Shown here: positions 1-64,000 of the stretch, piece after piece
Numbering within the stretch: the first letter of the stretch is position 1
Layout: each line of letters begins with the position of its first letter
Source of the DNA: Acutalibacteraceae bacterium
Lineage (GTDB): Bacteria > Bacillota > Clostridia > Oscillospirales > Acutalibacteraceae
Assembly (NCBI GenBank): GCA_045531265.1
Contig: JAZSDP010000078.1
Location: forward strand, 27,610-91,609
Length of the DNA stretch: 64,000 nucleotides
Reading direction: 5' to 3'
Translations under genes and position numbers: made by a program
Notes under the pieces: generated by a model
What the model saw: only the letters and a program-made list of their open reading frames with translations
What the model was told of the DNA's origin: nothing
Databases searched by the model: none

Positions 1-928
1 TTTTATCAATTTCAAGAAGGTAGGAAAGTCTCTCTTCAAGGGTATGCCCCTTGATTCTCATAATTTCGTATGTGAAGAAGTCAATGAAAAGGTCGGAATA
101 CTTTCTGTCTCCCTTTTCGTCTGTTTCTTCTCTGAGTGCATCAAGCTGTGAGATTACCTCCGTATGGTCAAAATCCTCACCTGAAAAAGCGGGGGAGACA
201 ATTTCGGATACCGCATAGTAGGTAGCAGTGTTAAGCTCGGTTTCTTCAACAATTTTCTTGTACTTATAATTCCAGGGCATTTTAAGGTCAGTTTCGGAAT
301 AATACTGCTCTATAAGCTTAACTGCATCGGACATATATCCCGTTGCGGTGTAGTCCTCAACAAGGTTTTTTACCGCCTTCATTGAAACATTATCCCCTTC
401 AAGTGATGAAAGGTAGTAATAGTAATTCTGAATTGCGGACATACGCTTACCCTCGTTGTGACTTGCATAGCCTTCAAGAAGGTACATATTACCGTCCACG
501 GCAGTGATTGATGTGAAAGCCGTTGCAATGAAAACTGCAATCATAAGAATGAACATAAATATGCCGCTTTTTCTTACGGGGTAGCGCTTCATAAAGCTAC
601 GGCAGGATTCACAGTATGCATAATCCTCACCGAATTCGGTAGCCTTGGGCTTTTCGCCGCAGCATTCACACATATCGTGCTTTTCATCCTCATATTCGTC
701 AGATTCCTCTTCAAAGTCTGAAAGCTCCTGAATTAGTTCACCCTGTTCTGCTCTTTGTGTAGCTTCGTCAAGCTCCTTCTGGAACATATCCTTAAGCTCC
801 TCAAGCTCCTCGTAAAGCTCCTTTTCAGCCTGAGCTTCAGTATCTTCGGCTGTTTCTTCTGCGTTTGTTTCGGCAGAAGAAATATTTTCATCTGTTACCT
901 CTTCGGGCAAAAGTTCTTTTTCGTCCAA
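1..928 (-). CDS. hypothetical membrane protein with an acidic N-terminus, a CxxC..CxxC zinc-ribbon-like motif and one TM helix; the 3' end runs off the window
   Basis: The minus-strand frame stays open to the window edge, and it is absent from the ORF track because no stop is seen. A TTG start at 926-928 lies 8 nt downstream of GGAGG (revcomp of 937-941). The translation contains DMCECCGEKPKATEFGEDYAYCESCRSF followed by the hydrophobic stretch GIFMFILMIAVFIATAF. Confidence 0.6.
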   Translation of the reverse strand, partial: MDEKELLPEEVTDENISSAETNAEETAEDTEAQAEKELYEELEELKDMFQKELDEATQRAEQGELIQELSDFEEESDEYEDEKHDMCECCGEKPKATEFGEDYAYCESCRSFMKRYPVRKSGIFMFILMIAVFIATAFTSITAVDGNMYLLEGYASHNEGKRMSAIQNYYYYLSSLEGDNVSMKAVKNLVEDYTATGYMSDAVKLIEQYYSETDLKMPWNYKYKKIVEETELNTATYYAVSEIVSPAFSGEDFDHTEVISQLDALREETDEKGDRKYSDLFIDFFTYEIMRIKGHTLEERLSYLLEIDK

Positions 929-1040
929 AGTTAACGCCTCCTTTTTAAGGTTAATAAACCTATTCTATCACTGTTTTATATAAAATGCAATAATTAATTG
1001 TAAGGCAGTAAGCTTTGACGGACCTTAAATCAGCAGTAAG

Positions 1041-1074
1041 CAAAAAAACTCTCCGCCCAACGGAGAGTTTTTTG
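1041..1074 (-). terminator. rho-independent terminator, bidirectional in shape, downstream of the 1081-2697 gene
   Basis: A 10-bp perfect stem (aaactctccg / cggagagttt, 1046-1070) with a 5-nt loop is flanked by an A-run and a T-run. Confidence 0.8.
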
Positions 1075-1080
1075 ATAACA

Positions 1081-2697
1081 TTATTCAATTTCAAGCATCA
1101 TTGTGTTGAATTCAGCAACGATTCTTGAAGCAGTGTTTTCACCGAGTGAAACAAATTCAAGGCTCTTGCTGTCTTCGTGAATCATGGGCATATAATCGTT
1201 ATCGGGAACGATGTAGCCGATCTGGTCATTTGCAAGGCCGATAACCTGAAGCTCTCTGTCGCCCTGGGTTTCAGTTACTATATCCTGAAGTGAAGGATAG
1301 TTGAAGTCCTTACCTGACCATGCGAATTCACCCTTGAGTGTACCGCCGTAAACAAGCTCTGCACCGATTTCACCGGGGATTACGGCAAATGCAAGGTCAT
1401 CACCGAGCTCCATATAACCGATTTCAGTAACAACGCTGTAAACACCGTCAACATTCTTTACGCAGTTTTCAAAAAGACCTGCCTTGCCTGCAACAACAAG
1501 TACCTGGTTATCAATGGGAAGAGAGATTTCCTTATAACGGATGTTAAGAAGAGGTGAAACCTTTGTTTCTTCTTCTATAGCTGCAAGGTCCCTTGCAATT
1601 GACTTACCGAAGCCGATTGTGTTTTCAATGCCCTCCTGTACTTCTGTGTAGCCGATAACTGTATCTTCGTTATGGTTCTGGGTTGTACCCATTTCTGCGC
1701 CGAGGTAGAACATTACATTTGCTTCGTTCTGAAGAGCTTCTTCAACATAGTAGGGATAGTCGCCTGTGATTTCCGTTCCGCCTGCACCGTTACCTACGCA
1801 GTGAGCGGGTGTGGATACAAGCCAGGTTTCCTTACTGCCGTCAGCGGGAACAAAGCGGAGTCTGTTGAAGCTGTCGTCAAGAACATAGGGCTGACGCTTA
1901 TCTTTGGTGTACTTTGAAGCATCTGTAGCGCCAAGGTAAAGGTCGCCTTCTGTCATACCGTCAAAAGCAGCCATAACAGAGTCAGTACACTGTGTGAAAA
2001 GGTTTTCCATATATTCGGCATTCTTACCGTTTATGGGTTCCCAGTTCATCATTGTGAAGAAGGGATTCATAAGCACCATTTCAACAATATTGCCGTTCAT
2101 ACCGAAGGTGTCAATTGCACTGTGCTGATGAAGCACGGAAACGGTAATTGAATTTATACCCTTTTCCTCAGCCCAGGCGGAAAGTCTTGTTCTGATTTCA
2201 CGAACATCGGAAAGAGCAATGCCGTAGCAGTCAATAACCGTGAACACTGCTGAGCCTCTGCCTGTGCCGTCGTTAAGAACAACAGTTCTTACCTTAAGGT
2301 CATCATATACCTTTGTTGCATACTTGGGAGCAAAATCAATTGAGCCTGCAACATAGTACTTGCCTATAACATCCTCCTTGTTTTCGGGAAGAAGGGATCT
2401 TGAATCGTAGCCTAAAAGCCATTTGTCGGCTGTGGCCTCATTGAGGAATTCCTCGGTGCCTGCCATAAAGCCGGTAACTTCTTCATCACTGTCCCAGCTT
2501 TCGGGGGTGGGGATGAAATGAGCAATTGCCTTTATAAGGGTGCTCATAAGGTCGTCAACAATGTTGAAGAACATTTTTTCAACTGCTGAAAACGAGGTGT
2601 AGCTTTCTGTGTTTGTTTCAACACCCACTGCAACTGATGAAAATGCAAGGGTGAAGCAGAGACAGACAGCTATTACTGCAGAAAAAATCTTTTTCAT
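1081..2697 (-). CDS. secreted hypothetical hydrolase, tentatively neutral-ceramidase-like
   Basis: The long ORF has a preferred start at MKKIFSAVIAVCLCFTLAFSSVAVG (signal peptide, ATG at 2695-2697) with GGAG upstream. Its layout (LLGY..., VRTVVLNDGTGRGSAVFTVIDCYG, ITVSVLHQHSAIDTFG) resembles the N-terminal domain of neutral/alkaline ceramidase-type hydrolases. The functional call is weak. Confidence 0.85.
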   Translation of the reverse strand: MKKIFSAVIAVCLCFTLAFSSVAVGVETNTESYTSFSAVEKMFFNIVDDLMSTLIKAIAHFIPTPESWDSDEEVTGFMAGTEEFLNEATADKWLLGYDSRSLLPENKEDVIGKYYVAGSIDFAPKYATKVYDDLKVRTVVLNDGTGRGSAVFTVIDCYGIALSDVREIRTRLSAWAEEKGINSITVSVLHQHSAIDTFGMNGNIVEMVLMNPFFTMMNWEPINGKNAEYMENLFTQCTDSVMAAFDGMTEGDLYLGATDASKYTKDKRQPYVLDDSFNRLRFVPADGSKETWLVSTPAHCVGNGAGGTEITGDYPYYVEEALQNEANVMFYLGAEMGTTQNHNEDTVIGYTEVQEGIENTIGFGKSIARDLAAIEEETKVSPLLNIRYKEISLPIDNQVLVVAGKAGLFENCVKNVDGVYSVVTEIGYMELGDDLAFAVIPGEIGAELVYGGTLKGEFAWSGKDFNYPSLQDIVTETQGDRELQVIGLANDQIGYIVPDNDYMPMIHEDSKSLEFVSLGENTASRIVAEFNTMMLEIE

Positions 2698-2902
2698 ATT
2701 AATCATTCTCCGTTCCGCCGCAAAAATATATAGCGGCAATTTTACAGGATAATATTACCACAATAAAAATTGTAGGTCAAGTTTTATATAACATTTATAT
2801 ATAGAAAAGAAAGAAAAATAATATTTTTTCTTAATAACGCTCTACTTATTGCATAATTTAATAAAGGCAGTAATGTACACTTTGCCGAATTTATTAATTC
2901 TC

Positions 2903-2931
2903 TTGCTTTTTTTGGCTTTAAAAGCTATAAT
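2903..2931 (+). promoter_or_regulatory. sigma-A-type promoter candidate for the MFS transporter gene
   Basis: TTGCTT (2903-2908), a 17-nt spacer and TATAAT (2926-2931) lie about 70 nt upstream of the start codon. Confidence 0.5.
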
Positions 2932-3001
2932 TTATGGGATGGTAAAATTTGCACAATTGTCTTTACCACAATTTAAACTGTAAAAAGAAAGGAGTTTTGA
3001 C

Positions 3002-4873
3002 ATGGCAAAGCAGCAGACAGAAAAGCTTAATGTCAAAAAGACCATATTAACCGGCTTCGGTTTTTTGGCAACTTCAATAGCATGGGCAATTTATGACCCC
3101 TACATCACAAAAATTCTTAACAAAATTCTTTCCGAAAGTGAGCTTGTTACAAACCTGAGTGCTTCACTTGCAAAGGCAATCCCCTGGATCGGCGACTTTG
3201 CAGAGGCTCAGGGTCAGAGTACAATTTCAGCTACGGGCGGTTTTTCACTGGTACCCCTTTTCATCGGTATCATTATGACCTTTGATAACATCTTCGGTGT
3301 TATTTTTCAGCCCACCTTCGGTAAGCTTTCCGATAACTGCCATTCAAAATTAGGTAAGCGCCGTCCCTTCATTGTAAGCTGTGCACCCATTTCAGCACTT
3401 CTTTTTACACTTATCCCCATTGTTGCGCTGAACACTCAGGGCAGCCTTCAGCTTCCCCTTACAATGATTACGGTTATCCTTTTTGTTTTCTCAATGTCAC
3501 TTTGGAGAGCACCCGTTGTTGCTCTTATGCCCGACCTTACTCCTCCCCATCTTCGCTCAGAGGGTAACGCCATTATCAACCTTATGGGCGGTATCGGCTC
3601 GGCAGTAGGTATGGTTGCAGGTACAATAGGTATTGCTCTTTGCACCCTTTTTGCAGGCTACAGCAAGGCAGAAATCAAGGCAGACGAAACCGTTTCCTTC
3701 CCCTATGTTTTCATCGTAGGCTCCCTTGTTATGATCATCGGTATGCTCGTTCTTCTCTTCTTTGTTAAGGAAGAGGATACCAGCATCCGTATTAAGGGTG
3801 ACGCAAATCAGTATGCTGACCAGAAGGCTCTTAAAAAGGCTCAGAAGGAAGAAGCAAAGAGAAAGAAGGCAGAGCTTAAGGCTATGAAGCTCACAAAGGG
3901 CGAAAGAAAGAGCCTTGCATTTATGCTCGGTACACTTTTCTTCCTCTTCTGCGCATCAAACGCTATTACCACCTTCTTCTCACTCTTCGCTCAGGAAATC
4001 CTTCATATGATCACCTCCGAGGCTACCTTCATTATGCTCATCTTTGCAGTATGCTCAGGTGCAGCAGCTATCCCTGCAGGTAAGTTCGGTTCAAAGTTCG
4101 GCAGAAAGAAGACAATCATTGCAGGTCTTGCAGTATTCCTTGTTGCATTCATTGTATTCTTCGGTGTATTCGTAGGTATGCTCGGAGGCAAGAATCTTTC
4201 AATCAATGATTACATTTCAGTCAACAATGCTTATATTGCTATTGACGAAAATATCAACACATATAATGCAGGTCTCAGCACACAGGCTCAACTTGAAAAC
4301 GAGACTCTTGACGAAAAAGAAGTTCTTACAATTGAAGGTTACCTTGCTTATAAGAACGGAAACGCCCTTGAAGGTACAGAGAGATATTATGAAGTATATG
4401 ATGCACACCTTACAGAAACTCTCGGTGAAGGCATTTACGATGAGGTTACAAATGTTGCCGCAACGGTACTTGAGGTTGAAGGCGGCAGCTTTGAAAATGC
4501 CCTCGCAGCAATTGTTGACACAGTTAACAGCGTAACAAAGATTCTCCGTGTTCTCATTTATCCCGTTCTTATTCTCGGCGGTGCCGCAAATATGTTCATC
4601 ACCGTTAATACTCTTCCCCTTGTGCTTGAAATCGGCGGCGTTGAAAAGGTTGGTACCTTCACCGGTTACTATTACACAGCTACCTTCTCAGCACAGATTG
4701 CTTCTCCCATCGTTTACGGCTTTATCAGAATGTTCGCAGGCACATATATGTCACTGTTCTATTACAGCCCGATAATGTTCGCTCTGGCTATTATTCTTAT
4801 AATGTTCGTTAAGCACGGCGAGGCAGTACCCCAGGAAATCATAGACAAAATTGAAGAAGAAAACGCAGACTGA
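3002..4873 (+). CDS. MFS transporter, SLC45/GPH (glycoside-type) family, with a large extra-membrane insertion
   Basis: The 623-aa ORF has a GGAG RBS and multiple hydrophobic helices. The KLGKRRPFI motif after TM2 is typical of GPH/SLC45 sugar transporters. It sits directly upstream of glgP. Confidence 0.85.
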   Translation: MAKQQTEKLNVKKTILTGFGFLATSIAWAIYDPYITKILNKILSESELVTNLSASLAKAIPWIGDFAEAQGQSTISATGGFSLVPLFIGIIMTFDNIFGVIFQPTFGKLSDNCHSKLGKRRPFIVSCAPISALLFTLIPIVALNTQGSLQLPLTMITVILFVFSMSLWRAPVVALMPDLTPPHLRSEGNAIINLMGGIGSAVGMVAGTIGIALCTLFAGYSKAEIKADETVSFPYVFIVGSLVMIIGMLVLLFFVKEEDTSIRIKGDANQYADQKALKKAQKEEAKRKKAELKAMKLTKGERKSLAFMLGTLFFLFCASNAITTFFSLFAQEILHMITSEATFIMLIFAVCSGAAAIPAGKFGSKFGRKKTIIAGLAVFLVAFIVFFGVFVGMLGGKNLSINDYISVNNAYIAIDENINTYNAGLSTQAQLENETLDEKEVLTIEGYLAYKNGNALEGTERYYEVYDAHLTETLGEGIYDEVTNVAATVLEVEGGSFENALAAIVDTVNSVTKILRVLIYPVLILGGAANMFITVNTLPLVLEIGGVEKVGTFTGYYYTATFSAQIASPIVYGFIRMFAGTYMSLFYYSPIMFALAIILIMFVKHGEAVPQEIIDKIEEENAD

Positions 4874-4875
4874 TA

Positions 4876-4906
4876 AAAAGCTCTCCGCACAGCGGGGAGC
4901 TTTTTT
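4876..4906 (+). terminator. rho-independent terminator after the MFS gene
   Basis: The stem gctctccgc / gcggggagc (9 bp with one G-U pair) has an aca loop and is followed by TTTTTT (4901-4906). Confidence 0.8.
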
Positions 4907-5010
4907 AGTAGTGAGTAGCAAGTAGTAAGTAGTAAGGATTCTCTCCGTGAGGGGAAAAAAGCCTATGCCCGAAGGGCATCCTTAACACTTACTGCTTACT
5001 ACTTTTTACT
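4906..5010. repeat. imperfect ~105-bp palindromic intergenic element with GTAGTAAG-rich arms
   Basis: The left arm agtagtgagtagcaagtagtaagtagtaagg (4906-4936) is roughly the reverse complement of the right arm cttaacacttactgcttactactttttact (4980-5009). An inner perfect hairpin atgccc-gaa-gggcat is present. One arm recurs at 57541-57570. Confidence 0.6.
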
Positions 5011-5061
5011 TTGAATCCCGAATATATTTTAATAATACACGCATATTTTTCTTTATTACTG

Positions 5062-5090
5062 TTGATTTTTCTTCAATTTTAGTATAAAAT
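5062..5090 (+). promoter_or_regulatory. sigma-A-type promoter candidate for glgP
   Basis: The candidate consists of TTGATT (5062-5067), a 17-nt spacer and TAAAAT (5085-5090). Confidence 0.4.
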
Positions 5091-5145
5091 AACCATAACA
5101 ACATCTAAAATCAGCTATTTATATAGATTCATTTGGAGGTTTTGT

Positions 5146-7551
5146 ATGAATTATTCACTTACAAAGAAACAAGCAAAAGAGCTTGTAACTGCCAAGCTCT
5201 CCCATTATTTCGGTGTAAATCCCGAGGAAGCTACCGACGAGCAGTATTACAAGGCAGTGGCACTCATTGTCCGCGAGCTTATGCATGAGGGGCTCCGTGA
5301 GTTCCGTAAGGAAAAGGGCAATGAAGAGCAGAAGAAGGTCTATTACCTTTCAATGGAATTTCTTATGGGCCGTTCTCTTAAGAACAACCTTTATAACCTT
5401 AACCTTACAAAGGTGTTTACCGATGCCCTTAAGGATATGGGCATTAAAATCGATAAGCTTTATGATTGCGAGCCCGATGCAGGCCTCGGTAACGGCGGTC
5501 TTGGAAGACTTGCAGCCTGCTACCTTGACGGCCTTGCAACTCAGGGCTACTACGGTATGGGCTACAGCATCCTTTATGAGTGCGGCATCTTCAAGCAGAA
5601 GCTTGTTGACGGCTGGCAGACCGAGCTGCCCGACTTCTGGCTTCCCGGCGGTGAGGTATGGCTCAAGGCAAGAGAAAAGGACACCGTTGAGGTTAAATTC
5701 GGCGGTGAAATTGTTGATATATGGGATACCCACTATCACAGCGTTGAGCACGTCAATGCACAGACTATTGTTGCCGTACCATATGATATGTATGTAAGCG
5801 GTAAGGACGGAAAGGGCATTTCAATCCTCCGTCTGTGGAAGAGTGAGGCTCCCTCACTTGATATGCGCCTTTTTGACCAGGGTCAGTATATGAAGGCTAT
5901 GGAGCAGCAGGCAATGGCTGAGGTTATCAGCAAGATTCTTTATCCTTCGGATAACCACTATGAAGGTAAGAGCCTTCGCTTAAAGCAGCAGTATTTCCTC
6001 GTTTCCGCTTCCGTTCAGGATATGGTCACAAGACATCTCAGACACTTCGGCTCAATGGACAGCTTCCACGAAAAGAATGCCGTTCATATCAATGACACTC
6101 ATCCCACCCTTGCAATTCCCGAGCTTATGCGTATTCTTCTTGACGAATGCGGCTATGGCTGGGACGATGCATGGAGCATTGTTACAAAAGCAACTGCTTA
6201 CACAAACCACACGGTTATGAAGGAAGCCCTTGAATGCTGGCCTGAGGACCTTTTCAGAACTCTCCTTCCCCGTATTTATCAGATTGTTAAGGAAATCGAC
6301 AACCGCTACCGTGCACACATCTGGGAAATGACCCACGATGCAGGCAAGGTTGAAGCAATGGCAGTTACATCAAACGGTGTTATCAGAATGGCAAACCTTT
6401 GCGTTGCCGCCTGCCACAGCGTAAACGGTGTTTCCGCCCTTCACAGCCAGATTCTTAAGGATACAATCTTCAACGATTACTATAATCTTACTCCCGACAA
6501 GTTCAAGAATGTTACAAACGGTATCGCTCACAGACGATGGCTCTGTCAGGCCAACCCTGAGCTTACCTCCTATATTACCGAGCTTATCGGTGACGGCTTC
6601 GTTTACGATGCAGACGAGCTTTTAAAGCTTAAAAAGTTTGCCGACGATAAGAAGGTACTTAATAAGCTTGAAAAGATTAAGCTTTCCAACAAAAAGAGAC
6701 TTGCAGCCCTTGTTAAGAAAAAGACGGGTATCGTTCTTGACCCCAACTCAATTTTTGATGTTCAGGTAAAGAGACTCCACGAGTACAAGCGTCAGCACCT
6801 CAATGCACTTCAGATAATTGCAAGATACCTTGAAATCAAAGAAAATCCCGACGGTGAATATGTTCCTCACACCTACATTTTCGGTGCAAAGGCAGCTTCA
6901 GGCTACTTTGTTGCAAAGAAGATTATTGAAATGATCTGTGCCCTCGCTGACCTTGTAAACAATGACCCGGATATGAGAGGAAGACTCAAGGTTGTTTATC
7001 TTGAGGACTACAACGTTTCAATGGCTGAGGTGCTTATGCCCGCCGCCGATATCAGTGAGCAGATTTCCCTTGCAGGTACGGAAGCCAGCGGTACGGGTAA
7101 TATGAAGTTTATGATTAACGGTGCACTTACCCTCGGTACCCTTGACGGTGCAAATGTTGAGATTAACGAGGCTGTGGGAAATGACAATATGTTCCTTTTC
7201 GGTATGACAACTCCCGAGGTCAATGACCTTAAAAAGAGAGGCTATCAGCCCATTAACTATTTCAACAACAATGCAGAGCTTCGCAAGGTTATTGAATTCA
7301 TTCAGGCAGGCTTCGGCGGTAAGCAGTTCCCCGAAATCGGCAACACAATCATTCACCACGACCCCTATATGGTTCTTGCTGACTTTGTTTCTTACAGAAA
7401 AGCTCAGAAGTATATTGACGAAGTGTGGGCAGACAGAACACGCTGGAACAAGATGAGCCTTATGAACATTGCAGGAGCAGGCCGCTTTGCCGCAGACCGT
7501 GCAATCAACGACTACGCAAGAGACATCTGGCATACAGGTACAATAAGATAA
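5146..7551 (+). CDS. glgP: glycogen/maltodextrin phosphorylase
   Basis: The 801-aa ORF has a GGAGG RBS. Hallmark GT35 motifs are present: EPDAGLGNGGLGRLAAC, NDTHP, YTNHTV and the PLP-lysine region GTEASGTGNMKFMINGA. Confidence 0.97.
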   Translation: MNYSLTKKQAKELVTAKLSHYFGVNPEEATDEQYYKAVALIVRELMHEGLREFRKEKGNEEQKKVYYLSMEFLMGRSLKNNLYNLNLTKVFTDALKDMGIKIDKLYDCEPDAGLGNGGLGRLAACYLDGLATQGYYGMGYSILYECGIFKQKLVDGWQTELPDFWLPGGEVWLKAREKDTVEVKFGGEIVDIWDTHYHSVEHVNAQTIVAVPYDMYVSGKDGKGISILRLWKSEAPSLDMRLFDQGQYMKAMEQQAMAEVISKILYPSDNHYEGKSLRLKQQYFLVSASVQDMVTRHLRHFGSMDSFHEKNAVHINDTHPTLAIPELMRILLDECGYGWDDAWSIVTKATAYTNHTVMKEALECWPEDLFRTLLPRIYQIVKEIDNRYRAHIWEMTHDAGKVEAMAVTSNGVIRMANLCVAACHSVNGVSALHSQILKDTIFNDYYNLTPDKFKNVTNGIAHRRWLCQANPELTSYITELIGDGFVYDADELLKLKKFADDKKVLNKLEKIKLSNKKRLAALVKKKTGIVLDPNSIFDVQVKRLHEYKRQHLNALQIIARYLEIKENPDGEYVPHTYIFGAKAASGYFVAKKIIEMICALADLVNNDPDMRGRLKVVYLEDYNVSMAEVLMPAADISEQISLAGTEASGTGNMKFMINGALTLGTLDGANVEINEAVGNDNMFLFGMTTPEVNDLKKRGYQPINYFNNNAELRKVIEFIQAGFGGKQFPEIGNTIIHHDPYMVLADFVSYRKAQKYIDEVWADRTRWNKMSLMNIAGAGRFAADRAINDYARDIWHTGTIR

Positions 7552-7586
7552 AAAAATCCCCGATGCAACCGCATCGGGGATTTTTT
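7552..7586 (+). terminator. rho-independent terminator after glgP
   Basis: A 10-bp stem (tccccgatgc / gcatcgggga) with an aacc loop is followed by TTTTTT. Confidence 0.85.
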
Positions 7587-7621
7587 CATTTTGCATTTAA
7601 AGGGGATAGGAAAAAAAGATG

Positions 7622-7716
7622 AAGAACGGACAAACTGAGCAAAATCAAGGCTTTAGCCTTGATTTTGTTTGCCCGAAGGCGTACGACGGTACGTCGAGTG
7701 GCGAAGTTTGTTCGTA
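7622..7716. repeat. structured intergenic repeat element with a 12-bp perfect hairpin and a TACGAACAA-type end
   Basis: A perfect hairpin caaaatcaaggc-ttta-gccttgattttg (7640-7667) sits between partially complementary ends gaacggacaaac / gtttgttcg. The end motif and overall layout resemble the element at 11401-11580. Confidence 0.5.
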
Positions 7717-7845
7717 GTATAAAACATTTAATTTTTAGTATTTATAGTTTTTTACTATTTTTATGGGGTTCTTACAGGCCTTCAAACCTGCAGAACCCCC
7801 TTATTTATATAGTTTTATACGGTCTTCGCTTTTTTTACAGCCCCT

Positions 7846-8592
7846 TTAACGGCTGTTAACCATTTCAGTATATATATCGCATATTTCGTCAACATCGCCT
7901 TCGGCTATAAGCTGACCTTTTGAAAGAATAATCGCCTTGTTACAGATTCGTTTTACCGTGTCGGCACTGTGGGAAACAAAAAGCACCGTAACGCCGTCCT
8001 TCATCATATCAAGAACTCTCTGCTCACTCTTTTCTCTGAAAGCGGCATCGCCTACGCTGAGCACCTCGTCAAGAATGAGGATGTCCGGCTTTACTGCTGT
8101 TGCAATGGAAAAACCGAGACGGCTTTTCATACCCGAGGAGTAGCTTTTTAAAGGTGCGTCAATGAATTCGCCAAGCTCGGAAAATTCAACAATTTCCTGA
8201 AACTTTTCGTCAATGAACTTTCTTGAAAAGCCCATTGTTGTGCCGTAAAGGTAAATATTCTCCGCACCTGAATAGTTCATATCAAAGCCAGCGCCCAGTT
8301 CAAGCATGGGGGCAATAACACCGCTTACCTTAACACTGCCCATTGTGGGCTTGAGCACGCCTGCAATGGTCTTTAAAAGGGTACTTTTACCTGCACCGTT
8401 AAAGCCTAAAACACCAACACGGTCGCCCTTTTCAATTTTGAAGGATATATCCCTGAGTGCCCAGAATTCAGTGTAGGTGAGCTTTCTTGTAAGAAGGCGC
8501 ACAAAATATTCCTTTGCATTGTCTACCCTTTCCTTGTTAAGGTGAAAGAGCATACTTACATTTTTTACTTCGATTGCATAGTTTTTTGCCAT
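7846..8592 (-). CDS. ABC transporter ATP-binding protein, polysaccharide/teichoic-acid exporter type (TagH/Wzt-like)
   Basis: The 248-aa ORF has a GGAGG RBS, Walker A GFNGAGKSTLLK, the ABC signature YSSGMKSRLGFS and Walker B ILILDEVLSVGD. It is paired with an ABC-2 permease. Confidence 0.93.
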   Translation of the reverse strand: MAKNYAIEVKNVSMLFHLNKERVDNAKEYFVRLLTRKLTYTEFWALRDISFKIEKGDRVGVLGFNGAGKSTLLKTIAGVLKPTMGSVKVSGVIAPMLELGAGFDMNYSGAENIYLYGTTMGFSRKFIDEKFQEIVEFSELGEFIDAPLKSYSSGMKSRLGFSIATAVKPDILILDEVLSVGDAAFREKSEQRVLDMMKDGVTVLFVSHSADTVKRICNKAIILSKGQLIAEGDVDEICDIYTEMVNSR

Positions 8593-8606
8593 TAAACCGC
8601 CTCCTT

Positions 8607-9443
8607 TTAAATATGCAGGATAAATTTATCCTGATTTTTATAGAACACGGCAAAACCGATTATAAAGGCGAATACTGCAACAGCACTTGTGTAAATAAGC
8701 TGATTTGTGCTGAAAAAGGATAGGAAATTATCCCCGTGAAGAACTGCCGCACGGAACATTTCAATAATTCCGTAAAGAGGATTGACCTTAAGCATTATTG
8801 ACTGCCAGGAGCCGGTCGCAAAGCCGAGTCGGTCAACGGTATAAACAATGGGAGTCAGATAGAAAAGAAGAAGAGTGAAAACATCGTAGAAGTTTTCAAT
8901 ATCTTTGAAGAACACGTTAAGCGTTCCGAGGAACATACCAACGCCCAGAGAAAAAACGAACAATATTATAATAGGAATAATTGCATAAAATATGTTGAAG
9001 GTAATGGGTACCGGGTCCTTGCCGATGATGTTGAAAAAGATAATAACAACGGCAAGCACGGAAAGGGATATAAGAAAGGTCACAAAGGTAGAAAGTGCCT
9101 GAGACAGAGGATAGATATATTTGGGCACATAAACCTTTTTGATTATGGAAGCGTTTGAGCGTATGGAGCGCATAGCCCTTTTTGTGCTTTGGGTAAAAAA
9201 TTCGTAAAGCAGTCTGCCCGAAAGAAGGTAAACGGAATAGTTTACCACCTTTGAGGAGTCCCTGCCGAAAAGGTTACTGAAAACGATTGAAAGCACAACC
9301 ATAGTAAGAAGGGGCTGCAGAAAGGTCCAGAACATACCCAGAACAGAGTTTCTGTACTGCAGCTTTATATTTTTAACTACCAGCTCTTTAAGAAGGTAAC
9401 GGTATTTCATAAAATTATTCTTATGCTTTGTGATTGATGACAA
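8607..9443 (-). CDS. ABC-2 type transporter permease (TagG/Wzm-like)
   Basis: The 278-aa ORF has a TTG start 7 nt after GGGAGG and six hydrophobic segments. The N-terminal LQYRNSVLGMFW motif is typical of ABC-2 polysaccharide exporter permeases. Confidence 0.88.
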   Translation of the reverse strand: MSSITKHKNNFMKYRYLLKELVVKNIKLQYRNSVLGMFWTFLQPLLTMVVLSIVFSNLFGRDSSKVVNYSVYLLSGRLLYEFFTQSTKRAMRSIRSNASIIKKVYVPKYIYPLSQALSTFVTFLISLSVLAVVIIFFNIIGKDPVPITFNIFYAIIPIIILFVFSLGVGMFLGTLNVFFKDIENFYDVFTLLLFYLTPIVYTVDRLGFATGSWQSIMLKVNPLYGIIEMFRAAVLHGDNFLSFFSTNQLIYTSAVAVFAFIIGFAVFYKNQDKFILHI

Positions 9444-9500
9444 ATAAATACCTCCCTTTATTTTGAATGCAAAATGCAGAATGCAAAGCCATCGTTATTG

Positions 9501-9529
9501 ATTATACCACATTAAAACCGCTTTTACAA
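9501..9529 (-). promoter_or_regulatory. sigma-A-type promoter candidate for the ABC-2 exporter operon
   Basis: On the minus strand the elements are TTGTAA (revcomp of 9524-9529), a 17-nt spacer and an extended -10 TGGTATAAT (TATAAT is the revcomp of 9501-9506). Confidence 0.5.
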
Positions 9530-9545
9530 TAGTTTTGCAAATGAC

Positions 9546-10796
9546 TCAGAGTATTATCCTCTCAACCTCATCCGTATCGGCGGCAATAAATTTTGCTCCT
9601 GCACAAATAAGCTCATCCTTATCCCTGAAGCCCCATAGCACACCGATACAGGGAAGTCCTGCATTCTCTGCCGTCTGAACATCCACCTCGCTGTCGCCTA
9701 TATAAACAGTATTGCTCTCATCTGCGCCCATAAGCTCCATTGCTTTATATACATTCGTCGGTGCGGGCTTTCTTTCACTTTCCTCAGCTACACCCAAAGC
9801 CACATCAATAAGTCCGCCGAAGTAATCCTCGCAAAGGTCAACCACAGCCGGGTGAAGCTTGTTAGAAACAACGGCAATTTTAATACCCTTTTCACGAAGC
9901 TTTTTAAGAAGGTCAATAATGCCTTCATAGGGTGCAGTGGTGTCTGCCATATGAGAAAGATAATATTCTCTGAAAACGCTGAGACATTCGGCGTTGGTTT
10001 TTTCGTCGGTGGCATCGGGAGTTGACCTTTCCATAAGCTTTACAACACCGTTACCTATAAAACGGCGCACCTCGGCAAGGCTCCTTTCGGGAAAACCGAA
10101 TTCCCTGAGGGCGTGATTGACGGCGGCGTGTAAATCACCAAGGGTGTTGAGCAAGGTGCCGTCAAGGTCAAAGATTGCATAAGGGTAAGAGGGCTTTCTC
10201 ACAGAGAAAACACAGCCGCAGTAGTTCTGCCTGTATAAATTATGCTCCCTTGAAAGCTCAATTGAACGCTTATAGCCGTTTTTCTTTTTGAAATCTGAGG
10301 GCAGATGCTTTATGCCGTATTCTTCTGCAAGCTTTTCACCGATTTCGTTTATCTTTTCGGCATTTTTAAGGGGGCTTATGGTAAGGGTGGTAGTGAAATA
10401 ATCAAAGCCTATTTCCTTGCACAGCTCAGCGGTTTTACGAAGACGCAGCTCATAACAGCTAAAGCACCTTTCGCCGCCCTCCTTCACCTTTTCAAGACCC
10501 TTTACCGCAGAGTAGAATTCATCGGGTTTGAATTCACCCTCAATAAGTGAGACCTCGTTTACATATTCGCTTTCGCTTATGAGCCTTCTGATTTCAGAGA
10601 CTCTGTAAGCGTATTCTTTTTCGGGGTAAATATTGGGATTATAAAAGAATACCGTTATACGGAAAAACTGAGAGAGATATTCAAGGCAGTAGCTGCTGCA
10701 GGGAGCACAGCAGGCATGAAGAAGCAAGGTGGGCACAATTCCCGCCTTACGGTTGGTTTCTATTATATTGTCAAGCTCTTTCTGATAGTTTCGCAT
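9546..10796 (-). CDS. queH: fusion protein: epoxyqueuosine reductase QueH (DUF208) N-terminal domain plus a HAD-family phosphatase (phosphoglycolate-phosphatase-like) C-terminal domain
   Basis: The N-terminal ~200 aa carry the QueH motifs LHACCAPCS, GERCFSCYELRL, TTTLTISPLK and NYCGCVFS. The C-terminal ~215 aa carry the HAD motifs IFDLDGTLLNT, VVSNK and YIGDSEVDVQTAENAG. Confidence 0.9.
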   Translation of the reverse strand: MRNYQKELDNIIETNRKAGIVPTLLLHACCAPCSSYCLEYLSQFFRITVFFYNPNIYPEKEYAYRVSEIRRLISESEYVNEVSLIEGEFKPDEFYSAVKGLEKVKEGGERCFSCYELRLRKTAELCKEIGFDYFTTTLTISPLKNAEKINEIGEKLAEEYGIKHLPSDFKKKNGYKRSIELSREHNLYRQNYCGCVFSVRKPSYPYAIFDLDGTLLNTLGDLHAAVNHALREFGFPERSLAEVRRFIGNGVVKLMERSTPDATDEKTNAECLSVFREYYLSHMADTTAPYEGIIDLLKKLREKGIKIAVVSNKLHPAVVDLCEDYFGGLIDVALGVAEESERKPAPTNVYKAMELMGADESNTVYIGDSEVDVQTAENAGLPCIGVLWGFRDKDELICAGAKFIAADTDEVERIIL

Positions 10797-10924
10797 TTTT
10801 TACCTCTTTGTATTTCAGGATTTTATACTTTGGGATGTGGTTGGTACATTGTTTTGTTTCAATATAGCAGATGAGTTTTGCCGTGGAGATTTTACCGTTC
10901 CGTTCATTAAACTTTTGGATTGTA

Positions 10925-11030
10925 CTTTTCAATAAGCTCCGTACGCTCATGCCGCTTGGGCACTTACTTTTGCCGATTGTGGCAAAAGTAAGCAAAAACA
11001 CGCTTTTGGTTCAATCAGTCCGAAAGAGGC
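10925..11030 (+). repeat. hairpin-containing intergenic repeat, copy A
   Basis: The sequence gctccgtacgctcatgccgcttgggcacttacttttgccgattgtggcaaaagtaagcaaaaacacgcttttgg aligns by eye, at roughly two thirds identity, to the reverse complement of 11480-11575. The central stem shows compensatory changes (acttacttttgcc/ggcaaaagtaag versus cttcctttgtc/gacaaaggaag). Confidence 0.6.
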
Positions 11031-11400
11031 TAATTTGCCGAGAAAGGTTTTATATCTTTTAAAGATATAGTCCTTTCCCATTGTTTGATATATCTTCAGA
11101 ATTATTTTATCGGCAAAACCGCAATTTCTCCCATTAGTCTTTACTCTGTGTTTGTGCTCCACAGTTATTCCTACTGATACGCTCAATAAACACATCCGCT
11201 ACGGTCAATTAATTCCGGAAGATTGTTAAACTCGTCAGCTTTTCTCGTCTGCTGTTTCACTGCCATATATTCCGACTCTCGCTGACCGCTACGGAAGTAA
11301 TTCCATTTTATAGATTTCCACCAGCCTTTGATATACTGACGATACTTTACGGAATTATTCCCTAAGCAGTGTCTATAAAGTAATGTATAAGCGGTTTATA

Positions 11401-11580
11401 ATCAAATTAAGTAAGCGAATCTCTGTCCCGTACGAACAACCCGTAAGGGTTGTATGCGGAGACGGATGCCGGTGTATGCTCGTGGTATACCCGTAGCAAC
11501 CCAAAAGGGCGCTTTGCTTCCTTTGTCGCCCGGGACAAAGGAAGTGCCACAGCGGCATGAGCGGACGGGCTTAAAAGAAA
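11401..11580 (-). repeat. hairpin-containing intergenic repeat, copy B, inverted relative to copy A
   Basis: The minus strand reads gcccgtccgctcatgccgctgtggcacttcctttgtcccgggcgacaaaggaagcaaagcgcccttttgggttgc. A second hairpin is present at 11429-11460. Confidence 0.6.
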
Positions 11581-11669
11581 AACTATACTTAAAAGTTTTA
11601 TAATAGGTCAGATAAAAGCTCCACGCCAAGCGTTGAAAGATTTATTGAAACAGAAATTTTAAAAGAGCA

Positions 11670-11829
11670 ACCCCTCAGTCACAACCTTTGGTTGCGACAG
11701 CTCCCCTTTCAGAGGAGCCTCTGCGATGTGGTGACTTCGTCACAATTGGAACCCCTCAGTCAAAATCTTACGATTTTGCCAGCTCCCCTGAAAGGGTCGC
11801 CTCTGCGATGTGGTGACTTCGTCACAATC
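11670..11829. repeat. two tandem copies of an 81-bp repeat
   Basis: Copy 1 (11670-11750) and copy 2 (11751-11829) share acccctcagtca...cagctcccct..a.agg...gcctctgcgatgtggtgacttcgtcacaat. The first internal hairpin differs between copies by compensatory changes (acaacc/ggttg versus caaaatc/gattttg). Confidence 0.8.
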
Positions 11830-12217
11830 GTAACGGTATGAGCGTGTAGAACTTTATTGATAAATATATTTGACGGTAAGGTATCAGGTCGACGACTCAT
11901 TCTCCGCAAGCGGTCCCCCTTCTCTAAAAGATAAGGCTATGTGGACCCTACAATGTAATGTAAACGAACCCACCTGCGGTGCATTATTGTAGCAACGAGG
12001 AGCATCACTACCCACTCAATTATAAATAATCCCGAAAGAAAAATCAACTGCTTCATTTTTCCTTCTTTTACGACAAAGGGGGTGTGATATTATGGTTCAA
12101 CTGCCCTTTATTGCACCTTATAAAGGTAAATCCTAACAATATTGTAAATTCTTCTAACAAAATGCACAAAGAGTGTTGATAATTTTTTATCAACTTGTAA
12201 CAGAATAACAAAAACTA

Positions 12218-12246
12218 TTGAAATTTGTTTTTTATGGTGCTATTAT
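12218..12246 (+). promoter_or_regulatory. sigma-A-type promoter candidate for the glgBCDA operon
   Basis: TTGAAA (12218-12223), a 17-nt spacer and TATTAT (12241-12246) preceded by TGc (extended -10) lie about 195 nt upstream of the glgB ATG. Confidence 0.5.
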
Positions 12247-12319
12247 GTATTATGAGTGAAAGTATAATTTGTTTTATTTATGTTTTTCCGGCTTTTACAA
12301 AAAAGAAATATATAAAAAA

Positions 12320-12421
12320 ACACATCACGAAGTGATATTTCACACCGCAAAGCGGTATTTCACTTCCGAAGGAAATTTCACTTGACAAAAGGTCAAATTT
12401 CACATATCGGCATTGCCGATA
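12320..12421 (+). promoter_or_regulatory. array of five tandem CAC-hairpin-ATTTCAC units in the glgB 5' leader
   Basis: Five short hairpins are present: atcac-gaa-gtgat, accgc-aaa-gcggt, ttcc-gaa-ggaa, ttgac-aaaa-gtcaa and atatcggc-att-gccgatat. They are separated by ATTTCAC, at 12336, 12356, 12374 and 12396 (spacing 20, 18 and 22 nt). The array ends at the RBS. Confidence 0.55.
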
Positions 12422-12441
12422 TATAAAAAGAGGGTGTATAA

Positions 12442-14361
12442 ATGGCAAAAAAGAAACAGCTCGGTGACGAGGTTGCTCTGTACCTTTTTCACCAGGGCAA
12501 CAATATGAAGGCCTATGAATATATGGGCGCACATAAGGTTGAGGGAGAAAAGGATCTCTTCTCCTTCCGTGTCTGGGCTCCCCATGCCCAAAGGATAAGC
12601 GTTATCGGTGACTTTAACGGCTGGGATGAAAATTCCGCCGTGATGAATAAAATCAACGATGCGGGCATGTGGGAATGTTATGTAAGCGGTGTTAAGCAGT
12701 ACGATGCATACAAGTTCCTTGTAACGGGCTGCGACGGCAAAAAAATTGCCAAGGCTGACCCCTATGCCTTCCACACGGAAACAAGACCTTCAAACGCTTC
12801 AAAGTTCTATGAGCTTTCGGGCTACAAATGGAAGGATGCAAAATGGCAGAGGGCCAAGGAAAGCCTTAATGTTTACGAATCCCCTATGAATGTTTACGAA
12901 GTGCACGCCGCATCCTGGAAGCAGCACGGGGACGGCAACTACTATACATACCGTGAGCTTGCCGATGAGCTTGTGCCTTATGTTAAGGAAATGGGATATA
13001 CCCACATTGAGTTTATGCCCCTTTCCGAATATCCCTTTGACGGCTCCTGGGGCTACCAGGTTACGGGTTATTTTTCCGCAACCTCACGCTACGGCACACC
13101 CCACGACCTGATGTACCTTGTTGATAAGTGCCATCAGAACGGTATCTCCGTTATTCTTGACTGGGTGCCTGCCCACTTCCCCCGTGATGAGCACGGCCTT
13201 CGTATGTTTGACGGCGATGCCTGCTACGAGTACAAGGACCCGAAGAAGGGCGAGCACAAGGATTGGGGCACAATGATTTTCGATTTCGGCAGAAATGAGG
13301 TTGTTTCCTTCCTCACCTCCTCGGCAGCCTTCTGGATGGATAAATACCATATTGACGGTCTGCGTGTTGATGCCGTGGCTTCAATGCTTTACCTTGATTA
13401 CGGCAGAAAGGATGGGGAGTGGATAGCCAACAAATACGGCGGAAACGAAAACCTTGAGGCTGTTGAATTCCTTAAAAAGCTCAATTCGGGAATTTTCCGT
13501 GAGTTTAAAAATCCCCTTATGATTGCGGAAGAAAGCACCGCCTGGCCCCTTGTTACAAAGCCGACGGATATAGGCGGTCTCGGCTTTAACTTTAAATGGA
13601 ATATGGGCTGGATGAACGATGCCCTTAAGTATTTTTCCATGGACGGTCTTTCAAGAAAGTATAACCACAATCTTCTCACCTTCTCCTTCTTCTATGCTTT
13701 TTCCGAAAACTTTATTCTCCCCATCTCCCACGATGAGGTTGTTCACGGAAAATGCTCCCTTATCGGCAAGATGCCCGGTGAATATGACGAAAAGTTCAGG
13801 GGTATACGCTCCTTTATGGGCTACCTTATGGCTCACCCGGGTAAAAAGCTTACCTTTATGGGTCAGGAGTTCGGTCAGTTTATTGAATGGAAGTACGATG
13901 CAGGCCTTGACTGGCTGCTTTTACAGTATGAAAAGCACCGTCAGCTTAAGGAATACACCAAAAAGCTCAATCATATCTACCTTAAAAATCCTGCTTTGTG
14001 GCAAATTGATTACAGCTGGGAGGGCTTCCAGTGGCTTGTAAGCGACGATAAGAACAACAGCGTAATCGCTTTTTCAAGAAAGGATAAAAAGGGCGAGGAA
14101 ATCGTTACCGTTTGTAACTTTACCCCTGTTATGCGTGAGAAATACTCCTTCGGTGTCCCCCGTGAGGGTGCATATGAGGTTATTCTCAATTCCGATGCCG
14201 TGGAATTCGGCGGCGAAGGCAAGGGTACAAAATCAAGAGCCTCTTCAAAGAAAATCGGTCTTCACGGCTTTGAAAACAGCATAACCGTTGACCTTCCCGG
14301 TCTTTCAGTGATTATGCTTAAGTATAAGCCCAAGGCAAAAGCCAAAAAGAAAGAAAAATAA
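12442..14361 (+). CDS. glgB: 1,4-alpha-glucan branching enzyme
   Basis: The 639-aa ORF shows GH13_9-type motifs: YTHIEFMPLSEYPFDGSWGYQVTGYF, ILDWVPAHF, GLRVDAVASMLY and IAEESTAWP. Confidence 0.97.
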   Translation: MAKKKQLGDEVALYLFHQGNNMKAYEYMGAHKVEGEKDLFSFRVWAPHAQRISVIGDFNGWDENSAVMNKINDAGMWECYVSGVKQYDAYKFLVTGCDGKKIAKADPYAFHTETRPSNASKFYELSGYKWKDAKWQRAKESLNVYESPMNVYEVHAASWKQHGDGNYYTYRELADELVPYVKEMGYTHIEFMPLSEYPFDGSWGYQVTGYFSATSRYGTPHDLMYLVDKCHQNGISVILDWVPAHFPRDEHGLRMFDGDACYEYKDPKKGEHKDWGTMIFDFGRNEVVSFLTSSAAFWMDKYHIDGLRVDAVASMLYLDYGRKDGEWIANKYGGNENLEAVEFLKKLNSGIFREFKNPLMIAEESTAWPLVTKPTDIGGLGFNFKWNMGWMNDALKYFSMDGLSRKYNHNLLTFSFFYAFSENFILPISHDEVVHGKCSLIGKMPGEYDEKFRGIRSFMGYLMAHPGKKLTFMGQEFGQFIEWKYDAGLDWLLLQYEKHRQLKEYTKKLNHIYLKNPALWQIDYSWEGFQWLVSDDKNNSVIAFSRKDKKGEEIVTVCNFTPVMREKYSFGVPREGAYEVILNSDAVEFGGEGKGTKSRASSKKIGLHGFENSITVDLPGLSVIMLKYKPKAKAKKKEK

Positions 14362-14391
14362 TTATACTATTATATATAGGAGGAAATATCT

Positions 14392-15606
14392 ATGGTCAAA
14401 AAAACAGAATGCCTTGCAATGCTTCTTGCAGGCGGCCAGGGCAGCAGACTCGGAATTCTTACAAAGAATATTGCAAAGCCTGCCGTACCCTACGGCGGAA
14501 AATACCGCATTATTGACTTCCCGCTTTCAAACTGCATCAACTCGGGAATCGAAACTGTGGGTGTTCTCACCCAGTACCAGCCCCTTGAGCTGAATGATTA
14601 CATCGGCAACGGTCAGCCCTGGGACCTTGACAGAGCCTACGGCGGTGTGCACATCCTTTCACCCTATCAGCAGATTAAGGGTACAGAATGGTACAAGGGC
14701 ACAGCCAATGCAATTTATCAGAACATTAATTTTATTGACCGTTATAATCCCGAATATGTAGCCGTTCTTTCAGGCGACCATATTTACAAGATGGACTATA
14801 ACAAAATGCTTCAGTACCATAAGGAAAAGGATGCCGCCTGCACAATTGCAATGCTTGAGGTGCCCTGGGAAGAAGCATCACGCTTCGGCCTTATGTTTGT
14901 AAACGATGACGGCTCAATCAGTGAGTTTGAGGAAAAGCCGAAGAATCCCAAGAGCAACAAGGCTTCAATGGGCGTTTATATCTTCACCTGGAAGAAGCTC
15001 CGTCAGTATCTTATTGACGACGAGGCAAATCCCGATTCAGGCAACGATTTCGGTCACGATGTTATTCCCGCTATGCACGAAGCAGGCGAGAGAATGTTCG
15101 CATTTAAGTTTGACGGCTACTGGAAGGATGTAGGCACAATCGACAGCCTTTGGGAAGCTAACCTTGACCTTCTCAATCCCAAGGTTGACCTTGACCTTTC
15201 CGATGACAGCTGGAGAGTATATTCAAGAAATCCCATTGCTCCCCCTCACTTTGTGGCTAAGGGTGCAAAGGTTGAAAATTCAATGGTCGGCGAAGGCTGC
15301 TATATTGAAGGTGAGGTTGATTATTCAATTCTCTTCTCAAATGTTGAGGTTGAAGAAGGGGCAGTTGTTAAATATTCAATTGTAATGCCCGGTACTATAA
15401 TTAAAAAGGGTGCCGTTGTTGAATATGCAATCGTAGCTGAAAACGCAGTTATTGATGAGGGCGCACACGTTGGTGAAAGTCCCGAAAAGATAAAGGACCT
15501 CAATGAGTGGGGTGTTACGGTTATCGGTGAAAAGGTAACAATCGGTGCCGGCGCCGAGGTTAAGGCAAAAGAAATGATTGATACAGATGTAAAGGGGGTT
15601 AAATAA
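14392..15606 (+). CDS. glgC: glucose-1-phosphate adenylyltransferase, catalytic subunit
   Basis: The 404-aa ORF has a GGAGG RBS, an N-terminal [14 protein letters not shown]...[21 protein letters not shown] motif and a left-handed beta-helix C-terminus. Confidence 0.97.
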
Positions 15607-16709
15607 TGGCTTCTTCAAATGTACTCGGTATTATTTATTCAAATGCTTATGATTCACTTCTCAGTGAACTTACAAGCGTAAGAACAATGGGCTCCGTTCC
15701 CTTTGCAGGCAGATACAGACTTATTGACTTTGTGCTTTCAAGCATGGTAAACAGCGGTATCGGCAAGGTGGGGGTTTCCACAAAGGCTAACTATCAGTCA
15801 CTTATGGACCACCTGGGCTCAGGTAAGCCCTGGGACCTTTCAAGAAAAAGAGACGGTATCACCTTCCTTCCCCCCTTCGGCGGTGAGGTTTACAAAAACC
15901 GTCTGAATGCCCTTGAAGCAATGCTTCCTTATATTTCAAAGTCAACCAACGATTATGTGCTTATGGCAGACTGCAATGTTGTGTGCAACCTTGACTATAC
16001 AGAAATCATTGACGGTCACATCAAGTCAGGTGCAGATATCACAATTGCATATAAAAGAGGTATCGCTCCGAAGCTCAGCCACGTTATGAGCTTTGAAATG
16101 GCAGAGGACGGCAGAATAAATGCAGTTAAAATCGGTGAAGCCGGTGACAAGGCCTGCGATTATTCACTTAACATAATTGTTATGAGCAGAGTTCTTCTTG
16201 AAAGACTTCTCCGTTCAGCTCAGGTTATGGGACAGAGCAATTTTGAATTTGACATTATTGCCGCCAACGTAAACGCTCTTAAGATAAGAGGCCACAAAAT
16301 TGACACCTATGCAAAGGTAATTGACTCCCTTCAGAGCTATTACGATATCAGCATGGAGCTTCTTTCAGGCGAATACAGAGATTTGTTCAACAAGGAAAAT
16401 CCCGTTTACACAAAGGTAAGAGACGATATGCCCGCAATTTACGGCATATGTGCAGATGCCACAAATTCCCTTATTGCTGACGGCTGTGTTATCAAGGGTA
16501 CCGTTGAAAACTCAATTCTTTTCAGAGGCGTTTATGTTGCTGAGGGCGCGGTTGTTAAAAACGCAATTGTTATGCAGGACAGCTACATCAGCCAGGGCGC
16601 AAAGGTAAACTGCGCAATTCTTGATAAGAATGTTGTTATCAAGCCGGGCAGAGAAATCAGCGGCGCACCGACTTATCCTTTATATATCGGTAAGGATATT
16701 ACTGTTTAA
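15606..16709 (+). CDS. glgD: glucose-1-phosphate adenylyltransferase subunit GlgD (regulatory paralog)
   Basis: The 367-aa ORF overlaps the glgC stop (TAATG). It is a GlgC paralog that lacks the G-rich GGxGxRL loop (RTMGSVPFAGRYRLIDFVLSS). Its position between glgC and glgA is the usual Firmicute arrangement. Confidence 0.93.
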   Translation: MASSNVLGIIYSNAYDSLLSELTSVRTMGSVPFAGRYRLIDFVLSSMVNSGIGKVGVSTKANYQSLMDHLGSGKPWDLSRKRDGITFLPPFGGEVYKNRLNALEAMLPYISKSTNDYVLMADCNVVCNLDYTEIIDGHIKSGADITIAYKRGIAPKLSHVMSFEMAEDGRINAVKIGEAGDKACDYSLNIIVMSRVLLERLLRSAQVMGQSNFEFDIIAANVNALKIRGHKIDTYAKVIDSLQSYYDISMELLSGEYRDLFNKENPVYTKVRDDMPAIYGICADATNSLIADGCVIKGTVENSILFRGVYVAEGAVVKNAIVMQDSYISQGAKVNCAILDKNVVIKPGREISGAPTYPLYIGKDITV

Positions 16710-16754
16710 TTCCGAATTCAAAAACCTTTTTAAGAAAGGACACGACTAAAGACT

Positions 16755-18182
16755 ATGAAAGTATTATACGTAACCAGCGAAGCACTGCCCTTTATGGCCA
16801 GCGGCGGTCTGGGTGATGTTGCAGGCTCACTGCCTCAGGCACTCAGAAAAAGACTTATCGGCTGCCGTGTTGTTATGCCCTTGTATGACACCATAAAGCA
16901 GGAGCTTAAAGATAAAATGACATTTATCACAAACATTTCCGTGCCCGTTGCCTGGAGACGCCAGTATTGCGGAATTTTTCAGGCAAAGCACGAGGGTGTT
17001 ATCTATTATCTTATTGATAATCAGTATTATTTCAAAAGAGACACAATCTACGGTCACTATGACGATGCGGAACGCTTCACCTTCTTCTCCCGTGCGGCTC
17101 TTGAAATCCTTCCCGTAATTGATTTCAAGCCCGACATCATCCACTGTAACGACTGGCAGACAGCTCTCACCCCCGTTTTCTATACAACCTTCTATTCTAA
17201 GGACCCATGGTATCAGGGAATTAAAACCGTGTTCACCATTCATAACATTCAGTATCAGGGCACCTACGGTATGGAGCTTGTAAATGATGTTATCGGTCTT
17301 GAGCCCGGCGATACCTCAATTGTTGAGTATGATGGCGACGTTAACTTTATGAAGGGTGCAATTGAATGTGCCAACAAGGTAACCACCGTTTCACCCTCTT
17401 ATGCAAATGAGATTCTTGACCCCTGGTACAGCCACGGACTTGACACTATCCTCCGTGACCGTCAGTGGAAGCTTCAGGGTATTCTCAACGGCATTGATGT
17501 TAAGAACTACGACCCCGAAACAGATCCCAGCATTGCAATGAATTACACCGTTAAAAATGTTAAAGAGGGTAAGGCTGAATGTAAAAAGCAGCTTCAGGAA
17601 AACCTGGGTCTTCCTCAGAAGGCAGACACACCCGTTATCGGTATTGTAACAAGACTTGTTTCCCACAAGGGACTTGACCTTATCAAGGGTATTCTTGATG
17701 AGCTTCTGAGCACCACCGATGTTCAGATTGCTCTTTTAGGCTCAGGTGACTGGCAGTACGAAAACTTCTTTAAGGAAATGGCAGATAAATACCCCGACAA
17801 GGTGGGTATCAGAATAGGTTTTGTACCTTCCCTTGCAAGAAAGATTTATGCCGGTGCCGACCTGTTCCTGATGCCCTCCAAGAGTGAGCCCTGCGGCCTT
17901 TCACAGATGGTGGCTCTGCGCTACGGTACAGTGCCCATTATCCGTGAAACCGGCGGTCTTCGTGACTCAATCACCGACAGCGGTGACGGCGAAGGAAACG
18001 GCTTTACCTTCAAGACCTATAACGCCCACGATATGCTCGGCGCTATAAGACGCGGTCTTGATGCTTATTGGAACAAGGATTACTGGGCAGTCCTCACTGA
18101 AAGAGCAATACAGTGCGATTTCAGCTGGGGAAAGAGCGCAAACGAATATATTAAAATGTATAAGCAGGTGCTTAAGGATTAA
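16755..18182 (+). CDS. glgA: glycogen synthase (ADP-glucose type, GT5)
   Basis: The 475-aa ORF starts with MKVLYVTSEALPFMASGGLGDV (KxGGL-type motif) and also carries HCNDWQT and PSKSEPCGLSQM. Confidence 0.97.
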   Translation: MKVLYVTSEALPFMASGGLGDVAGSLPQALRKRLIGCRVVMPLYDTIKQELKDKMTFITNISVPVAWRRQYCGIFQAKHEGVIYYLIDNQYYFKRDTIYGHYDDAERFTFFSRAALEILPVIDFKPDIIHCNDWQTALTPVFYTTFYSKDPWYQGIKTVFTIHNIQYQGTYGMELVNDVIGLEPGDTSIVEYDGDVNFMKGAIECANKVTTVSPSYANEILDPWYSHGLDTILRDRQWKLQGILNGIDVKNYDPETDPSIAMNYTVKNVKEGKAECKKQLQENLGLPQKADTPVIGIVTRLVSHKGLDLIKGILDELLSTTDVQIALLGSGDWQYENFFKEMADKYPDKVGIRIGFVPSLARKIYAGADLFLMPSKSEPCGLSQMVALRYGTVPIIRETGGLRDSITDSGDGEGNGFTFKTYNAHDMLGAIRRGLDAYWNKDYWAVLTERAIQCDFSWGKSANEYIKMYKQVLKD

Positions 18183-18183
18183 T

Positions 18184-18217
18184 AAAAAGACGGCGGATAC
18201 CCGCCGTCTTTTTTTAT
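18184..18217 (+). terminator. rho-independent terminator ending the glg operon
   Basis: A 10-bp stem (aagacggcgg / ccgccgtctt) with an atac loop is followed by a run of T. Confidence 0.88.
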
Positions 18218-18364
18218 TTCCCATTATCAGTTACACTGCAAATTCGGTGCAAGTCCGAATTCCGAACTCCGAATTCTCAACTATCAAATTAACCAAACGC
18301 AAATAGTCTTTTTCGTCAAAAGAGCCAATTTTTAATAAATTATAAAGTAATTTACTTTTCATTA

Positions 18365-18394
18365 TTGACTTTATTGATTTTGTAATGATATACT
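18365..18394 (+). promoter_or_regulatory. sigma-A-type promoter candidate for the 2,434-aa surface protein gene
   Basis: The elements are TTGACT (18365-18370), an 18-nt spacer and TGATATACT (TATACT at 18389-18394). The AATGATATACT string is identical to the one in the giant-gene promoter. Confidence 0.55.
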
Positions 18395-18578
18395 GATACT
18401 AACTAAAAGTGACTCTTTATGCCCTTTTGGGGTTTCGGTATGCCGTAAAACGGTCAGGTCAGGGGCCGGGCAGGCTGATTTTTCAAGGGAAAAAGTGTAT
18501 CACAGTGAATTTCGTTTTTACGGCGAAGAGCCGTTTTATGAAATAAACAGGTTAATTTTTATTAAGGAGGAAATCTTA

Positions 18579-21500
18579 ATGAAAAATCAATTCAAAAAAA
18601 GTTTATCACTCATAATGGCAGTGCTTATGGTACTGTCCTGTTGGGTATGGGTTGCTCCCACCAAGGCGGAAGCAGCTGACTACAGAGACAGTTATTACTA
18701 CGTTAAGCTCACAACAAATGTAACCGATACCGGTGACGAAGATGGCTCAACCATTACTATTACATATAAGACCAACAACGGTATGGGCGAAACCGCGGAT
18801 TATGTAAAGACTTACGGTCGGATGGGTTGGAGCGGTCAAACTACAGTATTTGAGGGCTACATTCCCGGTTATCCCACTGCTGTTCATTGGAATATGCCTG
18901 TGGGTTGGGGTCGTTCAGAAAACCACAGAGATATTACTCTTTGGATAGGTAAGGATGCCGCAAACTGTACAACAAAGGCTTTATATAGTGAAGGCTACAA
19001 CTTTAAGGATGATAAGACAGGTCTTGTTGGTTCAACTAATGAAGACTGTTACCTTTCAGTTCCTCAGGGTCTTGAAACTCCCAGACCTAACAAGGATCAG
19101 TCCTTTTTCTATGATGACAAGGGCAACGTTTTCACATCTGATACCCTTGTTACTATTCCCGATGTAGGCGATACTACCGTTATTTCAAAGGATTTCAATG
19201 TTCAGATTTGTGACCAGTACGGCGTTTACTGGTACAACACCCCCACTTTCAACCTTTCAAAGACTGAAGGCGGTACGACGGATGTTTCTGATGAAGAATC
19301 CGGCTTCTGGTGGGTTGATAAGGGTACATCAGGTAAATCTGTAACTGTTAAAATTACTGAGCAGATGCAGAAGTCCCTTTCACTTCCTCTTTCTAACTCT
19401 GATGGTTATATAGATTATTATATCGTTGCTTCACATTCAGAAAATGACGGTACTGCAACTCTCTCAAGAAAAATCCGTGTTACATACCCCAAGTATGACT
19501 GGAAATTCAATACAACTGTCAGCGGTTCAGCATATACTGCAGACAAGATCATTATGCAGGACGGATCCTTCTACGATGCAAACAACGACTCTCAGCCCGA
19601 CGCTCACTTTGAGAAAGCTGATTATCTTGCATATAACCAGAAGGCTTCTGTATATCCCGTAAGCGCTGAAAGAAAAGGCTTCACCTTCCTCGGCTTCTGG
19701 ACTCAGCAGCAGTCCGCAACACTTGGTGACCCCAGTGAACCTTTCACTCTTGAGAGCAATTTCAAATATCCTATCAGCCAGGCAAACTATGATGCCCTCA
19801 CTGCCGAAGAGCAGGAAGGCTATGTTGTTGCCGGTGAACAGTGGAACTCCAAGGATTCCGCAATGCTCAACACAGAAGGCAACAAGACATACTATGCCTG
19901 GTGGCTTGCAGATGACGTCAACGTTAAGTTCTATGACATTGACGGTAAGTTCCTTCTTGAAAAAACAGTAAAAGCAGGTCAGCGCAACGGCGCCTTAACC
20001 TGGCCCACTCCCACTCAGCAGTTTGTAAGCGGTTCCTTCACTTACAGCAACTGGAACGGCAAGTGGGAGCATGCAGACGGTACAGTTGTTGATTCAACAA
20101 ACCATACCTTCTGGAACGACCTTGTTCTTACTCCTCTTTATGAAACAGTAAGCTTTACAAATAAATATAACATCGCTTTCTATAATACATACGGTGCAAC
20201 CGGTATGTTCGGCTACTCAAAGGAATACGGCTACAGAGAAACTGCAAACGTTCCTACAGCTGATGAAATAACAGAGCTTACAGAAGGTGTAGATTATACA
20301 TATACCTTCGAAGGCTTTGTAAACTGGAAGCCCGAAAACGGCAACTACCACATAATGCTTGAAGATGTAGACTTTGATGAAAACGGTCATGCACTTAACA
20401 TTATTGAAGACTTTACCGTAAGAAGTGATGCTTCATACTACCCCGTATTCAGACGTCACATCAAGAGCTATGATGTTTACTTTGAATATATCAATGAGCA
20501 GGCTGAATATGTAGGTGTATATAAGACCTTCAAATACGGTGAAACAATCACTCCTCCCGAAGGTGTACCCGCAGTTTACGCTGAAGAAGGCTTTGAATAT
20601 AAGTTCCTCGGTTGGACAAGAGACAACACTGACGTTAATCTCAGCCAGGAAGTATGCCGTCCCGATTATGAATACTACGCAAAGTATGACAACGGTACAG
20701 CTACTCCTTACACAGTTTCATTTGTATATAAGAATGAAAAGGGTGAAGATGTAACAACCACAACAGAGGTTAACCACGGCGATTATATCCCATTTGAATT
20801 TGTTGAATCCCTTAAGGATAAGCCTTGCGGCATCTTTGATGACGGTGAAAGCCAGCTCAGCTTCAACCTTGAAAAAGGTAAGTGGCATTTCAACGGCTCA
20901 GATTATACTTATGATGAGCTTGCCAACTATTCACCCACAGGTCATACAACATTTACTGCTGTTTACGAAGACGGTATTCCCTTCTACACCGTAACATATA
21001 AGGACGGTAACAACACTCAAAGCTACAGACTGCTCAGCGGTGAAAAGCTTCCTCAGTGGATTTATGAGGTTGAAGGTGAAGGCGGAGAGTCAGAAGAGAA
21101 GACTTATCTTCCCACAATTGCTGATACAGACGAAGGCCGTTACACATTTGAAGGCTGGTATGACGAGGAACAGCTTGACATTGCTGCTACCAACGGCACA
21201 AAGTACGAGGTTGGTGTTACACCCGTTACCGGCAATGTAACTCTTTATCCCCAGTTCTCATTCGGTAAGTTTGAATATCACATTAAGTTTGTAAACTACG
21301 ACGGCACAGAGCTTGTTAAGGGGACATTCAACTATCTTGATTCTCTCGGTGATATCACATACAACGCAAAGAATCTTGCAGTAAGACCTGCCGACGAAAC
21401 CTACACATATCAGTTCATCGGTTGGGACAAGAAGGTTCCCGAATTCTGTGAAGGCGGTGAACCCGACAGCACAATCACATTTGTTGCACAGTATAAGCCC

Positions 21501-24500
21501 GTCTATATCTATTATGATATTGATTGGCTCAATAGTGAAGGTGAAACAACACCTCTCAAAACAAGTAAGTATATCTATGGCGACAGAATCTTCACTCCTT
21601 CAGTAACTCTTTCACCCGTAGGTCCTGATTCAACAAAGAACTATGTATTTGCAGGCTGGTATTACAGAGATGCAGAAGGCGTTGAGCATGCTTACAACCG
21701 TAACATCACCGTTACAGGCGACATGCAGTTCTATGCAAAGTACGTTGAAGCTACTGCTGTTTACACCGTAACTGTTGTAACAGGCAAGAATGCAGCAGAC
21801 TACACCTTCACCGTAGAAGACGGAACATCACTTAAGAACCTTGTTTCAAATCCCGTTGCAGGCTATATCGATGCTGAAAAGCATGATGCTTTTGCAGGCT
21901 GGTACACAACACGCACAGCAGACGGTGAAACAGGCGAATTCACATACTCCGATATGTTCGATATCGAGAACGATGTTGTAAACGGCAATATCACTCTTTA
22001 TGCAACCTACACAGAAGGTAAGCATGTGCTCAACAAGAGCGAAGTTAAGGAAGTTCCCACATATCCTATGGCAGGTTACACCGAATATGACGGCACACCG
22101 GTTCCCGCTGATGACGGTAAGGGTGTTATGACCGTATGGTGTGAATGCAATAAGGAAAAAACTCAGAAGGATGAAGCTATCCCCGCTCTTACCGATAATG
22201 TTGCTCCCACAGGTACAGGTTACATCGGTACAAAGTGGAACACAGAAGACGGTGAACTCAGCGATGTTGTTTACGCTTCACCCAAAACAAGCCTTATCCT
22301 TACAACAACCGATAAGGGCGATAAGAACGCTCAGTTCAATCCCTCAGAACTCGGTATCGGTGTTCAGGAAATTCAGGCAGCTATTTATCCCGCAGCAGAC
22401 CCCATTACAGAAGCTGACATCAAGTTCACAGACGGTGCATTCGATCCCGAAAAGGGCGTATGGACAAAGATGTACGACTGGACTCAGATTCAGGCATCAC
22501 TTATAAATTACTACGGCGGTTGGGATAAGATTCCTTCCGTATATCAGAATTATCCCGGTAATGCAACCGGCGATATCGGTGCATACAATGTAACTGACGG
22601 TACAGAGTACAAGGTATATGCTGTTATCATTGATAAGGCAGGTAACTGGAAGTTTATGGAAACCTGCACCTTCGTATACGATGCAACAGCTCCCGTTGTT
22701 ACCTTCTCAGGCAGTTCAAACGCTGCAAAGGATAAGTTCTGCGGTGAAGTTACAATCAATGTTGAAGAAGCAAACGCTTACACCGTTAAGGCTAACGGCG
22801 AGGTTCTTACAGCAGAAGACGGCGTTTATAAGATTACCGAAGCCGATTATTACAACATCGTTGTTGAAGATGTTGCAGGCAACAAGGTAAGCAAGTATGT
22901 AACAGTAACTGCAGGCCACGATATGCAGGAATATGTTGTTGAAGCAACCTGTGAAATGAACGGTTACAAGACAGAGAAGTGTACAGTTTGCGGTACCCAG
23001 GACGCTGATGAAGAAATTATCGAATCCGAAGGTCACAAGATGACCACAAAGCATGTTGCTCCCACATGTACAGAAAACGGTTACGATGTAATGGAATGTT
23101 CAAAGTGTCATCTTAAGGAAATAGTTGAACACACTGCTACAGGCGAAGTTCTTTATCCTAAAACAGGTCACAGCTACAAGAAGGTTGAAGGCAGCGAAGA
23201 AAACGAAGTTATCGTAACTCTTCCCGCAACCTGTTCAGATACAGGTCTTGGCTACAACCTTTGCTCAGTCTGCGGTTACAGAAATATCGTAACTCTTGAT
23301 ATAAATCCCGATGCACATAATCCCTTCCCCGTAAAGGTTATCAAATCAACCTGTACTCAGGAAGGCAGCAGAACTCAGGTTTGCCGTTACAACCCTGAAC
23401 ACGTTCTTATCAACGAAACTCTTCCGCTTGCTGCTCATACATTTGACGGTTGGAGAGTTGAAACTCCGGTAGGCTGTTTTGAAGGCGTTAAAGATGAAAA
23501 CGGTGAATATACTCAGCTTCCCGCATACGGTCTTGAAGTAAACTACTGCTCAAAGTGCGGTATTGACAATGAAGTGGACGGTGTTCTTGTAACACGTGAA
23601 ATCAAGGAGCTTAAGAATCACTTCTGGCAGATTACAGACAGAACCGAAAATGCTGAAGGTACAAAGGCAACTGTAACATACGGTTGTACCGGATGTACAG
23701 CTACAAGAACAGAAACTGTTGATATTGAGCAGCTTGTAACATATAAGGTTGAATTCATCAACGGTGAAGAAACAGAAGTTATTGAAGTAACACGCGGTGA
23801 ATCCGTTGCTGAAGATGCAATTGCTGCTCCCACAAAGGCAAACAGTGAAGACGGAAAGCATAAGTACACCTTTGCAGGTTGGTTCACAAAGAAAGATAAC
23901 GGCGACTTCTCTGAAGAATATATCCTCGGAAAGGCTGTTTACAGCGACCTTAAGCTTTATCCCAAGTTTACTGAAAGCAACATCATCTATGAAGTGCAGT
24001 TCATTAAGGCTAAGTCTTTCAAGGAAGTTGAAGTCAAGGATGATGAGGGTAATGTAATCGGCACAAAGATTGAATATACCTACGAAAATCCCGATCTTGA
24101 AGACGTAACTACCCTTAACGGTTATAAGGGTGCAATAAGAAAGCCCTCCGCTGACCCCGTTCTTAAGGGTAACGATAAGTACACATTCGAATTTGCAGGC
24201 TGGAAGGACGCTGCAGGTAATATTGTAAAAGACTTTACAGTTAAGGATAGCGCTACCTATACTGCATCCTACAAAGAAATCAAGAATGTATACAATGTAG
24301 TATTTATGAACGGTACTGAGCCCTTCTATGTAATCGAAGGTCTCACTGCAGGTGAAAATGCTGTTTACAATAAGGTTGATACCGAAGGTAACATTGTATA
24401 TCCCACAAAGGCTTCCACAGCAGAAAAGCACTACACCTTCGACGGTAAGTGGTACACAAGTGCAGACTGCAAGGAAGAAGCTGATCTTACTGATATCCAG

Positions 24501-25883
24501 GAAAAGACAGTTGTTTACGCAGGCTACGTAGAAGCTGACCACAACTTTGACGATGGTGAAGTAATCCAGGCTCAGGAATGTGATAAGGAAGAAATCACCA
24601 AGTTTGTTTGCGAAACATGTGAATACGAAAAGACAGAAACAACCAAGCCGGTTAAGGGCCACACCAAGGACGGCGGCACATATGACGCTGAAACCGGTGA
24701 AAACATCTTCAAGTGTGAAGATTGCGGCACAGAACTCGAGCGCACCAAGGCTTCTTACACAATCAAGTTCTTCAATGATAACGGTCTTGCAATTGATATG
24801 ATTACAGTTCCCGCTAACACAGAAGTTGAATTTGATTATGGCGAAAACAATGCAAATGTTCCCACCAAGAAATCCGACGCCCAGTACACTTATACATTCG
24901 CCGGCTGGAAAGCTCCCGACGGAAAAGAATATAAGATGGGCGCAGAACTTCCCAAGGCAACAGCAGATATCGTTTATACAGCTTACTACACAAGCACAGT
25001 ACGTACTTACACAGTAAGATTTGCAAATGTAAACAAGGAAGTTGTTTATGAGGTTGAAGGCGTTGCATACGGTGCATCTGTTGATACAGTTGATACAGCT
25101 AAGAAGTATGCTTACACCGAAGCTAAGTACGGCGGCAAGCAGGCAAATGCTGAAGGCCACTATGTATTCAGCGGTTGGGATACCGACATTACAAAGATCG
25201 TAGGCGATACACTTGTTCGTCCCGTATTTACTCTTGAAGCACACACCTTTGACGGCGGTAAGGAAACCGGTGCAGACTGTGTAACTCCCGGCGGTACAAA
25301 GTATAGCTGCGCTTGCGGATACTCATATATGGGCACAGAAACCGTTCCTGCAACAGGCCATAACTGGAAGCTTGTGCAGACAATCGAACCCGACTTCGCA
25401 GAACAGGAGGATGGCAAGAGAATTTACGAATGTCAGAATCCCGGATGCGGAGAAAAGTACGAAGAAGTAATCAGCGGTAAGCTTGCAGAAATCAAGGTAA
25501 CCGTTAAGGATACCGCAGGCAACCCCGTTCAGAATGCTCTTGTTCAGCTTTACAGAAAGTCTGACGGAGCTCAGATGGGCGGCGAAAAAACAGGTTCCTC
25601 AGGTGTTGTAGTATTTATGGTACAGCCCGGTGAATACACCGTAACCGTTAAGGTTGAAGGCATTGGTGACACAAGCTACGATGTTGCTGTTGACGAAAAC
25701 GGCAATACAACCGGCAACCAGGATCAGGTTACAGTTGAAAAGCCTGCTGAAGAAGTACACAAGTGCGAATGCTCTTGCCACCGTAATAACTTCTGGGGCG
25801 GATTCTTCAGATTCTTCCAGAAGATCATCAAGCTCTTCACAGGTAAGGCTTCCTGCTGTGCAGATCCTGACTCAAGAATCTGA
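18579..25883 (+). CDS. very large secreted surface protein (2,434 aa) with about 14 Listeria/Bacteroides-type (InlB B-repeat / Flg_new-like) repeats, an Ig-like region, Cys-rich CxxC modules, a CarboxypepD_reg-like domain and a Cys-flanked amphipathic C-terminal tail
   Basis: The ATG at 18579 lies 8 nt after AAGGAGG, and the track ORF begins at an upstream GTG (18495). The signal peptide is MKNQFKKSLSLIMAVLMVLSCWVWVAPTKAEA. The aromatic-GW signature recurs (FLGFW, FLGWT, FEGWY, FIGWD, FAGWY x2, FAGWF, FAGWK x2, FSGWD), each followed by LYA/LYP-type strands. A terminator follows the gene. Confidence 0.93.
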   Translation: MKNQFKKSLSLIMAVLMVLSCWVWVAPTKAEAADYRDSYYYVKLTTNVTDTGDEDGSTITITYKTNNGMGETADYVKTYGRMGWSGQTTVFEGYIPGYPTAVHWNMPVGWGRSENHRDITLWIGKDAANCTTKALYSEGYNFKDDKTGLVGSTNEDCYLSVPQGLETPRPNKDQSFFYDDKGNVFTSDTLVTIPDVGDTTVISKDFNVQICDQYGVYWYNTPTFNLSKTEGGTTDVSDEESGFWWVDKGTSGKSVTVKITEQMQKSLSLPLSNSDGYIDYYIVASHSENDGTATLSRKIRVTYPKYDWKFNTTVSGSAYTADKIIMQDGSFYDANNDSQPDAHFEKADYLAYNQKASVYPVSAERKGFTFLGFWTQQQSATLGDPSEPFTLESNFKYPISQANYDALTAEEQEGYVVAGEQWNSKDSAMLNTEGNKTYYAWWLADDVNVKFYDIDGKFLLEKTVKAGQRNGALTWPTPTQQFVSGSFTYSNWNGKWEHADGTVVDSTNHTFWNDLVLTPLYETVSFTNKYNIAFYNTYGATGMFGYSKEYGYRETANVPTADEITELTEGVDYTYTFEGFVNWKPENGNYHIMLEDVDFDENGHALNIIEDFTVRSDASYYPVFRRHIKSYDVYFEYINEQAEYVGVYKTFKYGETITPPEGVPAVYAEEGFEYKFLGWTRDNTDVNLSQEVCRPDYEYYAKYDNGTATPYTVSFVYKNEKGEDVTTTTEVNHGDYIPFEFVESLKDKPCGIFDDGESQLSFNLEKGKWHFNGSDYTYDELANYSPTGHTTFTAVYEDGIPFYTVTYKDGNNTQSYRLLSGEKLPQWIYEVEGEGGESEEKTYLPTIADTDEGRYTFEGWYDEEQLDIAATNGTKYEVGVTPVTGNVTLYPQFSFGKFEYHIKFVNYDGTELVKGTFNYLDSLGDITYNAKNLAVRPADETYTYQFIGWDKKVPEFCEGGEPDSTITFVAQYKPVYIYYDIDWLNSEGETTPLKTSKYIYGDRIFTPSVTLSPVGPDSTKNYVFAGWYYRDAEGVEHAYNRNITVTGDMQFYAKYVEATAVYTVTVVTGKNAADYTFTVEDGTSLKNLVSNPVAGYIDAEKHDAFAGWYTTRTADGETGEFTYSDMFDIENDVVNGNITLYATYTEGKHVLNKSEVKEVPTYPMAGYTEYDGTPVPADDGKGVMTVWCECNKEKTQKDEAIPALTDNVAPTGTGYIGTKWNTEDGELSDVVYASPKTSLILTTTDKGDKNAQFNPSELGIGVQEIQAAIYPAADPITEADIKFTDGAFDPEKGVWTKMYDWTQIQASLINYYGGWDKIPSVYQNYPGNATGDIGAYNVTDGTEYKVYAVIIDKAGNWKFMETCTFVYDATAPVVTFSGSSNAAKDKFCGEVTINVEEANAYTVKANGEVLTAEDGVYKITEADYYNIVVEDVAGNKVSKYVTVTAGHDMQEYVVEATCEMNGYKTEKCTVCGTQDADEEIIESEGHKMTTKHVAPTCTENGYDVMECSKCHLKEIVEHTATGEVLYPKTGHSYKKVEGSEENEVIVTLPATCSDTGLGYNLCSVCGYRNIVTLDINPDAHNPFPVKVIKSTCTQEGSRTQVCRYNPEHVLINETLPLAAHTFDGWRVETPVGCFEGVKDENGEYTQLPAYGLEVNYCSKCGIDNEVDGVLVTREIKELKNHFWQITDRTENAEGTKATVTYGCTGCTATRTETVDIEQLVTYKVEFINGEETEVIEVTRGESVAEDAIAAPTKANSEDGKHKYTFAGWFTKKDNGDFSEEYILGKAVYSDLKLYPKFTESNIIYEVQFIKAKSFKEVEVKDDEGNVIGTKIEYTYENPDLEDVTTLNGYKGAIRKPSADPVLKGNDKYTFEFAGWKDAAGNIVKDFTVKDSATYTASYKEIKNVYNVVFMNGTEPFYVIEGLTAGENAVYNKVDTEGNIVYPTKASTAEKHYTFDGKWYTSADCKEEADLTDIQEKTVVYAGYVEADHNFDDGEVIQAQECDKEEITKFVCETCEYEKTETTKPVKGHTKDGGTYDAETGENIFKCEDCGTELERTKASYTIKFFNDNGLAIDMITVPANTEVEFDYGENNANVPTKKSDAQYTYTFAGWKAPDGKEYKMGAELPKATADIVYTAYYTSTVRTYTVRFANVNKEVVYEVEGVAYGASVDTVDTAKKYAYTEAKYGGKQANAEGHYVFSGWDTDITKIVGDTLVRPVFTLEAHTFDGGKETGADCVTPGGTKYSCACGYSYMGTETVPATGHNWKLVQTIEPDFAEQEDGKRIYECQNPGCGEKYEEVISGKLAEIKVTVKDTAGNPVQNALVQLYRKSDGAQMGGEKTGSSGVVVFMVQPGEYTVTVKVEGIGDTSYDVAVDENGNTTGNQDQVTVEKPAEEVHKCECSCHRNNFWGGFFRFFQKIIKLFTGKASCCADPDSRI

Positions 25884-25908
25884 CACTAAATCGGAACATT
25901 TAAACTCA

Positions 25909-25942
25909 GAAGACACACTCCGTTCGGGGTGTGTCTTTTTTG
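25909..25942 (+). terminator. rho-independent terminator between the two large genes
   Basis: The stem gaagacacactcc / ggggtgtgtctt (about 12 bp) has a gttc loop and is followed by TTTTTT (25936-25941). Confidence 0.85.
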
Positions 25943-26083
25943 TGTATTGATTTTGTTTGTAAGGGTAGCAGGAGCTGAAAATGTACAATACGATGATCAA
26001 AATCATATGTTTATTCTGATAATTCAATATATTGTGCACTCAAAATTTGCTATAACTATATACTGATGATTCCTCATATATGG

Positions 26084-26112
26084 CTGAAAACCTTTATTTA
26101 TAAGGTTTTCAG
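26084..26112. promoter_or_regulatory. perfect 11-bp inverted repeat upstream of the giant-gene promoter (candidate operator)
   Basis: The repeat ctgaaaacctt-tatttat-aaggttttcag is not followed by a T-run and lies about 80 nt upstream of the -35 element. Confidence 0.35.
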
Positions 26113-26191
26113 AGCCACAAGTAAAACTTAACAAAATAAAAACACGGCATATATGCAATATGTAGAATTAAAAAAAAATTAAGAAATCGTA

Positions 26192-26220
26192 TTGAAAAAT
26201 TTGACTTCAAATGATATACT
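26192..26220 (+). promoter_or_regulatory. sigma-A-type promoter candidate for the giant gene
   Basis: TTGAAA (26192-26197), a 17-nt spacer and an extended -10 TGATATACT (TATACT at 26215-26220) are followed by the palindrome acctata-gt-tataggt at the predicted transcript 5' end. Confidence 0.6.
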
Positions 26221-26340
26221 ACCTATAGTTATAGGTGTCTCTATGGGCATTTTGCACCCTTTTTTAGGGTTCAGCTCGGTATTTATATAGGGAATCCTAT
26301 TTATAACATACATATTCTTTCATATAAGGAGGAAAATTTT

Positions 26341-29300
26341 ATGAAAGTTGGTAAAAAAGTACTAAGTTGCGTACTCGCTATCATTATGATAGTATCCAGC
26401 GTGTCAGTGTGTTTCGGCGTTCTCGGCGCAGGCAACACAATTGATAACCTCATGAACAGAATTGAGCTTAACCATGAAGCTCTGGCTGACTTCATACTTG
26501 AGGTTGAAACACTGGAAGCAAAGCTTGCGGCAGCTCAGACACAGGCTCTTAAGGAAGAGATCGGTGCTCAGCTGACGGAGGCTAAGAAGCGTATACCGCA
26601 ACAGGCAAATGCATCACAGTGGAAGGTTGAGGTTGACTCAGCGTCCGGTTCATGGACATGGGTTGCCCGTGCTTACGCTGAAGCAGCAAAGGTTGTTGTT
26701 CAGCAGAAGGATAAGCACACCTACTACGGCATTTATGCAGAGATTCTCTCTCAGGTTGACGCTGCAAGAGCAGGTAGAACTACCGCCCTTACAAAGGCTC
26801 AGTATGATGAGATTCTTAAGTATTTTGCCTTTGGTGAAACAGAAGAAGTAGCCGGCGGAGCATATGCAACTCCCAAAGTAATCACCCTTAATATCGGTGC
26901 AGGCTTTGACGTGCTCAAGTGGGCTCCTGATTACAACGAGATTCCTACAGATGCTGCTGAACTTCAGCTTTACAACAGCTGGGTTAAGTTCGGTATGTCC
27001 ACAGTAGGTGATGAAAACAACGGTCTTGTTGGTATTAATGAAGCTGATATCACATTTGATATGCAGAACCAGAACTCCGAAATGATTGCTCAGGCTCTTG
27101 ATGTTGTTAAGCAGTCAATCATTAAGTTCATTGCTCTTTCAGAAGAAGGTCTTACCGAGACCAACCCTGAAACAAATGAAGAAATTACATATCTTCCCTG
27201 GTTCACAACAAACTTCGCAGAACTTGCTGCAAACGATCCCGCTCTTCTTGACAAGACCATTATGCAGATTTCAGAGAAGATCGTTGAATTCGATACCGCT
27301 ATTGCAACTGCTCAGGTTGGTAACACCGAAGATATCTGGAACTCTTATGTAAGTCCTCATATCACCGGTAAAAAAACATGGGCTGAAGTTAACCGTTGGT
27401 ACGAAACAGAAATCGTTGGTTATATCGCAAAGGCTTATGCTACTCAGTTTAAGGCTCAGTTTGAGGCTGCCTTCGCAGCTGCTGATGCTCTGGGTGAAGC
27501 AGCTACAGGCGACCAGCTTTATGTATACTATCTTGAAGTTCAGGATATTCTTGCTGCACTTGACGAAACCGTTGCTTATGTAAACGGCGAATCCATCAAC
27601 ATCGCTGACCAGATCATCGATGCTTTTGACGGTGGCAGAGAATATTACAACAACATTCTTACAAGAAGAAATACTCTCGGTTATCACACAGCTTCAAAGT
27701 TCTCAACAGAATGGGCTGACAGATATAACGAAATCTATAACTTCAACCTTGTTGACTCCAAGGCTTCTGTTGCTATGGGCCACGTTTGGGAAAAGTGCGA
27801 CGGTACCTGCGGCACAACCTGTGACGGCAAGGGCAACGGTCAGGAAGACTATGTTGAAGGTACTGACTGTACATACGGTTGGGTAGATGCAAACGGCGAC
27901 GGCATTTTCACCGATGATGAAAAGACAACTGTTGCTCACTGTATCCATGTTGACTATAACAACGCTCTCGAATTCTATACAAAGGCCGCTGCTCTTGTTG
28001 CTGACTTTGAAGCAAAGGTATTCCCCCTTGTTACAAACGATGCAGGCGTAATTGCATTCGACCGTATTGCAACGGAAACTCTTAATGAGAAGAGCTGGAA
28101 TGCTTTCTATGCAACTTATCAGAAGGCAAACCTTAACCTCAACGGTGCTAAGTATATTGATATGAAGGCAAAGATGGATGCATTTATGGGTTCAATCCGT
28201 CTTTCCGGTGGTATGTCATACAACGTTATCAAAACTTATCACGATGAATTCGTAGCATTAGGTTACACAGAATGTAAGGATCTTTCAACTAACCCTGCTA
28301 CCAAGGATATCTTTGAAGAAATCTTCGGTAAAGCAGGTATGACTCCTTATGACAACTTCATAAATGACCTCAAGCGTCGTGCTGCTGTTCGTATTTATGA
28401 ACAGCTTGAAAGAATTGCTACATACTACGGCGAAGGTGGCAACAATGTTACATATTATAACTTCGAGTCAATCCTCGCCGCTGAAGCAGCTCTTGAAGCT
28501 CAGCAGGGTGCTCTCTTCACCTTCCTCAGAGCTAAGCCTGCTTACAATCCCGATGCTGACCAATTCTTCGATATCGTAAGAGATGAAGAAGGCAACGAGA
28601 TTTCACGCACACAGAAAGAAGGCGTTATCATTTATGATATCGATGACGACCTTGGTGCAAAGTACGAAGAAGTTTCTCCTTATACAGTTAGGGCTCAGGA
28701 GTTCAAGGATAACCTTGCTCTTATGAGAATGGAAGCTAACCTTAATCCTCTTGAAGAGTTCAGCTGGCAGGGCGATAAGACTATCCTTGCATACCTCTTC
28801 GACAGATACAACAACGCTAACAACTATTCCGGTTCTTACTATGAATATCTGTGGGTTAGCGGTAAGGGTAAGCTTGACTATGACGCTATTTCAGACCTTA
28901 TTGCAGAAGTTGGTCTCGGTCTCGGCGGTAAGGATACAGCTACTCTTATGGACGAAGTGGTTAAGAAGTTCGACAAGATGATCCTTTCCAAGGACCTTGG
29001 TTCACTTCTTGATGCACTTACAGCAAACTCTGCAACCGGTGAAGGTCTTCTCGGCACATGGGATATTACTTATACCTTCAATAACCCCGACGGTTCAACT
29101 ACCACAAGAACAAAGGGTGACAAGGTAGAAAACGTCCGTGAAATGCTCATCAACCTTATTATGGGCCTTCTTTACGGCGGTTCACTCCAGAATCTTCTTA
29201 TGTCCCTTTACGGCCTTCTCGGTAACGTAATTATGGACCTTGATATGGACATCCCTGTCCTCGGTCAGGTTGGTGCAAAGCTTCCCGAATATCTCCGTGG

Positions 29301-32300
29301 TGCTATTCCTCTTATGCCCCACTGGTTCACTGAAAACTGGAACGGCTACTCCTGTAACCAGACAGGTGTTCGTTGGTATAAGTGGTTCGACGGATCACTT
29401 CTCGGCTCATCATACAACTATGAAAATGCACTTCGTGTTCTCGCTCAGGCTCCCCGTCATGATTCAGGTAAGGACACCAAGTCATTCTGGGACAGCGAAA
29501 ACAGACCCAACTTCGGCACATATGCCGGTCTTCCCGAAGATGCTTGGGAAACCTATGAACCCGACGAAATCTGGCACGTAAGAAACAATGTTGACCTTTT
29601 CAAGTCACTTGCTGCCGCAGCCTGCGGTCTTGCTGCACCTCTCGGTGTTATCCTTTGCGCAAACGATGCAACACTCCGTGCAAAGTCAGATATTTTGAGC
29701 ATCGAACTTAATGCTATTGCTCATAACGCAGGTGACCCCCTGTATGACAGACTCTTCATTCCTCTTTATGAGCTTCTCGGTATTACTCAGTACAGCACAT
29801 CCAATCCCTACGGTTACAGAACCGGCAGCGAAATGAAGAACGCTACCGCTATTGCCGGCTACCTTGAAGGCGGCGACACTACACCTTATGTTCAGAACTA
29901 CGGTTATGACATGTGGTCATATGTTCTTACTCCGCTTCTTAACTGGATGGAAACCAAGCTCTTCGTTAATCCTCTTGAAACTATCCTTGGTCTTCTTCCC
30001 AATCTCTTCTGTGCTATTGAGTACAACCAGATTCTTCCCAAGATCAAGAACATTGCTCTTGAGTTCAAGCTTGACCTCTTCGGCGGTATCAGCCTTTACA
30101 CCCTTAAGGTTTGGGATCTTCTTGCTCCCCTTCTTGATAACCTCGGTCTTCAGCTCGATAAGGGTCTTGACGGCGTTATCAACATGCTCCTTCAGGTAAC
30201 AAAGACCAATAAGGCAACCTACGATGCCGAAATGGCTAAACCTAAGGAAGAGCAGAAAGCATTCCTTATGAAGTCCGTTCTTGATGCTAAGGGCAACAAG
30301 ATTTACGACCTTTACAATAAAGACGGCGACGTTATCCAATATAATGTAGATGTTGCAGCACTTACTGAGCAGTATCCTGACGGTCTTCCTAACGAACAGT
30401 ATACTTCTGAAAGAAAGGAAGTATATGTTGACAAGGACGGCAACTACTACTGGAAGCTCGGTCTTCTTGCTCAGACCCTCTTCGGCACAGGCAGCAAGGG
30501 CTGTAATGAAGGTTACCTTGAAATGCTTAACTTCAATAAGAAGTCAGGCCACGGTACAGTTCAGCTTTATGTTCCTGTTAACCGTATTGTTTCAATGGGT
30601 ACACTTACCCAGAAGACAGTTTACGGTACCAACAGCAACTGGACACTTTACCACATCAATGCTGACTCAGGTGACGTTCTTCTTGCCCTCTTCCGTTGGC
30701 TTATGAACGACGGCGTTGTTCCCAAGCTTCTTCCTCTTCTCAACGGCCTTCTCGGCGGCGGTGAAGCAACAGAAGAAGGTGGTTCAAGCGTTTCAATCAT
30801 TGATACAATCGTTCCCATTATCGACGGTCAGGCTGACACAGTTATCGCTATCCTTATTTCACTTCTTAACACATACGATGTAGGATACTTTAACTATGTT
30901 GACACATATAAAAACTTAGTTGATAACCTTAGCGGCGAAAAGCTCGAATACACAAACTTTGGCTCAAAGGATGCTGACAATGACGGTCAGCCCGACTTCG
31001 TCATCGGTAAATATCTCTCCGAGTCTCTCGCAGACATGGCTACCGCAGACGTTAACACAACTGACGAACAGAAGCTCGCCAAGGTTGACCTTGCAATTTC
31101 CAAGCTTGACGGACTTATCAATACAGTTGTTCCCTCAATCATCCCCGTTATTATGCCTATGCTCGATGACCTTCTTAAGGGTGACATCGGCGATATCGTG
31201 AAGCCTCTCCTTGAGCCTCTCAACGATATTCAGAAGGGCGACACTCTTGCAGACGTAGTAGCTGACATCCTTGTACAGGACGGCGTGATGCAGCTTCTTG
31301 CTGAGCTTCTCGTTGGTACCGGCGAACAGAAAGAGGAAACTCTTGAAGACGGCTCAAAGGTTCCCGCATTCCAGAAGGATGCAGACGGCAACTATGTTCT
31401 TGACGAAAACGGTCAGAAGATTCCTGTTATGGATACAGGCCTTCTCGGCGGTATCCTTGGCGGCGGCATGCTCGCAAACCTTCTTCCTGCTCTTGCAGAT
31501 ATGGACATTGACATCAGACCTCCTGCATTCTATGATGCAGCAGTTGCAGCAGGCTGCACAGGTATTTCCGATTGGATTCTTGGCTGCTACAACGATGCAA
31601 TTGCTCAGGGTGCAGATTTCAAGGGCGATTACCACAATATGGGTTGGGAATGGATGAAGGCTCCCGGCGAAAACCATAAGTGGTTCAATGTTGCCGAGGA
31701 TGCTACTGCAGAACAAAAGGTTGATGAATTCTTCAATCTCCTCGGCACACTCCTCGCTCCTCTTAACCCCATCCTCTTCCTCATCTTCAGCGGTCAGGAT
31801 CTTACCCTTCTTGATGAACTTACCATTGAAGGCGGACAGGGTTATCAGAGCGCAATGACTCTTCTTATCGAAAGCCTCGGCTTCGGTAAGGTTAAGATTG
31901 CCGGCACAAATTACACTGCTTCTATGTCCAGAAGCGATTACCTTGCATTCGTTCACGGCAGCACAGGCGGTACAGATGAAACCAAGATCCCCAAGGACGG
32001 CAGATTCTGGGCAACAGCTCACTCACCCCTTGCTCCTCTGTTCACAGCTCTCAGAGCATTCCTTGTAGGTGATGATGAAACAGGTGCACTCGGTCTTCTT
32101 GAAAGTCCTCTTACAGCACTTCTCAAGATGATCCCCAACCTTGCATATCTTCTCTATTCATACGAGACAGATGAGCTTGATGAAACAGGTGCAAAAGTTA
32201 AAACTAACAACCTTGCTCAGGCTGCTAAGAACCTTATTTCACCTGTACTTTCAGTTCTCAATATCATTGACCCCATTCTTTCAAGAGCTCTTGAACTTGA

Positions 32301-35300
32301 CATTGAATCACTTCTTGATTCATTCCTGAACGTTGAAAATATGCTCAACGACCTCATCTCCGGCCTTGTTGACGGCTCAGACCTTGACACCGGTGAGGAT
32401 ATCGTTGTTACAAAGTTCGTTGACTTTGGTGCTCTTGCAGTTTACGGCGGTAAAGCAAATAAAGATGCAATTTCACACACCACAGGTGTTGGCGGCACAT
32501 TCACAGAATTCACAGGCTCACCCGCTCAGACCCTTATTACACTTGTTCGTTCAATCATGACAGATGACCTCATCGATTCCTTCGTCACCATGTTCATGGA
32601 TTACTACGCAACAACAGAGCAGGGCCAGCAGATTACTGACGAAAACCGTGAAGACTGGGCCCGCGTTCGTGACATCGTTCTTGCACTTTCAGTTCGTGCA
32701 AAGACTCCCGCAACATTTGAAAACGGCAACTATAACGGTACCGGTGTTGACCTTATCGTAGGTCTTGTTGTTGACCTCTTCACTGACTATGTTCCCGGTC
32801 AGGGCGTAGAAATGTTCTACCAGAAGATGGCTGATGAAGGCTATAGCGATGCAATCATGGAAAAATACGGTATCCAGCACGTTCCTTATCAGTGGGAAAA
32901 CATCACCAAGGATGAAAATGATGATTTACTCTTCACTCCCGATGATGTTGAAGATACACTCGACAGCTTCGATGCAGTTATCAGAAAAGCTGCTCCCGAT
33001 GTTATCGGAATCCTTACTTCACAGGGCATTCTTGACCTCAGCTCACTCGGTATTGAGCTTGACGGTGAGGCAACAACTCTCTATGGAGTACTTACACAGC
33101 TTGTTGAAGACTTCCTCTTCACAGACGAAATAATGGCAACTGTTGCTAACCTTCTCGCTTCACTTCTCGGTGGCGGTATGGTAGGCGACCTCCTGCCCCT
33201 TATTAAGGATGCAGGTATTGACATTACAGCTGTTTCCATTTACAAGAGAACAAAAACAAACAGCGCACTCCGTGAATTTATGTCATACAATATCACCGGT
33301 GGTGTTGACGCAAACGGTCAGATTACTGTTGACGGTGAAAAGCGTGATATCACATGGGCTGACATTGCTGACGCTCACGGCTACCAGGCTTACGAATATG
33401 ACGAGCACGGCAACGTTGTAATGGACGGTGACGACGCTAAGCTTGCTTATACAAAGAAGCTCTCCGTTGACAAGGACGGCAAGCCCGTTTATGAACTCGA
33501 CGAAGACGGCGAAATCAAGCTTGACGCCCAGGGCAACAAGATTCAGGCCCAGGAAGATGACCTTGACAAGCCCACAATGAAGCTTATTACAAGCATTTAC
33601 GTCCAGGCTAAGAAGGACGGTAAATTCGTATATACCTATAAGGGTAAGGATGCAGAAGGCAACTCCGCTGACCTTGAATATCTCAGCGCATTTGCTAACC
33701 TTGAATCCTTTGCTGTTCAGGTATTTGAAGAAGACGGCACAACACCCAAGAAGGACGAAAACGGCAAAGAGGTATGGACTAAGTATGACCTCAAGCCTGT
33801 TTACACTGACGAAGAAATTCCCGGCGCATGGTCATGGGATTTCGACGATGTTGAATCACGCGGCTATAAGAACCACATCTACGGTAAACTCAGCTACTTT
33901 GTAGACAGCGTATGGGAAATCATCGGCGGTCTCGAGGATATCCTTGAAGCTCTCTTCTTCGGTGCTGATACCAATAAGGCCGTTAAGCTCTTTGACACAC
34001 TTAATATTGAAGGTACCGACGGCTTCGAAGATACACTTCTTCCTCTTCTCCGCGGCTTCGGTCTTGATGCTATCCTTTCCAACCTTAACAATTCTCCCGC
34101 AACAGATGCAGACGGTAATGCACTTGTTGACCCGAAGGGTGACGGTTCCGTTTACACTATGCTCGAAGAACTCAACGACGAGCGTAAGGTAACCTACGGT
34201 GACGAAAATGTAAACGCTATCCCCGCAAACCTTGTTAAGGGTAATGCAGGTATGAGACGTTCACTCGGTACTTGGAGAAATGCAGCAACAAACGAAATCG
34301 AAGCAGAAGCCTTCAAGAACTTTGCAATCGGCAGAGATTGGTTCGCAGAAGAACAGAACGGAACAATCTATTTCGACCAGGCAGCAGGCTATGATATGGC
34401 TACCTTCCTCAAGGTATTCCTCAACTATGTTCTCTACTTCGTTGAAATCCTTGCTTCCTATCCCATCTCAACTCTTATGAGTGCTCTCCCGACTCTCGCA
34501 TACTTCATCGTAGGCGACGGTCTTAACGAAATCGTTTCCAACCTTCTCAGATTCCTCACAGTTCTTACCGACAGACTCGCTCCCATCCTTGCTATTGATG
34601 TTAACGATATCGGTGCAGGTCTTGTTGATATGCTCGGTACTAACGAATGGGGTACATTCCAGGAAATCTTCAAGTTCTATGTAAATGAAGACGGCCAGAA
34701 GGTTTATGACGAGATCACATATGACGAAAACGGCAAGGTTGTAACTGTTCAGAAGCCTGCCGCAGAAAAGAACATCTCACTCACAGAGACTCTTCTTTCC
34801 TTCGTTGCAAACATTAAGATTGACCTTGACAGCGACGGCGTTCAGGAAAGCACAATCACACGCTTTATTAATGCTGAAGCTGAAAAAGAAGCATGGGCAC
34901 TTATCAATGCAAATACAGATGATAAGGGCGTTGTTAATAAGGATAAGCTTGAAGAAGCACGTCAGATGCGTACAGCCGCTGTTACAGCATGGCTCGAATC
35001 TGTTGTTGCTCTCGGTGAACCCTTCAAGGGCGACTATACTGATGCTAACGGCGTTGATCACAATGTTCCCGCTAAGTATCACGGCTATGTAAAGATTGAT
35101 GCTTACAACGGTCAGATCAGTGTTCCCAAGAATGATATGTTTATGTTCATTCTTGACTTCGTATTTGAAAACACAACCCTTCAGGAGGTTCTCGGCGATC
35201 TTCTCGGTTATGATATTACCGATGAAAACGGTACAGATGCAGACCTTCTTGACGAACTTCTCACTAACGTATTCAGAAATCCTGACTATCTTGTTGACCT

Positions 35301-38300
35301 TATCGTTGCTCTGTTCACAACCTACACAGTTGCTCCCAATAAGGACATCCCCTTCATCGATATTGATGAGTATCACTACAACTTCTACGATGAAGACGGT
35401 CAGACAACATACCAGGATATTCTTCCCCAGATTCAGGCAGGCACATATGCAGGCTCTGAAATCTCACGCGTAAAGACAGCTTACGCTATTGACAACCTTG
35501 ATAAGCTTGTTGGTACAGTTCTTAACCTGTTCAAGAAGGACCTTGTTAAGGAAGGCGGTCTCTTTGACGGTATCTTCACCGAAGAAGATGACATCAGCCT
35601 CAGCGTTGCCGTTAACGGTCTTCTTGAAGATCTTCTCTTCACAGACGATATGATTAACGACCTTCTCGGTATGCTCGTTGGTCTTCTTTCAGGTGAAGGC
35701 GTAGGCGACATTATAGGTATCGTAACTGATATCCTTGAAAGTGCTGCAGGTATTGACATTTCAACAGCGGCATTCGCAAATAATGATACTCTTGAATCAA
35801 TCATAATGAAGGACGGCAAGGCTCAGACCTGGTCCGAAATTGCTGAAGCTAATAAGCAGTACGAATATAAGTACGAAACAATTGACGAAGACGGCGAAAC
35901 TGTGCTTAAGGACGGCGAACCCGTATACGGCACATACTTCGACAAGTCTGCTACAGCCTCATCCGCAGTGGTTGACGCTGACGGCGACGGTGACGAAGAC
36001 GACACAGTTACTCTTATCCCTGTTTACAACCAGAAGCAGGCTCAGAATGCTGATAAGGAGTATGAATACTACTACTTCGCATCTGAAGAAGATAAGACAA
36101 ATGATATCAGAACTCCGTACTTTGATAAGGAACAGAACAAGACAGAGTATGTAATTCCTGCAACTGACGATGCTGAAGAGCAGAAGTTCGTACTTACTGC
36201 TGTTATGGTTGACGATACTGACAGCCAGAAGACAGCTGTTAAGTTTGACAAGCAGTGGAACATCGTTCCCGAGCTTGCTGACGATGCAACTGCAGAGCAG
36301 AAGGCAGCAGCTTCCAAGCAGGCACGCGATAACTTTGTAACTGTTCTCTGGGATGTTCTTGAACCTCTTTCACCCGTTCTTGAACTCCTCTTCACCGGCA
36401 GAAACCTTGAAATCTACGGTGAAATCACAATCCGTGGCTTTGACGGATACGAAGGCTTTATCCTTCCTCTCATCAATGCCCTCGCAGCCCCCGTTTATAC
36501 AAAGGCTGACGGTGTAACTCCGTACCTTGACACTAACAAATACTACCCGACTCAGGAAGCTTTTGAACTTGCTGTTTACGGTGCTGATAAGGCTCCCGGC
36601 GGTGAAGATGAAAATGCTGATAATACTCAGGTTCTTCTTCAGTCAATCCTCGATGCACTTCTTGCACTCGTTGATTCACTCTGCGACAGACCTATTTCAA
36701 CTATCGCAACTCTCCTTCCCTACCTTGCAAGATTCCTTGAAAGCAAGGGTATTGATACTATCCTTTCAAACCTTCTTTCACCCATAACTGCAATTACAGA
36801 TATGATCAAGAATGTATACAATCTTGACATTATGGGTCTTATCAAGGGTCTCCTTCAGGGCCTTGCAGCTGACATGAATAAGGATGCTGCAGCTCAGACA
36901 GCAGCAGGCTTCATCGAAGAAAAGATTGACGAAGCAGCCGAAGCTAACGCTAATGCAGGTGTTGCTCTCGCAGCTGAAGAAGACGATATCCTTAATAATG
37001 ACAGCGGTATCGACTACAGCAAGTACACCTTCATGGAAATCATCTGGGATATCCTTGAAGCTGTTCAGATTGACCTCGGTGACGGCAAGAAGCTTGCAAT
37101 CTCCGACCTCATCAACGACCAGTTCTTTGTAAAGCTTGCAGCTTGCGCATGGTATGACGACGAAGCCCTCGGTTATGTTATGATTAAGGGCATTGACTAT
37201 GCTGACGGCGAAGACGAAGACATCAACGACAGTAAGGTTACAAACGAGCAGAGAGACACAGACTACTATGTAGACCGTGAAACAGTTCTTCTCTTCGTAC
37301 TTGATAACCTTCTCTTCCAGGAAAGCGTTCGTGACCTTATCGGCGGTCTCATCGGTGATATGGAATTCACCGACGAAGCTCTTACCGAACTTAAGAACAA
37401 TAAGGACGAATCCAAGGTTCTTGACACAGACTATCTCCTTCCCGTACTCCTTTACGGCGTATTTATGGACGGCGAAGCTCTTGAAAGACTCCTTATCGAC
37501 CTTCTCTCCTGGTACGATGTTGAATATGCTCCCGAAAGAGTTGACAAGACAACTCCGAACTCAACTCTTCCTGAAGTTGACTGGGATGCAACCGGTCTCA
37601 ACGAAGCAGAGCTTGAGAACCTTCCCAAGCAGCTTGATGACCTTGTAGCAGCAGTTCTTCCTCTCCTTCTTGAACTTCTTCCCACCTTCGGTGTTGATCT
37701 CGGTATCGACCTCGGCGGTGCAACAGATATCAAGCACATCGTTGAAAATCTCATCGGCTCACTCTTCACTGATACAGTTGACGAGAAGACCGGCGAAGTT
37801 AAGAACGGCCTTGCAACAACTCTCTTCACACTTCTCGTGAAGCTCTTCGGTGGCAGCAACCTTGATGATATTCTCTCAATGGTTTATGAGCTTACCGGCG
37901 GCGACGAACATGCAATTAACCTTACACTCGCATACTTCAAGGATTCCTCGACTGCAATCGCTAAGTACTTCAATGAGTACAAGGATGCAGAAGGTAAGAC
38001 CAAGGCTATCAATACTTGGGCAGAAGCTTACGAAGCATTCAAGGTTAAGGTAGACTTTGACGCAGAAAAGAACTTCTCATATGCAGAAGAAGATGTAAAC
38101 AAAGAAAACAAGATCTTTGACAAGAATGACGGCGATTATCTCTACGCTGTAGATGATAAGGGCAATATCGTTCACACATATGCACAGGATGCAGAAGGTA
38201 AGGCAATTCCCGCAACTGATAAGGGCACAACAGCAGTTTGTCCTGACTGCGGTGAAACCTTCTATATCACTGCCGGTGACGGTAAGGTACTCGAAGGCGA

Positions 38301-41300
38301 AGATGCAGCTAATGTTGTAGCTTATGCTGACGGTGAATTCGCATACGAATACCAGTGGGATATTAAGCTCACAGGTACAAACAGCTTCGGTGTTAAGGAC
38401 TACACAACAGCTCTTAACCTCCTTGGCGATATCGTAACACCTCTTGTTCCCGTGCTTAAGCTTCTCCTTGTAGAAGACGGTGACCTTGTAATCCTTGACG
38501 GTGTTACAATCTCCGCAGGTGACGGCTATGACCGTTTCGTAATCCCCGTTGCAGAAATGCTCGGTATCGAAATTGAAAACGATAAGTACGCTGTTGCAGA
38601 GTTTACAAACGCTGAATTCGGTGACTTCATCGTTGACGGTATTGTTAAGCTTATTAACAAGATTGTATCCTCACCCATCCAGACAATTATCGATCTCCTT
38701 CCCAACCTTGCATACTTCATTACATCCAACGGTCTTGCTCAGGCTGTTGAGCAGATGCTTGCTCCTCTTCTTACTCTCGTTGACATGGTTAACGACATTT
38801 CAGGCGCAAAGATCACTCTTAAGAACGGCACAGAGCTTGTAGCTCTCGATGTATATGAACTCCTTGTTGGTCTGCTTAAGGACGTTATTGATCTCAAGGG
38901 CGCAAAGACAGCCGGCGAAATCATCACAAATCTCCTTACAGCAGATGGTCTTGAAGACCTCATTATGGGTCTTGTTAAGAACGAAGACGGCACAACTAAG
39001 CTCGGATTCCTTGATGGTCTCTTTGCTGATATCGTTGCTAAGACAGTAGGTATCACAGATGTTGAAACTGCACGTTACTTCGGCTCATATGTTCAGGGCG
39101 GCCACCGTATGGTTAAGGGCGTTTATGCAACAAGAGCAAACACAGTTCTTCAGCTCATCTCTGAACTCATTCTTGCTGAAAACGGTCTCATCTTTGAAAT
39201 TCTTGACCTTGCAGGTCTTGACCTCAACGATCCCGCTAATGCAACTATTAAGACTGTAATCGACGGTCTCACCGGCGACAACAGATATTGCATACTTGAA
39301 GTTCTTCTTAACTACTTCAACCACTATGATGTTGAAGGTACAATCATTGACTATCTCTCATTCGAAGCTAAAGAATTCGCTTATGAGACATATACAACTG
39401 ATTCTACACTTTCCGCACGTAAGGTAAGACGTGCAATCAAGAAGCTTGACCAGGCGGTTCTTGCTCTTGTTCCCGAACTTCTTCCCTTACTTGAAGAAAT
39501 CGAATTCCTTAAGGGCGCACTCGCATCCGTTAAGGATCCCGATAAGGGCTATGAAGGCGTAACCATCCAGAAGGTTGTTGAAGCAATTCTTTCCGACCTT
39601 GCATTCAACGATGAAACAATGACAATGCTCGTTGGCACAATCATCGGTCTTCTCGGTGGCGAAGGTCTCTCAGGCACCCTTGCATCACTTTCACCTGTAC
39701 TTTCAAAGCTTGTTGATGTTAACATCGCTCCCGCAGCAGTTGCAGATAATGCACAGACAGCAGGCGCAACCGCACTTGCACAGCTTATCGGCGAAGCTAT
39801 TGCCGGTACAGAAGCAGCACGCAGCTCAAGCTATGTAGACGATGACGGTCTTACAGTATCAACTGTACGCGAAGCAACATGGGCTGACATCGCAGAATAC
39901 TATGCAGATAATGCATACTTCTACATTGTTGAAAATGTTGGCGAAGAATATGTTCTCAACAATAAGACAGGCGACAAGGTTCCCGTATTCAACACTGAAA
40001 CAAATGAAGACGGCGTTAAGGTTCCCGTATTCGCAGAAGGCGAAGAAGCTCCCGACAATGCTGAAGACCTCTTTGTAAGTGAAGACGGTTACCTTATGAG
40101 AAAGGTTTACACCTACTCAATTGAAAAGCACTTTGACAAGAATGAATATGAAGACGGTAAAGTTATCACTATCGATGGCGAAGAAGTAACTCTTTACACT
40201 CGCGCTATCGCAACAGATAAGGACGGCAACATTATTTGGGCAGACGCTGAAGCTCTTAAGCCCACATTCCAGCGTGTAATGGACGGCGAAAAGTATGGCT
40301 TCAACTGGACATACACTGTAGCTGACGATGAAGCAACAGCAGATGTTGACGAATCCAAGACATACAGCGGCGTTGTATATCAGAATGATGCAACTGACGC
40401 TGACGGTTTTGCAGAAGTTGAAATCGACGGCAAGAAGGTAGAAGTTGCTGTTGAAGAAGCATTTGTAATGTCAGGTACTCAGGTACTCGGTGCAACAGAA
40501 ACCGATTGGGGCTTTGATGATGCAGATACCTTCGAAGAGAAGAAGGACGTATTCCTCGGCGAGCTTTACGGTATCGTTAAGGCTGTTGAACCCGTTGTTG
40601 ACTTCCTCTTCCACGGCGAAGATATCACTATCCAGTCCACAGTTAACGGCAATACTGTTGATGCTATTACCCTCAAGGGCGGCGAAGGCTACAGATACGC
40701 TCTGTATCCGCTTCTTCAGGCTCTTGCAGCTGACCAGATGGGCAACTCCCTTGTAAGCGGTGTTGACTACGGTGCACTCAAGGGCACAGTAGGAACTCTC
40801 GAAGCTATTGTTGACGGTGTGTTCAATGTTGTTGAAAACCTTGCAGCAGGCCCCGTAGAGTACATCCTTACTCTCCTTCCCTCACTTTCATACTTCATCA
40901 AGTCTGACGGTATCAGACTCTTCGTTGAAAACCTTGCTTCACCCGTATTTGCACTTCTTGACGTTGCAGAACCCGCAGTAGGCGCTCTTCTTGACGACCT
41001 TCTCGGCGGTCTCCTCAGTCCTCTTGTTGGCGACTATATGCCCGCAGAGTATGTAAATATGGAAGGCCGTAAGGTAGACGATAACGGTACACCTGACGAC
41101 ACAACTGATGACTTTAAGGTATACACTCTTGACGAAATTCTCCATATCGCAGGTAAGGATGGTACAAACCTTGTAGCTATCCTCAACAACCTTGTTGGCG
41201 GACTTATCGTTAAGACAGAAGAAGGCGAAGAAATTGAACCTATCACAATTCTTCCCGCAAACTTCTTCGCAGACTATGTAGCATACGCAGTAGAAATCGG

Positions 41301-44300
41301 CAGCAGCTTCGGTCAGAAGATGTTCTATGACCTTGAAGTAATCAAAGCAGGCGGCAAGTTCGGCGGTAACGTTGGTGACACAATTGCTATCCCGCAGGCT
41401 GACTACACAGAAGACCTTAAGGAATACTACACAATCGTTGGTGACACCAGATATTCAGTTTCTTCCTGGAAGGTTGACATCGCAGATTCACTTGTATATC
41501 TCCTTCAGTCAGTAGCCTCCGCTGATCTTCTCGGCGTACTTGCAGGTGATGATCACGAAGAAAAGGTTGCTAAGAATGACCTTATCGCTATCATTCTTGA
41601 CAACCTCATCAAGGGTAACAACAACGGTCTTACAATTGCTGAAATCCTTGTATCACTCTTCGAAGGTTACACAGTTAAGTATGTACCTCTTAACGGTATT
41701 TACATTCCCATCGACCATACAGGTATGACCGATGCAGCAGATATTCCCGTATCACTTGATAACGTTATCCTTGAAGCACTTCCCGTAATTCTTCCTCTTC
41801 TTGCAGGCGAGAATGTTGAAGAAGGCAGCCTTATGGATACACTCACCACTGCTCTTGCAGACCTTGGTGAAAACGAAAACGCTATTAAGGCTCTTGTTGA
41901 CGGTCTCATCAATTCCTTCCTTACCGATGACCTCGTTCGCGGCATTGTTGAAATGCTCGTAGGCATCCTCGGTAACGAAACAATAGATATGGTTCTCGGT
42001 CTTGTTAAGATTGGTGACCACAACCTCACTGCTCCCGAATTCAAGGCTCAGATTGATGCACACTTCGCAGGTAAGGCTGACTATGCAGCAGCACTTGCAG
42101 CTATTGATTCAATCATCGGCGAATACGGTTCATGGGCAGAAGTTGCTAAGGCTAACACCAAGTATGCTTACACATACGTAATTAAGGAAGCTACAGCAAC
42201 AGCAGCAGCTGAACTCGGAACATACTATGCAGTATCTGACAAGCTCGGCGGCACATATCAGGAAATCGACGGTAAGGAATATCTCCTCACCAAGAAGGCA
42301 TCCGATGTTAAGAACGATAAGGGCGAAGTTATCGGTTCAGTTCACGAAACTGCCGTTAAGTTCGACGAAGCTCTTACCTTCGGCGTTGACGGTGCAGATG
42401 ACAAGCTCACAGCTCTCATCAATGCATTCACAGTTCTTCTTGAACCTCTTACCGAAGTTCTCCAGCTTGTTCTCCAGGGCAAGACCCTTACACTTCTCTC
42501 AAGCAACGGCAAGTATGTTGCTGACTCATTCGAAGACATCTATGGTGCTGAAACAGGTCAGTCCAACGGCGAACTTCCTGACGACGACCGTGACACAGCA
42601 GACGTAGGCGTAATCATGGGCGACGGCTTTATCGAACTCCGTGGCTCAAAGGGCTACGACGAAGGTCTCCTTGCTCTCGCTGAAGCAATCTTCGGCCAGA
42701 TTAAGGGCACTGAACTTGAAGACAAGATTCCTTCAGGTGCTGAATTCAACGCTTACACCGACATCGAAGATATCCTCGGTGCAGTTGTAAACATCATTAT
42801 GGCACTCGTTGAAGGTCTTGAGAACGGTCCCATCACCTTCCTCGCAGACCACCTTGCAGGACTTCTCTACTTCCTTGCAAGTGATAACGTAAACAACCTT
42901 GTTAATAACGTTCTCGCTCTTGCAAACGGACTTCTTGAAGTTCTTGAACCTCTCACAGGTAAGGACAACATCATTGACCTTCTCGGTATGCTCGGCGTAG
43001 ACCTCAGCATCCTTGAAATCAATAAGCTCCTTGAAATGCTTACAAACCTTATCAGAGCTCCTAAGGACTTTGAAGTAACTAAGGCAGAAGATGGCTCCTA
43101 CACATATGTAAGAGACGAAAAGACTGTTGCAGTTACAACAGAAGAAATCAAGACTAAGGAAGTTGAAAAGGACGGCGCTAAGGTAACTGTTGAATATGTA
43201 ACAGTTGATACAGGTCTTGACCTTACAATTGACCTTGCAATGCTTAAGGACCTTGTTGCAGCTCTTGGTGAATATGCAGTTATTGACTCACTCAGAACAT
43301 CTGCAAACATCGGTCTTGCTACAAACAATGCAGGCGAATATGTAAATAAGGACGGCCAGGTAATTGAAGGTGACGCTATCACAACCGGCAAGCTTACAAC
43401 AGTTGTTGGCTGCAGAGCTCACTTTATTGACGGTCTTCTTACCTTCGCACTTTCCGATAATATCATTGGTAAGCTCCTTGTTAAGGACGAAACCGATCCC
43501 GATAACATCCTCAATGACCTTATTGACGCTCTCACTGCAGAAGATGCAGCAGACGGCCTCATTAAGTTCCTCAACCAGCTTACAAGTAAGTATCTTGTAG
43601 AATATACTGTTCTCGCAGCACTTGACGAAGAGCTTGCACTTACAAAGCTTTACACCTACTATGCTGACAGTGTAAATGCTCCCGAAGGCGCTCATAAGAG
43701 AACAATCAAGAAGACAGATGCTGAAAAGACAATCGACAACCTTAACAATCTTGTAGGTCCTATCCTTGAACTTGTTGGTATGGGTAACCTTGAAGATCTT
43801 GTCGGCGGCCTTGTATTTACCGACGATATGGTTAATATGCTCGTTGGTCTTCTTGCAGGTCTCCTTCCCAGCCTTGAAGGCGGCGATATCGCAAATATCC
43901 TTGATATCGTAGCTAATGTTCTTGGTGAAGAAATTGACCTTTCAGCAGCAACTTATGCTGAAAACGCAGTTCTTGCTCCCTTCTTTGCAGATGTTGAAGC
44001 AAGTGCTGAAGACGGTGTAATTACATGGGCTGATGTTGCAGCACATTACACCAAGTATGTATACACATACACAATTCCTGCTGATCCTGAAGTTGAAGAC
44101 TCCAAGCCTGAAACTGTAACAGTTTATGCTGCAGAAGGCGAAACAGTTTACACAACTGAAGACGGTAAGCAGTATGCTATTACTCCTGTTTACGAACAGA
44201 AGGCAGATAAGGACGGCAACCTTGTTTACACAACAGGCGATGCTGAAATTATCGCAACAAAGGATTACACCATTAAGACAGAAAACGGTGTAACCACAGC

Positions 44301-47300
44301 AACAACTAAGGTAGACGGTGCAGATGTTGTCTACACAGTAACACCTGTTTACACAACAACTCAGGCTACCAAGGCTGTATATGACTTTGCTTGGGGTATG
44401 GACGCTATCGAAGGCGACGATGACGAAAGCAAGGTACTCAAGCAGGCTCACAAGTTTGTTGATATCATCGCTGCATTCCTGCAGCCCGTAGACTTCATCC
44501 TTGAAGTTCTCCTTGCAGGCGGTACAAATACCGGTGATGCAGAAAATGCTAAGTCAATCAGTGCATTTGATGAAATCAATATCATGGGCGGCTCAGGCTA
44601 CAACTATGCGATTATCCCGCTTCTTGAAACCCTCGGCGTACCCAACAGCATGATTCTCACTCAGGCTCAGTACGAAGAAAAGATTAAGACTGAAGGCACT
44701 CTCGCTCCCATCCTCGATATTCTTCTCGAGTATGTGATCGGCGGCCTCAACGCTCCTCTCTCCTTCGTAGCAGACCTTCTTACAAATCTCTTCTATACAG
44801 TAAGCCAGAACGGTCTTACAACAATCGTTTCCAACCTTATTGCTCCCGTATCTGAACTCGTAAGAGCTCTCGAAGATACTCTTCCCGTAGCAATCAAGAT
44901 CGACCTTACTCAGATCTTTGTTGAAGGCGGCGAAATCTTCAAGATTATGCTCGGTGACGATGTTGCAATCAACGGTGCAACAGTTGGTCTCGACCTGAAC
45001 CTTGATAACAATACAATCGAAGATCTCCTCTTCGGTGCAAACGGTGTTCTCAAGAATCTCGCTCCCGACCTTGTTATCAACTTCAACATCCGCGAATTCG
45101 TTCGTGCAGCAGTTGCAGTTGACGAAAACGGCGATATCATCTATGTAGATTCACTTGTTGATACTGATTACGATATCCTCACACCTGAAAACGTTGAATG
45201 GCGTGACCGTATCGTAGTTGACAGAGCAGACGCAGTTATCAACTTCCTTGACAGCATTCTTACAACAGAGACAATAAACAGTCTCCTCACAATGCTCGAG
45301 GTTGACCTTGACGAAATGCTCGGCGAAGATATGTCGTTCCTTGCTGATATCATCAACGATGCTATTGAAGCTCCCTCAACTCTTATCGATACAATAGTTA
45401 AGCTTCTCTCCACAGCTTACACTGTAGAAGACATTATGGTTCTTTATGATGAACTTACAGAAGCTGATTATAACTACGATAATGAAGTAGCTTCAAAGGA
45501 CGATGTAGCTCTTGTTCTTAACAAGCTTGATGCTGTTATCAACAACGCTATCGAGCCTCTCCTCGGTATCCTTTCAGGTATGGACAATATGCCCGCACTT
45601 GTAACAGATATCGCAGCAGCTATCGAAAACGGTGAAGCTGAAGCTACAATCGGCGGCGTTCTCGACTTCGTACTCGGTGATCTTATCTTCACTGATGAAA
45701 TCGTTAACACTGTATTCGGTCTTATTGTTGGTCTTCTTGGCTCAATGGATGCTAAGACATTCGACCTTATCAATAACCTCCTCGGCGAAATTCTCCACAT
45801 CAACCTTGATCCCGTTGAATTTGCACGTTCAATCGTTGCAGCAACAGGCGATACAAAGGTAGCAGACTATATCGCATCCTTCCCCGCAACTGAAGATACT
45901 GTTCTTACATGGGCAGATATCGCAGCTGCTAACAAGAAGCTTGTATACACCTACACAATCAAGGCAACTGAAGAAGGCGCTGAAGATAAGGTTGTAGAAG
46001 TATACTTCGATCTTGACAGAACAAACGAAACCGCTTACACAGCTGAAGACGGTGTAACTTACACCCTCAACAAGAAGATGGTTGAAAAAGACGGCGTTGC
46101 AACAGACGAGCAGGCAACCAAGGTTGTTATGACTCATAACTGGGGCGTTGATGCTGCAGCTGCAGCAGATAAGAAGGATGTATTCCTTGGCGCAATCCTT
46201 GAAATCCTTGCTCCCTTCGGTGCAGTTCTTGATTGGCTCTTCTGCGGTGAAGACATCGTTCTCGTTTACGAAGGTGTTACACTCCACGGCGGTAACGCTT
46301 ATGATAACGTTCTTGTTCCTCTTGTTAAGGCTCTCGGCGTTGAAATCGACACCGATGCCGAGCTTGATGCACAGAACAAGACTCATGCAGTTGACCGTGT
46401 TGAAGCACTCATTAACGGTATCTTCGCACTTGTTGACAAGCTTGCTGACAATCCCATCAACACAATCGTTGAGCTTGTAACAGGTCTCTCCTACTTCATC
46501 GCATCCGGTGGCGTAGCAGAAGCTGTTGAAGGCATTGCAGCTCCCATCTTCGGTCTTGTTTCAACTCTTGAAGCAATTGCTCCCATGTCAACAATCAACG
46601 AAATTATCGCTGAACTTGCTAAGGACGTTAAGCTTCCCGGCGACAAGCCTCTTACAATTGACAACATCATCAACATTGCAGGTGAAAACGGTGAAGGTCT
46701 TGTAGCTCTCATCAACAGTCTTATCGGTAAGATTGAAATTGAAGATGAAGCAGGTAACATCATTAACCTCAACCTCCTTCCCGATGACTTCTTCCTCCAG
46801 GTTGCACAGTACGGTGTAAACATTGAAACAGTTGCAGAAGTAACTGCTGAAATGATTGCAGGCGGCGTTGACTATCAGCCCGACAACAAGTACGTAACCG
46901 AGTGGTCAGTTGATAAGGCAGACGCTATTATGTATGTACTTTCAACTGTATGCTCCGACTCCTTCCTTAAGAGTCTCTGCTCACTTATGAACCAGCCTGA
47001 AGACAGCACCGTTGGCGGTATCCTCCTCGGTCTTGCAGGCAAACAGAACAATGTTGTTGATATTCTTGTAACACTTCTTACTGAATACACAGTAACATAC
47101 ACAGACTTCACACGTGCTCCGATTGAAAAGGAAGAAGTAACTCATACTGCTCCCATGACTGAAGAAAATCTTGAAGCTGCTCTTGCAGTTCTTGACAAGC
47201 TTATTCCTTCAGTAATCGGTCTCGTAGGTCTTGATGCAGACTCACTCCAGAGTCTCCTTGGTGAGCTTCTTGAAGGTCTCGATCTCGGTAATCTCCTTGC

Positions 47301-50300
47301 AGATCTCCTTGTTCCCCTTCTTGCAGGTCTCGACCTCGGTGAAATCCTCGGCTATGTTGAAGAACTTACTAACATCAGCGTTGACCTTTCACCTGAAGCA
47401 TTCACACACAACAAGTTCGGCTCCAAGCTTGCTGAATTCATCGGCAATGCTGAAACATGGGCTGACATTGAAGCTAAGTATCTCAACTACATTTATACTT
47501 ACGAATTAACCGATAAGGACGGCAACGTTGAAATCGGCGAAGACGGTAAGGCTAAGACAGCTGAATACTTCAGCATTAAGTCTGACCTTGACGGTAAGAC
47601 TGTAACCGTTGGCGAAGGCGACGATGCTAAGGAAGTTAAACTTTCCAAGAAGCTTGTTGAAACAACAGTTAAGGCTGAAGACGGTACAGAAAACAAGGTT
47701 AATGTACATGATACCAAGATGAAGTCCGACTTCGATTGGGAACTTGGCCTCACAGGTGTTGACGCATCCTTCGACGGCGTAATCGCTCTTGTATCCGACC
47801 TTCTCTATCCCGTTGACTTCGTACTCGGTCTCCTTCTCACAGGTGACAGAATTGAAGCACTTGAAGAAATCGGTATCACAGGCGGCCGCGGCTACAACTT
47901 CGCAATTATCCCGCTCCTTGAAGCATTTGGCGTAGAAGTAATCACAGAAGCTGAATATGTAGAGCAGGCTAAGACTAACGGTCACCTCAATTACATCCTT
48001 ACAGCTCTCTTCGGTAAGATTGAAGATGAACTTCTCGTATCACCCGTTAAGACTCTTCTTTCAATGCTTGCTAACCTCTTCTACCTTGTTGGCTCCAACG
48101 GAATCAACAATATTGCAGAAAACCTTCTCGGCTTTGCTAACTACCTTCTTGTAAAGGCTGAGCCCGTATTCAAGGTTGGTATCTCAATCGACCTTTCAGA
48201 AATGGGTCTTGTTGGCGGTAAGGTTCTCAAGACAACCTTCGATGCTGACGAAAACGGCAAGCCTATGCCTTATGTATCATCAATGGCAGCCGGTATCCGT
48301 GTAAATGTAAGTGCTGATGCACTCTCCAAGCTTCTCGGTGACCTTATTGCTGACCTCAAGCTTGTTGATATCGACGGCGACGGCGTAAATGATCCTCTCG
48401 GTCTTTCACTTGACCTTGACTTCACAGAGCTTGCAGCTAAGATGGCAGCAACAAATGAAGACGGCACAATCAAGAAGATTGCAACCTCTCAGATAACCAC
48501 TGAAGGTGCTCCTGCAACATGGTTCAATATTGAAGGTGATGTTGAAGATACCTTCACAACACTTATCGATACAATCCTTACAGATGAAAACGCATTCGCA
48601 CTTGCAAATCTCATCGAAAGCCTCCTTAAGGACGTTGACTTCAGCGGTATGGACGGCGTAGATGAAAACGGCGAAGCAAATGACGAAATCAATGTTAAGG
48701 GTATCCTTAACGACGTGCTCTACCAGAAGGACGGCATTAAGAAGGTTCTTGGTGCAGTAGTTCTCCTTCTCAGCGGTCAGTACACAGTTGTTAAGCCCGA
48801 TACAGCTTATAAGTTCCTTGGTATCCTCAGCTACTTCCTTGAAGGCGACGATACAGGCGATAAGCTCAACAATGCTATTGACAGACTCGATGCAATTATC
48901 GCTCGTGAAGTTCCCGAAATTCTCACAATGTTTATTGACGGCGACTCCGCAACCGGTATTCTCAAGTCACTTGTAGATGCTGCAGACGGTGCAACAGGCC
49001 TTGATGATATGCTTGATTCACTTCTCAAGGAACTTGCATTCACACCCGATAACTTTGCAGCTCTTATGGAAATGCTTGTTAAGGCTATTGCAGGCTTCCT
49101 TACTGCAGACCTTACAGGTACTCTCAATGACCTTCTCGGCATTGACCTTGCTCCTGCAGCATTCGCAACTGCAACAGGTAACGCTAAGCTTGTAGCTTAT
49201 GTTGAAAACGCTCTTGATGCAGATAACGAAGCTAAGGACGAACCCGCTGAACTCACTTGGGCAGACGTTTGGGCAGCTAACAGCACAGACGGTAAGGCAA
49301 ACGAATACGATTGGGGCGTAAATGACCAGAGCGGCTTCATCTCAGCAGTTCTCAGTCTCCTTATCCCGCTCAATCCTATTCTTGACTTCATCTTCTGTAA
49401 CGGCGCAATCGAGCTCCTTGACGGTTCAGTAAGACTTCCCGGCGGTGACGCTTATAATAAGGCTCTCATCCCGCTGTTCAAGGCTCTCGGCGTTGACCTT
49501 GCAACTGCAGAAACCACAACAGAAGCTCTTGATGCTCTTGTTGACGGTCTTATCGGTAACACAGGTCTCGTAGGCAAGCTTGCAGACGCTCCCTTCAGAA
49601 CAATTCTTGAACTTGTAGCAGGTCTCAGCTATCTCCTTGCAAACGATAACCTTGAACCCATCATCAGAAACATTGCAGCTCCCGTATTCTCAATCCTTGA
49701 TCTTCTTAAGGATGTAATCACAATGGATCAGATCGACGGTATCCTTGAAGGCTTCATCGGTATGAGCCTCACAGATATCATCGAAATCGGTAACAACGGC
49801 GGTGCTAACCTTGTTGACCTTGTAAACGGTCTTCTCGGCGGTATCGAAGTAAGAGATGAAAACGGAAAGCTCATCGACACTGTAGATGCACTTGACAGTG
49901 ACTTCTTCGTAGAACTCTCCAAGTATGCAATCGACGTAACAGATCCTGAGGGTCTTGTAGATCCCACAAATGTTGGCGAAGATGCAAACGCATGGACAGT
50001 AGACGCAGCAGAAACACTCATGTTCATCCTTGACAATGTTCTTGATGAAACATTCCTTAAGGTGCTTTGCGGTAAGATCGCTCCCGATGCAAGCGAAGAT
50101 GATATGCTCGTTGGCATCCTCACCTCACTTGCAGATAAGGAGATCGACCTTGTTGAAGTAATCCTTATGCTCCTTGAAAACTACACAATCAGATACAACA
50201 GATATCAGCAGACAACTCTCACCGGCGCTGCAGCAGATTACACAGCATTTGCTGATAACGCAGCAAAGGTTGAAGCAGCCCTTCCCAACGCTATCACAGC

Positions 50301-53300
50301 ACTTGATACACTTCTTGTATCAGTTCTCGGTATGCTTGGCACAGGCGATGACCTCGGTGCTCTTATCGATGGTCTTATTGCAGATGCTGATCTCGGTAAC
50401 CTTCTTATGAACCTCCTCGTTCCCGTACTCGCAGGTCTTGATCTCGATACAATCCTCGGTTATGTAAATGACCTTACAAACCTTGAGGTTGATATCGCAC
50501 CTCAGGCATTTGCAGATACTAAGTTCGGCTCCAAGCTCGGCGAATTCATCGGCGAAGCTGAAACATGGGCAGAGCTTGCTGCAGCTGCAGAATGGCAGCA
50601 GTATGTATACACATATGTTGTTAAGAACGAAGACGGTACCGATAAGATCGGTGAAGACGGTAAGGTAGTAACTGCTGAATACATCAGCAAGGACGGCACT
50701 CTTACCGAAGTTAACCTCGGCACTGAGAAAGAGCCTAATGTTGTTGCTCTTACAAAGGTTATGACAAATCTCACTGACCTTGAAGGTAAGAAGGCATACA
50801 CATATGGCGACGAAACTCTCTATCTTGCAGATAAGGAAGTAAAGGTTGCTGATGACAATACAGTAACAACAGTTATCAAGTCCGGCGAAGGCGACGCTGC
50901 TACAGAAGAAACTGTAACAATCGTTCCCGTTATGACTCACAAGACTCAGTTCGTTTCAACCTTCGATTGGAACATCAAGACTCTTGAAGATGCTGTTAAC
51001 TTCGCAGCTGACCTTCTTCTCCCGCTTGACGTTGTATTCAAGGTTCTCCTTGGCGGCAGCGAAATCATCGCTCTTGAAGACGGTGACACAATCAGACGTG
51101 CTGATATTCGCATCAAGGGCGGCTACGGCTACAACTATGCAATTCTCCCGCTTCTTGAAGCTCTCGGAGTAGATGCAATCAGCCAGTCCGAATACGATGC
51201 ACGTATCAACAGCGTATACCACGGCTCATCACTTAAGTACATCCTTGATGCAATCGTAGGCAGAGTTGACGAAATCCTTGCAACTCCCGTTCAGGAAGCT
51301 CTCGGTCTCTTCGCTAACCTCTTCTACTTCATCGGTTCAGAAGGCATCAACACCTTCGCTGCTAACCTCATCGCTCCCGTTCAGACTCTTCTTGAAGAAG
51401 TTTGTGACGTATATCCCATCTGCATTACCATCGACGGTAGCCAGATCGGTGTTGAAGGCGGTAAGATTATTGCAACAAGCTTTGATGCAGACTACGAAGC
51501 AGGTTCACTTGCAGAAGGCCTGAAGATTGACTTCAAGGCAGAGCACATCTCAGCTCTCCTTACAAACCTTCTCTCAGGTATTAAGATTAACGAGAAGCCT
51601 CTCGGCCTTACTCTCAACCTCAACTGGCTTGAGCTTGCAGCAGCAATGGCTAAGAGAGATGCAGAAGGTAAGATCATTTACACTGATTCTGCTATCGAAT
51701 ACGGTTATAAGAACACAACTGTTAACTCAACAGACCTTACAGCTCATAAGAATATTTCCGGTGATGCTGCAGCAACTCTTGTAACCCTTCTCAACACAAT
51801 TCTTTCAAATGAAAACGTTGCAGTTATCAAGAACCTTGTTAAGGATCTTCTTAAGGATGCTAACCTCGATGCAACAATCGAAAATCTCATCGACAACGTT
51901 CTCAGCGACAGAAATGCTATCATTAACCTTGTAGGTACTCTCGTTCTTGTTCTTACAGGCGAGCACGAAGTACGTGTAATGGATATGGTATTCAAGTTCC
52001 TCGGCGTAACTGACTACAATGTTGAAAACGCTGATACAGCAATTGCTTCCTTCGACAGACTTATCGGTAAGGCACTTCCCGTTGTTCTTGATATGTTTGC
52101 CGATACAAGCAAGCCTGAAGCAGAATGGACAATCCTTGAACAGATTGCCGCTTCCGGTGAAACAACACTTAAGGGTATTGCAGATTGGGCTCTCAACGAT
52201 CTTCTCTTCACAGACGATATGATGGCTACAATCACCGATGCACTCGTTGGTGCTCTTGCAGGCTTCCTTACAGAATCTCTTGCAGGTACTCTCGGCGATC
52301 TCCTCGGCGTTGACCTCAACCCCGTAGCCTTTGCACAGGCAACAGGTAACGCAGCTCTCATAGCTTATGTAACTGTTCCCGGCACAGGCACAGACGGTCT
52401 TGTAACATGGGCTGATGTTCTCGCAGCACACAGCACAACAACAACCGTTGACGGTAAGGAAGTAACAGAAATCGACAACGTATTCACAGGCGTTAATAAT
52501 AAGGATGCATTCCTTGATGCACTCTTCAGCCTGCTTACACCGCTCGATCCCGTACTCGGATTCCTCCTTCGCGGTTATGACCTTACAATCGGCGCAGGTC
52601 TCGGCGTAGACGATATCAAGCTCAAGGGTAACGACGGTTACTCCAATGCAATAAGCATTCTCTTCAAGGCTCTCGGCCTTGGCGAAATGGGCGCAACCTG
52701 GGTAGAAGCAACAGACGATATGAACGCTGTTGACGCTCTCAGACATACAATCGACTATGTATTTGCACTTGTTGATTCACTTTGCGCTAAGCCCTTCAAC
52801 ACAATCCTTGTTCTCCTCGGTAACCTCAGCTTCTTCGTAGCAAACGACGGTGTAGAGAAACTTATCAATAATCTCGTATCACCCGTTCTTTCACTCGTAG
52901 ATGCTCTCAGCGGTACAATCTCCAGAGCAGAACTTGATGCACTTCTCGTTTCACTTACTAAGAACGAAATGCTCACACTCAGCGGTATCCTCAATATCGC
53001 AGGTGACAACGGTGAAGCACTTGTAGAACTCCTCAACGGTATTATCCCCGGCTCCAAGGTTTACGAACCCATGAAGGATGCTGAAGGAAATATCCTTGTT
53101 GGCGAATATAAGGAATACACCAAGGAAGCTGTTGAAAATGATAAGAACAACACCTATGATGAAGTAGTGATTAAGGTTCTCGATGCTGACGGCAATCCCA
53201 AGAAGGATGACGAAGGCAACGAAATCACAAGAACTGCTTACTATAAGGTTGTTCACGTAATCAACGCACTTCCCGCAACCTTCTTCGTTGACCTTGCAAA

Positions 53301-56300
53301 GGCAGCAATTAAGGTTGATACACCCACAGGTCTTGTGGATCCCACTGATATCGGTAAGCCCGTTACTAAGTGGCATGTTGAAACCGGTGATACTCTCGTA
53401 TTCATCCTTTCAACCGTTCTTTCACAGGATGTTCTTGACATCCTCTCTAACCTCCTCGGTCTCACAGACGGTACAGTTAAGGATATCCTTAGCGGTCTCG
53501 TAGGTAAGGAAGAAGAGCTTCTTGATGTTCTCGTTTCACTTCTTGCTAAGTATCTTGTTGAATACAAGGCATATACACAGCCTGAACTCGATAAGATTAA
53601 TGTAACAACAGCTGAAACACATGATAACTTCAACGATATCGTTACAAATCTTGATGCTCTTATCCCGACAATTCTCAGCCTTGTAGAAATCGGCGGTAAG
53701 AAGTACGGCAGCCTTAACGAACTTATCAGCGGATTCATCACAGATGACATCGCAGATATGCTTGTAGGTATGATAGTTGAACTTCTCTCAGGTCTTCCCT
53801 CAGAGACAATCGACGAAATCCTCGGATATGTTAAGGAGCTTACAAACCTCAAGACTCTTGATATCAGCCCGAAGGCATTCGCAAATAACGACTTCGGTTC
53901 AAAGGTTAAGGCATTCTTCGAAGATGCTGCTGCAAAGGCAGGCACCACACTTGATAAGCTCACATGGGCTGAAGCTTGGGAAGCAACAAGCACAGTAGCT
54001 GACGATCCCGAAACAACTGATAAGGTTGAACGTAAATTCAACGGCTATGCTTGGGGCATTGAAGGTCTCAACGACCTTGTAGATCTCCTTTGCGACTTCA
54101 TCCAGCCTCTTGATCCTATCCTCCTCGTTCTTCTCGCAGGCGGTCAGGTAAGAGCTGACTTCGACGGTACAACCGTTGGCAGATCTATCAGTGCACTTGA
54201 TGAAATCAACATCATGGGCGGTATGGGTTATAACTACGCAATCATCCCGCTTCTTGAACTCCTCGGCGTTGACGCAATGAGTCAGGCAGCATATGATTCA
54301 GCAGTTAGCAACAACCACGGCAGTGCTCTCTACCCGATTCTTAACCAGCTTATCAGTACAGTTGAAAATGACATTCTCAAGTCACCCATCAACTGGCTTG
54401 CTAAGATTCTTGCAAATCTCACATATGTAATCGGCAATGATGATATCGGCACAATCGTTGATAATCTCCTTGCTCCCGTTAACCAGCTCATCGCTAAGGT
54501 TGACAAGGTATTCCCGATCGCTATCGACATCAACATAGGTGATATCGGTAACGAAACAGAATACAACAAGGTTGTAGACACCTACCTCGGCGTTGCACAT
54601 CCCGGTGTTGAGGCCGGTATCCACATCAGAGTTGAAGGCAAGGCTCTTGCAGATATGCTTACAGGTCTTCTTGAAGGCATTGAAATTGAAGGCAAGCCTC
54701 TTGGCATCAAGATTGATCTTGATTGGCTCAAGCTTGCAGCAATGGCAGGTGCTGATGCTGACAGCAATAAGAAGGTTGACTTCGAAACAACCAACTTCTC
54801 AACCAAGTATGATATTTACAACGGTGGTGCTTATAAGACCATCAAGGGTGACGCAGCTGACACCTTCGTAACTATCCTCAAGCTCGCACTCACTAAGGAA
54901 AATGTTGAAGCTATCCTTGGCGCACTCAATGTTGAACTTAGTCCCGAAATTAAGGATATTATCGACCAGATCGTTGAAGATCCCGCTAAGATTGTTGATA
55001 TCATTGCAAATCTCCTCGGCGGCAAGCTCGCTTACCAGCCGATCCAGAACAGACCTATTTCCGTAACAGGTGTTAACTACAACAGTTACTTCACCTTCAC
55101 AGAACAGAATGCAGATATCATTGCTAATAACCTTGATACTCTTCTTGTTCAGATTCTTGACCTTGCAGGCCTTGGCTCAATCAGACAGCTTCTCGGTCAG
55201 TTCATTAACAACGGAATGGTTAACCAGCTCCTTGACTTACTCGTAGGTCTCCTCGCAGGCGACTCCGTAGGACCTATCCTTAACACAATTGCAGGCATTG
55301 ACCTCGGCATTGAATTGCCGCTTACACTTCCCGCATTTGCAGCTAAGATCTCTGAACTCGCTAAGACAAGAGATTATCTTAAGGGTGCAGCAGCTCACCT
55401 TAATAAGGGTGTTGCAGCAGGCGGCGAAGATGCAACTTGGGCAAATGTAGGCTCCTTCCAGGATGCTAACGTTGATTGGAAGGTTAAGGACGGCGACCTC
55501 TACGGCTTCGTACAGGCTGTTGCAGGTATCCTTACACCGCTTAACGGTCTTCTTGAACTTCTCCTTATCGGCGAAGGCAAGTACCTTGACGTTCTTGGTG
55601 TTGTTAAGATCGGCGGCGGCAACGGTTACGACTACGGTATCATCCCGCTTCTTGAAGCATTCGGTCTCAAGTCAAGTGAAGTTAAGAATATCACAGAATA
55701 TAAGCAGGCTGTTGCTAAGGACGAAACTCAGCTTCTCGGCTATATCCTTAACAGAATCGCTTACTTCGCTGACGGTCTTCTTGACTCACCTGTAAATGAC
55801 CTTCTCACTATCCTCCCGAACCTTGCATATTACTTCTCCAACGAAGGTCTCCTTCTTACAGTGAAGAATCTGCTTGCTCCTGTTTACACCCTTGTAGACA
55901 CAATCACAAAGGTTCTCGGTGTTGATCTTGAAAGCTTCCTCAAGCTTGAAAAGCTTCTCAGCAATATCGATCTTGGTATCGTTGTATTCAACAACAAGTA
56001 TGATTTCAAGATTCCTGAAATTGATTGGCTCAAGCTTGCTGCACAGGGCGGCGATAAGGCTCAGGAAGTTTCAACTTCACGTTCAATCGCTGCAAACTCC
56101 TACACTAAGGAAATGCGTGCGGATGAATACCATGCATATACTCAGGCTAACCCGAATGCTCCTCATAAGAGCACTCAGAAGAACATCGTAGCAGATAAGG
56201 GCGATACACTCACACTTATCTTCACATGGCTGCTTGAAATGTTCGGCACTCAGCATAACAGAGACGCTCTCGTTAACTGGATTGTTGATGTATTTGAACT

Positions 56301-56697
56301 TAAAGCAGGTGCTAAGGAAACTGTTCGCTACGCTGTAAACGAACTGTTCAACAGAACAGCAGCTTATGACGTACCCGATATCATCGTTTCCGCACTCTTC
56401 GCAGCACTTGGTATGGCAATCGGTCTTGATGCTGCTATTACAGGCGATGTAATCACCGTACAGCAGATCTGGAAGGATCTCTTCGGCATCATCGGAAATA
56501 ACTCAGGCGACGGTTGTAAGTATGCAAGCATCGCTAAGGTTATGGAAGACCTGACCGGTGTCTGGGATGACACAATCGGTGACGATGAAGATCACGAAGA
56601 CGCAGTTGAAGATGCAGAAGAATCACTCAACTGGTTCCAGAGACTTATTAAGAAGATTAAGGAATTCTTCCAGAAGATTTTCGGTATCTTTAAATAA
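26341..56697 (+). CDS. giant acidic modular protein (10,118 aa) of unknown function, with an N-terminal signal/anchor and a C-terminal hydrophobic segment plus basic amphipathic helix
   Basis: A single stop-free frame spans 30,357 nt. AAGGAGG (26326-26332) lies 8 nt before the ATG. The N-terminus is MKVGKKVLSCVLAIIMIVSSVSVCFGVLGAG. Codon usage matches the neighbouring genes. The gene has its own promoter and a terminator at 56747-56776. The internal motif periodicity is only coherent in this frame. Confidence 0.93.
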   Translation: MKVGKKVLSCVLAIIMIVSSVSVCFGVLGAGNTIDNLMNRIELNHEALADFILEVETLEAKLAAAQTQALKEEIGAQLTEAKKRIPQQANASQWKVEVDSASGSWTWVARAYAEAAKVVVQQKDKHTYYGIYAEILSQVDAARAGRTTALTKAQYDEILKYFAFGETEEVAGGAYATPKVITLNIGAGFDVLKWAPDYNEIPTDAAELQLYNSWVKFGMSTVGDENNGLVGINEADITFDMQNQNSEMIAQALDVVKQSIIKFIALSEEGLTETNPETNEEITYLPWFTTNFAELAANDPALLDKTIMQISEKIVEFDTAIATAQVGNTEDIWNSYVSPHITGKKTWAEVNRWYETEIVGYIAKAYATQFKAQFEAAFAAADALGEAATGDQLYVYYLEVQDILAALDETVAYVNGESINIADQIIDAFDGGREYYNNILTRRNTLGYHTASKFSTEWADRYNEIYNFNLVDSKASVAMGHVWEKCDGTCGTTCDGKGNGQEDYVEGTDCTYGWVDANGDGIFTDDEKTTVAHCIHVDYNNALEFYTKAAALVADFEAKVFPLVTNDAGVIAFDRIATETLNEKSWNAFYATYQKANLNLNGAKYIDMKAKMDAFMGSIRLSGGMSYNVIKTYHDEFVALGYTECKDLSTNPATKDIFEEIFGKAGMTPYDNFINDLKRRAAVRIYEQLERIATYYGEGGNNVTYYNFESILAAEAALEAQQGALFTFLRAKPAYNPDADQFFDIVRDEEGNEISRTQKEGVIIYDIDDDLGAKYEEVSPYTVRAQEFKDNLALMRMEANLNPLEEFSWQGDKTILAYLFDRYNNANNYSGSYYEYLWVSGKGKLDYDAISDLIAEVGLGLGGKDTATLMDEVVKKFDKMILSKDLGSLLDALTANSATGEGLLGTWDITYTFNNPDGSTTTRTKGDKVENVREMLINLIMGLLYGGSLQNLLMSLYGLLGNVIMDLDMDIPVLGQVGAKLPEYLRGAIPLMPHWFTENWNGYSCNQTGVRWYKWFDGSLLGSSYNYENALRVLAQAPRHDSGKDTKSFWDSENRPNFGTYAGLPEDAWETYEPDEIWHVRNNVDLFKSLAAAACGLAAPLGVILCANDATLRAKSDILSIELNAIAHNAGDPLYDRLFIPLYELLGITQYSTSNPYGYRTGSEMKNATAIAGYLEGGDTTPYVQNYGYDMWSYVLTPLLNWMETKLFVNPLETILGLLPNLFCAIEYNQILPKIKNIALEFKLDLFGGISLYTLKVWDLLAPLLDNLGLQLDKGLDGVINMLLQVTKTNKATYDAEMAKPKEEQKAFLMKSVLDAKGNKIYDLYNKDGDVIQYNVDVAALTEQYPDGLPNEQYTSERKEVYVDKDGNYYWKLGLLAQTLFGTGSKGCNEGYLEMLNFNKKSGHGTVQLYVPVNRIVSMGTLTQKTVYGTNSNWTLYHINADSGDVLLALFRWLMNDGVVPKLLPLLNGLLGGGEATEEGGSSVSIIDTIVPIIDGQADTVIAILISLLNTYDVGYFNYVDTYKNLVDNLSGEKLEYTNFGSKDADNDGQPDFVIGKYLSESLADMATADVNTTDEQKLAKVDLAISKLDGLINTVVPSIIPVIMPMLDDLLKGDIGDIVKPLLEPLNDIQKGDTLADVVADILVQDGVMQLLAELLVGTGEQKEETLEDGSKVPAFQKDADGNYVLDENGQKIPVMDTGLLGGILGGGMLANLLPALADMDIDIRPPAFYDAAVAAGCTGISDWILGCYNDAIAQGADFKGDYHNMGWEWMKAPGENHKWFNVAEDATAEQKVDEFFNLLGTLLAPLNPILFLIFSGQDLTLLDELTIEGGQGYQSAMTLLIESLGFGKVKIAGTNYTASMSRSDYLAFVHGSTGGTDETKIPKDGRFWATAHSPLAPLFTALRAFLVGDDETGALGLLESPLTALLKMIPNLAYLLYSYETDELDETGAKVKTNNLAQAAKNLISPVLSVLNIIDPILSRALELDIESLLDSFLNVENMLNDLISGLVDGSDLDTGEDIVVTKFVDFGALAVYGGKANKDAISHTTGVGGTFTEFTGSPAQTLITLVRSIMTDDLIDSFVTMFMDYYATTEQGQQITDENREDWARVRDIVLALSVRAKTPATFENGNYNGTGVDLIVGLVVDLFTDYVPGQGVEMFYQKMADEGYSDAIMEKYGIQHVPYQWENITKDENDDLLFTPDDVEDTLDSFDAVIRKAAPDVIGILTSQGILDLSSLGIELDGEATTLYGVLTQLVEDFLFTDEIMATVANLLASLLGGGMVGDLLPLIKDAGIDITAVSIYKRTKTNSALREFMSYNITGGVDANGQITVDGEKRDITWADIADAHGYQAYEYDEHGNVVMDGDDAKLAYTKKLSVDKDGKPVYELDEDGEIKLDAQGNKIQAQEDDLDKPTMKLITSIYVQAKKDGKFVYTYKGKDAEGNSADLEYLSAFANLESFAVQVFEEDGTTPKKDENGKEVWTKYDLKPVYTDEEIPGAWSWDFDDVESRGYKNHIYGKLSYFVDSVWEIIGGLEDILEALFFGADTNKAVKLFDTLNIEGTDGFEDTLLPLLRGFGLDAILSNLNNSPATDADGNALVDPKGDGSVYTMLEELNDERKVTYGDENVNAIPANLVKGNAGMRRSLGTWRNAATNEIEAEAFKNFAIGRDWFAEEQNGTIYFDQAAGYDMATFLKVFLNYVLYFVEILASYPISTLMSALPTLAYFIVGDGLNEIVSNLLRFLTVLTDRLAPILAIDVNDIGAGLVDMLGTNEWGTFQEIFKFYVNEDGQKVYDEITYDENGKVVTVQKPAAEKNISLTETLLSFVANIKIDLDSDGVQESTITRFINAEAEKEAWALINANTDDKGVVNKDKLEEARQMRTAAVTAWLESVVALGEPFKGDYTDANGVDHNVPAKYHGYVKIDAYNGQISVPKNDMFMFILDFVFENTTLQEVLGDLLGYDITDENGTDADLLDELLTNVFRNPDYLVDLIVALFTTYTVAPNKDIPFIDIDEYHYNFYDEDGQTTYQDILPQIQAGTYAGSEISRVKTAYAIDNLDKLVGTVLNLFKKDLVKEGGLFDGIFTEEDDISLSVAVNGLLEDLLFTDDMINDLLGMLVGLLSGEGVGDIIGIVTDILESAAGIDISTAAFANNDTLESIIMKDGKAQTWSEIAEANKQYEYKYETIDEDGETVLKDGEPVYGTYFDKSATASSAVVDADGDGDEDDTVTLIPVYNQKQAQNADKEYEYYYFASEEDKTNDIRTPYFDKEQNKTEYVIPATDDAEEQKFVLTAVMVDDTDSQKTAVKFDKQWNIVPELADDATAEQKAAASKQARDNFVTVLWDVLEPLSPVLELLFTGRNLEIYGEITIRGFDGYEGFILPLINALAAPVYTKADGVTPYLDTNKYYPTQEAFELAVYGADKAPGGEDENADNTQVLLQSILDALLALVDSLCDRPISTIATLLPYLARFLESKGIDTILSNLLSPITAITDMIKNVYNLDIMGLIKGLLQGLAADMNKDAAAQTAAGFIEEKIDEAAEANANAGVALAAEEDDILNNDSGIDYSKYTFMEIIWDILEAVQIDLGDGKKLAISDLINDQFFVKLAACAWYDDEALGYVMIKGIDYADGEDEDINDSKVTNEQRDTDYYVDRETVLLFVLDNLLFQESVRDLIGGLIGDMEFTDEALTELKNNKDESKVLDTDYLLPVLLYGVFMDGEALERLLIDLLSWYDVEYAPERVDKTTPNSTLPEVDWDATGLNEAELENLPKQLDDLVAAVLPLLLELLPTFGVDLGIDLGGATDIKHIVENLIGSLFTDTVDEKTGEVKNGLATTLFTLLVKLFGGSNLDDILSMVYELTGGDEHAINLTLAYFKDSSTAIAKYFNEYKDAEGKTKAINTWAEAYEAFKVKVDFDAEKNFSYAEEDVNKENKIFDKNDGDYLYAVDDKGNIVHTYAQDAEGKAIPATDKGTTAVCPDCGETFYITAGDGKVLEGEDAANVVAYADGEFAYEYQWDIKLTGTNSFGVKDYTTALNLLGDIVTPLVPVLKLLLVEDGDLVILDGVTISAGDGYDRFVIPVAEMLGIEIENDKYAVAEFTNAEFGDFIVDGIVKLINKIVSSPIQTIIDLLPNLAYFITSNGLAQAVEQMLAPLLTLVDMVNDISGAKITLKNGTELVALDVYELLVGLLKDVIDLKGAKTAGEIITNLLTADGLEDLIMGLVKNEDGTTKLGFLDGLFADIVAKTVGITDVETARYFGSYVQGGHRMVKGVYATRANTVLQLISELILAENGLIFEILDLAGLDLNDPANATIKTVIDGLTGDNRYCILEVLLNYFNHYDVEGTIIDYLSFEAKEFAYETYTTDSTLSARKVRRAIKKLDQAVLALVPELLPLLEEIEFLKGALASVKDPDKGYEGVTIQKVVEAILSDLAFNDETMTMLVGTIIGLLGGEGLSGTLASLSPVLSKLVDVNIAPAAVADNAQTAGATALAQLIGEAIAGTEAARSSSYVDDDGLTVSTVREATWADIAEYYADNAYFYIVENVGEEYVLNNKTGDKVPVFNTETNEDGVKVPVFAEGEEAPDNAEDLFVSEDGYLMRKVYTYSIEKHFDKNEYEDGKVITIDGEEVTLYTRAIATDKDGNIIWADAEALKPTFQRVMDGEKYGFNWTYTVADDEATADVDESKTYSGVVYQNDATDADGFAEVEIDGKKVEVAVEEAFVMSGTQVLGATETDWGFDDADTFEEKKDVFLGELYGIVKAVEPVVDFLFHGEDITIQSTVNGNTVDAITLKGGEGYRYALYPLLQALAADQMGNSLVSGVDYGALKGTVGTLEAIVDGVFNVVENLAAGPVEYILTLLPSLSYFIKSDGIRLFVENLASPVFALLDVAEPAVGALLDDLLGGLLSPLVGDYMPAEYVNMEGRKVDDNGTPDDTTDDFKVYTLDEILHIAGKDGTNLVAILNNLVGGLIVKTEEGEEIEPITILPANFFADYVAYAVEIGSSFGQKMFYDLEVIKAGGKFGGNVGDTIAIPQADYTEDLKEYYTIVGDTRYSVSSWKVDIADSLVYLLQSVASADLLGVLAGDDHEEKVAKNDLIAIILDNLIKGNNNGLTIAEILVSLFEGYTVKYVPLNGIYIPIDHTGMTDAADIPVSLDNVILEALPVILPLLAGENVEEGSLMDTLTTALADLGENENAIKALVDGLINSFLTDDLVRGIVEMLVGILGNETIDMVLGLVKIGDHNLTAPEFKAQIDAHFAGKADYAAALAAIDSIIGEYGSWAEVAKANTKYAYTYVIKEATATAAAELGTYYAVSDKLGGTYQEIDGKEYLLTKKASDVKNDKGEVIGSVHETAVKFDEALTFGVDGADDKLTALINAFTVLLEPLTEVLQLVLQGKTLTLLSSNGKYVADSFEDIYGAETGQSNGELPDDDRDTADVGVIMGDGFIELRGSKGYDEGLLALAEAIFGQIKGTELEDKIPSGAEFNAYTDIEDILGAVVNIIMALVEGLENGPITFLADHLAGLLYFLASDNVNNLVNNVLALANGLLEVLEPLTGKDNIIDLLGMLGVDLSILEINKLLEMLTNLIRAPKDFEVTKAEDGSYTYVRDEKTVAVTTEEIKTKEVEKDGAKVTVEYVTVDTGLDLTIDLAMLKDLVAALGEYAVIDSLRTSANIGLATNNAGEYVNKDGQVIEGDAITTGKLTTVVGCRAHFIDGLLTFALSDNIIGKLLVKDETDPDNILNDLIDALTAEDAADGLIKFLNQLTSKYLVEYTVLAALDEELALTKLYTYYADSVNAPEGAHKRTIKKTDAEKTIDNLNNLVGPILELVGMGNLEDLVGGLVFTDDMVNMLVGLLAGLLPSLEGGDIANILDIVANVLGEEIDLSAATYAENAVLAPFFADVEASAEDGVITWADVAAHYTKYVYTYTIPADPEVEDSKPETVTVYAAEGETVYTTEDGKQYAITPVYEQKADKDGNLVYTTGDAEIIATKDYTIKTENGVTTATTKVDGADVVYTVTPVYTTTQATKAVYDFAWGMDAIEGDDDESKVLKQAHKFVDIIAAFLQPVDFILEVLLAGGTNTGDAENAKSISAFDEINIMGGSGYNYAIIPLLETLGVPNSMILTQAQYEEKIKTEGTLAPILDILLEYVIGGLNAPLSFVADLLTNLFYTVSQNGLTTIVSNLIAPVSELVRALEDTLPVAIKIDLTQIFVEGGEIFKIMLGDDVAINGATVGLDLNLDNNTIEDLLFGANGVLKNLAPDLVINFNIREFVRAAVAVDENGDIIYVDSLVDTDYDILTPENVEWRDRIVVDRADAVINFLDSILTTETINSLLTMLEVDLDEMLGEDMSFLADIINDAIEAPSTLIDTIVKLLSTAYTVEDIMVLYDELTEADYNYDNEVASKDDVALVLNKLDAVINNAIEPLLGILSGMDNMPALVTDIAAAIENGEAEATIGGVLDFVLGDLIFTDEIVNTVFGLIVGLLGSMDAKTFDLINNLLGEILHINLDPVEFARSIVAATGDTKVADYIASFPATEDTVLTWADIAAANKKLVYTYTIKATEEGAEDKVVEVYFDLDRTNETAYTAEDGVTYTLNKKMVEKDGVATDEQATKVVMTHNWGVDAAAAADKKDVFLGAILEILAPFGAVLDWLFCGEDIVLVYEGVTLHGGNAYDNVLVPLVKALGVEIDTDAELDAQNKTHAVDRVEALINGIFALVDKLADNPINTIVELVTGLSYFIASGGVAEAVEGIAAPIFGLVSTLEAIAPMSTINEIIAELAKDVKLPGDKPLTIDNIINIAGENGEGLVALINSLIGKIEIEDEAGNIINLNLLPDDFFLQVAQYGVNIETVAEVTAEMIAGGVDYQPDNKYVTEWSVDKADAIMYVLSTVCSDSFLKSLCSLMNQPEDSTVGGILLGLAGKQNNVVDILVTLLTEYTVTYTDFTRAPIEKEEVTHTAPMTEENLEAALAVLDKLIPSVIGLVGLDADSLQSLLGELLEGLDLGNLLADLLVPLLAGLDLGEILGYVEELTNISVDLSPEAFTHNKFGSKLAEFIGNAETWADIEAKYLNYIYTYELTDKDGNVEIGEDGKAKTAEYFSIKSDLDGKTVTVGEGDDAKEVKLSKKLVETTVKAEDGTENKVNVHDTKMKSDFDWELGLTGVDASFDGVIALVSDLLYPVDFVLGLLLTGDRIEALEEIGITGGRGYNFAIIPLLEAFGVEVITEAEYVEQAKTNGHLNYILTALFGKIEDELLVSPVKTLLSMLANLFYLVGSNGINNIAENLLGFANYLLVKAEPVFKVGISIDLSEMGLVGGKVLKTTFDADENGKPMPYVSSMAAGIRVNVSADALSKLLGDLIADLKLVDIDGDGVNDPLGLSLDLDFTELAAKMAATNEDGTIKKIATSQITTEGAPATWFNIEGDVEDTFTTLIDTILTDENAFALANLIESLLKDVDFSGMDGVDENGEANDEINVKGILNDVLYQKDGIKKVLGAVVLLLSGQYTVVKPDTAYKFLGILSYFLEGDDTGDKLNNAIDRLDAIIAREVPEILTMFIDGDSATGILKSLVDAADGATGLDDMLDSLLKELAFTPDNFAALMEMLVKAIAGFLTADLTGTLNDLLGIDLAPAAFATATGNAKLVAYVENALDADNEAKDEPAELTWADVWAANSTDGKANEYDWGVNDQSGFISAVLSLLIPLNPILDFIFCNGAIELLDGSVRLPGGDAYNKALIPLFKALGVDLATAETTTEALDALVDGLIGNTGLVGKLADAPFRTILELVAGLSYLLANDNLEPIIRNIAAPVFSILDLLKDVITMDQIDGILEGFIGMSLTDIIEIGNNGGANLVDLVNGLLGGIEVRDENGKLIDTVDALDSDFFVELSKYAIDVTDPEGLVDPTNVGEDANAWTVDAAETLMFILDNVLDETFLKVLCGKIAPDASEDDMLVGILTSLADKEIDLVEVILMLLENYTIRYNRYQQTTLTGAAADYTAFADNAAKVEAALPNAITALDTLLVSVLGMLGTGDDLGALIDGLIADADLGNLLMNLLVPVLAGLDLDTILGYVNDLTNLEVDIAPQAFADTKFGSKLGEFIGEAETWAELAAAAEWQQYVYTYVVKNEDGTDKIGEDGKVVTAEYISKDGTLTEVNLGTEKEPNVVALTKVMTNLTDLEGKKAYTYGDETLYLADKEVKVADDNTVTTVIKSGEGDAATEETVTIVPVMTHKTQFVSTFDWNIKTLEDAVNFAADLLLPLDVVFKVLLGGSEIIALEDGDTIRRADIRIKGGYGYNYAILPLLEALGVDAISQSEYDARINSVYHGSSLKYILDAIVGRVDEILATPVQEALGLFANLFYFIGSEGINTFAANLIAPVQTLLEEVCDVYPICITIDGSQIGVEGGKIIATSFDADYEAGSLAEGLKIDFKAEHISALLTNLLSGIKINEKPLGLTLNLNWLELAAAMAKRDAEGKIIYTDSAIEYGYKNTTVNSTDLTAHKNISGDAAATLVTLLNTILSNENVAVIKNLVKDLLKDANLDATIENLIDNVLSDRNAIINLVGTLVLVLTGEHEVRVMDMVFKFLGVTDYNVENADTAIASFDRLIGKALPVVLDMFADTSKPEAEWTILEQIAASGETTLKGIADWALNDLLFTDDMMATITDALVGALAGFLTESLAGTLGDLLGVDLNPVAFAQATGNAALIAYVTVPGTGTDGLVTWADVLAAHSTTTTVDGKEVTEIDNVFTGVNNKDAFLDALFSLLTPLDPVLGFLLRGYDLTIGAGLGVDDIKLKGNDGYSNAISILFKALGLGEMGATWVEATDDMNAVDALRHTIDYVFALVDSLCAKPFNTILVLLGNLSFFVANDGVEKLINNLVSPVLSLVDALSGTISRAELDALLVSLTKNEMLTLSGILNIAGDNGEALVELLNGIIPGSKVYEPMKDAEGNILVGEYKEYTKEAVENDKNNTYDEVVIKVLDADGNPKKDDEGNEITRTAYYKVVHVINALPATFFVDLAKAAIKVDTPTGLVDPTDIGKPVTKWHVETGDTLVFILSTVLSQDVLDILSNLLGLTDGTVKDILSGLVGKEEELLDVLVSLLAKYLVEYKAYTQPELDKINVTTAETHDNFNDIVTNLDALIPTILSLVEIGGKKYGSLNELISGFITDDIADMLVGMIVELLSGLPSETIDEILGYVKELTNLKTLDISPKAFANNDFGSKVKAFFEDAAAKAGTTLDKLTWAEAWEATSTVADDPETTDKVERKFNGYAWGIEGLNDLVDLLCDFIQPLDPILLVLLAGGQVRADFDGTTVGRSISALDEINIMGGMGYNYAIIPLLELLGVDAMSQAAYDSAVSNNHGSALYPILNQLISTVENDILKSPINWLAKILANLTYVIGNDDIGTIVDNLLAPVNQLIAKVDKVFPIAIDINIGDIGNETEYNKVVDTYLGVAHPGVEAGIHIRVEGKALADMLTGLLEGIEIEGKPLGIKIDLDWLKLAAMAGADADSNKKVDFETTNFSTKYDIYNGGAYKTIKGDAADTFVTILKLALTKENVEAILGALNVELSPEIKDIIDQIVEDPAKIVDIIANLLGGKLAYQPIQNRPISVTGVNYNSYFTFTEQNADIIANNLDTLLVQILDLAGLGSIRQLLGQFINNGMVNQLLDLLVGLLAGDSVGPILNTIAGIDLGIELPLTLPAFAAKISELAKTRDYLKGAAAHLNKGVAAGGEDATWANVGSFQDANVDWKVKDGDLYGFVQAVAGILTPLNGLLELLLIGEGKYLDVLGVVKIGGGNGYDYGIIPLLEAFGLKSSEVKNITEYKQAVAKDETQLLGYILNRIAYFADGLLDSPVNDLLTILPNLAYYFSNEGLLLTVKNLLAPVYTLVDTITKVLGVDLESFLKLEKLLSNIDLGIVVFNNKYDFKIPEIDWLKLAAQGGDKAQEVSTSRSIAANSYTKEMRADEYHAYTQANPNAPHKSTQKNIVADKGDTLTLIFTWLLEMFGTQHNRDALVNWIVDVFELKAGAKETVRYAVNELFNRTAAYDVPDIIVSALFAALGMAIGLDAAITGDVITVQQIWKDLFGIIGNNSGDGCKYASIAKVMEDLTGVWDDTIGDDEDHEDAVEDAEESLNWFQRLIKKIKEFFQKIFGIFK
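29150..55900 (+). repeat. array of ~15 divergent protein-level modules (about 465-810 aa each) inside the giant ORF
   Basis: Each module has four recurring elements. The first is a Gly/Leu-rich LFTDD-type segment. The second is a TWA[DE][IV] motif followed by a variable, Y/T/E/D/G-rich insert. The third is LLxPLxPxLxxLLxG...[GA]GxGYxxx[IL]xPLxxALG. The fourth is PxxTxLxxLPNLxYFxxSxG...NLxAPV. The GxGY cores start near 29731, 31831, 34012, 36436, 38515, 40678, 42643, 44587, 46288, 47881, 49441, 51118, 52627, 54217 and 55612. Confidence 0.8.
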
Positions 56698-56746
56698 GAC
56701 TCACTGAGATCTGAAAAGCTCAAAGAGCAACCTTAAATAAAACTAA

Positions 56747-56776
56747 CCCCCACTCATCACGAGTGGGGGCGTTTTT
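56747..56776 (+). terminator. rho-independent terminator after the giant gene
   Basis: A 9-bp stem (cccccactc / gagtggggg) with an atcac loop is followed by cgTTTTTa. Confidence 0.85.
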
Positions 56777-56847
56777 ATTGTTCTCTTTGTTGACATAATA
56801 TTCTAAAAGCATTATAATGAGATAAAATACAAAAAGGATGATTGAAT

Positions 56848-57540
56848 ATGCTCGAAGAACTTAAAAGAAAAGTACTTGAAGCTAATCTTAAGCTTCCTGT
56901 TTACGGCCTTGTTACTTTTACCTGGGGTAATGTCAGCGGTATTGACAGAGAAAAAGGACTTATAGTCATCAAACCAAGCGGTGTGGAATATGACGTTATG
57001 ACCGCTGAGGATATGGTTGTTGTTGACCTTGAGGGTAATGTTGTTGAAGGCAGGCTTAATCCTTCGTCTGATACTCCGACACATATTGAGCTTTATAAGG
57101 CTTTTCCTGATATCGGCGGTGTAATACATACTCATTCAACCTGGGCGACCTCATGGGCTCAGGCAGGCAGAAGCATTCCTGCATACGGTACAACCCACGC
57201 CGATTATTTTTACGGTGAAATTCCCTGCACAAGGCAGCTCACACCAGAAGAGGTTGCAACTGCCTACGAAAAGGAAACAGGCACCGTAATTATAGAAGCC
57301 TTTAAGGATAAAGACCCGATGGCAGTACCCGGTGTTGTTGTTTACAAGCACGGCCCCTTTGCCTGGGGTAAAACTCCTGACGAGGCTGTGCATAATGCCG
57401 TTGTTATGGAAACCGTTGCAAATATGGCTTACCACGCCGAAATGATTAATCCTGACCACAGCACGATTGAGCAATATCTTCTTGATAAGCATTATATGCG
57501 TAAGCACGGTCCCAATGCTTATTACGGTCAGAAAAAATAA
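56848..57540 (+). CDS. araD: L-ribulose-5-phosphate 4-epimerase
   Basis: The protein is near-colinear, by recall, with E. coli AraD ([17 protein letters not shown]..., [46 protein letters not shown]). I prefer the ATG at 56848 because an AAAGGA RBS precedes it, whereas the track ORF starts at TTG 56842. Confidence 0.95.
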
Positions 57541-57688
57541 GTAAAAGTAGTAAGCAGCAAGTAACAAGGAATGGTTAGCGGTAAAATAAGAAAAGAATCT
57601 ATGCTATTAAGTTTGATTTATTTTTCTTTTTAAAATAATGTTAACAAAATATAAAAAATGTGTTGTATAATGTAATTACAACATTAAT

Positions 57689-58276
57689 ATGAAGAAAGAA
57701 GTGTTTATTATGAAAAAAATTACGGCTGTCTTCCTCGCAATTGTAATGCTCTTTTCTGCTTTCTCCTTCTGTGTAACTGCTGCAGATGAAAACGGAAATG
57801 TTGCCAGAATGTGGATTTGTGCTGAAAAGCACAAGGATACAGGCATTAACCACGTATTTCTGTATTTTGAAAATCTTACCGATGAAACAATAAAAGTCGG
57901 TAAATACAGCCTTGGTGCTTATGATACGGTATCTGTTGGCTGCTTTGGTACAGAAGGTCCACGAGGTGCGGGCATCTATTACAACAATGAATCAGCACTT
58001 ACTCATTACAATTCACTTGTAGGTCTTTCAACAGAGCTTGACGAGGGTGAGCTCAAGGCTGTTACAAATAAGCTGAACGGCACGCCTAACTGGTGGGACC
58101 CCATCTTCAACTGCTATTATGTTGCAGCAAGAGTATGGAATGCAGGCGGCGGAAAGAGTGTTCCCTTCCTTATTTTCCCCGGCTTTGCAAGATATTTTAT
58201 TGGTATAAAGGGCGGTGGCTCAATGAATATTGACCTTTTTGTTGAAAAGCCCATTTACAAGCAAACCGAACTTTAA
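57689..58276 (+). CDS. small secreted hypothetical protein
   Basis: The ORF encodes 195 aa, or 188 aa from the alternative start at 57710 (MKKITAVFLAIVMLFSAFSFCVTAA, a signal peptide). It is followed by a strong bidirectional terminator. I recognised no family. Confidence 0.75.
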   Translation: MKKEVFIMKKITAVFLAIVMLFSAFSFCVTAADENGNVARMWICAEKHKDTGINHVFLYFENLTDETIKVGKYSLGAYDTVSVGCFGTEGPRGAGIYYNNESALTHYNSLVGLSTELDEGELKAVTNKLNGTPNWWDPIFNCYYVAARVWNAGGGKSVPFLIFPGFARYFIGIKGGGSMNIDLFVEKPIYKQTEL

Positions 58277-58315
58277 TAAAAAAAATACTGTCGCTCAGCG
58301 ACAGTATTTTTTTTA
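58277..58315. terminator. bidirectional rho-independent terminator between convergent genes
   Basis: The stem atactgtcgc / gcgacagtat has a tca loop, with an A-run on the left and a T-run on the right. Confidence 0.85.
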
Positions 58316-58320
58316 TTAAA

Positions 58321-59190
58321 TTACAGATACAAATCCACGCTTATTCCGTAATGGTCAGATGCGAACATTCCCGAAACAAGCTCGTCAATTACCTTATACC
58401 TTGCAACCTTGGTCTTTTCGGGAACGAAGATGAAGTCGATGATTGAAAGAACATCGCTGTTTTCATAATCGTGATAGGTGTGTGTATCCTCACTTTCGGC
58501 AGCAAGATATTTGCCGTCCTTGAGTGTTGTGAGCATTTCCTCGTAAACAATGCTCTTTTCGTCGGCGTTGAAGTCGCCTGTGCAGATAACAGGATAACCG
58601 CTTTCCGATATTTCACGGATTTTTCTGTTAAGCACCTTTACCTGCATCACTCTTGCCTCGTCGCTTACGTGGTCAAGATGGGTGTTGATATGGGTGTAAA
58701 TCTTATCCGTTTCCTTCATTTTAAGTGTTGCCCAGGTGGCAATTCTTGTGCAGCCCGAATCCTCGTGCTTTGTGTAAGGGACATCGGGCGTATCGGAAAG
58801 CCAGATTGTTCCGCTGTCAACAAGGTCGAATTTATCCTTGAGATAGAACACTGCAGATGCTTCAGAGTCGGGATCCTCGTCTCTGTGCTGAGTTACACAG
58901 TCATATTTATCTGAGAGGTGCTTTGAGAGGAGATTAATCCACTTTCCCGTTGCTTCCTGAACGCCGAAGGAATCGGGAAGGTACTTTTCAATCTGTGCCA
59001 TAAGAAGCCTTGAACGGACATTGACCGAGCCGAAAAGGTCACTTGCACAGCGCACATTATATGAAATAACTCTAAGGCTTTCGGGCACTTTTTCAGGCAC
59101 ATTTTTTATGTTGTAGTTTATTGGCAGAAAGAAAAACAGATTCATAACGAATGAAAGTATAACTGCCCAGATTTTGTTCCATAAAGACAT
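58321..59190 (-). CDS. endonuclease/exonuclease/phosphatase (EEP) family protein with an N-terminal membrane anchor or signal
   Basis: EEP motifs are present: VISYNVRC, GVQEA, INTHLDH, CTGDFNA and SDHYGISVDL. I prefer the start at MSLWNKIW (ATG 59188-59190) after a GGAGAG RBS, which avoids overlap with the upstream paralog. Confidence 0.88.
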   Translation of the reverse strand: MSLWNKIWAVILSFVMNLFFFLPINYNIKNVPEKVPESLRVISYNVRCASDLFGSVNVRSRLLMAQIEKYLPDSFGVQEATGKWINLLSKHLSDKYDCVTQHRDEDPDSEASAVFYLKDKFDLVDSGTIWLSDTPDVPYTKHEDSGCTRIATWATLKMKETDKIYTHINTHLDHVSDEARVMQVKVLNRKIREISESGYPVICTGDFNADEKSIVYEEMLTTLKDGKYLAAESEDTHTYHDYENSDVLSIIDFIFVPEKTKVARYKVIDELVSGMFASDHYGISVDLYL

Positions 59191-59213
59191 ATACAAGCTC
59201 TCCTTTACTTTTT

Positions 59214-60086
59214 TTAGAATCTGATATCCGCACAAAGACCTGCGTGGTCGGAAAGATACATATCAGCTATTTTTTCGTCAATGATTTTGTATCTGTCAAC
59301 CTCTGTTCCGTCAGAAACAAAAATGAAATCAATAGGTCTTTTTTCAAAGGGATTAAGTCCGTAGTTTATGTAGGTTGCACCGTCGTCGCTTTCTTTTGCA
59401 AGATACTTTGTGTCCTTAAGGCAGGTGCTCATTTCCTTGTAAGCATCTGCACCCTCCTTGGTGTTGAAATCACCTGTGCAAACAAGAGGATATCCCTTTT
59501 CAAGAAGCTCATTGATTTTTACTTCAAGGACCTTTACCTGCTTTACTCTTACGCTTTCAAGCACGTGGTCAAGGTGAGTGTTTATATGGGTGTAGCTTTC
59601 ACCTGTTTCTTTATTTTCGAGAACTGCCCAGGTTGCAATTCTGGGGCAGAAGGAAAGGCTGTATTTTGAAGCGAACTCGTCGGGCGTATCGGAAAGCCAG
59701 ATTGTTCCGCTTTCTTTAAGGTCGTATTTGTCTTTAAGGTAGAACACTGCCGAAGCCTCGGAGTTGTTTTTGCCGTCTCTGAACTGAGTTACAAGGTCAT
59801 ATTCGTCGCCAAGCTCTTCACTGAGTATGCTCAGCCATTTTTCCGTAGCCTCCTGAACGCCGAAGGAGTCGGGCTTATACTGCTTCAAAGCGGAAACGAT
59901 AAGCTGACTTCTGTTTTCAACACTGCCGTAAGGGTCGTCTGCACAGCGGACATTGAAGCTTATGATTCTTACGCTGCCATCACTTTTTTCGGGAACATTT
60001 TCAATGGTGAGGGATTCGGGCACAGTGATACCCAGAGCAAACATAATTGAAATTGCAATTGCGATAAGCTGTTTTACAATAAACAT
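59214..60086 (-). CDS. endonuclease/exonuclease/phosphatase (EEP) family protein, tandem paralog
   Basis: The 290-aa ORF has a GGAG RBS, an N-terminal hydrophobic helix and the motifs IISFNVRC, GVQEA, INTHLDH, CTGDFNT and SDHAGLCADI. By eye it is roughly 55-60% identical to the downstream copy. Confidence 0.9.
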   Translation of the reverse strand: MFIVKQLIAIAISIMFALGITVPESLTIENVPEKSDGSVRIISFNVRCADDPYGSVENRSQLIVSALKQYKPDSFGVQEATEKWLSILSEELGDEYDLVTQFRDGKNNSEASAVFYLKDKYDLKESGTIWLSDTPDEFASKYSLSFCPRIATWAVLENKETGESYTHINTHLDHVLESVRVKQVKVLEVKINELLEKGYPLVCTGDFNTKEGADAYKEMSTCLKDTKYLAKESDDGATYINYGLNPFEKRPIDFIFVSDGTEVDRYKIIDEKIADMYLSDHAGLCADIRF

Positions 60087-60268
60087 AAATTTTTTCTCCT
60101 TTGTAAAGCTGATACAAAAATTTTACTTTATATGTTAGATTTTGTCAACAACAGCCGCCCAAAAGATAAAAAAATATAAGAAAAGAGATAAAATTTGGGC
60201 TGTAGCTATTGATATTTACTTTAAAATTTGAGATAATATACTGAAATATACCCTAAGGAGGATTTGCT

Positions 60269-61912
60269 TTGAACACTAAGCTTGCAGAACTTCTGTTTCC
60301 CGATATAACAAAAACACCTGACGATATGGAAAATTTGTTTCCGCCCAGAAATCTCAAGGAAGGTGCAAGAGTAACAAGACTTGCTCCCTCTCCCACGGGC
60401 TTTCTTCACTTCGGAAACCTTTTCACAGGTATGGTTGCGTATAAAACCGCAAAGGTTACCGACGGTGTTTTTTATGTAAGAGTTGAGGACACTGACCAGA
60501 AAAGAAAGGTTGAAGGCGCTATTGAGGTTATGCTCGAGGGTCTTCGTGCTTTCGATGTTATTGCAGATGAAGGCGTTGTCGGTGAAGGTGTGGAAAAAGG
60601 TGACTACGGCCCTTACTACCAGAGTCAGCGCAAGGAAATCTACCATGTATTTGCAAAAAAGCTTGTTCTTGACGGTCTTGCATACCCCTGCTTCTGCAGT
60701 GCAGAGGCTCTTGATGAAATCAGAGCACAGCAGGAAAACGAGCCTCAGAAGGGCTATTGGGGTAAATATGCCGCCTGCCGTAACCTTACAATTGAGGAAA
60801 TTGAAAAGAATATTTCTGAGGGCAAGCCCTGGACTCTCCGCCTTAAGTCACCCGGTGATGCGGAAAAGAAATGCTTCTTTGACGATATGATAAAGGGCAA
60901 AATTGAAATGCCCGAAAATGTTCAGGATGTTGTACTTTTAAAGTCTGACGGCATTCCTACATATCACTTCGCTCACGCAGTGGATGACCACCTTATGAGA
61001 ACAACTCATGTGGTAAGAGGTGATGAATGGATGTCAAGCTGTCCCATTCACCTTCAGCTTTTCAAGTGCCTCGGCTTCAAGGTGCCCAAGTATGCTCATG
61101 TAGCTCCCATTATGAAGGAGGAAAACGGCGGAAAGCGTAAGCTTTCTAAGCGTAAGGACCCGGAAGCAGCCGTAACCTTCTATGTTGAAAAGGGCTACCC
61201 CAAGGAAAGCGTAAACGAATATATTATGACCCTTATGAACTCCAATTTTGAGGATTGGAGAAAGACCAATAAGGATGCAGATATAGAAGCCTTCCCCTTC
61301 AATCTTAAGAAGATGAGCGTTTCAGGTGCTCTTTTCGATATGTTGAAGCTGAATGATGTTTCAAAGAATATTATTTCTCTTATGCCTGCAAAAAAGGTAT
61401 ATGATTATACCGCAGGATGGGCGAAGGACTATGACAGTGAGCTTTACTCACTTCTTACACAGGATGAAGAATATTCCGTGAATATTCTCAATATTGACCG
61501 TGAAACGCCCAAGCCGAGAAAGGATATCTCCTGCTTCAGTGAGGTTAAGGATTATATCAGCTATTTCTTCTCCGAAATTTATGAGAAGAATTACGAAATG
61601 CCCGAAAACATCACACCTGATATGGCAAAGGAAATTCTTGAAGCTTACCTTAAGGAATTCAACCCTGCCGACGATAAGCAGCAGTGGTTCGACCGCATAA
61701 AGGCGCTTTGTGAGCCCCTCGGCTACACACCCAATGTTAAGGAATATAAGAAGAACCCCGATGCCTTCAAGGGTCATGTGGGCGATGTTTCAACGGTTAT
61801 CCGTATTGCCGTAACGGGCAGAAGAAATACCCCCGACCTTTACGCAATTATGAGCCTTTTAGGTGAAAGCACCGTTAAAGAAAGACTCAGCGATGCAATA
61901 AAATCTCTTTGA
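60269..61912 (+). CDS. gltX: glutamate--tRNA ligase (long form)
   Basis: A TTG start lies 7 nt after AAGGAGG. Class I aaRS motifs are present: [12 protein letters not shown] (HIGH-type), VEDTDQKR and KLSKRK (KMSKS). Confidence 0.9.
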
Positions 61913-61925
61913 AAGGAGAAGTAAA

Positions 61926-63581
61926 ATGGAAGAATTAACAAATGTTTCCAACTTTATCCACGACTTCATTGACGAAGACCTGGAAAAAGGTGTTTATACC
62001 CATGTGCAGACCCGTTTTCCGCCTGAGCCCAACGGCTACCTTCATATAGGTCACGCCAAGGCTATACAGATTGACTTTTCAACTGCTGAAAAGTACGGCG
62101 GTACCTGTAACCTCCGCCTTGACGATACCAACCCCTCCAAGGAGGATGTTGAGTATGTTGACGCCATTATGGAGGATATTCAGTGGCTCGGCTACAAATG
62201 GGATAAGGTGCTTTATGCATCAAGCTATTTTGACTTCATTTACGAATGTGCAATAAAGCTTATCTCTATAGGCAAGGCTTATGTCTGCGACCTTACGGCT
62301 GATGAAATCCGTGAATACAGAGGAACTCTCACAGAGCCGGGTAAAAACAGCCCCTACAGAGACCGCTCCGTTGAAGAAAACCTTGACCTTTTCAAGAGAA
62401 TGACCGACGGTGAATTCCCCGACGGTGCGAGGGTGCTCAGGGCAAAAATTGATATGGCTTCACCCAACATCAATATGCGTGACCCGGTTATTTACAGAAT
62501 CGCCCATGTAAGCCACCATCAGACAGGTGACAAATGGTGCGTATATCCTATGTATGACTTTGCTCACCCCATTTCCGATACAAGAGAGGGTGTTACCCAC
62601 TCCCTTTGCTCCCTTGAATTTGAAAATCACAGACCTCTTTACGATTGGTTCCTTCGTGAATTAGGCTTTGAAACTCCCTCAAGACAGATTGAGTTTGCAA
62701 GACTCAACCTTAACTACTGCCTTACAAGTAAGCGTAAGTGCTTACAGCTTGTAACTGAGGGCATAGTTGACGGCTGGAACGACCCGAGAATGGTTACAAT
62801 CAGCGGTATGAGAAGAAGAGGCTATCCCGCTGAAGCAATCCGTGATTTCATTTCCCGTGTGGGTGTTTCAAAGGCTTACAGTGTTGTTGATTTCGGCCTT
62901 CTTGAGGCTTGTGTAAGAGATAACCTTAATGCCAATGCACCCAGATGTATGGCTGTTTTAAGACCTTTGAAGGTTATTATCGATAACTACCCCGAAGACT
63001 TAGTTGAAGAGCTTGAGCTTCCCGTAAATCAGGACAGACCTGAAATGGGTACAAGAGTCATCCGTTTTTCAAAGGAAATCTATGTTGAAAAGGAAGACTT
63101 TATGATTGAGCCGCCGAAGAAATATTTCCGTCTCTTCCCCGGTAACGAGGTAAGACTCAGAGGTGCTTACTTTGTTAAGTGTGTCGGCTACGATACCGAC
63201 GAAAACGGTGAGGTTACAGCAGTTCACTGCACCTATGACCCCGAAAGTCGCGGCGGTAATTCACCCGACGGCAGAAAGGTGAAGGGCACCCTTCATTGGG
63301 TAAGTGCAAAGAACAGCCTTGACTTTGAGGCAAGACTTTACGACAGACTTTTCGTAAACCCCAACCCCTCCGACGAGTCAACAGGCTCCTTCAAGGATAA
63401 CCTTAACCCGGATTCACTGCAGATTCTCTCAGGCTGTAAGCTTGAAGACGGTATCGGCGAAATAAAGGTCGGCGACACCTTCCAGTTTATGCGTCAGGGC
63501 TATTTCTGCGTTGATACAACAACCACTGAGGATAAGTTAGTGTTCAACAGAACAGTTGCACTCAACTCGTCCTGGAAATAA
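61926..63581 (+). CDS. glnS: glutamine--tRNA ligase
   Basis: The 551-aa ORF has a GGAG RBS. GlnRS motifs are present: [36 protein letters not shown] and LTSKRK. Confidence 0.95.
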
Positions 63582-63599
63582 AAAGGAGAAATTAAAAAA

Positions 63600-64000
63600 T
63601 GAAAATTGCATACCGTATTATTACCCCAATTTTATCCTTGGGCGCAATTGCAATGGGACTTCTTCTGAAGCTGTTCTATTTTGCAATCGGCGGCGCAACA
63701 GAGGAGCTTTCAAGTATCGTTCAGCTCGTTCAGCAGTTCGGCGTAACAACTCAGTTTGAATATTCAGCAATTGAAATCATTCAGCTTCTTATGGGTATTG
63801 AGCCCTCAGCAGAGGAAGGCTCAGCAACCTTCCTTACAGTTGCAGAGCCCATCCTTCCCCACCTTATTGTTTTTGTTGTACTTTTTGTTATTGCACTTTT
63901 ACTCTTCCTTGCAGTTGCAGGTGTTTCAGCAGCAACAGGCAACAGAAAAGCAGTTATGGGACTTTGCATAAGCGGTCTTGCTGTTATGTTTATTGCAATC
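63600..64000 (+). CDS. hypothetical integral membrane protein; the 3' end runs off the window
   Basis: The ATG at 63600 follows AAAGGAG, and the frame stays open to the window edge. The translation MKIAYRIITPILSLGAIAMGLLLKLFYFAIGG...HLIVFVVLFVIALLLFLAVAG shows several hydrophobic helices. Confidence 0.6.

Follow-up and report, generated by a model that had tools for sequence, protein, structure and literature searches.

The ORF A and ORF B analysis

On balance, and by a modest preference, we interpret two adjacent giant genes of an Acutalibacteraceae contig, hereafter ORF A and ORF B, as encoding a conserved, co-regulated, Sec-exported surface pair of ruminant-gut Acutalibacteraceae whose predicted anchors are C-terminal tails. 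The evidence consists of the integrity of the two genes, their linkage, the purifying selection that acts on them, their shared cis elements, the module architecture of ORF B and the conservation of both tails.

Two native giant genes between glgBCDA and araD

The window, i.e. the whole stretch of 64,000 nucleotides analyzed here, contains two giant genes on the same strand. ORF A (18579–25883, + strand) encodes a protein of 2,434 residues (272 kDa, pI 4.55) and ORF B (26341–56697, + strand) a protein of 10,118 residues (1,098 kDa, pI 4.16, net charge −949), the residue counts being those given in the initial annotation and found again in the ORF list. In that list the frame of ORF A spans 18495..25883 (+); we took as its start the ATG at 18579, which is preceded by an AAGGAGG ribosome-binding site. 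Pfam identifies the flanks as glgB/C/D/A upstream (12442–18182), followed by a terminator (18184–18213), and araD downstream (56842–57540), which confirms the location of the pair between the glgBCDA terminator and araD.

The initial annotation had also described native codon usage, borders free of integrase, transposase and compositional shift, and a window devoid of sortase genes, all of which the present scans support. The GC content stays between 0.42 and 0.47 across the ORF A and ORF B borders, with no step, and the RSCU correlation with 12 flanking genes is 0.94 for ORF A and 0.90 for ORF B, versus 0.95 when one half of the flanking genes is compared with the other. Pfam scans revealed no integrase or transposase among the other ORFs of the window and no sortase among its ORFs. 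Gut-1 was the sole RNA family matched in an Rfam scan of the window, and phage and plasmid searches returned no homologues. Altogether, ORF A and ORF B are chromosomally native, intact same-strand genes.

Linkage and selection in related genomes

The relatives examined are metagenome-assembled genomes throughout. In 22 of 29 Acutalibacteraceae genome loci, about 25 of which are testable for linkage, a full-length colinear ORF A homologue (30–77% identity) immediately precedes the ORF B homologue and ends about 400–500 nt before its start; in two more, the homologues of ORF A and ORF B are set apart by a five-gene insert. The expectation that the pair stays syntenic in relatives is thus borne out, with ORF A directly upstream or nearby in nearly all testable loci. 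Searching from the ORF A side gave the same picture, the pair being present in all three testable metagenome loci. The five unrelated genes precede ORF B in one subclade (L011, L013, L015 and L019). In L019, the ORF A orthologue is absent and a 427-residue DUF6273 protein equipped with a tail stands in its place, so that the order reads glgA, the small DUF6273 tail protein, the five-gene block and ORF B.

The upstream neighbor of the pair differs in at least eight ways among 19 loci, and the identities of the A and B homologues to the window copies co-vary (Spearman 0.83, 23 loci). Synteny of glgA, ORF A and ORF B is retained in L010, L022 and L026; since glgA is the upstream neighbor in only 4 of the 19 loci, a tie to the adjacent glycogen genes was rejected. 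Note that, given a separate promoter and terminator for each gene and the tolerance of the five-gene insert, adjacency is not mechanistically required. The downstream context varies among relatives.

In 29 of 31 loci, the giant frame stays open as far as the available DNA extends, and a 10,118-codon open frame cannot be a chance product. The dN/dS ratio is 0.205 for ORF B and 0.206 for ORF A (0.051 for glgA). Both genes are under purifying selection, and pseudogenization of the giant gene in relatives, which the initial annotation had considered, is not what these loci display. Some metagenome copies (L002, L041 and L008) are split by frameshifts. The proposal that the two genes are a candidate functional pair is partly supported, by the conserved linkage, the open frames and the shared box described below, and weakened by the lack of ORF A in L019 and by the five-gene insert in one subclade.

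Promoters, leaders and a shared box

Each giant gene has a promoter and a terminator of its own, as initially annotated, and the two promoters share their −10 context. The ORF A promoter (18365..18394, +), conserved in about 19 orthologous loci, consists of TTGACT, an 18-nt spacer and a TG-extended TATACT; that of ORF B (26192..26220, +) consists of TTGAAA, a 17-nt spacer and the same TG-extended TATACT. Upstream of the ORF B −35 element lies a conserved element (TATATGCAAtATGTAGAATT, then an A-run; 26150..26185, +) found in about 20 loci. The 5′ leaders are about 185 nt long for ORF A (18395..18578, +) and about 120 nt long for ORF B (26221..26340, +), the latter with a hairpin at about 26221–26236, near the presumed 5′ end. 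Intrinsic terminators follow ORF A (25908..25939, +) and ORF B (about 56747–56779, +).

The related leader motif reported initially turned out to be a conserved box placed 14 nt past the −10 element in both leaders, GTGACTCTTTA for ORF A (18409–18419, +) and GTGTCTCTATG for ORF B (26235–26245, +). In the window, the pattern TATACT-N14-GTGWCTCTWTR occurs in these two leaders only (0 expected by chance), and among 45 fetched loci it was found only upstream of A or B homologues, in 31 loci. The presence of the same box at the same distance suggests that the two genes are controlled together, and we consider them probably co-regulated. The proteins themselves are 30–55% identical, yet the leaders and the signal peptides of the two genes hardly vary. 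Rfam contains no family for the ORF A leader and gave no credible match for that of ORF B. The leader sequences are so similar that RNAalifold saw hardly any covariation and returned nothing but short hairpins, and we thus claim no RNA structure.

ORF B carries an array of modules that define a large family

ORF B starts with a signal-peptide-like N-terminus (Kyte–Doolittle 2.67), MKVGKKVLSCVLAIIMIVSSVSVCFGVLGA (26341..26430, +), which is nearly invariant in 25 loci. It is followed by a unique N-terminal head (26431..29517, +; about residues 31–1059) with homologues in 29 genome loci, whose alignment displays an invariant Cys/His cluster (residues 481–540). The head has no Pfam or PDB match; a cytochrome c555 match to the head alignment was discarded, as it falls on a low-complexity Ala/Lys helix and contains no significant stretch. 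The module array (29518..56481, +) comprises 15 diverged, mostly helical copies of 360–800 residues each, which are 19–41% identical pairwise and whose motifs include GGxGYxxAIxPLLEALG and LPNLxYFIxxxG. Conserved hydrophobic helices, e.g. LLVGLLxG and LPNLxYFI, are visible in the modules. Besides the signal peptide, only three to four isolated segments of ORF B barely reach the hydropathy threshold (Kyte–Doolittle 1.9–2.1), hence there is no transmembrane array.

A single module modeled with AlphaFold2 is predicted to be mostly helical (pLDDT 72), and this model matched neither PDB folds (best E 0.86, TM about 0.1) nor viral structures. A model derived from 14 window modules was set aside as too uncertain; its pLDDT of 53.5 makes the corresponding Foldseek result meaningless. 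PDB sequence and profile searches with the module gave nothing, a Pfam search with all 10,118 residues of ORF B returned no family at E≤0.01 except one chance GDH_ACT3 fragment, and ORF B has no NCBIfam, PDB or fold match. A word-indexed search with the module profile retrieved four proteins only; the family becomes visible by exhaustive search of 1.84 billion representatives, in which the profile matched 651 clusters at E≤1e-3 and 386 at E≤1e-30. As judged from these profile matches, the ORF B module defines a family of about 650 clusters that is absent from domain libraries and previously undescribed. In the wider module family (e.g. P0007, P0008 and P0012), an ORF A-like neighbor is absent.

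ORF A is a repeat- and cysteine-rich protein

ORF A combines a signal peptide, beta-rich repeats of the Listeria–Bacteroides type, at least seven CxxC modules and an Ig-like CarboxypepD_reg domain, with further Cys modules near the C-terminus visible in the orthologue alignment. The signal peptide, MKNQFKKSLSLIMAVLMVLSCWVWVAPTKAEA (18579..18674, +), was recognized by sequence inspection and is nearly invariant in orthologues; hydropathy is consistent with this assignment and reveals no strongly hydrophobic segment elsewhere. Within it, VLSC fits a lipobox-like pattern, which would make ORF A a candidate lipoprotein, but a normal AEA↓A cleavage site comes after.

Listeria–Bacteroides repeats are common in large surface proteins of Clostridia (10.1101/2023.11.21.568195). 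ORF A resembles such proteins (Flg_new/TIGR02543, InlB B-repeat type) by ten Y-x-F-x-G-W motifs and by weak, near-threshold matches, 26.0 bits against PF09479 (curated cut-off 27.0) and 20.1 against TIGR02543 (curated cut-off 20.95); it differs from them in that both scores fall just under the cut-offs and in having no LPXTG or GW anchoring module. ORF B has no such repeats, in keeping with the initial assignment of B-repeats to the first protein only. PDB sequence and profile searches with ORF A gave nothing, and neither Pfam nor NCBIfam assigned a family to its N-terminal domain, Cys modules or tail.

The C-terminal tails as candidate membrane anchors

Both proteins end in a Phe-rich amphipathic helix containing FFQKI. 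In ORF A, this helix is flanked by cysteines, CxCxCH-NNFWGGFFRFFQKIIKLFTG-x3-CC-xDPDSRI (25764..25880, +), and the tail has 16 invariant residues among 13 orthologues whose C-terminal regions are 34–86% identical to the window copy. The ORF B tail, ...LNWFQRLIKKIKEFFQKIFGIFK (56581..56694, +), is likewise conserved in orthologues. The hydrophobic moment is 0.80 for the ORF B tail and 0.69 for the ORF A tail, compared with 0.50 for the PBP5 anchor, and at most 0.05% of shuffled tails match these values. With the window sequences left out of its construction, a tail HMM finds the ORF B tail (6e-14) but misses that of ORF A; common ancestry of the two tails is consequently unproven, and we dropped the idea of a demonstrable homology. 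Of the tail motif that the initial annotation attributed to both proteins, what stands is the common design.

Among the module-family proteins, 107 of 165 end in the tail, which is C-terminal every time, and in 13 of 165 a transmembrane helix and then Lys/Arg take its place. This substitution at the very position of the tail suggests that both serve in membrane retention. The family signature, FFQKIIxFFKNLF, occurs on proteins of 2,000–10,000 residues, and NCBIfam holds no model for it. There is no NCBIfam match to LPXTG in the ORF A and ORF B tails, the motif itself being absent from the C-terminal sequences, and Pfam and NCBIfam detect no SLH, CWB2, GW or LysM wall-binding domain in either protein.

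In Escherichia coli, a C-terminal amphipathic helix tethers PBP5 to the inner membrane, on its outer face (PMC2909392), and in PBP5/PBP6 as in pestivirus Erns the anchor helix is oriented in-plane within the outer leaflet (PMC2909392, PMC3937272). The ORF A and ORF B tails, on proteins predicted to be exported, are likewise short helices of high hydrophobic moment at the extreme C-terminus and are thus candidate PBP5-like in-plane anchors, a functional class and not a homology family. They differ from these anchors by their unrelated sequences, which carry a conserved family signature, by the CxCxCH and CC that flank the ORF A tail, and by a membrane binding that is here predicted. Note that residues 10011–10033 of ORF B are moderately hydrophobic (Kyte–Doolittle 2.08) and conserved in the giant clade only; should this segment prove to be membrane-spanning, the ORF B tail would end up in the cytoplasm.

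Proposed organization of the pair and alternative explanations

We propose that a strong sigma-A-type promoter of its own would drive each gene through a highly conserved leader and that the common box 14 nt past the −10 element would put both genes under joint control. Sec-type signal peptides would export the two very acidic proteins, each of which would probably stay attached to the cell surface through the Phe-rich amphipathic helix at its C-terminus; this helix, like the PBP5 tail in E. coli, would lie in the cytoplasmic membrane, on its outer face. ORF B would project its unique head on a long fiber of 15 helical modules, as extrapolated from a single-module model of moderate confidence, and the shorter partner, ORF A, with its beta-rich and Cys-rich sequence, would likely serve in binding. 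Export, anchoring with its topology and co-regulation are our inferences, and so is any cooperation between the two proteins, whether physical or functional, including the division of labor suggested initially, i.e. ORF A as the binding subunit and ORF B as the stalk or scaffold. A bolder proposal, which we put forward tentatively and regard as rather doubtful, is that the Phe-rich tail (NGFIxFFQKIIxFFxKIxxFFKNLF; CxCxCH...CC-clamped on ORF A) is an unrecognized anchoring or assembly signal of Clostridia, present on hundreds of giants, and that A and B build a tail-assembled heteromeric envelope structure of >100 nm with a new fold and a dedicated ultra-conserved leader/operator.

Could the two genes encode independent surface proteins, neighbors by descent alone and devoid of functional coupling? 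The separate promoters and terminators would suit such a situation, as would the five-gene insert of one subclade, the lack of an ORF A orthologue in L019 and the distant module-family members without an ORF A-like neighbor. However, adjacency holds down to about 30% protein identity despite at least eight turnovers of the upstream neighbor, every testable locus reached from the ORF A side proved to be paired, the box at equal spacing is confined to these two genes and the tail design is common to both, so we consider independence unlikely. Slightly less credence still goes to the idea that the proteins are released, e.g. into an extracellular matrix or biofilm, with tails driving self- or partner association and not membrane binding. 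The 13 family members with a true transmembrane helix and Lys/Arg at the tail position argue against it; in its favor are the absence of LPXTG, SLH and CWB2 wall-anchor domains from both proteins, their extreme acidity, the resemblance of the Cys-flanked ORF A tail (CxCxCH ... CC) to a metal-binding or cross-linking site, and the partial secretion of pestivirus Erns in spite of its amphipathic-helix anchor (PMC3937272).

It seems highly improbable that ORF B acts as a secreted giant toxin or antagonistic effector and inserts its helical modules into target membranes: the conserved hydrophobic helices of the modules (LLVGLLxG, LPNLxYFI) would be compatible with this role, but Pfam and NCBIfam detect no toxin, enzyme or immunity domain in ORF A or ORF B, the fold search gave no match to pore-forming or Tc/LCT toxins, no immunity-like gene lies next to ORF B, and the C-terminus, far from being a variable domain, is its most conserved part. 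Finally, a horizontally acquired island, mobile-element cargo or a decaying or spurious ORF is already contradicted by the tests made, and we give it hardly any weight. The variable downstream context and the frameshift-split metagenome copies (L002, L041 and L008) would be expected in such a case; they are outweighed by the native GC content and codon usage, the lack of any mobile-element marker in Pfam and Rfam scans of the window and of phage or plasmid matches, the glgA–ORF A–ORF B synteny in L010, L022 and L026, and a frame that is open in 29 of 31 loci with a dN/dS of 0.2.

Comparison with known giant proteins

For the anchored surface pair that we favor, the closest counterpart is staphylococcal Ebh, whose repeat structure is a long array of helical modules of about 126 residues. 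Ebh of Staphylococcus aureus is a giant surface protein of about 1.1 MDa with a C-terminal tether to the cytoplasmic membrane (PMC4856396). ORF B shares with it a mass of about 1.1 MDa, a length of about 10,000 residues, a predicted signal peptide, an array of helical modules, a Firmicute host and, as predicted, a C-terminal membrane tether. In contrast to Ebh, ORF B has no FIVAR, GA or DUF1542 domain and no sequence or fold similarity, its modules are 360–800 residues long, it ends in an amphipathic helix and not in a transmembrane segment, and it is accompanied by a partner gene and preceded by a leader that are both conserved. The best reading by analogy is that the ORF A/ORF B pair would be functionally like Ebh and unrelated to it in sequence.

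ORF B also resembles the giants described by West-Roberts et al.: it is a very long gene of gut Clostridia, is built of repeats and encodes a protein predicted to be extracellular. Those of Oscillospiraceae are arrays of RCC1 propellers, and those of Omnitrophota contain many transmembrane segments and SecA-DEAD domains (10.1101/2023.11.21.568195). Unlike the former, ORF B has no RCC1 (PF00415) match and its module is mostly helical; unlike the latter, it has neither a transmembrane array nor, according to Pfam, a SecA DEAD-like domain.

Giant exported proteins of gut Firmicutes are frequent in metagenomes and almost wholly uncharacterized, and the ORF A/ORF B locus provides a clean test case, with a 1.1-MDa protein free of recognizable domains and with a partner, a candidate anchor signal and a regulatory leader that are all conserved. 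The leaders, which are far more conserved than the coding sequences, may serve as a model for the control and stabilization of a 30-kb mRNA. Should the tail prove to be a general signal for membrane retention, it would represent a new class of surface anchoring in Gram-positive bacteria, and hundreds of "hypothetical" giants would be better annotated. A surface fiber or coat, if that is what the pair forms, probably shapes the contact of the abundant ruminant-gut Acutalibacteraceae with feed particles, host mucus, phages or other cells.

Layout of the locus

ORF A and ORF B lie on the (+) strand between glgB, glgC, glgD and glgA (12442–18182) and araD, encoding a class II aldolase (56842–57540), all recognized by Pfam. 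The ORF list places the ORF A frame at 18495–25883, with 2,434 aa translated from the ATG at 18579 preceded by AAGGAGG, and the giant ORF B at 26341–56697 (10,118 aa), so the initial annotation was correct regarding two long same-strand genes at this place. Consensus scans also bear out its claim that each gene has its own promoter and terminator: TG-extended promoters are found at 18365–18394 (ORF A) and 26192–26220 (ORF B), and intrinsic terminators follow glgA (18184–18213), ORF A (25908–25939) and ORF B (56747–56769). Both composition and codon usage look native, as first noted: the GC content stays at 0.42–0.47 over the entire window, and the RSCU values of ORF A and ORF B correlate with those of 12 flanking genes with r=0.94 and r=0.90, respectively, compared to 0.95 for the two halves of the flanking set against each other. 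Likewise, no integrase or transposase was found by Pfam scans of the flanking ORFs. The sole Rfam match within the window is a Gut-1 RNA (RF01706; 12332–12405, (−) strand), which lies just 5′ of glgB on the opposite strand and scores 66.8 bits against a gathering score of 50.

Conserved linkage of ORF A and ORF B

As a forward test of the proposed pairing, the unique N-terminal head of ORF B was scanned against one genome per species, yielding 29 loci, all from Acutalibacteraceae or Clostridia MAGs (hosts, where given: goat, sheep, roe deer and water buffalo guts), including one, L010, that is 88% identical. A homologue of ORF A, full-length and colinear (30–77% identity), lies on the same strand at 22 loci and ends ~400–500 nt 5′ of the ORF B homologue; at two more, L011 and L013, five genes lie between the partners. 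The upstream DNA of L015, L017, L020 and L033 is too short for this test; L038 has no ORF A match in ~6 kb upstream, its ORF B head match being just 65 aa at the contig end; and in L019 the place of ORF A is occupied by a protein of 427 aa that combines a DUF6273 domain with Cys modules and a tail (the amphipathic C-terminal helix described below). The same A–B arrangement is found on three metagenome contigs reached via protein matches. In the reverse test, scanning metagenome contigs with the ORF A C-terminus retrieved four loci, and the ORF B head starts ~400 nt past the ORF A stop in all three that have downstream DNA. Synteny in related genomes, which the initial annotation proposed to check, is observed from both sides. 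The surroundings of the pair vary: the ORF A upstream neighbour falls into at least eight contexts in 19 loci, including glgA, glycogen phosphorylase, seryl-tRNA synthetase, release factor 2, HAD phosphatase and ABC transporter genes, and the downstream genes differ among relatives too. The more similar an A homologue is to the window copy, the more similar its B counterpart tends to be (Spearman 0.83 for the identities, n=23).

Note that one subclade (L011, L013 (=L007), L015 and L019) carries an inserted block of five genes, ~5.4 kb, immediately 5′ of the giant gene, encoding a 252-aa unknown protein, a class III aminotransferase, the N and C subunits of a split transketolase and a 267-aa unknown protein; the conserved ORF B promoter and leader are retained in this subclade.

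The giant gene is not pseudogenised in relatives. In 29 of 31 loci, its frame runs without a stop for as far as sequence is available (up to ~4,300 codons), and in the other two it stops at most 50 codons from a contig end; dN/dS relative to L010 is 0.205 for ORF B (4,280 codons), 0.206 for ORF A and 0.051 for glgA. Frameshifts split the giant gene into two or three ORFs in L002 (~10030), L041 (~9003–10004) and L008 (~9324), and these are indistinguishable from assembly errors. In L001, a 100-N scaffold gap leads the gene caller to split the gene and to add spurious opposite-strand ORFs. Compared with L010, ORF A (18579–25880) has a dS of 0.70, whereas glgA next to it and ORF B have about half this value (0.36); a possible cause is recombination or an exchange of alleles at ORF A.

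Promoters and leaders

The promoter and the whole leader (~185 nt for ORF A, ~120 nt for ORF B) are near-invariant at both genes (18365–18578 and 26150–26340; L010–L037), although the proteins are only 30–55% identical; both signal peptides are near-invariant across the same loci. The −10 context and leader motif said to be common to the two genes are indeed present at each, with the box GTGWCTCTWTR lying exactly 14 nt past TATACT. This TATACT-N14-box pattern occurs at just two sites in the window, the A and B leaders, with 0 expected by chance, a count that is circular because the pattern was derived from these very sites. Among 45 fetched loci, the pattern is found in 31, upstream of A or B homologues only, and its cross-species conservation at both genes provides independent evidence. 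An extra conserved element, TATATGCAAAATGTAGAAT followed by an A-run, lies 5′ of the ORF B −35 hexamer. One compensatory change supports a hairpin at the start of the B leader, near the presumed 5′ end; the leaders vary too little for a test of RNA structure, and neither matches an Rfam family. Such strong promoters and conserved, structured leaders would suit structural surface proteins made in large amounts; by inference, they would also suit an mRNA of 30 kb that has to be stabilised.

ORF A

ORF A is an acidic protein of 272 kDa (pI 4.55) whose N-terminus resembles a signal peptide. The adhesin-like B-repeats initially attributed to it stand in part: ten Y-x-F-x-G-W signatures of the Listeria–Bacteroides repeat are present, but the family scores lie slightly below the curated cut-offs (26.0 versus 27.0 for PF09479; 20.1 versus 20.95 for TIGR02543), so that ORF A would be at best a borderline member. 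Pfam also detects an Ig-like CarboxypepD_reg domain (34 bits). Seven CxxC modules are present, to which the orthologue alignment adds Cys modules near the C-terminus, and the protein ends with CECSCHRNNFWGGFFRFFQKIIKLFTGKASCCADPDSRI. No sequence relative of ORF A was found in the PDB.

ORF B and its module family

Leu, Ala, Asp and Gly are abundant in ORF B (1,098 kDa, pI 4.16, net charge −949), which has no match to a Pfam or NCBIfam family at any point along its length; at the DNA level, no tandem repeats are found. Self-comparison and profile searches resolve it into a signal peptide, the head of ~1,030 aa, 15 copies of a module, and an acidic linker followed by the tail LNWFQRLIKKIKEFFQKIFGIFK. 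The modules are diverged (360–800 aa, 19–41% pairwise identity), with conserved motifs including PLxPVLxxLLxG, GGxGYxxAIxPLLEALG, LPNLxYFIxxxG, NLLAPV, FTDDxxxxLxxLLVGLLxG and TWAxxA. An AlphaFold2 model of a single module, built from 41 module sequences (pLDDT 72, core 75–90), shows a largely helical fold that also has small hairpins and a connector rich in beta structure. Foldseek found no structure like it, either in the PDB, where the best E was 0.86, or among viral models, and a profile search found no match among PDB sequences. The head contains a Cys/His cluster (aa 481–540, 27781–27960), GHxWxxCxGxCxxxCxGxG…HCxHxDYN, invariant across the five sequences of the head alignment; it has no family match and may be a metal site.

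An exhaustive search of 1.84 billion representatives with a profile from the 14 clearest modules retrieved 651 clusters at E≤1e-3, with 386 of them reaching E≤1e-30. Family proteins are typically 2,000–7,700 aa long with 4–17 modules, ORF B being the longest member seen; complete relatives with its head and tail are P0021 (5,829 aa, nine modules) and P0018 (7,632 aa, 13 modules). The few source-named members are “hypothetical proteins” of Clostridia, Oscillospiraceae or Acutalibacteraceae MAGs. The tail-bearing P0008 (2,545 aa, L039) is flanked on either side by family 2 glycosyltransferase genes (57–1418 and 9955–10884).

C-terminal tails and probable anchoring

The tail consensus …APNGFIKFFQKIIEFFQKIIDFFKNLF ends 107 of 165 retrieved family sequences, always at the extreme C-terminus; 13 end instead with a hydrophobic TM helix followed by Lys/Arg, and the remainder are mostly truncated contig fragments. 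The tail has no NCBIfam model, and its hydrophobic moment (0.69–0.80) exceeds that of the Escherichia coli PBP5 anchor (0.50). In the TM-anchored subfamily (P0007, P0006), a gene of 317–329 aa comes directly after the large gene, its start overlapping the end of the latter (L005, 17784–18737; L040, 7546–8535); this smaller gene has no Pfam match and may encode a different conserved partner.

Regarding the tail motif reported as common to both proteins, amphipathic tails are present on both, but an independently built tail HMM does not detect that of ORF A. A Cys-flanked tail like that of ORF A, CDCDCH…FFFKIANFFRRLFG…CECG, occurs in P0048, P0074 and P0083. In the orthologue alignment, the tail of ORF A has an invariant CxCxCH…CC frame, which speculatively suggests metal binding or cross-linking, possibly with the ORF B tail. 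In L019, the DUF6273 protein (3009–4292, (+) strand, after glgA), whose Cys modules are ORF A-like, ends with an amphipathic tail, FFERIIDWFRALFDKIFGWMKK; the tail is therefore present on a third kind of protein. Domain scans found no LPXTG, SLH or CWB2 element in ORF A or ORF B, excluding these modes of anchoring for the pair.

The signal peptides on both proteins suggest export by Sec. Since the tail alternates with true TM anchors in the family, and since PBP5 (PMC2909392) and pestivirus Erns (PMC3937272) provide precedents for membrane anchoring by an amphipathic C-terminal helix, the tails would probably retain both proteins in the outer leaflet of the cytoplasmic membrane. ORF B also contains a moderately hydrophobic segment, IIVSALFAALGMAIGLDAAI (aa 10011–10033, 56371–56439; Kyte–Doolittle 2.08), ~105 aa before its C-terminus, which could be a transmembrane helix, reversing the topology and leaving the tail in the cytoplasm; members of the giant clade retain this segment (with values of up to 2.43, in P0021), whereas the wider family lacks it. 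With retention in the outer leaflet, the 15 helical modules of ORF B would form a fibre bearing its head, and ORF A would be a beta-rich, Cys-rich partner, possibly a binding partner.

Relation to known giant proteins

Ebh of Staphylococcus aureus is a helical-repetitive protein. With its ~1.1 MDa and C-terminal membrane anchor (PMC4856396), it is the closest functional analogue of ORF B in size, helical repeats and C-terminal anchor (predicted in ORF B). However, ORF B has no Ebh domain, and neither sequence nor fold similarity to Ebh is detectable; it thus falls outside the Ebh family. It also differs from the RCC1-type giants of Oscillospiraceae and from the multi-transmembrane, SecA-DEAD giants of Omnitrophota (bioRxiv 10.1101/2023.11.21.568195). 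Firmicutes are already known to have giant surface proteins tethered by their C-termini; no description of the module family, of the tail signal, of the Cys-clamped partner or of the ultra-conserved leaders was found in the libraries and literature searched. In conclusion, the core idea of the initial annotation is supported by conserved synteny and common cis elements: ORF A and ORF B are a linked, probably co-regulated pair of giant proteins predicted to be exported.

Follow-up and report, generated by a model that had tools for sequence, protein, structure and literature searches.

A ~30-kb modular gene of gut Clostridia and its conserved upstream neighbour: a putative membrane-tethered giant surface protein

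Can a bacterial reading frame that stays open for some 30 kb be a functional gene, and if so, what does its product look like, where is it placed, and does it act alone? These questions are raised by a single frame (the giant ORF) in a stretch of 64,000 nucleotides from an Acutalibacteraceae bacterium, which was analysed as a whole and is called the window below. A preliminary description, made from the letters of the sequence, had taken the frame for a real gene coding for an acidic, envelope-associated protein without recognisable motif. Overlooked in that description were the tandem modules of ~530 aa, the amphipathic helix at the C-terminus and the related upstream gene of 2,434 aa. The features discussed are collected in Table 1.

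Table 1. Features of the giant ORF and of the partner gene that precedes it (nt, positions in the window; aa, residues of the giant protein)
Feature	Position (nt)	Strand	Residues (aa)	Remarks
Partner gene, 2,434-aa secreted protein	18579..25883	+		Signal peptide MKNQFKKSLSLIMAVLMVLSCWVWVAPTKAEA; Pfam and NCBIfam matches
Partner C-terminal tail KCECSCHRNNFWGGFFRFFQKIIKLFTGKASCCADPDSRI	25761..25880	+		Variant of the F-rich amphipathic helix with flanking Cys
Intrinsic-terminator-like hairpin after partner gene	25908..25939	+		14-bp stem, then T-run
Two overlapping sigma-70-like promoter matches	26192..26229	+		TTGAAA-17-TATACT (extended TG); TTGACT-17-TATAGT
RBS of giant ORF, AAGGAGG	26326..26332	+		8 nt before ATG; read from sequence
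Giant ORF	26341..56697	+		ATG start; 10,118 codons (10,118 aa); coordinates include the stop codon; no internal stop or ambiguous bases
Signal peptide or signal anchor MKVGKKVLSCVLAIIMIVSSVSVCFGVLGAG	26341..26433	+		Highest hydropathy peak of the giant protein
Unique N-terminal region (~850 aa)	26434..28878	+	~32-846	No internal repeats
Cys patch and EF-hand-like loop DANGDGIFTDDE	27796..27942	+	486-534	Within the unique N-terminal region
Degenerate module copies	28879..31347	+	847-1001; 1071-1669	First copy partial (E = 4e-4); second E = 1e-19; module HMM
Thirteen full tandem modules, 503-755 aa	31660..55500	+		Self-BLAST, jackhmmer, HMM, module alignment
Full modules 1-7		+	1774-2443, 2487-3241, 3281-3984, 3987-4616, 4705-5323, 5321-5996, 5994-6587	
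Full modules 8-13		+	6575-7100, 7103-7652, 7648-8187, 8185-8700, 8695-9234, 9218-9720	
Last truncated module (first third of the unit) and conserved C-terminal domain	55459..56625	+	9707-10095	
Basic F-rich amphipathic helix LNWFQRLIKKIKEFFQKIFGIFK	56626..56694	+		Acidic stretch before it; proposed membrane anchor
Intrinsic-terminator-like hairpin 3' of giant gene	56747..56769	+		9-bp stem, 7 GC pairs, then T-run

At the local base composition, a stop-free run of 10,118 codons would arise by chance with a probability of about 1e-251. Codon preferences had been said to resemble those of housekeeping genes, and the RSCU values of the giant ORF indeed correlated with those of the flanking housekeeping genes (r = 0.91), as compared to about 0 in both off-frames. 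The canonical ribosome-binding site that had been claimed is in place. The gene had also been credited with its own promoter and terminator: a hairpin followed by a T-run is present downstream, but the promoter hexamers are consensus matches only, whose count is not above shuffled expectation. The setting is chromosomal and metabolic, with a glycogen operon and aminoacyl-tRNA synthetases nearby, and the gene downstream encodes a class II aldolase. Giant orthologues were found in about 70 species-level metagenome-assembled genomes (MAGs), mostly of Acutalibacteraceae/Oscillospirales from guts and rumens, and in about 65 of 72 GTDB loci the frame was open across the whole 10-kb flank. The dN/dS ratio was 0.175 relative to the close relative L003 and 0.25 to 0.27 relative to six other orthologues (more than 4,000 codons), and it was uniform and low along the body of the protein. 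We conclude that the giant ORF is a real gene under selection, as first proposed.

Two relatives are split by frameshifts in their assemblies (7,397 + 1,203 aa in L001; 9,030 + 771 aa in L002), and all family members come from MAGs, which might point to a chimeric assembly, to repeat collapse or to a pseudogene in decay. However, about 65 independent assemblies, made in separate studies, have the ORF unbroken, as does the present one. Colinearity extends over 12.6 kb with L003 (92% aa identity) and, in a single HSP, over 7,700 aa with P0009 (aa 2404-10118, 59% identity). No near-identical DNA repeats able to mislead an assembler are present, and dN/dS is well below 1. An artefact can be practically dismissed.

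The composition of the protein (L 12.0%, A 9.8%, D 9.2%, G 8.1%, V 7.7%, T 7.2%, E 7.0%) and its net charge of about -950 match the acidic, D/E/L/A/G/T-rich protein described at the outset. The accompanying statement that K and R are scarce applies to R (1.5%) but not to K (5.4%). Similarly, the protein had been called nearly Cys-free outside two short patches; Cys amounts to 0.3% (n = 31), of which one patch is genuine (aa 486-534), the other is looser (aa 1005-1106), and the remainder are scattered singles. A motif scan detected no HExxH, Walker A or LPxTG in the giant protein, as announced, but GxSxG, also given as absent, occurs three times, at chance level.

Contrary to the initial impression of a protein devoid of motifs, the giant is clearly modular. 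Its body consists of about 15 diverged tandem modules with a unit of ~530 aa (range about 503 to 755 aa), and a module HMM gave 16 matches, of which 14 were near-full, one truncated and one partial. Two subtypes alternate in the final six modules, with a super-period of ~1,060 aa. Characteristic motifs are LxPLxPVLxxLLxG, IxIxGGxGYxxAIxPLxEALG, LxNLxYF, NLxAPV and TWAD. Conserved columns of the module alignment are G, P, L, Y and W, with no catalytic-looking invariant residues. Leucine makes up 12 to 14% of the module region, which contains many amphipathic helices whose hydropathy peaks lie just under transmembrane (TM) level. Within the giant, modules share 21 to 42% aa identity, and DNA repeats do not exceed 75% identity.

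The module matched no known domain or fold in the searches conducted. Pfam, NCBIfam and PHROGs returned nothing credible with the 5,000-aa halves of the protein, 11 single modules, N- and C-terminal slices or shorter relatives. In Pfam, no match reached E ≤ 0.01 over the whole giant, and none was consistent at E ≤ 1 per module or terminus; isolated weak matches (GDH_ACT3, GEVED, DUF5751) differed between module copies. With PHROGs, one weak match of unknown function was obtained (E = 0.003), and the PDB gave no credible match by sequence or by profile. A confident HMM match to a characterised adhesin or fibre family, the test named in the preliminary description, was thus returned by none of Pfam, NCBIfam, PHROGs and PDB. 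Two AlphaFold models were mostly helix with small beta hairpins, in line with the largely helical structure first suggested; the first was too poor to interpret (pLDDT 55), and the AF2 model of aa 9234-10118 had a mean pLDDT of 71.7, with values below 50 for the C-terminal 109 aa, helix included. Foldseek gave no match below E = 0.1 in PDB or BFVD with these two models; its best matches had E = 0.32 in PDB and 0.13 in BFVD.

A survey of related genomes had been suggested, and homologues proved numerous. An exhaustive profile search retrieved at least 628 representative proteins (clusters at 50% identity) with a cutoff of E ≤ 1e-3; tightening the cutoff to E ≤ 1e-30 left 367. This search and the scan of GTDB were far more informative than a fast homologue search, which gave 8 proteins with an 885-aa query and 7 with the module profile. 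Wherever sampled members carried a name at their source, it was always "hypothetical protein". Length and module number vary across the family: members are mostly 2,000 to 7,700 aa long with 5 to 17 module copies, and examples range from 2 modules (850-910 aa) through 8-9 (P0015) and 12-13 (P0012) to about 15 in the giant. The giant belongs to a new family, defined by tandem ~530-aa modules, a signal peptide, and a C-terminal helix or a TM/basic tail.

Such a range, from 2 to about 15 modules, together with the lack of catalytic-looking residues among conserved columns of G, P, L, Y and W, is what one would expect of a passive spacer of variable length, a "periscope" stalk that holds an N-terminal head at a set distance and whose module number is tuned by recombination. 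Against this, the modules are old and diverged, dN/dS is uniformly low along the body, and orthologous modules (59% identity to P0009) are far more alike than paralogous ones. This last point indicates that each position is maintained in its own right, whereas the repeats of periscope proteins are near-identical and vary fast. We therefore regard a passive stalk as improbable.

Where would such a protein be located? The N-terminal signal or anchor proposed earlier coincides with the top hydropathy peak and is almost invariant in distant orthologues (MKLGKKxLSxxLAIxMIVTSVSVCF), which suggests that the giant protein is exported. A lipobox at Cys24 was considered and rejected, the residue at position -1 being Val. 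Some members of the wider family (..AFSC..) do match the lipobox pattern and may have one. The unique region that follows the signal had no Pfam match and shares 23 to 29% identity with the N-termini of P0012, P0015 and P0029; its EF-hand-like loop is single and isolated (aa 516-527). A metagenome search with the N-terminal 800 aa found no locus with the single sequence and three loci with an N-terminal alignment.

The other end of the protein is its most conserved part, the C-terminal domain being 99% identical to that of L003 and 83 to 86% to that of L004. On a helical wheel of the last 23 residues, all hydrophobic residues fall on one arc of 160 degrees and all K, R, Q and E residues lie opposite. 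The maximum KD value in the last 60 aa is 0.26, which corresponds to an amphipathic rather than a TM helix. The helix is near-invariant (LNWFQRLIKKIKEFFQKIF) in about 65 species whose proteins are otherwise 45 to 60% identical. The amphipathic motif ends 98 of 148 family representatives; 13 of the 148 have a TM helix and a KKKK tail instead, and in relatives of the TM type a YWxYW signature is frequent before the TM helix and basic cluster. A hydrophobic segment at aa 10014-10032 was examined as a possible TM helix and rejected: only ~16 apolar residues lie between two Asp, and the equivalent region is polar in the wider family.

The exchange of the amphipathic helix for a TM helix and KKKK tail in relatives speaks for a membrane anchor and for an extracellular location of most of the protein. 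Moreover, the 850-910-aa members consist of a signal peptide, two modules, a TM helix and a basic tail, an arrangement compatible with the positive-inside rule only when the modules lie outside the cell. The association with the envelope that had been claimed is thus upheld by the signal peptide, the amphipathic helix of the C-terminus, and the TM helix with basic tail in relatives, and the C-terminal helix probably tethers the giant protein to the membrane.

A second secreted protein is encoded immediately upstream. The ORF prediction starts it at GTG 18495, ahead of the Met of the signal peptide at 18579. It contains Listeria-Bacteroides (Flg_new) repeats, repeated TCxxxGxxxxxCxxCG...GH units and a C-terminal Ig-like/CarboxypepD_reg region. 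Its tail, kept in all partner orthologues as CxCxCH..GF..IFRFFQKIxKLFTG...CCxDPD, matches an HMM of giant-family C-termini (E = 4e-5 in the tail set, 3e-4 in the scan of ORF tails). Of 120 proteins related to the last 700 aa of the partner, only the orthologue P0213 had the Cys-flanked helix. The partner (1.7-2.5 kaa) lies directly upstream on the same strand in all six core-subfamily loci with upstream DNA visible. A homologue directly precedes the giant homologue in L083, L084, L085 and L086 (E from 1e-27 to 1e-48), and in L082 the upstream ORF has the same Cys-flanked tail. Members of the broader family (P0023, P0158, P0186) lack the partner. Hence the partner is conserved beside the giant and the two have a tail motif in common. 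Since the partner ends in the same type of helix, it is probably tethered at the same place; with a terminator between them, the two genes need not be transcribed together. The giant had been put forward as the best candidate for an undescribed system: no known signature was indeed found, but the giant does not stand alone, having a conserved upstream partner gene.

The near-invariance of the helix exceeds the needs of non-specific lipid binding and is suggestive of a specific partner protein or of machinery for processing. It could accordingly be asked whether the helix is a sorting or recognition signal, comparable to those of sortase, exosortase and rhombosortase, by which a dedicated partner or enzyme sends the giant and its neighbour to the wall, an S-layer or the medium instead of leaving them on the membrane. 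The strong conservation of the helix across some 65 species with otherwise divergent proteins, its presence on an unrelated adjacent protein between conserved CxCxCH and CCxDPD, and the resemblance of the YWxYW, TM helix and basic cluster of relatives to tripartite sorting signals would all fit. So would its restriction: among 1,649 ORF tails (1.9 Mb of loci), the motif is confined to the giant and partner families. The same count led us to reject a general sorting signal. However, no conserved downstream partner, secretion, sortase, processing or transporter gene was found next to the giant in the loci compared. The window contains no sortase gene, and its synteny extends only to the closest relatives L003 and L004, other neighbours being present in L001, L002, L075, L077 and L079. 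NCBIfam models of sorting signals gave no match, and the replacement of the helix by a TM segment is most simply read as membrane tethering. We consider a dedicated sorting signal unlikely.

The explanation that we favour, with slightly better than even confidence, is that the giant of this monoderm gut bacterium is Sec-exported, strongly acidic and tethered to the membrane, and that it forms a helical fibre or scaffold of megadalton size on the cell surface, likely working with its partner. The N-terminal signal, with its basic n-region and hydrophobic core, would bring the chain outside the cell, and the basic amphipathic helix at the extreme C-terminus would lie in the cytoplasmic membrane's outer face as a tether. 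The ~15 tandem, mostly alpha-helical modules would make up an extended multi-domain fibre or scaffold that crosses the wall and projects beyond it, with the unique N-terminal region of ~850 aa as the end farthest from the membrane. This topology is predicted by comparison, and the elongated shape is assumed. The giant and its partner would likely form a two-component surface structure for attachment or cell-surface organisation. The fibre shape, the adhesive or scaffolding function and the interaction of the two proteins are speculative; in the giant itself, no domain for ligand binding or adhesion can be recognised.

A different role could be imagined for a protein with many amphipathic helices close to TM-level hydropathy, 12 to 14% leucine in its modules and a cationic amphipathic end, namely that of a secreted membrane-active or hydrophobic-ligand-binding protein, either a toxin or bacteriocin directed at other cells or a carrier of lipids or hydrophobic molecules along the fibre. 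Its C-terminus is conserved rather than polymorphic, though, and no small immunity-like gene lies downstream. Toxin, Rhs, LXG and MACPF domains are absent, Foldseek showed no likeness to beta-groove lipid-transfer proteins, and release is not possible for relatives that have a genuine TM anchor. We hold such a role to be highly improbable.

At somewhat less than even confidence, we propose that the ~530-aa unit is a new fold from which megadalton surface fibres are built throughout a clade of Clostridia that live uncultured in gut and rumen. The helix, bare on the giant and Cys-flanked on its partner, would be an unrecognised anchoring or sorting signal, interchangeable with YWxYW-TM-KKKK, that co-localises the giant and its Listeria-Bacteroides-repeat partner in a two-component organelle. 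Acutalibacteraceae/Oscillospirales are abundant in human and ruminant guts and largely uncultured, and how they contact food, mucus and other cells is poorly known. A gene of ~30 kb would take up roughly 1% of a typical 2.5-3 Mb genome of this clade. Its conservation, intact and under purifying selection in dozens of species, implies an important function that makes up for this cost. With at least 628 clusters, the family is invisible to current annotation, since neither Pfam nor NCBIfam has a model for it and no structure exists. Annotators gain two new models from the module and the motif of the C-terminal helix, the two-module members of 850-910 aa are a tractable target for structural work, and a surface fibre tethered by an amphipathic helix and working with a conserved adhesin-like partner is a testable hypothesis.

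How does the giant compare with known systems? Several classes of large protein could be set aside. Sortase-type LPXTG proteins (MSCRAMM, SRRP) do not correspond: there is no LPxTG, a lone [LIVSN]Px[TA]G is internal (aa 8679), and the tail is amphipathic. As previously stated, there is no SLH, choline-binding or RTX signature and no cohesin/dockerin pair: CW_binding_1 and CW_binding_2 repeats were absent along with SLH (Pfam, NCBIfam), as were the cohesins and dockerins of cellulosome or amylosome scaffoldins (Pfam). Relative to T1SS RTX/BIg adhesins (LapA, SiiE), the giant has an N-terminal signal, no Big or RTX Pfam match and a single chance GGxGxD. The domains of polymorphic toxins (Rhs/YD, LXG, CDI) are lacking, the C-terminus is the most conserved part, and an aldolase gene follows. 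Matches to phage tape-measure proteins in BFVD had E ≥ 0.13 and TM ≤ 0.1, without a phage setting. As for bridge-like lipid-transfer proteins (AsmA/TamB/VPS13), the models are helical and neither Pfam (AsmA, DUF490) nor Foldseek gave a match. The top, non-significant Foldseek neighbours were alpha-solenoid HEAT/ARM scaffolds (CAND1, importins, nucleoporins), which are likewise all-helical and extended, but eukaryotic and cytoplasmic with a unit of ~40 aa; the scores (E ≥ 0.32, TM ≤ 0.12, probability ≤ 0.08) imply no real match.

Other systems resemble the giant in part. In E. coli, an amphipathic helix at the C-terminus of the exported protein PBP5 keeps it on the membrane's outer face (PMC2909392). 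A short helix of this kind also ends the giant, but PBP5 and PBP6 are not homologous to it, and its helix, whose membrane binding is putative, is longer, F-rich, strongly basic, far more conserved and common to two unrelated neighbouring proteins. The partner belongs to the Listeria-Bacteroides repeat (Flg_new/InlB B-repeat) proteins of Clostridia, whereas the giant has no such repeats. Hodor conjugative megaplasmids encode paired giant secreted proteins of >7,300 and ~2,600 aa (10.64898/2026.02.21.707213). Here too, a pair of very large secreted proteins, similar in size to those, is encoded close together in gut Bacillota. The Hodor proteins, however, are plasmid-borne, have S-layer and MBG (YGX) domains and are linked to sortases and additional Sec genes, whereas the giant locus is chromosomal, without those domains and with no sortase in the window. 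The Clostridia giants of that preprint and of a giant-gene preprint (10.1101/2023.11.21.568195), with RCC1, Flg_new or S-layer/MBG domains, are not of the giant's family.

The closest resemblance is to Ebh of S. aureus and Embp of S. epidermidis, 1-MDa surface proteins of ~10,000 aa from monoderm hosts with an N-terminal export signal, tens of alpha-helical bundle repeats forming a negatively charged elongated rod, and a predicted C-terminal membrane anchor that is not of the LPXTG type (PMC7587433). The giant is alike in size, export signal, helical repeat body, acidity and monoderm host, and its own proposed anchor is not of the LPXTG type either. On the other hand, FIVAR, GA, DUF1542 and YSIRK were not detected (its signal MKVGKKVLSCVLAIIMIVSSVSVCF lacks a YSIRK/GxxS motif), and the Ebh and Embp structures 2DGJ, 6GV5 and 6GV8 were not among the Foldseek matches, nor did PDB searches by sequence retrieve Ebh or Embp entries, so that no relationship in sequence or fold was found. 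The repeats of Ebh/Embp are triple-helix bundles of 125 to 170 aa, compared to a unit of ~530 aa with ~20 helices and small beta sheets. Their anchor is a TM helix, compared to an amphipathic helix in most members of the giant family. The giant also differs in having a conserved upstream partner and an uncultured gut anaerobe as host. The best reading is that it is analogous, rather than homologous, to Ebh and Embp.

The open reading frame at 26341-56697 (+) begins with ATG and comprises 10,118 sense codons with no ambiguous base. Given the base composition of the window, the probability of such a length without a stop by chance is about 1e-251. Its RSCU correlates with that of nine flanking housekeeping genes (r = 0.91; the two alternative frames gave -0.17 and 0.04), in agreement with the codon preferences reported in the preliminary description, and the ribosome-binding site, promoter-like sites and terminator named there were also recovered (see table). 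The encoded protein, hereafter the giant, is indeed rich in L, A, D, G, V, T and E and poor in R (1.5%) and C (0.3%), with a net charge of about -950, but the claimed poverty in K did not hold (5.4%). A motif scan of the whole protein detected no HExxH, Walker A or LPxTG, as had been noted, but GxSxG, thought to be absent, occurs three times, that is, at chance level. A Cys patch (CDGTCGTTCDG...C...C, window 27796-27942, aa 486-534) encloses a perfect EF-hand/dockerin-type calcium-loop motif, DANGDGIFTDDE, the sole such loop in the 10,118 aa.

Conservation of the gene was assessed by scanning GTDB, one genome per species, with a profile built on its last 885 aa. This yielded 72 loci, nearly all labelled as MAGs of Acutalibacteraceae, Oscillospiraceae, Ruminococcaceae or Clostridia, from guts of human, ruminant, rabbit and others. 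In about 65 loci, the whole 10-kb upstream flank keeps the giant frame open. The nearest locus (L003, Acutalibacteraceae DOME_MAG_2612) shows 92% identity across 4,213 aligned residues and a dN/dS of 0.175, compared to 0.25 to 0.27 for six orthologues at about 65% identity. Another MAG supplied a 7,429-aa fragment (P0009) that matches aa 2404-10118 in one colinear HSP (59% identity). DNA repeats inside the gene do not exceed 75% identity, which makes a collapsed or chimeric assembly very unlikely. An artefactual ORF is effectively excluded, and the frame is a real gene, as first proposed. The gene is split by a frameshift in the metagenome contig L002 (9030 + 771 aa, ~9760-10020) and, at a different site, in L001/L040 (7397 + 1203 aa, ~9700-10030); the L001 and L002 frameshifts may be sequencing errors or true disruptions. 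One MAG from roe-deer rectum, RGIG4739, has two giant copies on separate contigs (L004 and L007), with 78% and 69% identity to the C-terminal part of the window giant, which suggests either paralogy or a mixed bin.

Self-comparison and HMMs gave the layout reported in the table: the giant is modular, which sharpens the initial view of it. Identity between modules is 21 to 42%. Two subtypes take turns along the last six full ones, so that a super-period of about 1,060 aa results. Motifs common to the modules are LxPLxPVLxxLLxG, IxIxGGxGYxxAIxPLxEALG, LxNLxYF, NLxAPV, VDxADT, LFTDD and TWAD. Conservation across modules falls on G, P, L, Y and W, which suggests a structural role rather than catalysis. 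AlphaFold2 modelled a single module (aa 7101-7651, 11 paralogous rows) with a pLDDT of 55. The model of aa 9234-10118, built from 26 rows that comprised orthologues, paralogous modules and small relatives, had a mean pLDDT of 71.7, a pTM of 0.56 and 552 residues at pLDDT >=70, the last 109 residues being of low confidence. The predicted module has about 20 helices, a small sheet and a conserved beta hairpin that carries the GGxGY motif, consistent with the 'largely helical' structure anticipated from composition.

Features of the giant gene, its product and neighbouring genes (nucleotide positions are those of the window)
Feature	Position	Strand	Remarks
Partner gene	18579-25883	+	2,434 aa from signal-peptide Met; adjoins giant gene upstream
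Strong hairpin and T-run	25908-25939		end of gene upstream of giant gene
Two sigma-70-like matches	26192-26229		between partner gene and giant ATG
RBS AAGGAGG	26326-26332	+	8 nt 5' of giant ATG
Signal peptide	aa 1-31 of giant
Unique region	aa 32-846 of giant
Degenerate module copies	aa 847-1001 and aa 1071-1669 of giant
Thirteen full modules	aa 1774-9720 of giant		503-755 aa each
Last module	aa 9707-10023 of giant		truncated
Conserved C-terminal domain	up to ~aa 10095 of giant
Terminal helix	aa 10096-10118 of giant
GC-rich hairpin and T-run	56747-56769		after giant stop
GluRS-like gene	60269-61912	+	547 aa, TTG start
GlnRS-like gene	61926-63581	+	tRNA-synt_1c_C domains

The module is without detectable relative. 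Pfam-A, NCBIfam and PHROGs gave no credible match for either half of the giant, for its single modules and termini, or for shorter relatives, and hence none to a known giant adhesin or fibre family; among all PDB sequences, neither phmmer nor profile searches with the giant gave a match. Foldseek searches with the better model returned non-significant matches: alpha-solenoid proteins in the PDB (best E = 0.32, TM <=0.12) and tape-measure proteins in BFVD (best E = 0.13, TM <=0.10). Other Clostridia giants have been described, namely RCC1, Flg_new, YG and dockerin proteins (10.1101/2023.11.21.568195), as have S-layer/MBG giants encoded on megaplasmids (10.64898/2026.02.21.707213). The helical-module family is not among the giants described in papers on giant bacterial genes, and the preliminary reading of the giant as undescribed stands.

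An exhaustive HMMER search of 1.84 billion representative proteins with the module profile identified 628 proteins at E <=1e-3, of which 367 at E <=1e-30. Almost all are 2,000 to 7,700 aa long with 5 to 17 module matches, and across the family the number of modules ranges from 2 to about 17. The shortest members (P0186 and P0190, 850-910 aa) consist of a signal peptide, two modules, a TM helix and a basic tail. In 20 sampled clusters, every member with a source name was a 'hypothetical protein', most members being unnamed; the named ones came from Clostridia, Oscillospiraceae, Acutalibacteraceae or Eubacterium MAGs, and no cultured isolate was found. Orthologous modules of different species are much more alike than paralogous modules within one protein, which argues that module positions are individually maintained and are not quickly expanding spacers. 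A passive spacer of variable length is therefore a poor rival, as the modules have diverged and their conservation is position-specific.

In locus L075, YfhO and two CotH genes lie upstream of a distant member, P0023 (7,691 aa). The genes glgB-glgC-glgD-glgA adjoin both giants, upstream in the window (5146-18182, where glgP is also present) and downstream of P0023 (L075 34874-40566); this may be old synteny or coincidence. Just upstream of glgB (start 12442) lies a full-length Gut-1 RNA (RF01706, 12332-12405 (-), 66.8 bits compared to a gathering score of 50), the sole Rfam match in the window; no tRNA was found there. Between this RNA and queH-HAD (9546-10796, -), about 1.5 kb (10800-12330) has no ORF >=100 aa on either strand, unusually long for this compact genome. 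Downstream of the giant gene, at 58321-60086 (-), are two overlapping tandem endonuclease/exonuclease/phosphatase family genes (304 and 290 aa), with homologues on the downstream side of the giant gene in L007, L008 and L056; a tandem pair of class I c aminoacyl-tRNA synthetase genes comes next in the window (60269-63581, +). A 552-aa ORF at 1081-2739 (-) had no Pfam match.

Both termini are conserved. The signal peptide, MKLGKKxLSxxLAIxMIVTSVSVCF, is unusually so among proteins otherwise 23 to 29% identical. The last 23 residues, LNWFQRLIKKIKEFFQKIFGIFK, preceded by an acidic run, are predicted to form an ideal amphipathic helix, with L, W, F and I all within one 160-degree arc, K, R, Q and E all on the opposite arc, and a net charge of about +5. 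This helix is almost invariant across about 65 species, and its generalised motif (..NGFIxFFQKIIxFFKKIxxFFKNLF), which is new, forms the C-terminus of 98 of the 148 family representatives. In 13 others a TM helix with KKKK after it, and often with YWxYW before it, takes its place; the remaining 37 are truncated or end otherwise. In P0026, P0068, P0076, P0079, P0083 and P0132, (G)N(F/Y)YW(V/A)YW directly precedes the TM helix and KKKK cluster, a three-part layout reminiscent of dedicated sorting signals. A third, W/F/M-rich type (..LxWLxxFMPIIRWVLKLFGVLG), distinct from both F/K helix and TM helix with basic tail, ends P0121, P0127, P0139, P0140, P0142, P0145 and P0154.

Because the helix and the TM-KKKK tail occupy an equivalent position in homologous proteins, we infer on comparative grounds that most of the giant lies outside the cell, with the helix as its tether on the membrane's outer face; a signal peptide-modules-TM-basic tail order would otherwise break the positive-inside rule. 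PBP5 of E. coli is likewise tethered by a C-terminal amphipathic helix (PMC2909392). The signal peptide, helix and TM-KKKK alternative agree with the envelope association initially suggested. The helix might instead be a specific sorting or recognition signal, a reading that its extreme conservation favours, but a linked enzyme is absent: no secretion, sortase or processing gene was consistently linked at the family loci. That the giant is a membrane- or lipid-active protein is a weak proposal.

Tethering would extend to the partner, the product of the adjoining upstream gene. It is a predicted secreted protein with Listeria-Bacteroides (Flg_new) repeats and a C-terminal Ig-like/CarboxypepD_reg domain. 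Its residues ~1450-2280 hold many four-Cys units (..GH-x(n)-TCxxxGxxxxxCxxCG..) interleaved with the repeats and kept in the L083 and L084 homologues; they have no Pfam model and resemble extracellular knots of the zinc-ribbon-like or disulfide kind. A homologue of 1.7-2.5 kaa is the next gene upstream, on the giant's strand, in all six loci of the core subfamily that have visible upstream DNA: the window, L082, L083 and L084 (metagenome scan), L085 (P0015) and L086/L087 (P0012). No partner gene is found beside the distant members P0023, P0158 and P0186, where neighbours vary. The tail of every partner orthologue is CxCxCH(K/R)xGFxxxIFRFFQKIxKLFTGxxxCCxDPD, the helix of the giant in a Cys-flanked form (window partner tail against the helix HMM, E = 4e-5). 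When 120 database proteins related to the partner's last 700 aa were compared, the orthologue P0213 alone had it; a Cys-flanked variant also occurs on the giant-family members P0042, P0059 and P0070.

A possible mechanism would start with Sec export of the giant, after which the amphipathic helix would tether its C-terminus to the membrane. The long acidic chain of helical modules would cross the wall and project outward, the unique N-terminal region forming its distal end, with the partner held alongside via its similar helix. The two may jointly build a structure on the cell surface that serves attachment or organises the envelope, a function proposed by inference.

The module family, which is large and conserved and comes at a high cost to the cell, is wholly uncharacterised, and its hosts matter for gut ecology. 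Giant repetitive surface proteins as such are no surprise, and the present one resembles known giant monoderm surface proteins in kind. Every defining domain of the Ebh/Embp family was tested in the giant and none is present, so that the relation is one of analogy, not membership. Ebh/Embp of staphylococci is its closest functional analogue: a protein of ~1 MDa with a signal peptide, a predicted C-terminal TM anchor and a rod built of negatively charged helical-bundle repeats (PMC7587433).

Follow-up and report, generated by a model that had tools for sequence, protein, structure and literature searches.

The locus described here raises a simple question: What would a gut bacterium do with a protein of 10,118 amino acids whose body is one module repeated again and again? 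The window, i.e., the whole stretch of 64,000 nt that was analysed, comes from contig JAZSDP010000078.1 of an Acutalibacteraceae bacterium (assembly GCA_045531265.1). All coordinates below are those of the window, and all features lie on its forward strand. The giant gene is a single intact frame (26341..56697), open over 30,357 nt, and its product has a mass of 1.098 MDa, a pI of 4.16, and a net charge of about -949. Past the terminator of the upstream gene (25908-25939) there are two overlapping sigma-70-like promoter matches (26192..26229; 10/12 each, a consensus match alone), and a strong Shine-Dalgarno sequence, AAGGAGG (26326..26332), can be read 8 nt ahead of the ATG. The gene is followed by an intrinsic-terminator-like hairpin (56747..56769; 9-bp stem with seven GC pairs, T-run), past which the next gene has a consensus promoter (56790-56818; 12/12). 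Against the L001 orthologue, dN/dS is 0.17 overall, 0.11 in the module cores, 0.20 outside them, and 0.12 in the C-terminal domain. Purifying selection extends along the full length, and the overall value indicates that the gene is functional.

A preliminary description of the sequence had proposed about 15 repeated modules with a common four-motif signature. An iterated HMM delimited exactly 15 copies and a truncated 16th one (aa 9893-10026). The 15 core starts that had been proposed all lie in frame 0, and each opens a G-x-G-Y...P-L-L-E-A-L-G-like motif. Their spacing was said to run from 465 to 810 aa and to shrink toward the C-terminus, and it does so (700, 727, 808, 693, 721, 655, 648, 567, 531, 520, 559, 503, 530, and 465 aa), because the insert between the TWA motif and the LLxPLxP helix becomes shorter: it measures about 180 aa in modules near the N-terminus and 26-40 aa in those near the C-terminus. 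With module 15 (M15) as phmmer query, 22 significant stretches were detected in the remaining protein and 0 in each of 20 shuffles, which confirms the periodicity; BLASTP between repeats gave E-values down to 1e-24. The signature itself is recognizable in modules 3-15, but modules 1 and 2 are degenerate. The inserts, described as rich in Y, T, E, D, and G, are enriched in Y, D, and T (and in K) but not in G. No internal duplication was found inside a module.

The array opens with the degenerate module 1 (28930..30057, aa 864-1239; core GDPLYDRLFIPLYELLG) and module 2 (30595..32295, aa 1419-1985). The modules with large inserts include module 3 (32452..34605, aa 2038-2755; 184-aa insert), module 4 (35077..36837, aa 2913-3499; 171-aa insert), and module 6 (39091..40992, aa 4251-4884), whose insert is among the largest; module 5 (37126..38814, aa 3596-4158) lies between them, and module 7 (41398..42960, aa 5020-5540) comes after. 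Modules 8-14 alternate between two subtypes and so form a two-module super-repeat, a feature outside the preliminary description. Subtype A comprises modules 8 (43324..44898, aa 5662-6186), 10 (46810..48183, aa 6824-7281), 12 (49888..51429, aa 7850-8363), and 14 (53293..54525, aa 8985-9395); subtype B comprises modules 9 (45103..46590, aa 6255-6750), 11 (48388..49728, aa 7350-7796), and 13 (51592..52926, aa 8418-8862). The most conserved copy is module 15 (54694..55935, aa 9452-9865).

How old is this array? Over the most conserved 69 nt the copies are only 60-81% identical in DNA, which rules out recent duplication and assembly collapse, as had already been concluded from the sequence. Paralogous modules are 22-30% identical to one another, whereas modules share 48-76% identity with their positional counterparts in a colinear 7,429-aa relative from another species; the array is therefore old and stable, and the comparison supports ancient, diverged duplications. 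Colinear orthologues exist in independent assemblies, with module order stable between species. Identity between orthologues climbs from 48% in module 3 to 76% in module 15. Between orthologues, conservation is lowest and indels are most frequent in the inserts (55% identity, 15% gaps), compared with 70% and 5% in the cores.

The module could have turned out to be a known repeat. Searches of Pfam, NCBIfam, PHROGs (aa 1-8000), and PDB sequences, and Foldseek runs against the PDB and BFVD, linked it to no known family and to no solved structure. Pfam returned 0 families over all 10,118 aa and 0 over 18 diverse relatives (44,000 aa), NCBIfam likewise returned 0 for the giant protein, and PHROGs returned 0 for its first 8000 residues; neither in it nor in the 18 relatives did we find a catalytic or other domain. 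The exhaustive search by module profile that had been suggested retrieved 647 cluster representatives, and those with names are "hypothetical proteins" of uncultured Oscillospirales gut MAGs. This family size is likewise new relative to the preliminary description. Members were defined by at least two modules with the core LxPLxPxLxxLLxG ... G-x-G-Y-x-x-x-[IL]-x-P-L-[LI]-E-A-L-G ... PNLxYF ... NLxAP, and by their ends: a signal peptide in front and, at the C-terminus, a TM helix or a Phe/Lys tail. The giant protein has 15 such cores. The 88 complete members show these ends, carry 2-15 modules, and have a length that tracks module count (r = 0.96, n = 88). Judged from sequence, the giant protein stands for a large family of giant, putatively cell-envelope proteins that lacks any annotation.

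AlphaFold models of modules 14 and 15 are mainly helical, with core pLDDT of 85-95. In a module of about 420 aa, some 18-20 helices are accompanied by small beta hairpins. Small beta elements, missing from the preliminary description, connect one module to the next; with pTM of 0.51-0.62 the geometry between modules is uncertain. The residues invariant across the family (Y312, G308, P396, G324, N392, and P282 in M15 numbering) sit at helix ends and turns of the confidently modelled core, in agreement with the specific fold that had been proposed. Foldseek found no credible match for the models in the PDB or BFVD. Its only neighbours, all very weak, were SF3B1, mTOR, HTT, CAND1, and talin, with best PDB E-values of 0.75 and 0.13 and TM-scores of about 0.1 or below. 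Membership of the HEAT/ARM alpha-solenoids is therefore not supported, Pfam having given no match either.

What stands at the two ends of the array? The protein starts with a predicted signal peptide (26341..26433), consisting of MKVGKK, a hydrophobic stretch of about 22 aa, and GAG. The same type of start occurs in 131 of the 194 fetched relatives, and from the two together we infer export. Then comes a poorly conserved "head" (26434..28929, aa 32-863) with a Cys cluster and DANGDGIFTDDE loop at aa 486-534; it has no match in Pfam or PDB and is matched by only four relatives, at 23-30% identity. At the other end, a conserved C-terminal domain (55936..56628, aa 9866-10096) contains beta elements and the N-part of a module, i.e., the truncated 16th copy, and continues with a hydrophobic helix of about 20 aa (aa 10011-10033) and an acidic linker. 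The last element is the amphipathic Phe/Lys tail NWFQRLIKKIKEFFQKIFGIFK (56629..56694; muH 0.725, charge +5), which has the highest hydrophobic moment among the 10,096 22-mers of the protein. Neither domain nor tail figured in the preliminary description.

The C-terminal domain is always terminal among relatives, and the last module, this domain, and the tail together form a fixed terminus in about 60 genomes. Among relatives' C-termini, the conserved FFQKIIxFFKxLF tail was counted in 71 proteins and a TM helix followed by KKKK in 26; a comparison of the tail itself showed it conserved in 84 distinct relatives. In small members the TM helix comes after an NVNTG-like signal; an end made of NVNTGD, TM helix, and RKKKEN was seen only in the P0166 group of small relatives. 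The giant protein contains no LP.T[GAN] motif at all, so it lacks the mark of sortase-anchored LPXTG surface proteins, and we found in it no SLH or other known wall-binding domain. NCBIfam sorting-signal models (PEP-CTERM, GlyGly-CTERM, PGF-CTERM, etc.) gave nothing at E <= 0.001 over the last 2,118 aa, a weak negative because such short motifs are hard to score.

The upstream neighbour (18495..25883) encodes an unrelated 2,462-aa surface protein with Listeria-Bacteroides repeat (Flg_new) and Ig-like domains, which the giant protein lacks; the giant-protein module was not found in it. It has, near its C-terminus, the same tail motif, FFRFFQKIIKLF (25803..25838). The other neighbours (glycogen operon, aldolase, tRNA synthetases) represent a chromosomal housekeeping context, and tblastn against 72,556 plasmids gave no match. 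No conserved partner genes were found.

Taken together, we consider it rather probable that the giant protein is a C-terminally membrane-tethered fibre of acidic helical modules with a variable distal head and variable inserts. The host would be a monoderm gut Clostridia bacterium, Acutalibacteraceae-like, from which the protein would leave via Sec; its C-terminus would hold it at the cytoplasmic membrane, and the rest would extend away from the cell as a long fibre of modules. The fibre body would be a chain of 15 paralogous helical modules of about 420 aa, neighbours being joined by short beta connectors, and their fold would depend on Gly, Pro, Tyr, and Asn residues conserved at the ends of helices and in turns. 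Module number would set fibre length. The membrane-proximal C-terminal modules and C-terminal domain would be its conserved stalk. At the distal end, the likely interaction surface would consist of the fast-evolving 830-aa head and of the N-terminal modules with their large, presumably beta-rich inserts, in which K, Y, D, and T are enriched. Such a surface would mean adhesion, spacing, or cell-surface masking. Several points speak against the tethered fibre: The stretch after the helix at aa 10011-10033 is acidic, unlike the positive-inside rule; the tail may alternatively be a Phe-zipper oligomerisation or secretion element; LPXTG, SLH or other known wall-binding domains and conserved partner genes are lacking; and no ligand-binding domain was identified in the protein.

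The same giant, helical, acidic, and probably C-terminally anchored protein, with no recognizable adhesive domain, could also be an Ebh-like scaffold that runs inside or alongside the cell wall and serves to stabilise the envelope or to control cell size instead of binding outward. Selection over the full length and a colinear module order stable across species would suit such a scaffold. However, the conservation gradient points to an exposed, diversifying distal end (the variable head and indel-prone inserts), and a range of 2-15 modules would be unexpected in a protein matched to a fixed wall thickness, so that we find this explanation unlikely. The tail is what matters for another possibility, that the protein is shed and forms fibres or biofilm matrix, the tail being a coiled-coil oligomerisation element or a secretion/sorting signal. 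Its heptad-like pattern FFxKIIxFFKKIxxFF and its presence in an unrelated exported neighbour, as expected of a sorting signal, are consistent with this, and since no known sorting-signal model matched, it may be a new one. A released protein is nevertheless improbable: Paralogues swap the tail for a classical TM helix with KKKK stop-transfer anchor, which argues that the tail is equivalent to a membrane anchor, and cationic helices of high amphipathicity typically bind membranes in-plane.

Could the modules themselves enter the membrane? For Omnitrophota, giant proteins that contain numerous TM regions have been reported (10.1101/2023.11.21.568195), and in the LLxPLxPxLxxLL helices, one per module, the best 19-aa windows reach Kyte-Doolittle values of 1.2-2.0. 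However, charged residues (1-4 each) occur in 13 of the 15 helices and prolines (1-2 each) in all except that of module 3; the models place these helices, at high confidence, in the interior of a soluble bundle; the modules are extremely acidic; and values above 2.0 occur only in the signal peptide, near aa 1089, and at aa 10011. A polytopic or membrane-active protein is for these reasons very improbable. The last alternative, an assembly chimera or non-functional repeat expansion, may come to mind as the source is probably a metagenome-assembled genome, but it is effectively already refuted by the long open frame with its ribosome-binding site and terminator, the divergence of the DNA copies, the colinear orthologues in independent assemblies, and the low dN/dS.

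We suggest, quite tentatively, that the module is a new fold which builds an unseen surface appendage of at least 100 nm in abundant uncultured gut Oscillospirales, and that the tail is a new portable C-terminal anchor or sorting signal. If so, the FFQKIIxFFKxLF tail, common to the helical giant and its beta-rich neighbour, would mark, in these bacteria, an unrecognised surface-display route parallel to LPXTG/sortase.

It remains to compare the protein with known systems. For the tail we take as comparison the C-terminal amphipathic-helix anchors of E. coli PBP5/PBP6 and the MinD-type membrane targeting helices. Like them, it is a short helix, cationic and strongly amphipathic, at the extreme C-terminus; unlike them, it is Phe-rich (FFQKIIxFFKxLF), belongs to giant exported proteins, and can be exchanged for a TM helix with KKKK. 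Ebh of Staphylococcus has a C-terminal TM anchor. Embp has a mass of 1 MDa, and its F and FG repeats are alpha-helical bundles (PMC7587433). As in these two, we have an apparently exported protein of about 1 MDa from a monoderm Firmicute, made of repeats modelled as helical and putatively attached at the C-terminal end; tens of Ebh/Embp repeats probably form an elongated rod, and the modules here may do likewise. In contrast to their units of about 125-170 aa, the unit here is about 420-800 aa with some 20 helices and beta connectors, copies have diverged strongly from one another (22-30% identity), an amphipathic tail would serve for anchoring, and the host is a gut Oscillospirales bacterium, not a staphylococcus. 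The FIVAR, GA, and DUF1542 repeats that mark Ebh/Embp were not found by Pfam, and YSIRK is absent from the signal peptide.

Giant Clostridia/Oscillospiraceae proteins with RCC1, Listeria-Bacteroides repeat, YG repeat, and dockerin were reported by West-Roberts et al. 2023 (10.1101/2023.11.21.568195). Host class, mammalian-gut habitat, a scale of 10,000 aa and more, and repeat-only architecture are the same, but those giants consist of known Pfam repeats, mostly beta-propeller or beta-rich, and none of these repeats occurs in the helical giant protein; the upstream neighbour, with its known repeats, is of their kind. The giant proteins of the Hodor conjugative megaplasmids (7,309-7,704 aa and about 2,642 aa) have S-layer and MBG (YGX) domains and are plasmid-borne beside sortases and Sec genes (10.64898/2026.02.21.707213). 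They too pair a giant with a secreted protein of about 2.5 kaa in gut Clostridia. By domain descriptions they are set apart from our protein, which has no S-layer or MBG (YGX) domains, no plasmid match, and a housekeeping context. Finally, HEAT/ARM alpha-solenoids and the talin rod are also chains of helical repeats or bundles, but the unit of the giant protein is about ten times a HEAT repeat, has no sequence match to them, and is bacterial and probably extracellular.

The region 29150-55900, which a preliminary description had read as about 15 ancient modules of one giant protein, lies inside a single uninterrupted ORF, 26341..56697 (+), encoding 10,118 aa (here, the giant). The predicted product has a mass of 1.098 MDa, a pI of 4.16 and a net charge of about -949, with Leu, Ala, Asp and Gly abundant. 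This gene alone occupies about 30 kb of a small genome.

The repeat array was borne out at each level of comparison. All 15 proposed core positions are in frame, and each opens a motif resembling G-x-G-Y-x-x-x-[IL]-x-P-L-[LI]-E-A-L-G; the cores lie 700-808 aa apart at the N-terminal end and 465 aa apart toward the C-terminus, as had been described. In the self-comparison the last full module, M15, found 22 significant stretches elsewhere in the giant and none in 20 shuffles, and BLASTP matched repeats within the giant with E-values down to 1e-24. An iterated HMM of 423 positions resolved modules 2-15 in full; module 1 is degenerate, and a 16th copy (aa 9893-10026) is truncated to the N-terminal part of the module. 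The four-motif signature was found in modules 3-15, and M15 shares 22-30% identity with the other modules. The period shrinks because the insert between the TWA motif and the LLxPLxP helix gets shorter, from 184, 171 and 134 aa to 37, 40 and 26 aa; this insert has an excess of Lys, Tyr, Asp and Thr and is poor in Leu and Ile.

How did such an array arise? Its copies are only 60-81% identical at the DNA level, even over the best-conserved 69 nt, and the repeats are therefore old duplications and not an assembly artefact, in agreement with the preliminary description. The bit-score matrix shows two module subtypes alternating in the C-terminal half (43324-54525), with M8, M10, M12 and M14 of type A and M9, M11 and M13 of type B. 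DNA repeat families spaced 3.1-3.3 kb apart agree with this alternation, and together they indicate that the most recent growth of the array was by duplication of a two-module unit of about 1,050 aa. That the module is itself an internally duplicated unit was considered and rejected, since profile-profile comparison of module thirds by hhalign gave probabilities of at most 25%; the unit of about 420 aa is thus the basic repeat.

The module matched no known repeat family in Pfam, NCBIfam or PHROGs. Pfam gave no match over the whole giant or over 18 diverse relatives (44,000 residues in total), NCBIfam none for the giant and PHROGs none for its aa 1-8000, and PDB sequence searches with the module, the core and the head (the N-terminal aa 32-863) returned nothing below E = 0.1. 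The AlphaFold2 model of M15, built from 24 aligned modules (mean pLDDT 75, pTM 0.62), has about 20 helices and two small hairpins, with core residues 170-400 at pLDDT 85-95. A joint model of M14, M15 and C-terminal domain (pLDDT 71, pTM 0.51) shows helical modules of the same kind, separated by short beta elements; its last 90 residues are of low confidence and finish in a 35-residue helix. Foldseek found nothing at E <= 0.001 for either model in PDB or BFVD. The best E-values were 0.75 and 0.13 in PDB, where TM-scores were about 0.1 and the weak top matches were generic HEAT-type solenoids, and 0.79 in BFVD. As modelled, the module appears to be structurally new.

The residues most conserved across the family are Y312 (96%), G308 (95%), P396, G324, N392 and P282. 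In the M15 model they occupy the hairpin-to-helix junction, helix caps and the NLxAP helix-helix turn, and such predicted positions fit a role as determinants of the fold; Tyr, Glu and Asn, a polar trio, could in addition make up a small conserved site. A transmembrane role for the hydrophobic core helices is unlikely, as charged residues (1-4 each) occur in 13 of the 15, every helix but one has 1-2 prolines, and in the model they are buried.

The family came to light through an exhaustive profile search, in which 647 cluster representatives scored E <= 1e-3 and 369 of these E <= 1e-30. Most representatives measure 2,000-7,700 aa and contain 5-23 matched stretches; the last 150 aa or so of the module are its best conserved part. 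Word-indexed searches gave just 8 unnamed fragments for M15, 25 for the module alignment and 4 for a diverse core alignment. The few relatives with a name are without exception annotated "hypothetical protein" and come from MAGs of Clostridia, Ruminococcus sp. and Oscillospiraceae. Species-representative genomes, scanned with a 5-sequence core query that favours close relatives with the strict GGxGY[ND][YF][AG]I[IL] motif, gave 65 loci, all in MAGs labelled Acutalibacteraceae, Oscillospiraceae, Ruminococcaceae or "uncultured Faecalibacterium"; the named sources are ruminant, deer, sheep, goat, rabbit and human gut. L001, the best of these loci, has 96% identity across the M15 core, and tblastn of plasmid and phage records gave no matches. 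One MAG, RGIG4739, carries two giant family members on different contigs (L002 and L027), so that paralogous giants are able to coexist in one genome.

The 88 complete members measure 867 to 7,691 aa and contain 2-13 cores, with length following core number closely (r = 0.96, about 620 aa per core); the giant is the largest protein of the family seen. In about 60 loci the ORF ends some 1.2 kb beyond the last core. No downstream partner gene is conserved across the 65 loci, and the 3' genes differ between them. The smallest complete members (P0166-P0173, for example L066 8001-10616), of 867-879 aa, each combine a signal peptide with two cores and an anchor at the C-terminus, and could serve as tractable minimal models of the family. 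Genomic context was uninformative for P0169, a small relative beside histidine-biosynthesis genes, and for P0196, on a frameshifted long-read contig.

How has the array evolved since these duplications? The partial relative P0009 (7,429 aa) is colinear with aa 2404-10118 at 59% identity, and its modules share 48-76% identity with their positional orthologues, higher toward the C-terminus. Orthologues are thus much closer than paralogues (22-30%), and concerted evolution is absent. The giant is 92% identical in amino acids to its L001 orthologue over 3,735 codons and, judged from the substitutions between them, is under purifying selection, with a dN/dS of 0.17 overall (cores 0.11, remaining module sequence 0.20, C-terminal domain 0.12). 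The inserts are the most variable and indel-prone parts (55% identity, 15% gap columns, against 70% and 5% in the cores). At 45-65% identity, the last 253 aa recur in 24 relatives, in every case at the terminus; the 860-aa head has detectable similarity in just four relatives, at 23-30% identity. Within this head, aa 486-534 (27796-27942) hold 5 of the giant's 31 cysteines, in a cluster that includes the loop DANGDGIFTDDE, whose sequence resembles an EF-hand or dockerin calcium-binding loop. Similar D-x-N-G-D-G-K-V-D loops are found in relatives where B-type modules start.

The giant gene looks like a separate transcription unit, as suggested by the flanking terminators, promoter-like sites and ribosome-binding sequence. 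The upstream gene ends in a terminator with a 14-bp stem (25908-25939), promoter-like sites follow at 26192-26229, and a canonical AAGGAGG lies 8 nt 5' of the ATG. Downstream are a GC-rich terminator (56747-56769) and, beyond it, a perfect (12/12) promoter for the next gene. The 5' neighbours are glgB-glgC-glgD-glgA, glycogen phosphorylase, QueH and an ABC transporter, and the 3' neighbours a class II aldolase, two EEP-family genes, GluRS and GlnRS. From its sequence, the setting is that of an ordinary chromosome or chromosome-like segment. The stretches 58321-60086 (-) and 60269-63581 (+) hold a tandem endonuclease/exonuclease/phosphatase-family pair and then adjoining GluRS-like and GlnRS-like class I tRNA synthetase genes, a housekeeping context. 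Two further ORFs have no Pfam or NCBIfam match: one of 195 aa with a signal peptide (57689-58276 (+)), which follows the aldolase gene in L001 and L002 too, and one of 552 aa with a signal-peptide-like N-terminus (1081-2739 (-)), which lacks the module. No module was found in the upstream 2,462-aa protein or in any other ORF of the window.

The giant begins with a typical signal peptide, as do 131 of 194 fetched relatives, and has no LPXTG motif. Complete relatives end in a TM helix followed by KKKK (26 proteins) or in a Phe/Lys tail with the consensus xFFQKIIxFFKKIxxFFKNLF (71 proteins); small two-module members end in NVNTGD, a TM helix and RKKKEN, an arrangement that, in one P0166-P0173 group, resembles a clostridial sortase signal. 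The giant has the Phe/Lys tail (56629..56694, NWFQRLIKKIKEFFQKIFGIFK), whose net charge is +5 and whose helical hydrophobic moment, 0.725, is the highest of the 10,096 22-mers in the protein (mean 0.21, SD 0.11). Ahead of it lies an acidic linker of 88 aa (20 D/E, 3 K/R), preceded by a hydrophobic helix of 20 aa, IIVSALFAALGMAIGLDAAI (aa 10011-10033, 56371-56439; Kyte-Doolittle 2.08), within the conserved C-terminal domain. This helix, modelled with low confidence, may either be buried or act as a stop-transfer TM segment.

The tail motif occurs in just two ORFs of the window, the giant and the upstream ORF 18495..25883 (+), whose probable true start is Met29 (nt 18579), followed by a predicted signal peptide. 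This upstream ORF encodes a beta-rich surface protein of 2,462 aa, unrelated to the giant, with Listeria-Bacteroides repeat, Ig-like and CarboxypepD_reg domains and without the helical module. It ends in the same motif, FFRFFQKIIKLF (25803-25838), with Cys-rich stretches on both sides. The presence of the tail on an unrelated neighbour hints at a portable C-terminal anchoring or sorting signal. Among about 480 non-family ORFs of related loci the motif was absent. A metagenome scan with back-translated FFQKIIx[FW]F gave mostly chance matches, and the sole true tail among the matches listed (L130) belongs to a family member.

In paralogues, a classical stop-transfer anchor and the tail share the same position, from which we infer that the C-terminus is the cell-attached end of the giant. 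Combined with the conservation gradient, this suggests a model, drawn from sequence and predicted structures, for export, tethering, extended shape and function. The giant would be exported, with its C-terminus holding it at the membrane; the C-terminal modules would form a conserved stalk, and the exposed, interacting part would consist of the variable head and of the distal modules, which bear large beta-rich inserts. Reach would be set by module number.

Oscillospirales, including Acutalibacteraceae, are widespread in gut and rumen and mostly uncultured; to our knowledge, little is known of their interactions with fibre, mucus, host and phages. Neither Pfam, NCBIfam nor any solved structure covers a single residue of this family of at least 647 sequence clusters. 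With the module defined, hundreds of "hypothetical" giants become easier to annotate, and the module is a candidate new fold for structural work. The alternative ends, TM helix or Phe/Lys tail, offer a testable hypothesis on LPXTG-independent display of megadalton proteins in monoderm gut bacteria, and the putative stalk and variable tip mark the parts likeliest to mediate host, substrate or phage interactions.

Functionally, the nearest known system is Ebh/Embp of staphylococci, helical-bundle chains of roughly 1 MDa (PMC7587433), but the giant has none of their defining repeats. Published giant proteins of Clostridia carry RCC1, Listeria-Bacteroides, YG or dockerin repeats (10.1101/2023.11.21.568195), and others have S-layer and MBG domains and are encoded on "Hodor" megaplasmids (10.64898/2026.02.21.707213); the giant, in contrast, has none of these domains and lies on a chromosome-like segment. 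It therefore represents a new family, with an unusual anchor, within a known general kind: the giant, modular, exported proteins of Gram-positive bacteria.

What the first reader, a model, noticed from the sequence alone, without database searches (positions are those of the whole stretch)
43800..55000. Alternating A/B two-module super-repeat (~3.2 kb period) in the C-terminal half
From about 43.8 kb onward the modules alternate between two subtypes. Type A cores lie near 44587, 47881, 51118 and 54217. They carry GG[SRYM]GYN[YF]AI[IL]PLLE, then a TNLFY/ANLFY segment and xIDLSxxGxxGGK. They are preceded by LGYVxELTN[IL]xVDxxPxAFxxxKFGSKLxEFIGxAETWA. Type B cores lie near 46288, 49441 and 52627, with an earlier one near 40678. 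They carry GG[ND]AY[DN]..L[IV]PL[VF]KALGV, then NIAG[ED]NGE.LV.L[IL]N and W.V[DE]..[DE]..[MV][YF][IV]L, and end in LL..Y[TL]V.Y. The A-to-A and B-to-B spacings are about 3.1-3.3 kb. This implies the protein grew by duplicating a two-module unit, with the two module types possibly acting as a structural heterodimer-like pair.
Basis: seen in the sequence. Interest (0 to 1): 0.6.

Follow-up and report, generated by a model that had tools for sequence, protein, structure and literature searches.

The report
Two-module super-repeat in giant protein
The last third of a 10,118-residue secreted protein from a cattle-gut Clostridia bacterium alternates between two old subtypes of a ~500-residue module that matches no described family, and related species gain or lose these modules mostly as A+B pairs; this is a real but evolutionarily ordinary way for a giant repeat protein to grow.

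Summary
Observation confirmed. Window 43606-55038 encodes modules A1 B1 A2 B2 A3 B3 A4, plus an A-like terminal module X. They lie in one ORF (26341-56697, 10,118 aa, 1.1 MDa, pI 4.2) made of 15 homologous modules. Self-BLAST peaks at an offset of 1,030-1,080 aa (35-42% identity, E about 1e-50). Trees give an A clade and a B clade (B joins module 6), with (A2,A3) and (B2,B3) as matching sister pairs. AU tests reject neighbouring A+B as a clade (p=7e-45). Sixty-two homologous genes were typed. Those outside the exception lineage follow 1-7 + [A B]n + A + X: n=0 (1 gene), n=2 (7), n=3 (46, window included) and n=5 (1). One divergent lineage (8 genes) has five A modules in a row. Growth by a two-module unit is therefore supported. 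An obligate A:B structural pair is not, because A occurs without B and AF2 models both junction types equally well (pTM 0.66 and 0.63). The duplications are ancient (third-codon positions near saturation), so this is not a recombination-prone DNA repeat. The module has no Pfam, NCBIfam, PDB or Foldseek match. This scan noted the same super-repeat earlier in orthologues from other genomes (e1-1971829, e1-4327522). The protein's function remains inferred: a long acidic surface fibre.

The parts
26341..56697 (+). Single giant ORF of 10,118 aa (1.10 MDa, pI 4.16, net charge about -949). It has an N-terminal signal peptide, a unique N-terminal region of about 800 aa, 15 homologous modules and a C-terminal amphipathic tail.
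39340..41682 (+). Module 6. It is the B-like 'earlier' module (core at 40678) and the sister lineage of the B clade.
   Evidence: 94/95
41683..43605 (+). Module 7, the last non-alternating module. It is sister to module 5.
43606..45429 (+). Module A1 (core at 44587). It is basal in the A clade and lacks the LGYV leader.
45430..47100 (+). Module B1 (core at 46288). It is basal in the B clade.
47101..48792 (+). Module A2 (core at 47881, LGYV leader at 47347).
48793..50196 (+). Module B2 (core at 49441). It is the shortest module, with only 62 aa between TWADV and the core.
50197..51978 (+). Module A3 (core at 51118, LGYV leader at 50455). It is sister to A2.
51979..53565 (+). Module B3 (core at about 52627). 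It is sister to B2.
53566..55038 (+). Module A4 (core at 54217, LGYV leader at 53821). It has no B partner and is present in every homologue typed.
55039..56694 (+). Terminal module X (A-like core at 55615). It carries a hydrophobic segment at aa 10014-10032 and the FFQKI amphipathic tail.

Best explanation
The region is the C-terminal third of one secreted, very acidic 1.1-MDa protein from an uncultured Acutalibacteraceae bacterium (Clostridia) of cattle and other animal guts. The protein is a chain of 15 homologous alpha/beta modules of 470-850 aa that belong to an undescribed family. Its last eight modules read A1 B1 A2 B2 A3 B3 A4 X. A and B are two old paralogous module lineages; B shares ancestry with module 6, and A probably shares ancestry with X. 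The array grew, and in relatives shrank, by tandem duplication or deletion of a block of about 1,050 aa holding one A and one B. The likely cause is mutational. Unequal recombination can only pair like with like, and like modules sit two apart, so each event adds or removes a pair. There is no need for A and B to form an obligate structural pair. Shown here: the modules, the two clades, the co-duplication, the pairwise copy-number series and the age of the duplications. Inferred: the recombination mechanism, and the function. I take the protein to be a long, semi-rigid extracellular fibre whose length depends on module number. It is probably held at the cell surface and works with the co-located 2,462-aa Listeria-Bacteroides-repeat protein.
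For: Period and homology. A and B clades with matching branching. AU tests. Homologue architectures follow 1-7+[AB]n+A+X with n=0, 2, 3 and 5. In G009 the extra A copies and extra B copies diverged in parallel: adjacent copies are 59-60% identical for A and 65% for B, and next-but-one copies 51% and 56%. Age: A2/A3 are 44.5% identical in aa and 59% in nt, and third positions at identical residues match 61% of the time, against 50-56% for A versus B. Secretion and acidity. AF2 gives pLDDT 81 and pTM 0.63-0.66 for both two-module windows, with ordered junctions (pLDDT about 81-86), which fits a continuous rod. The upstream large repeat protein is conserved next to the gene in at least 9 homologous loci. 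Contigs from a bovine metatranscriptome library cover the gene.
Against: Only about four independent copy-number events underlie the pairwise series, because genes in related species share their architecture by descent. One lineage (G013 type, 8 genes) expanded A modules singly. A2 and A3 do not resolve as orthologues between the two main species groups, although B2 and B3 do, and trees of sub-regions disagree. So either gene conversion or independent events blur the simple history. No experiment bears on location or function. RNA-library contigs do not prove transcription.
Confidence: 0.8

Rival explanations
1. A and B form an obligate structural two-module link (heterodimer-like), and selection for intact links, not recombination mechanics, forces copy number to change in pairs.
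For: The alternation is strictly kept in 54 of 62 genes typed, and counts differ by whole pairs. The small paralogue P0026 also has exactly two modules. pTM of 0.66 for A2-B2 suggests a fixed mutual orientation.
Against: B2-A3 is modelled just as confidently (pTM 0.63, junction pLDDT 81-85). The G013-type lineage keeps five A modules in a row in all 8 genes. P0149 is complete and has an A but no B. A4 never has a B partner. Modules 1-7 do not alternate.
Confidence: 0.15
2. The alternation arose from single-module duplications followed by convergence or gene conversion, not from duplication of a two-module block.
For: A2/A3 orthology is blurred between species groups, and sub-region trees differ, which suggests some conversion. 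Single-module A expansion did happen in one lineage.
Against: Neighbouring A+B clades are rejected (p=2e-5 and 7e-45). (A2,A3) and (B2,B3) are both strongly supported sisters. The extra A and B copies in G009 diverge in parallel.
Confidence: 0.03
3. The super-repeat is an assembly artefact, that is, a collapsed or chimeric repeat in a metagenome-assembled genome.
For: The source is a MAG estimated 79% complete.
Against: The copies are only 33-45% identical in protein and 50-59% in DNA, far too different to mislead an assembler. An independent contig from another sample is collinear over A1 to B2. The same order is seen in dozens of other species' genomes.
Confidence: 0.01

Closest known systems
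Embp / Ebh of staphylococci (1-MDa extracellular-matrix-binding proteins; PMC7587433)
   Same: Both are megadalton secreted proteins of Firmicutes made almost wholly of tandem modules. In Embp the repeating unit itself combines two sub-modules (FG repeats of FIVAR + GA), and the units form a rigid elongated rod. The total size, about 10,000 aa, is similar.
   Different: Embp modules are small triple-helix bundles of about 125-170 aa with Pfam models (FIVAR, GA). Here the modules are mixed alpha/beta, 470-850 aa, and have no Pfam, NCBIfam or PDB match. There are 15 modules rather than 50. No YSIRK signal or fibronectin link is known. Membership was tested and not met.
Titin A-band and nebulin super-repeats (own knowledge; PMC10665226 for titin)
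   Same: A higher-order period made of several different module types was amplified as a block, so modules one super-repeat apart are more alike than neighbours.
   Different: These are eukaryotic, intracellular proteins of Ig/Fn3 or nebulin modules, and their super-repeats match the periodicity of a partner filament. No partner lattice is known here. The likeness is analogy only.
SasG / Aap G5-E alternating repeats (own knowledge)
   Same: Two alternating domain types form a long, stiff surface fibre on a Gram-positive cell, and repeat number varies in whole G5+E units.
   Different: G5 and E are beta-rich segments of about 50-80 aa that depend on each other to fold. Here each module is about ten times larger, and A can occur without B.
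Giant proteins of Omnitrophota and gut Clostridia surveyed by West-Roberts et al. (bioRxiv 10.1101/2023.11.21.568195)
   Same: These are also proteins of more than 10,000 aa from uncultured bacteria, including mammalian-gut Clostridia, that are largely unannotated and repeat-built.
   Different: Those proteins have many transmembrane segments and SecA-DEAD domains, or known repeats (RCC1, Listeria-Bacteroides, YG, dockerin). This one has only terminal hydrophobic segments and none of those domains.

Membership tests
Embp/Ebh-type giant adhesins | Tandem FIVAR and GA (FG) modules recognisable by Pfam | tested here: not met
   No Pfam family reached its cut-off anywhere in the 10,118 aa. The best hits had E of 0.006-0.07 and scored below their cut-offs.
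Embp/Ebh-type giant adhesins | Small triple-helix-bundle fold of the repeat | tested here: not met
   The AF2 models show mixed alpha/beta modules of about 500 aa. Foldseek against the PDB found nothing with E<0.07 or TM>0.12.
Embp/Ebh-type giant adhesins | Binding to host matrix (fibronectin) | not testable with these tools
   This needs binding assays.
SasG/Aap G5-E fibres | G5 domains alternating with E spacers | tested here: not met
   There is no G5 hit in Pfam, and the modules are about ten times larger.
Omnitrophota-type giant proteins | Numerous transmembrane regions and a divergent SecA DEAD domain | tested here: not met
   The only strongly hydrophobic 19-aa windows are at aa 10-28 and 10014-10032, plus three weak internal ones. 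No SecA hit was found.
Unnamed ~500-aa module family of Clostridia (this family) | Module with the TW[AS][DE] motif, a G-x-G-Y...P-L core hairpin and helix, a P..T...LLPNL.YF helix and the LL..Y.V.Y end motif | tested here: met
   The module HMM tiles aa 818-10107 as 15 full-length matches. The profile finds 694 cluster representatives among 1.84 billion proteins, and the 150 listed are 880-7,700 aa long. No Pfam domain was found in 7 members.
Super-repeat made by block duplication (the kind, not a protein family) | Modules one period apart are closer than neighbours, the two module types have congruent trees, and copy number varies by whole periods | tested here: met
   The exception is the G013-type lineage.

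The most novel reading that the evidence does not exclude
The modules are a new protein fold, and A+B is a true structural link of a rigid, megadalton, length-quantised rod. Species would tune the rod's reach in steps of one link (n=0, 2, 3, 5) to present the co-encoded Listeria-Bacteroides-repeat protein, or its own tip, at set distances from the cell. That would make it a bacterial molecular ruler analogous to titin or nebulin.
Probability: 0.1. Interest if true: 0.6.

Novelty: new variant of a known kind. Interest (0 to 1): 0.4.

Why it matters
Block duplication of mixed repeat units is a known route to giant proteins (titin, nebulin, Embp, SasG), so the evolutionary mechanism adds little. 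The building block is the interesting part. It is a ~500-residue alpha/beta module that AlphaFold2 models confidently, yet it has no Pfam, NCBIfam, PDB or Foldseek counterpart. It defines several hundred large proteins of gut Clostridia, among them a gene of about 10,000 aa conserved in most well-assembled genomes of a cattle-gut genus (40 of 47 high-quality genomes). The clean series n=0, 2, 3, 5 offers natural length variants for testing what such a fibre does. The conserved pairing with a large repeat protein gives a handle on function.

Tried and rejected
1. Whole-protein BLAST self-hits were culled. Overlapping chunks solved this.
2. Pfam on the giant protein, on the 876-aa and 3,300-aa paralogues and on 7 family members found nothing. 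NCBIfam also found nothing.
3. A PDB sequence-profile search gave only a chance hit at E=0.49.
4. Foldseek of both AF2 models against the PDB, and of one against BFVD, found nothing with E<0.07.
5. The ESM Atlas gave only 'hypothetical protein' clusters of Bacillota.
6. I tried to type more distant family members (P0011 to P0165) as A or B. The scores did not discriminate, so the A/B subtypes are specific to this gene lineage.
7. I tested whether the single A of P0149 is an A1/A4 chimera, which would mark an unequal crossover. It is A4-like throughout, so it is no such marker.
8. Sub-region trees meant to resolve A2/A3 orthology between species groups gave conflicting, weakly supported topologies.
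9. The literature searches found no description of this family.
10. Model coordinates and PAE are not exposed by the tools, so A->B and B->A interfaces could not be measured.
Full report
WHAT IS THERE. The finding lies inside one open reading frame, window 26341-56697 (+), of 10,118 aa. The protein starts with a Sec-type signal peptide and ends in a basic amphipathic tail. It weighs 1.10 MDa, has a pI of 4.16 and carries 1,644 D+E against 695 K+R. Its only strongly hydrophobic 19-residue windows are at aa 10-28 and 10014-10032. No Pfam or NCBIfam model matches it. The flanking genes are housekeeping: a glgB-glgC-glgD-glgA cluster lies further upstream, and an aldolase, two EEP phosphoesterases, gltX and glnS lie downstream. 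Immediately upstream is a 2,462-aa secreted protein. Its homologues sit next to the giant gene in at least nine other genomes. A near-identical locus comes from an Acutalibacteraceae MAG, and the sequence recurs in bovine, wildlife and other animal gut metagenomes.

THE OBSERVATION. After a unique N-terminal region of 800 aa, the protein consists of 15 homologous modules. Each has a helical N-part ending in TW[AS][DE], a length-variable beta-rich insert, and a helix followed by a hairpin with the G-x-G-Y core. Then come helices with P..T...LLPNL.YF and NL.AP motifs, a mixed region, and a closing LL..Y.V.Y motif. A module HMM tiles aa 818-10107 in 15 full-length matches. The last eight modules are:
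- A1, 43606-45429
- B1, 45430-47100
- A2, 47101-48792
- B2, 48793-50196
- A3, 50197-51978
- B3, 51979-53565
- A4, 53566-55038
- X, 55039-56694

Chunked self-BLAST gives its best off-diagonal hits at offsets of 1,030-1,080 aa (35-42% identity, E 1e-45 to 1e-53). Hits at one-module offsets are much weaker. In the multiple alignment, identity is 30-42% within a type and 20-26% between types.

The LGYV...AETWA leader precedes A2-A4 but not A1. NIAG[ED]NGE is exact only in B1 and B3. The LL..Y.V.Y ending is common to most modules. Module X carries a fifth A-like core at 55615.

THE PROPOSED TESTS.
(a) Module tree. IQ-TREE on the 15 modules recovers A1-A4 as a clade (92/89) and M06+B1-B3 as a clade (94/95). 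Inside them the order is (A1,(A4,(A2,A3))) and (M06,(B1,(B2,B3))), and both inner pairs are starred. A tree of 213 modules from 14 genes gives A 98, B 89 and B+module 6 98. It also joins 3 with 4 (97) and 5 with 7 (74), and joins X with A weakly (62). AU tests reject A2+B2 (p=7e-45) and A1+B1 (p=2e-5) as clades. They also reject the pairings that a B-A phase would predict, (A3,A4) at p=0.012 and (B1,B2) at p=0.027. The youngest event in this gene therefore copied an [A B] block, giving [A2 B2][A3 B3].

(b) Orthologues. All 18 same-genus genomes first sampled have the gene family, and none of 12 genomes from other families of the order does. Across 117 genomes of the genus, 73 have the terminal module, including 40 of 47 high-quality genomes.

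The 62 genes fall into five architectures, counting the window's own gene:

| Architecture | Modules | Genes |
|---|---|---|
| 1-7 A B A B A B A X | 15 | 46 |
| 1-7 A B A B A X | 13 | 7 |
| 1-7 A B, then A2 [B2 A3]x3 B3, then A4 X (G009) | 19 | 1 |
| 1-7 A X (P0149, complete; its A is A4-like) | 9 | 1 |
| 1-7 A A A A A B A B (7/B-like) A X (G013 type) | 18 | 8 |

In the main lineage, then, the count is 9+2n with n=0, 2, 3 or 5. In G009 the extra A and B copies diverged in parallel (A 59-60% and 51%; B 65% and 56%). The G013-type lineage shows that single-module steps also occur. Related species share architectures by descent, so only about four independent pairwise events underlie the series.

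AGE AND MECHANISM. A2 and A3 are 44.5% identical in protein and 59% in DNA. At identical residues the third codon position matches 61% of the time, against 50-56% for A versus B. The copies are therefore ancient, and today's DNA is not a recombination-prone repeat. An independent 24-kb contig is collinear over A1 to B2 at about 91% identity, which rules out misassembly. The simplest account of pairwise steps is unequal recombination between same-type modules at a time when they were still similar; this is inference. One complication remains. B2 and B3 are orthologous across the two main species groups, but their A2 and A3 modules cluster within each group, and sub-region trees disagree. This points to gene conversion or repeated events in A.

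STRUCTURE AND THE 'HETERODIMER' IDEA. AlphaFold2 was run with 40-41 orthologous and paralogous pairs as the alignment. It models A2-B2 with pLDDT 81.3 and pTM 0.66, and B2-A3 with pLDDT 80.8 and pTM 0.63. Both junctions are confidently ordered, with pLDDT about 81-86. A and B share one architecture. B2 differs mainly in lacking the large beta insert after TWADV. Neither junction type stands out. A occurs without B in P0149, in the A runs of the G013 type, and at A4. I therefore find no support for an obligate A:B pair, although interfaces could not be measured because coordinates are not exposed.

WHAT IT IS. The module is an undescribed family:
- The PDB sequence profile found nothing.
- Foldseek found nothing with E<0.07 or TM>0.12 against the PDB, and nothing with E<0.4 against BFVD.
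- The ESM Atlas returned only 'hypothetical protein' clusters of Bacillota.
- A profile search of 1.84 billion representatives found 694 proteins. The 150 listed are 880-7,700 aa long, most with several modules.
- Seven members scanned carry no Pfam domain.

The genome also holds an 876-aa two-module paralogue with a C-terminal membrane helix next to an ABC-FtsX fusion, and a paralogue of about 3,300 aa. My best reading of function is inferred, not shown. I take the protein to be a long, acidic, semi-rigid extracellular fibre of a gut Clostridia genus. Its length would be set by module number, and it probably acts together with the adjacent large repeat protein. Contigs from a bovine metatranscriptome library cover much of the region laid, which is compatible with expression but does not prove it.

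COMPARISON AND VERDICT. It works like the super-repeats of titin and nebulin, and like the composite repeats of Embp/Ebh and SasG/Aap. It is a member of none of these families, because their defining domains were tested and are absent. Earlier notes of this scan reported the same A/B super-repeat in orthologues from other genomes (e1-4327522, e1-1971829), and the follow-up on one of them reached a similar verdict. Here the tree congruence and the copy-number series were tested directly. They support the two-module growth model more firmly, but not the structural-pair idea. The phenomenon is real and tidy but evolutionarily ordinary. The unexplained module family is the more interesting part.

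Noticed in passing
L061:2763-8132 (G000 contig C82): An 876-aa paralogue has a signal peptide, two short copies of the same module and a C-terminal membrane helix. Four bases downstream lies a 911-aa ABC-ATPase/FtsX-permease fusion (MacB-like). The paralogue is conserved at 44-93% identity in over 100 metagenome clusters, all unannotated.
   Followed up: partly
L062:8098-18000 (G000 contig C17): A third family member of about 3,300+ aa (open at the locus end) has no Pfam domain. It lies about 2.9 kb downstream of a YfhO-family membrane protein gene.
   Followed up: no
window 32800-43605 (modules 3-7): There are older duplication layers: modules 3 and 4 are sisters (97), 5 and 7 are sisters (74), and 6 is sister to the whole B clade (98). 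An earlier block duplication of the type [5 6] -> [7 B] may therefore precede the A/B array.
   Followed up: partly
window 18495-25883: Homologues of the upstream 2,462-aa protein sit directly next to the giant gene in at least nine other genomes of the genus (24-39% identity), which suggests a two-gene functional unit.
   Followed up: partly
G004 contigs C108 and C21 (L011-L015): One MAG (contamination about 5%) carries two full-length copies of the giant gene (10,010 and 10,186 aa). The C21 copy is syntenic with the window (aldolase and 195-aa protein downstream). The C108 copy is the closer relative of the window's gene. This could be a true duplication or two strains binned together.
   Followed up: no
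window 56380-56697 and aa 10014-10032: Besides the conserved amphipathic LNWFQRLIKKIKEFFQKIF tail, found in 13 of the 14 full-length genes (the G013 tail is only similar in kind), module X contains a moderately hydrophobic stretch (IIVSALFAALGMAIGLDAA) that could add to membrane association.
   Followed up: no
G006 module 6 (aa 4652-5779 of that protein): Module 6 of this orthologue is 1,128 aa, about 350 aa longer than in other genes. This implies a large lineage-specific insert in the variable region.
   Followed up: no
window 43606-56697, run X6: Contigs of 2.3-2.7 kb from a bovine metatranscriptome library match B2, B3-A4 and X at about 92% identity. This fits expression of a related strain's gene in vivo, but DNA carry-over is not excluded.
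   Followed up: partly
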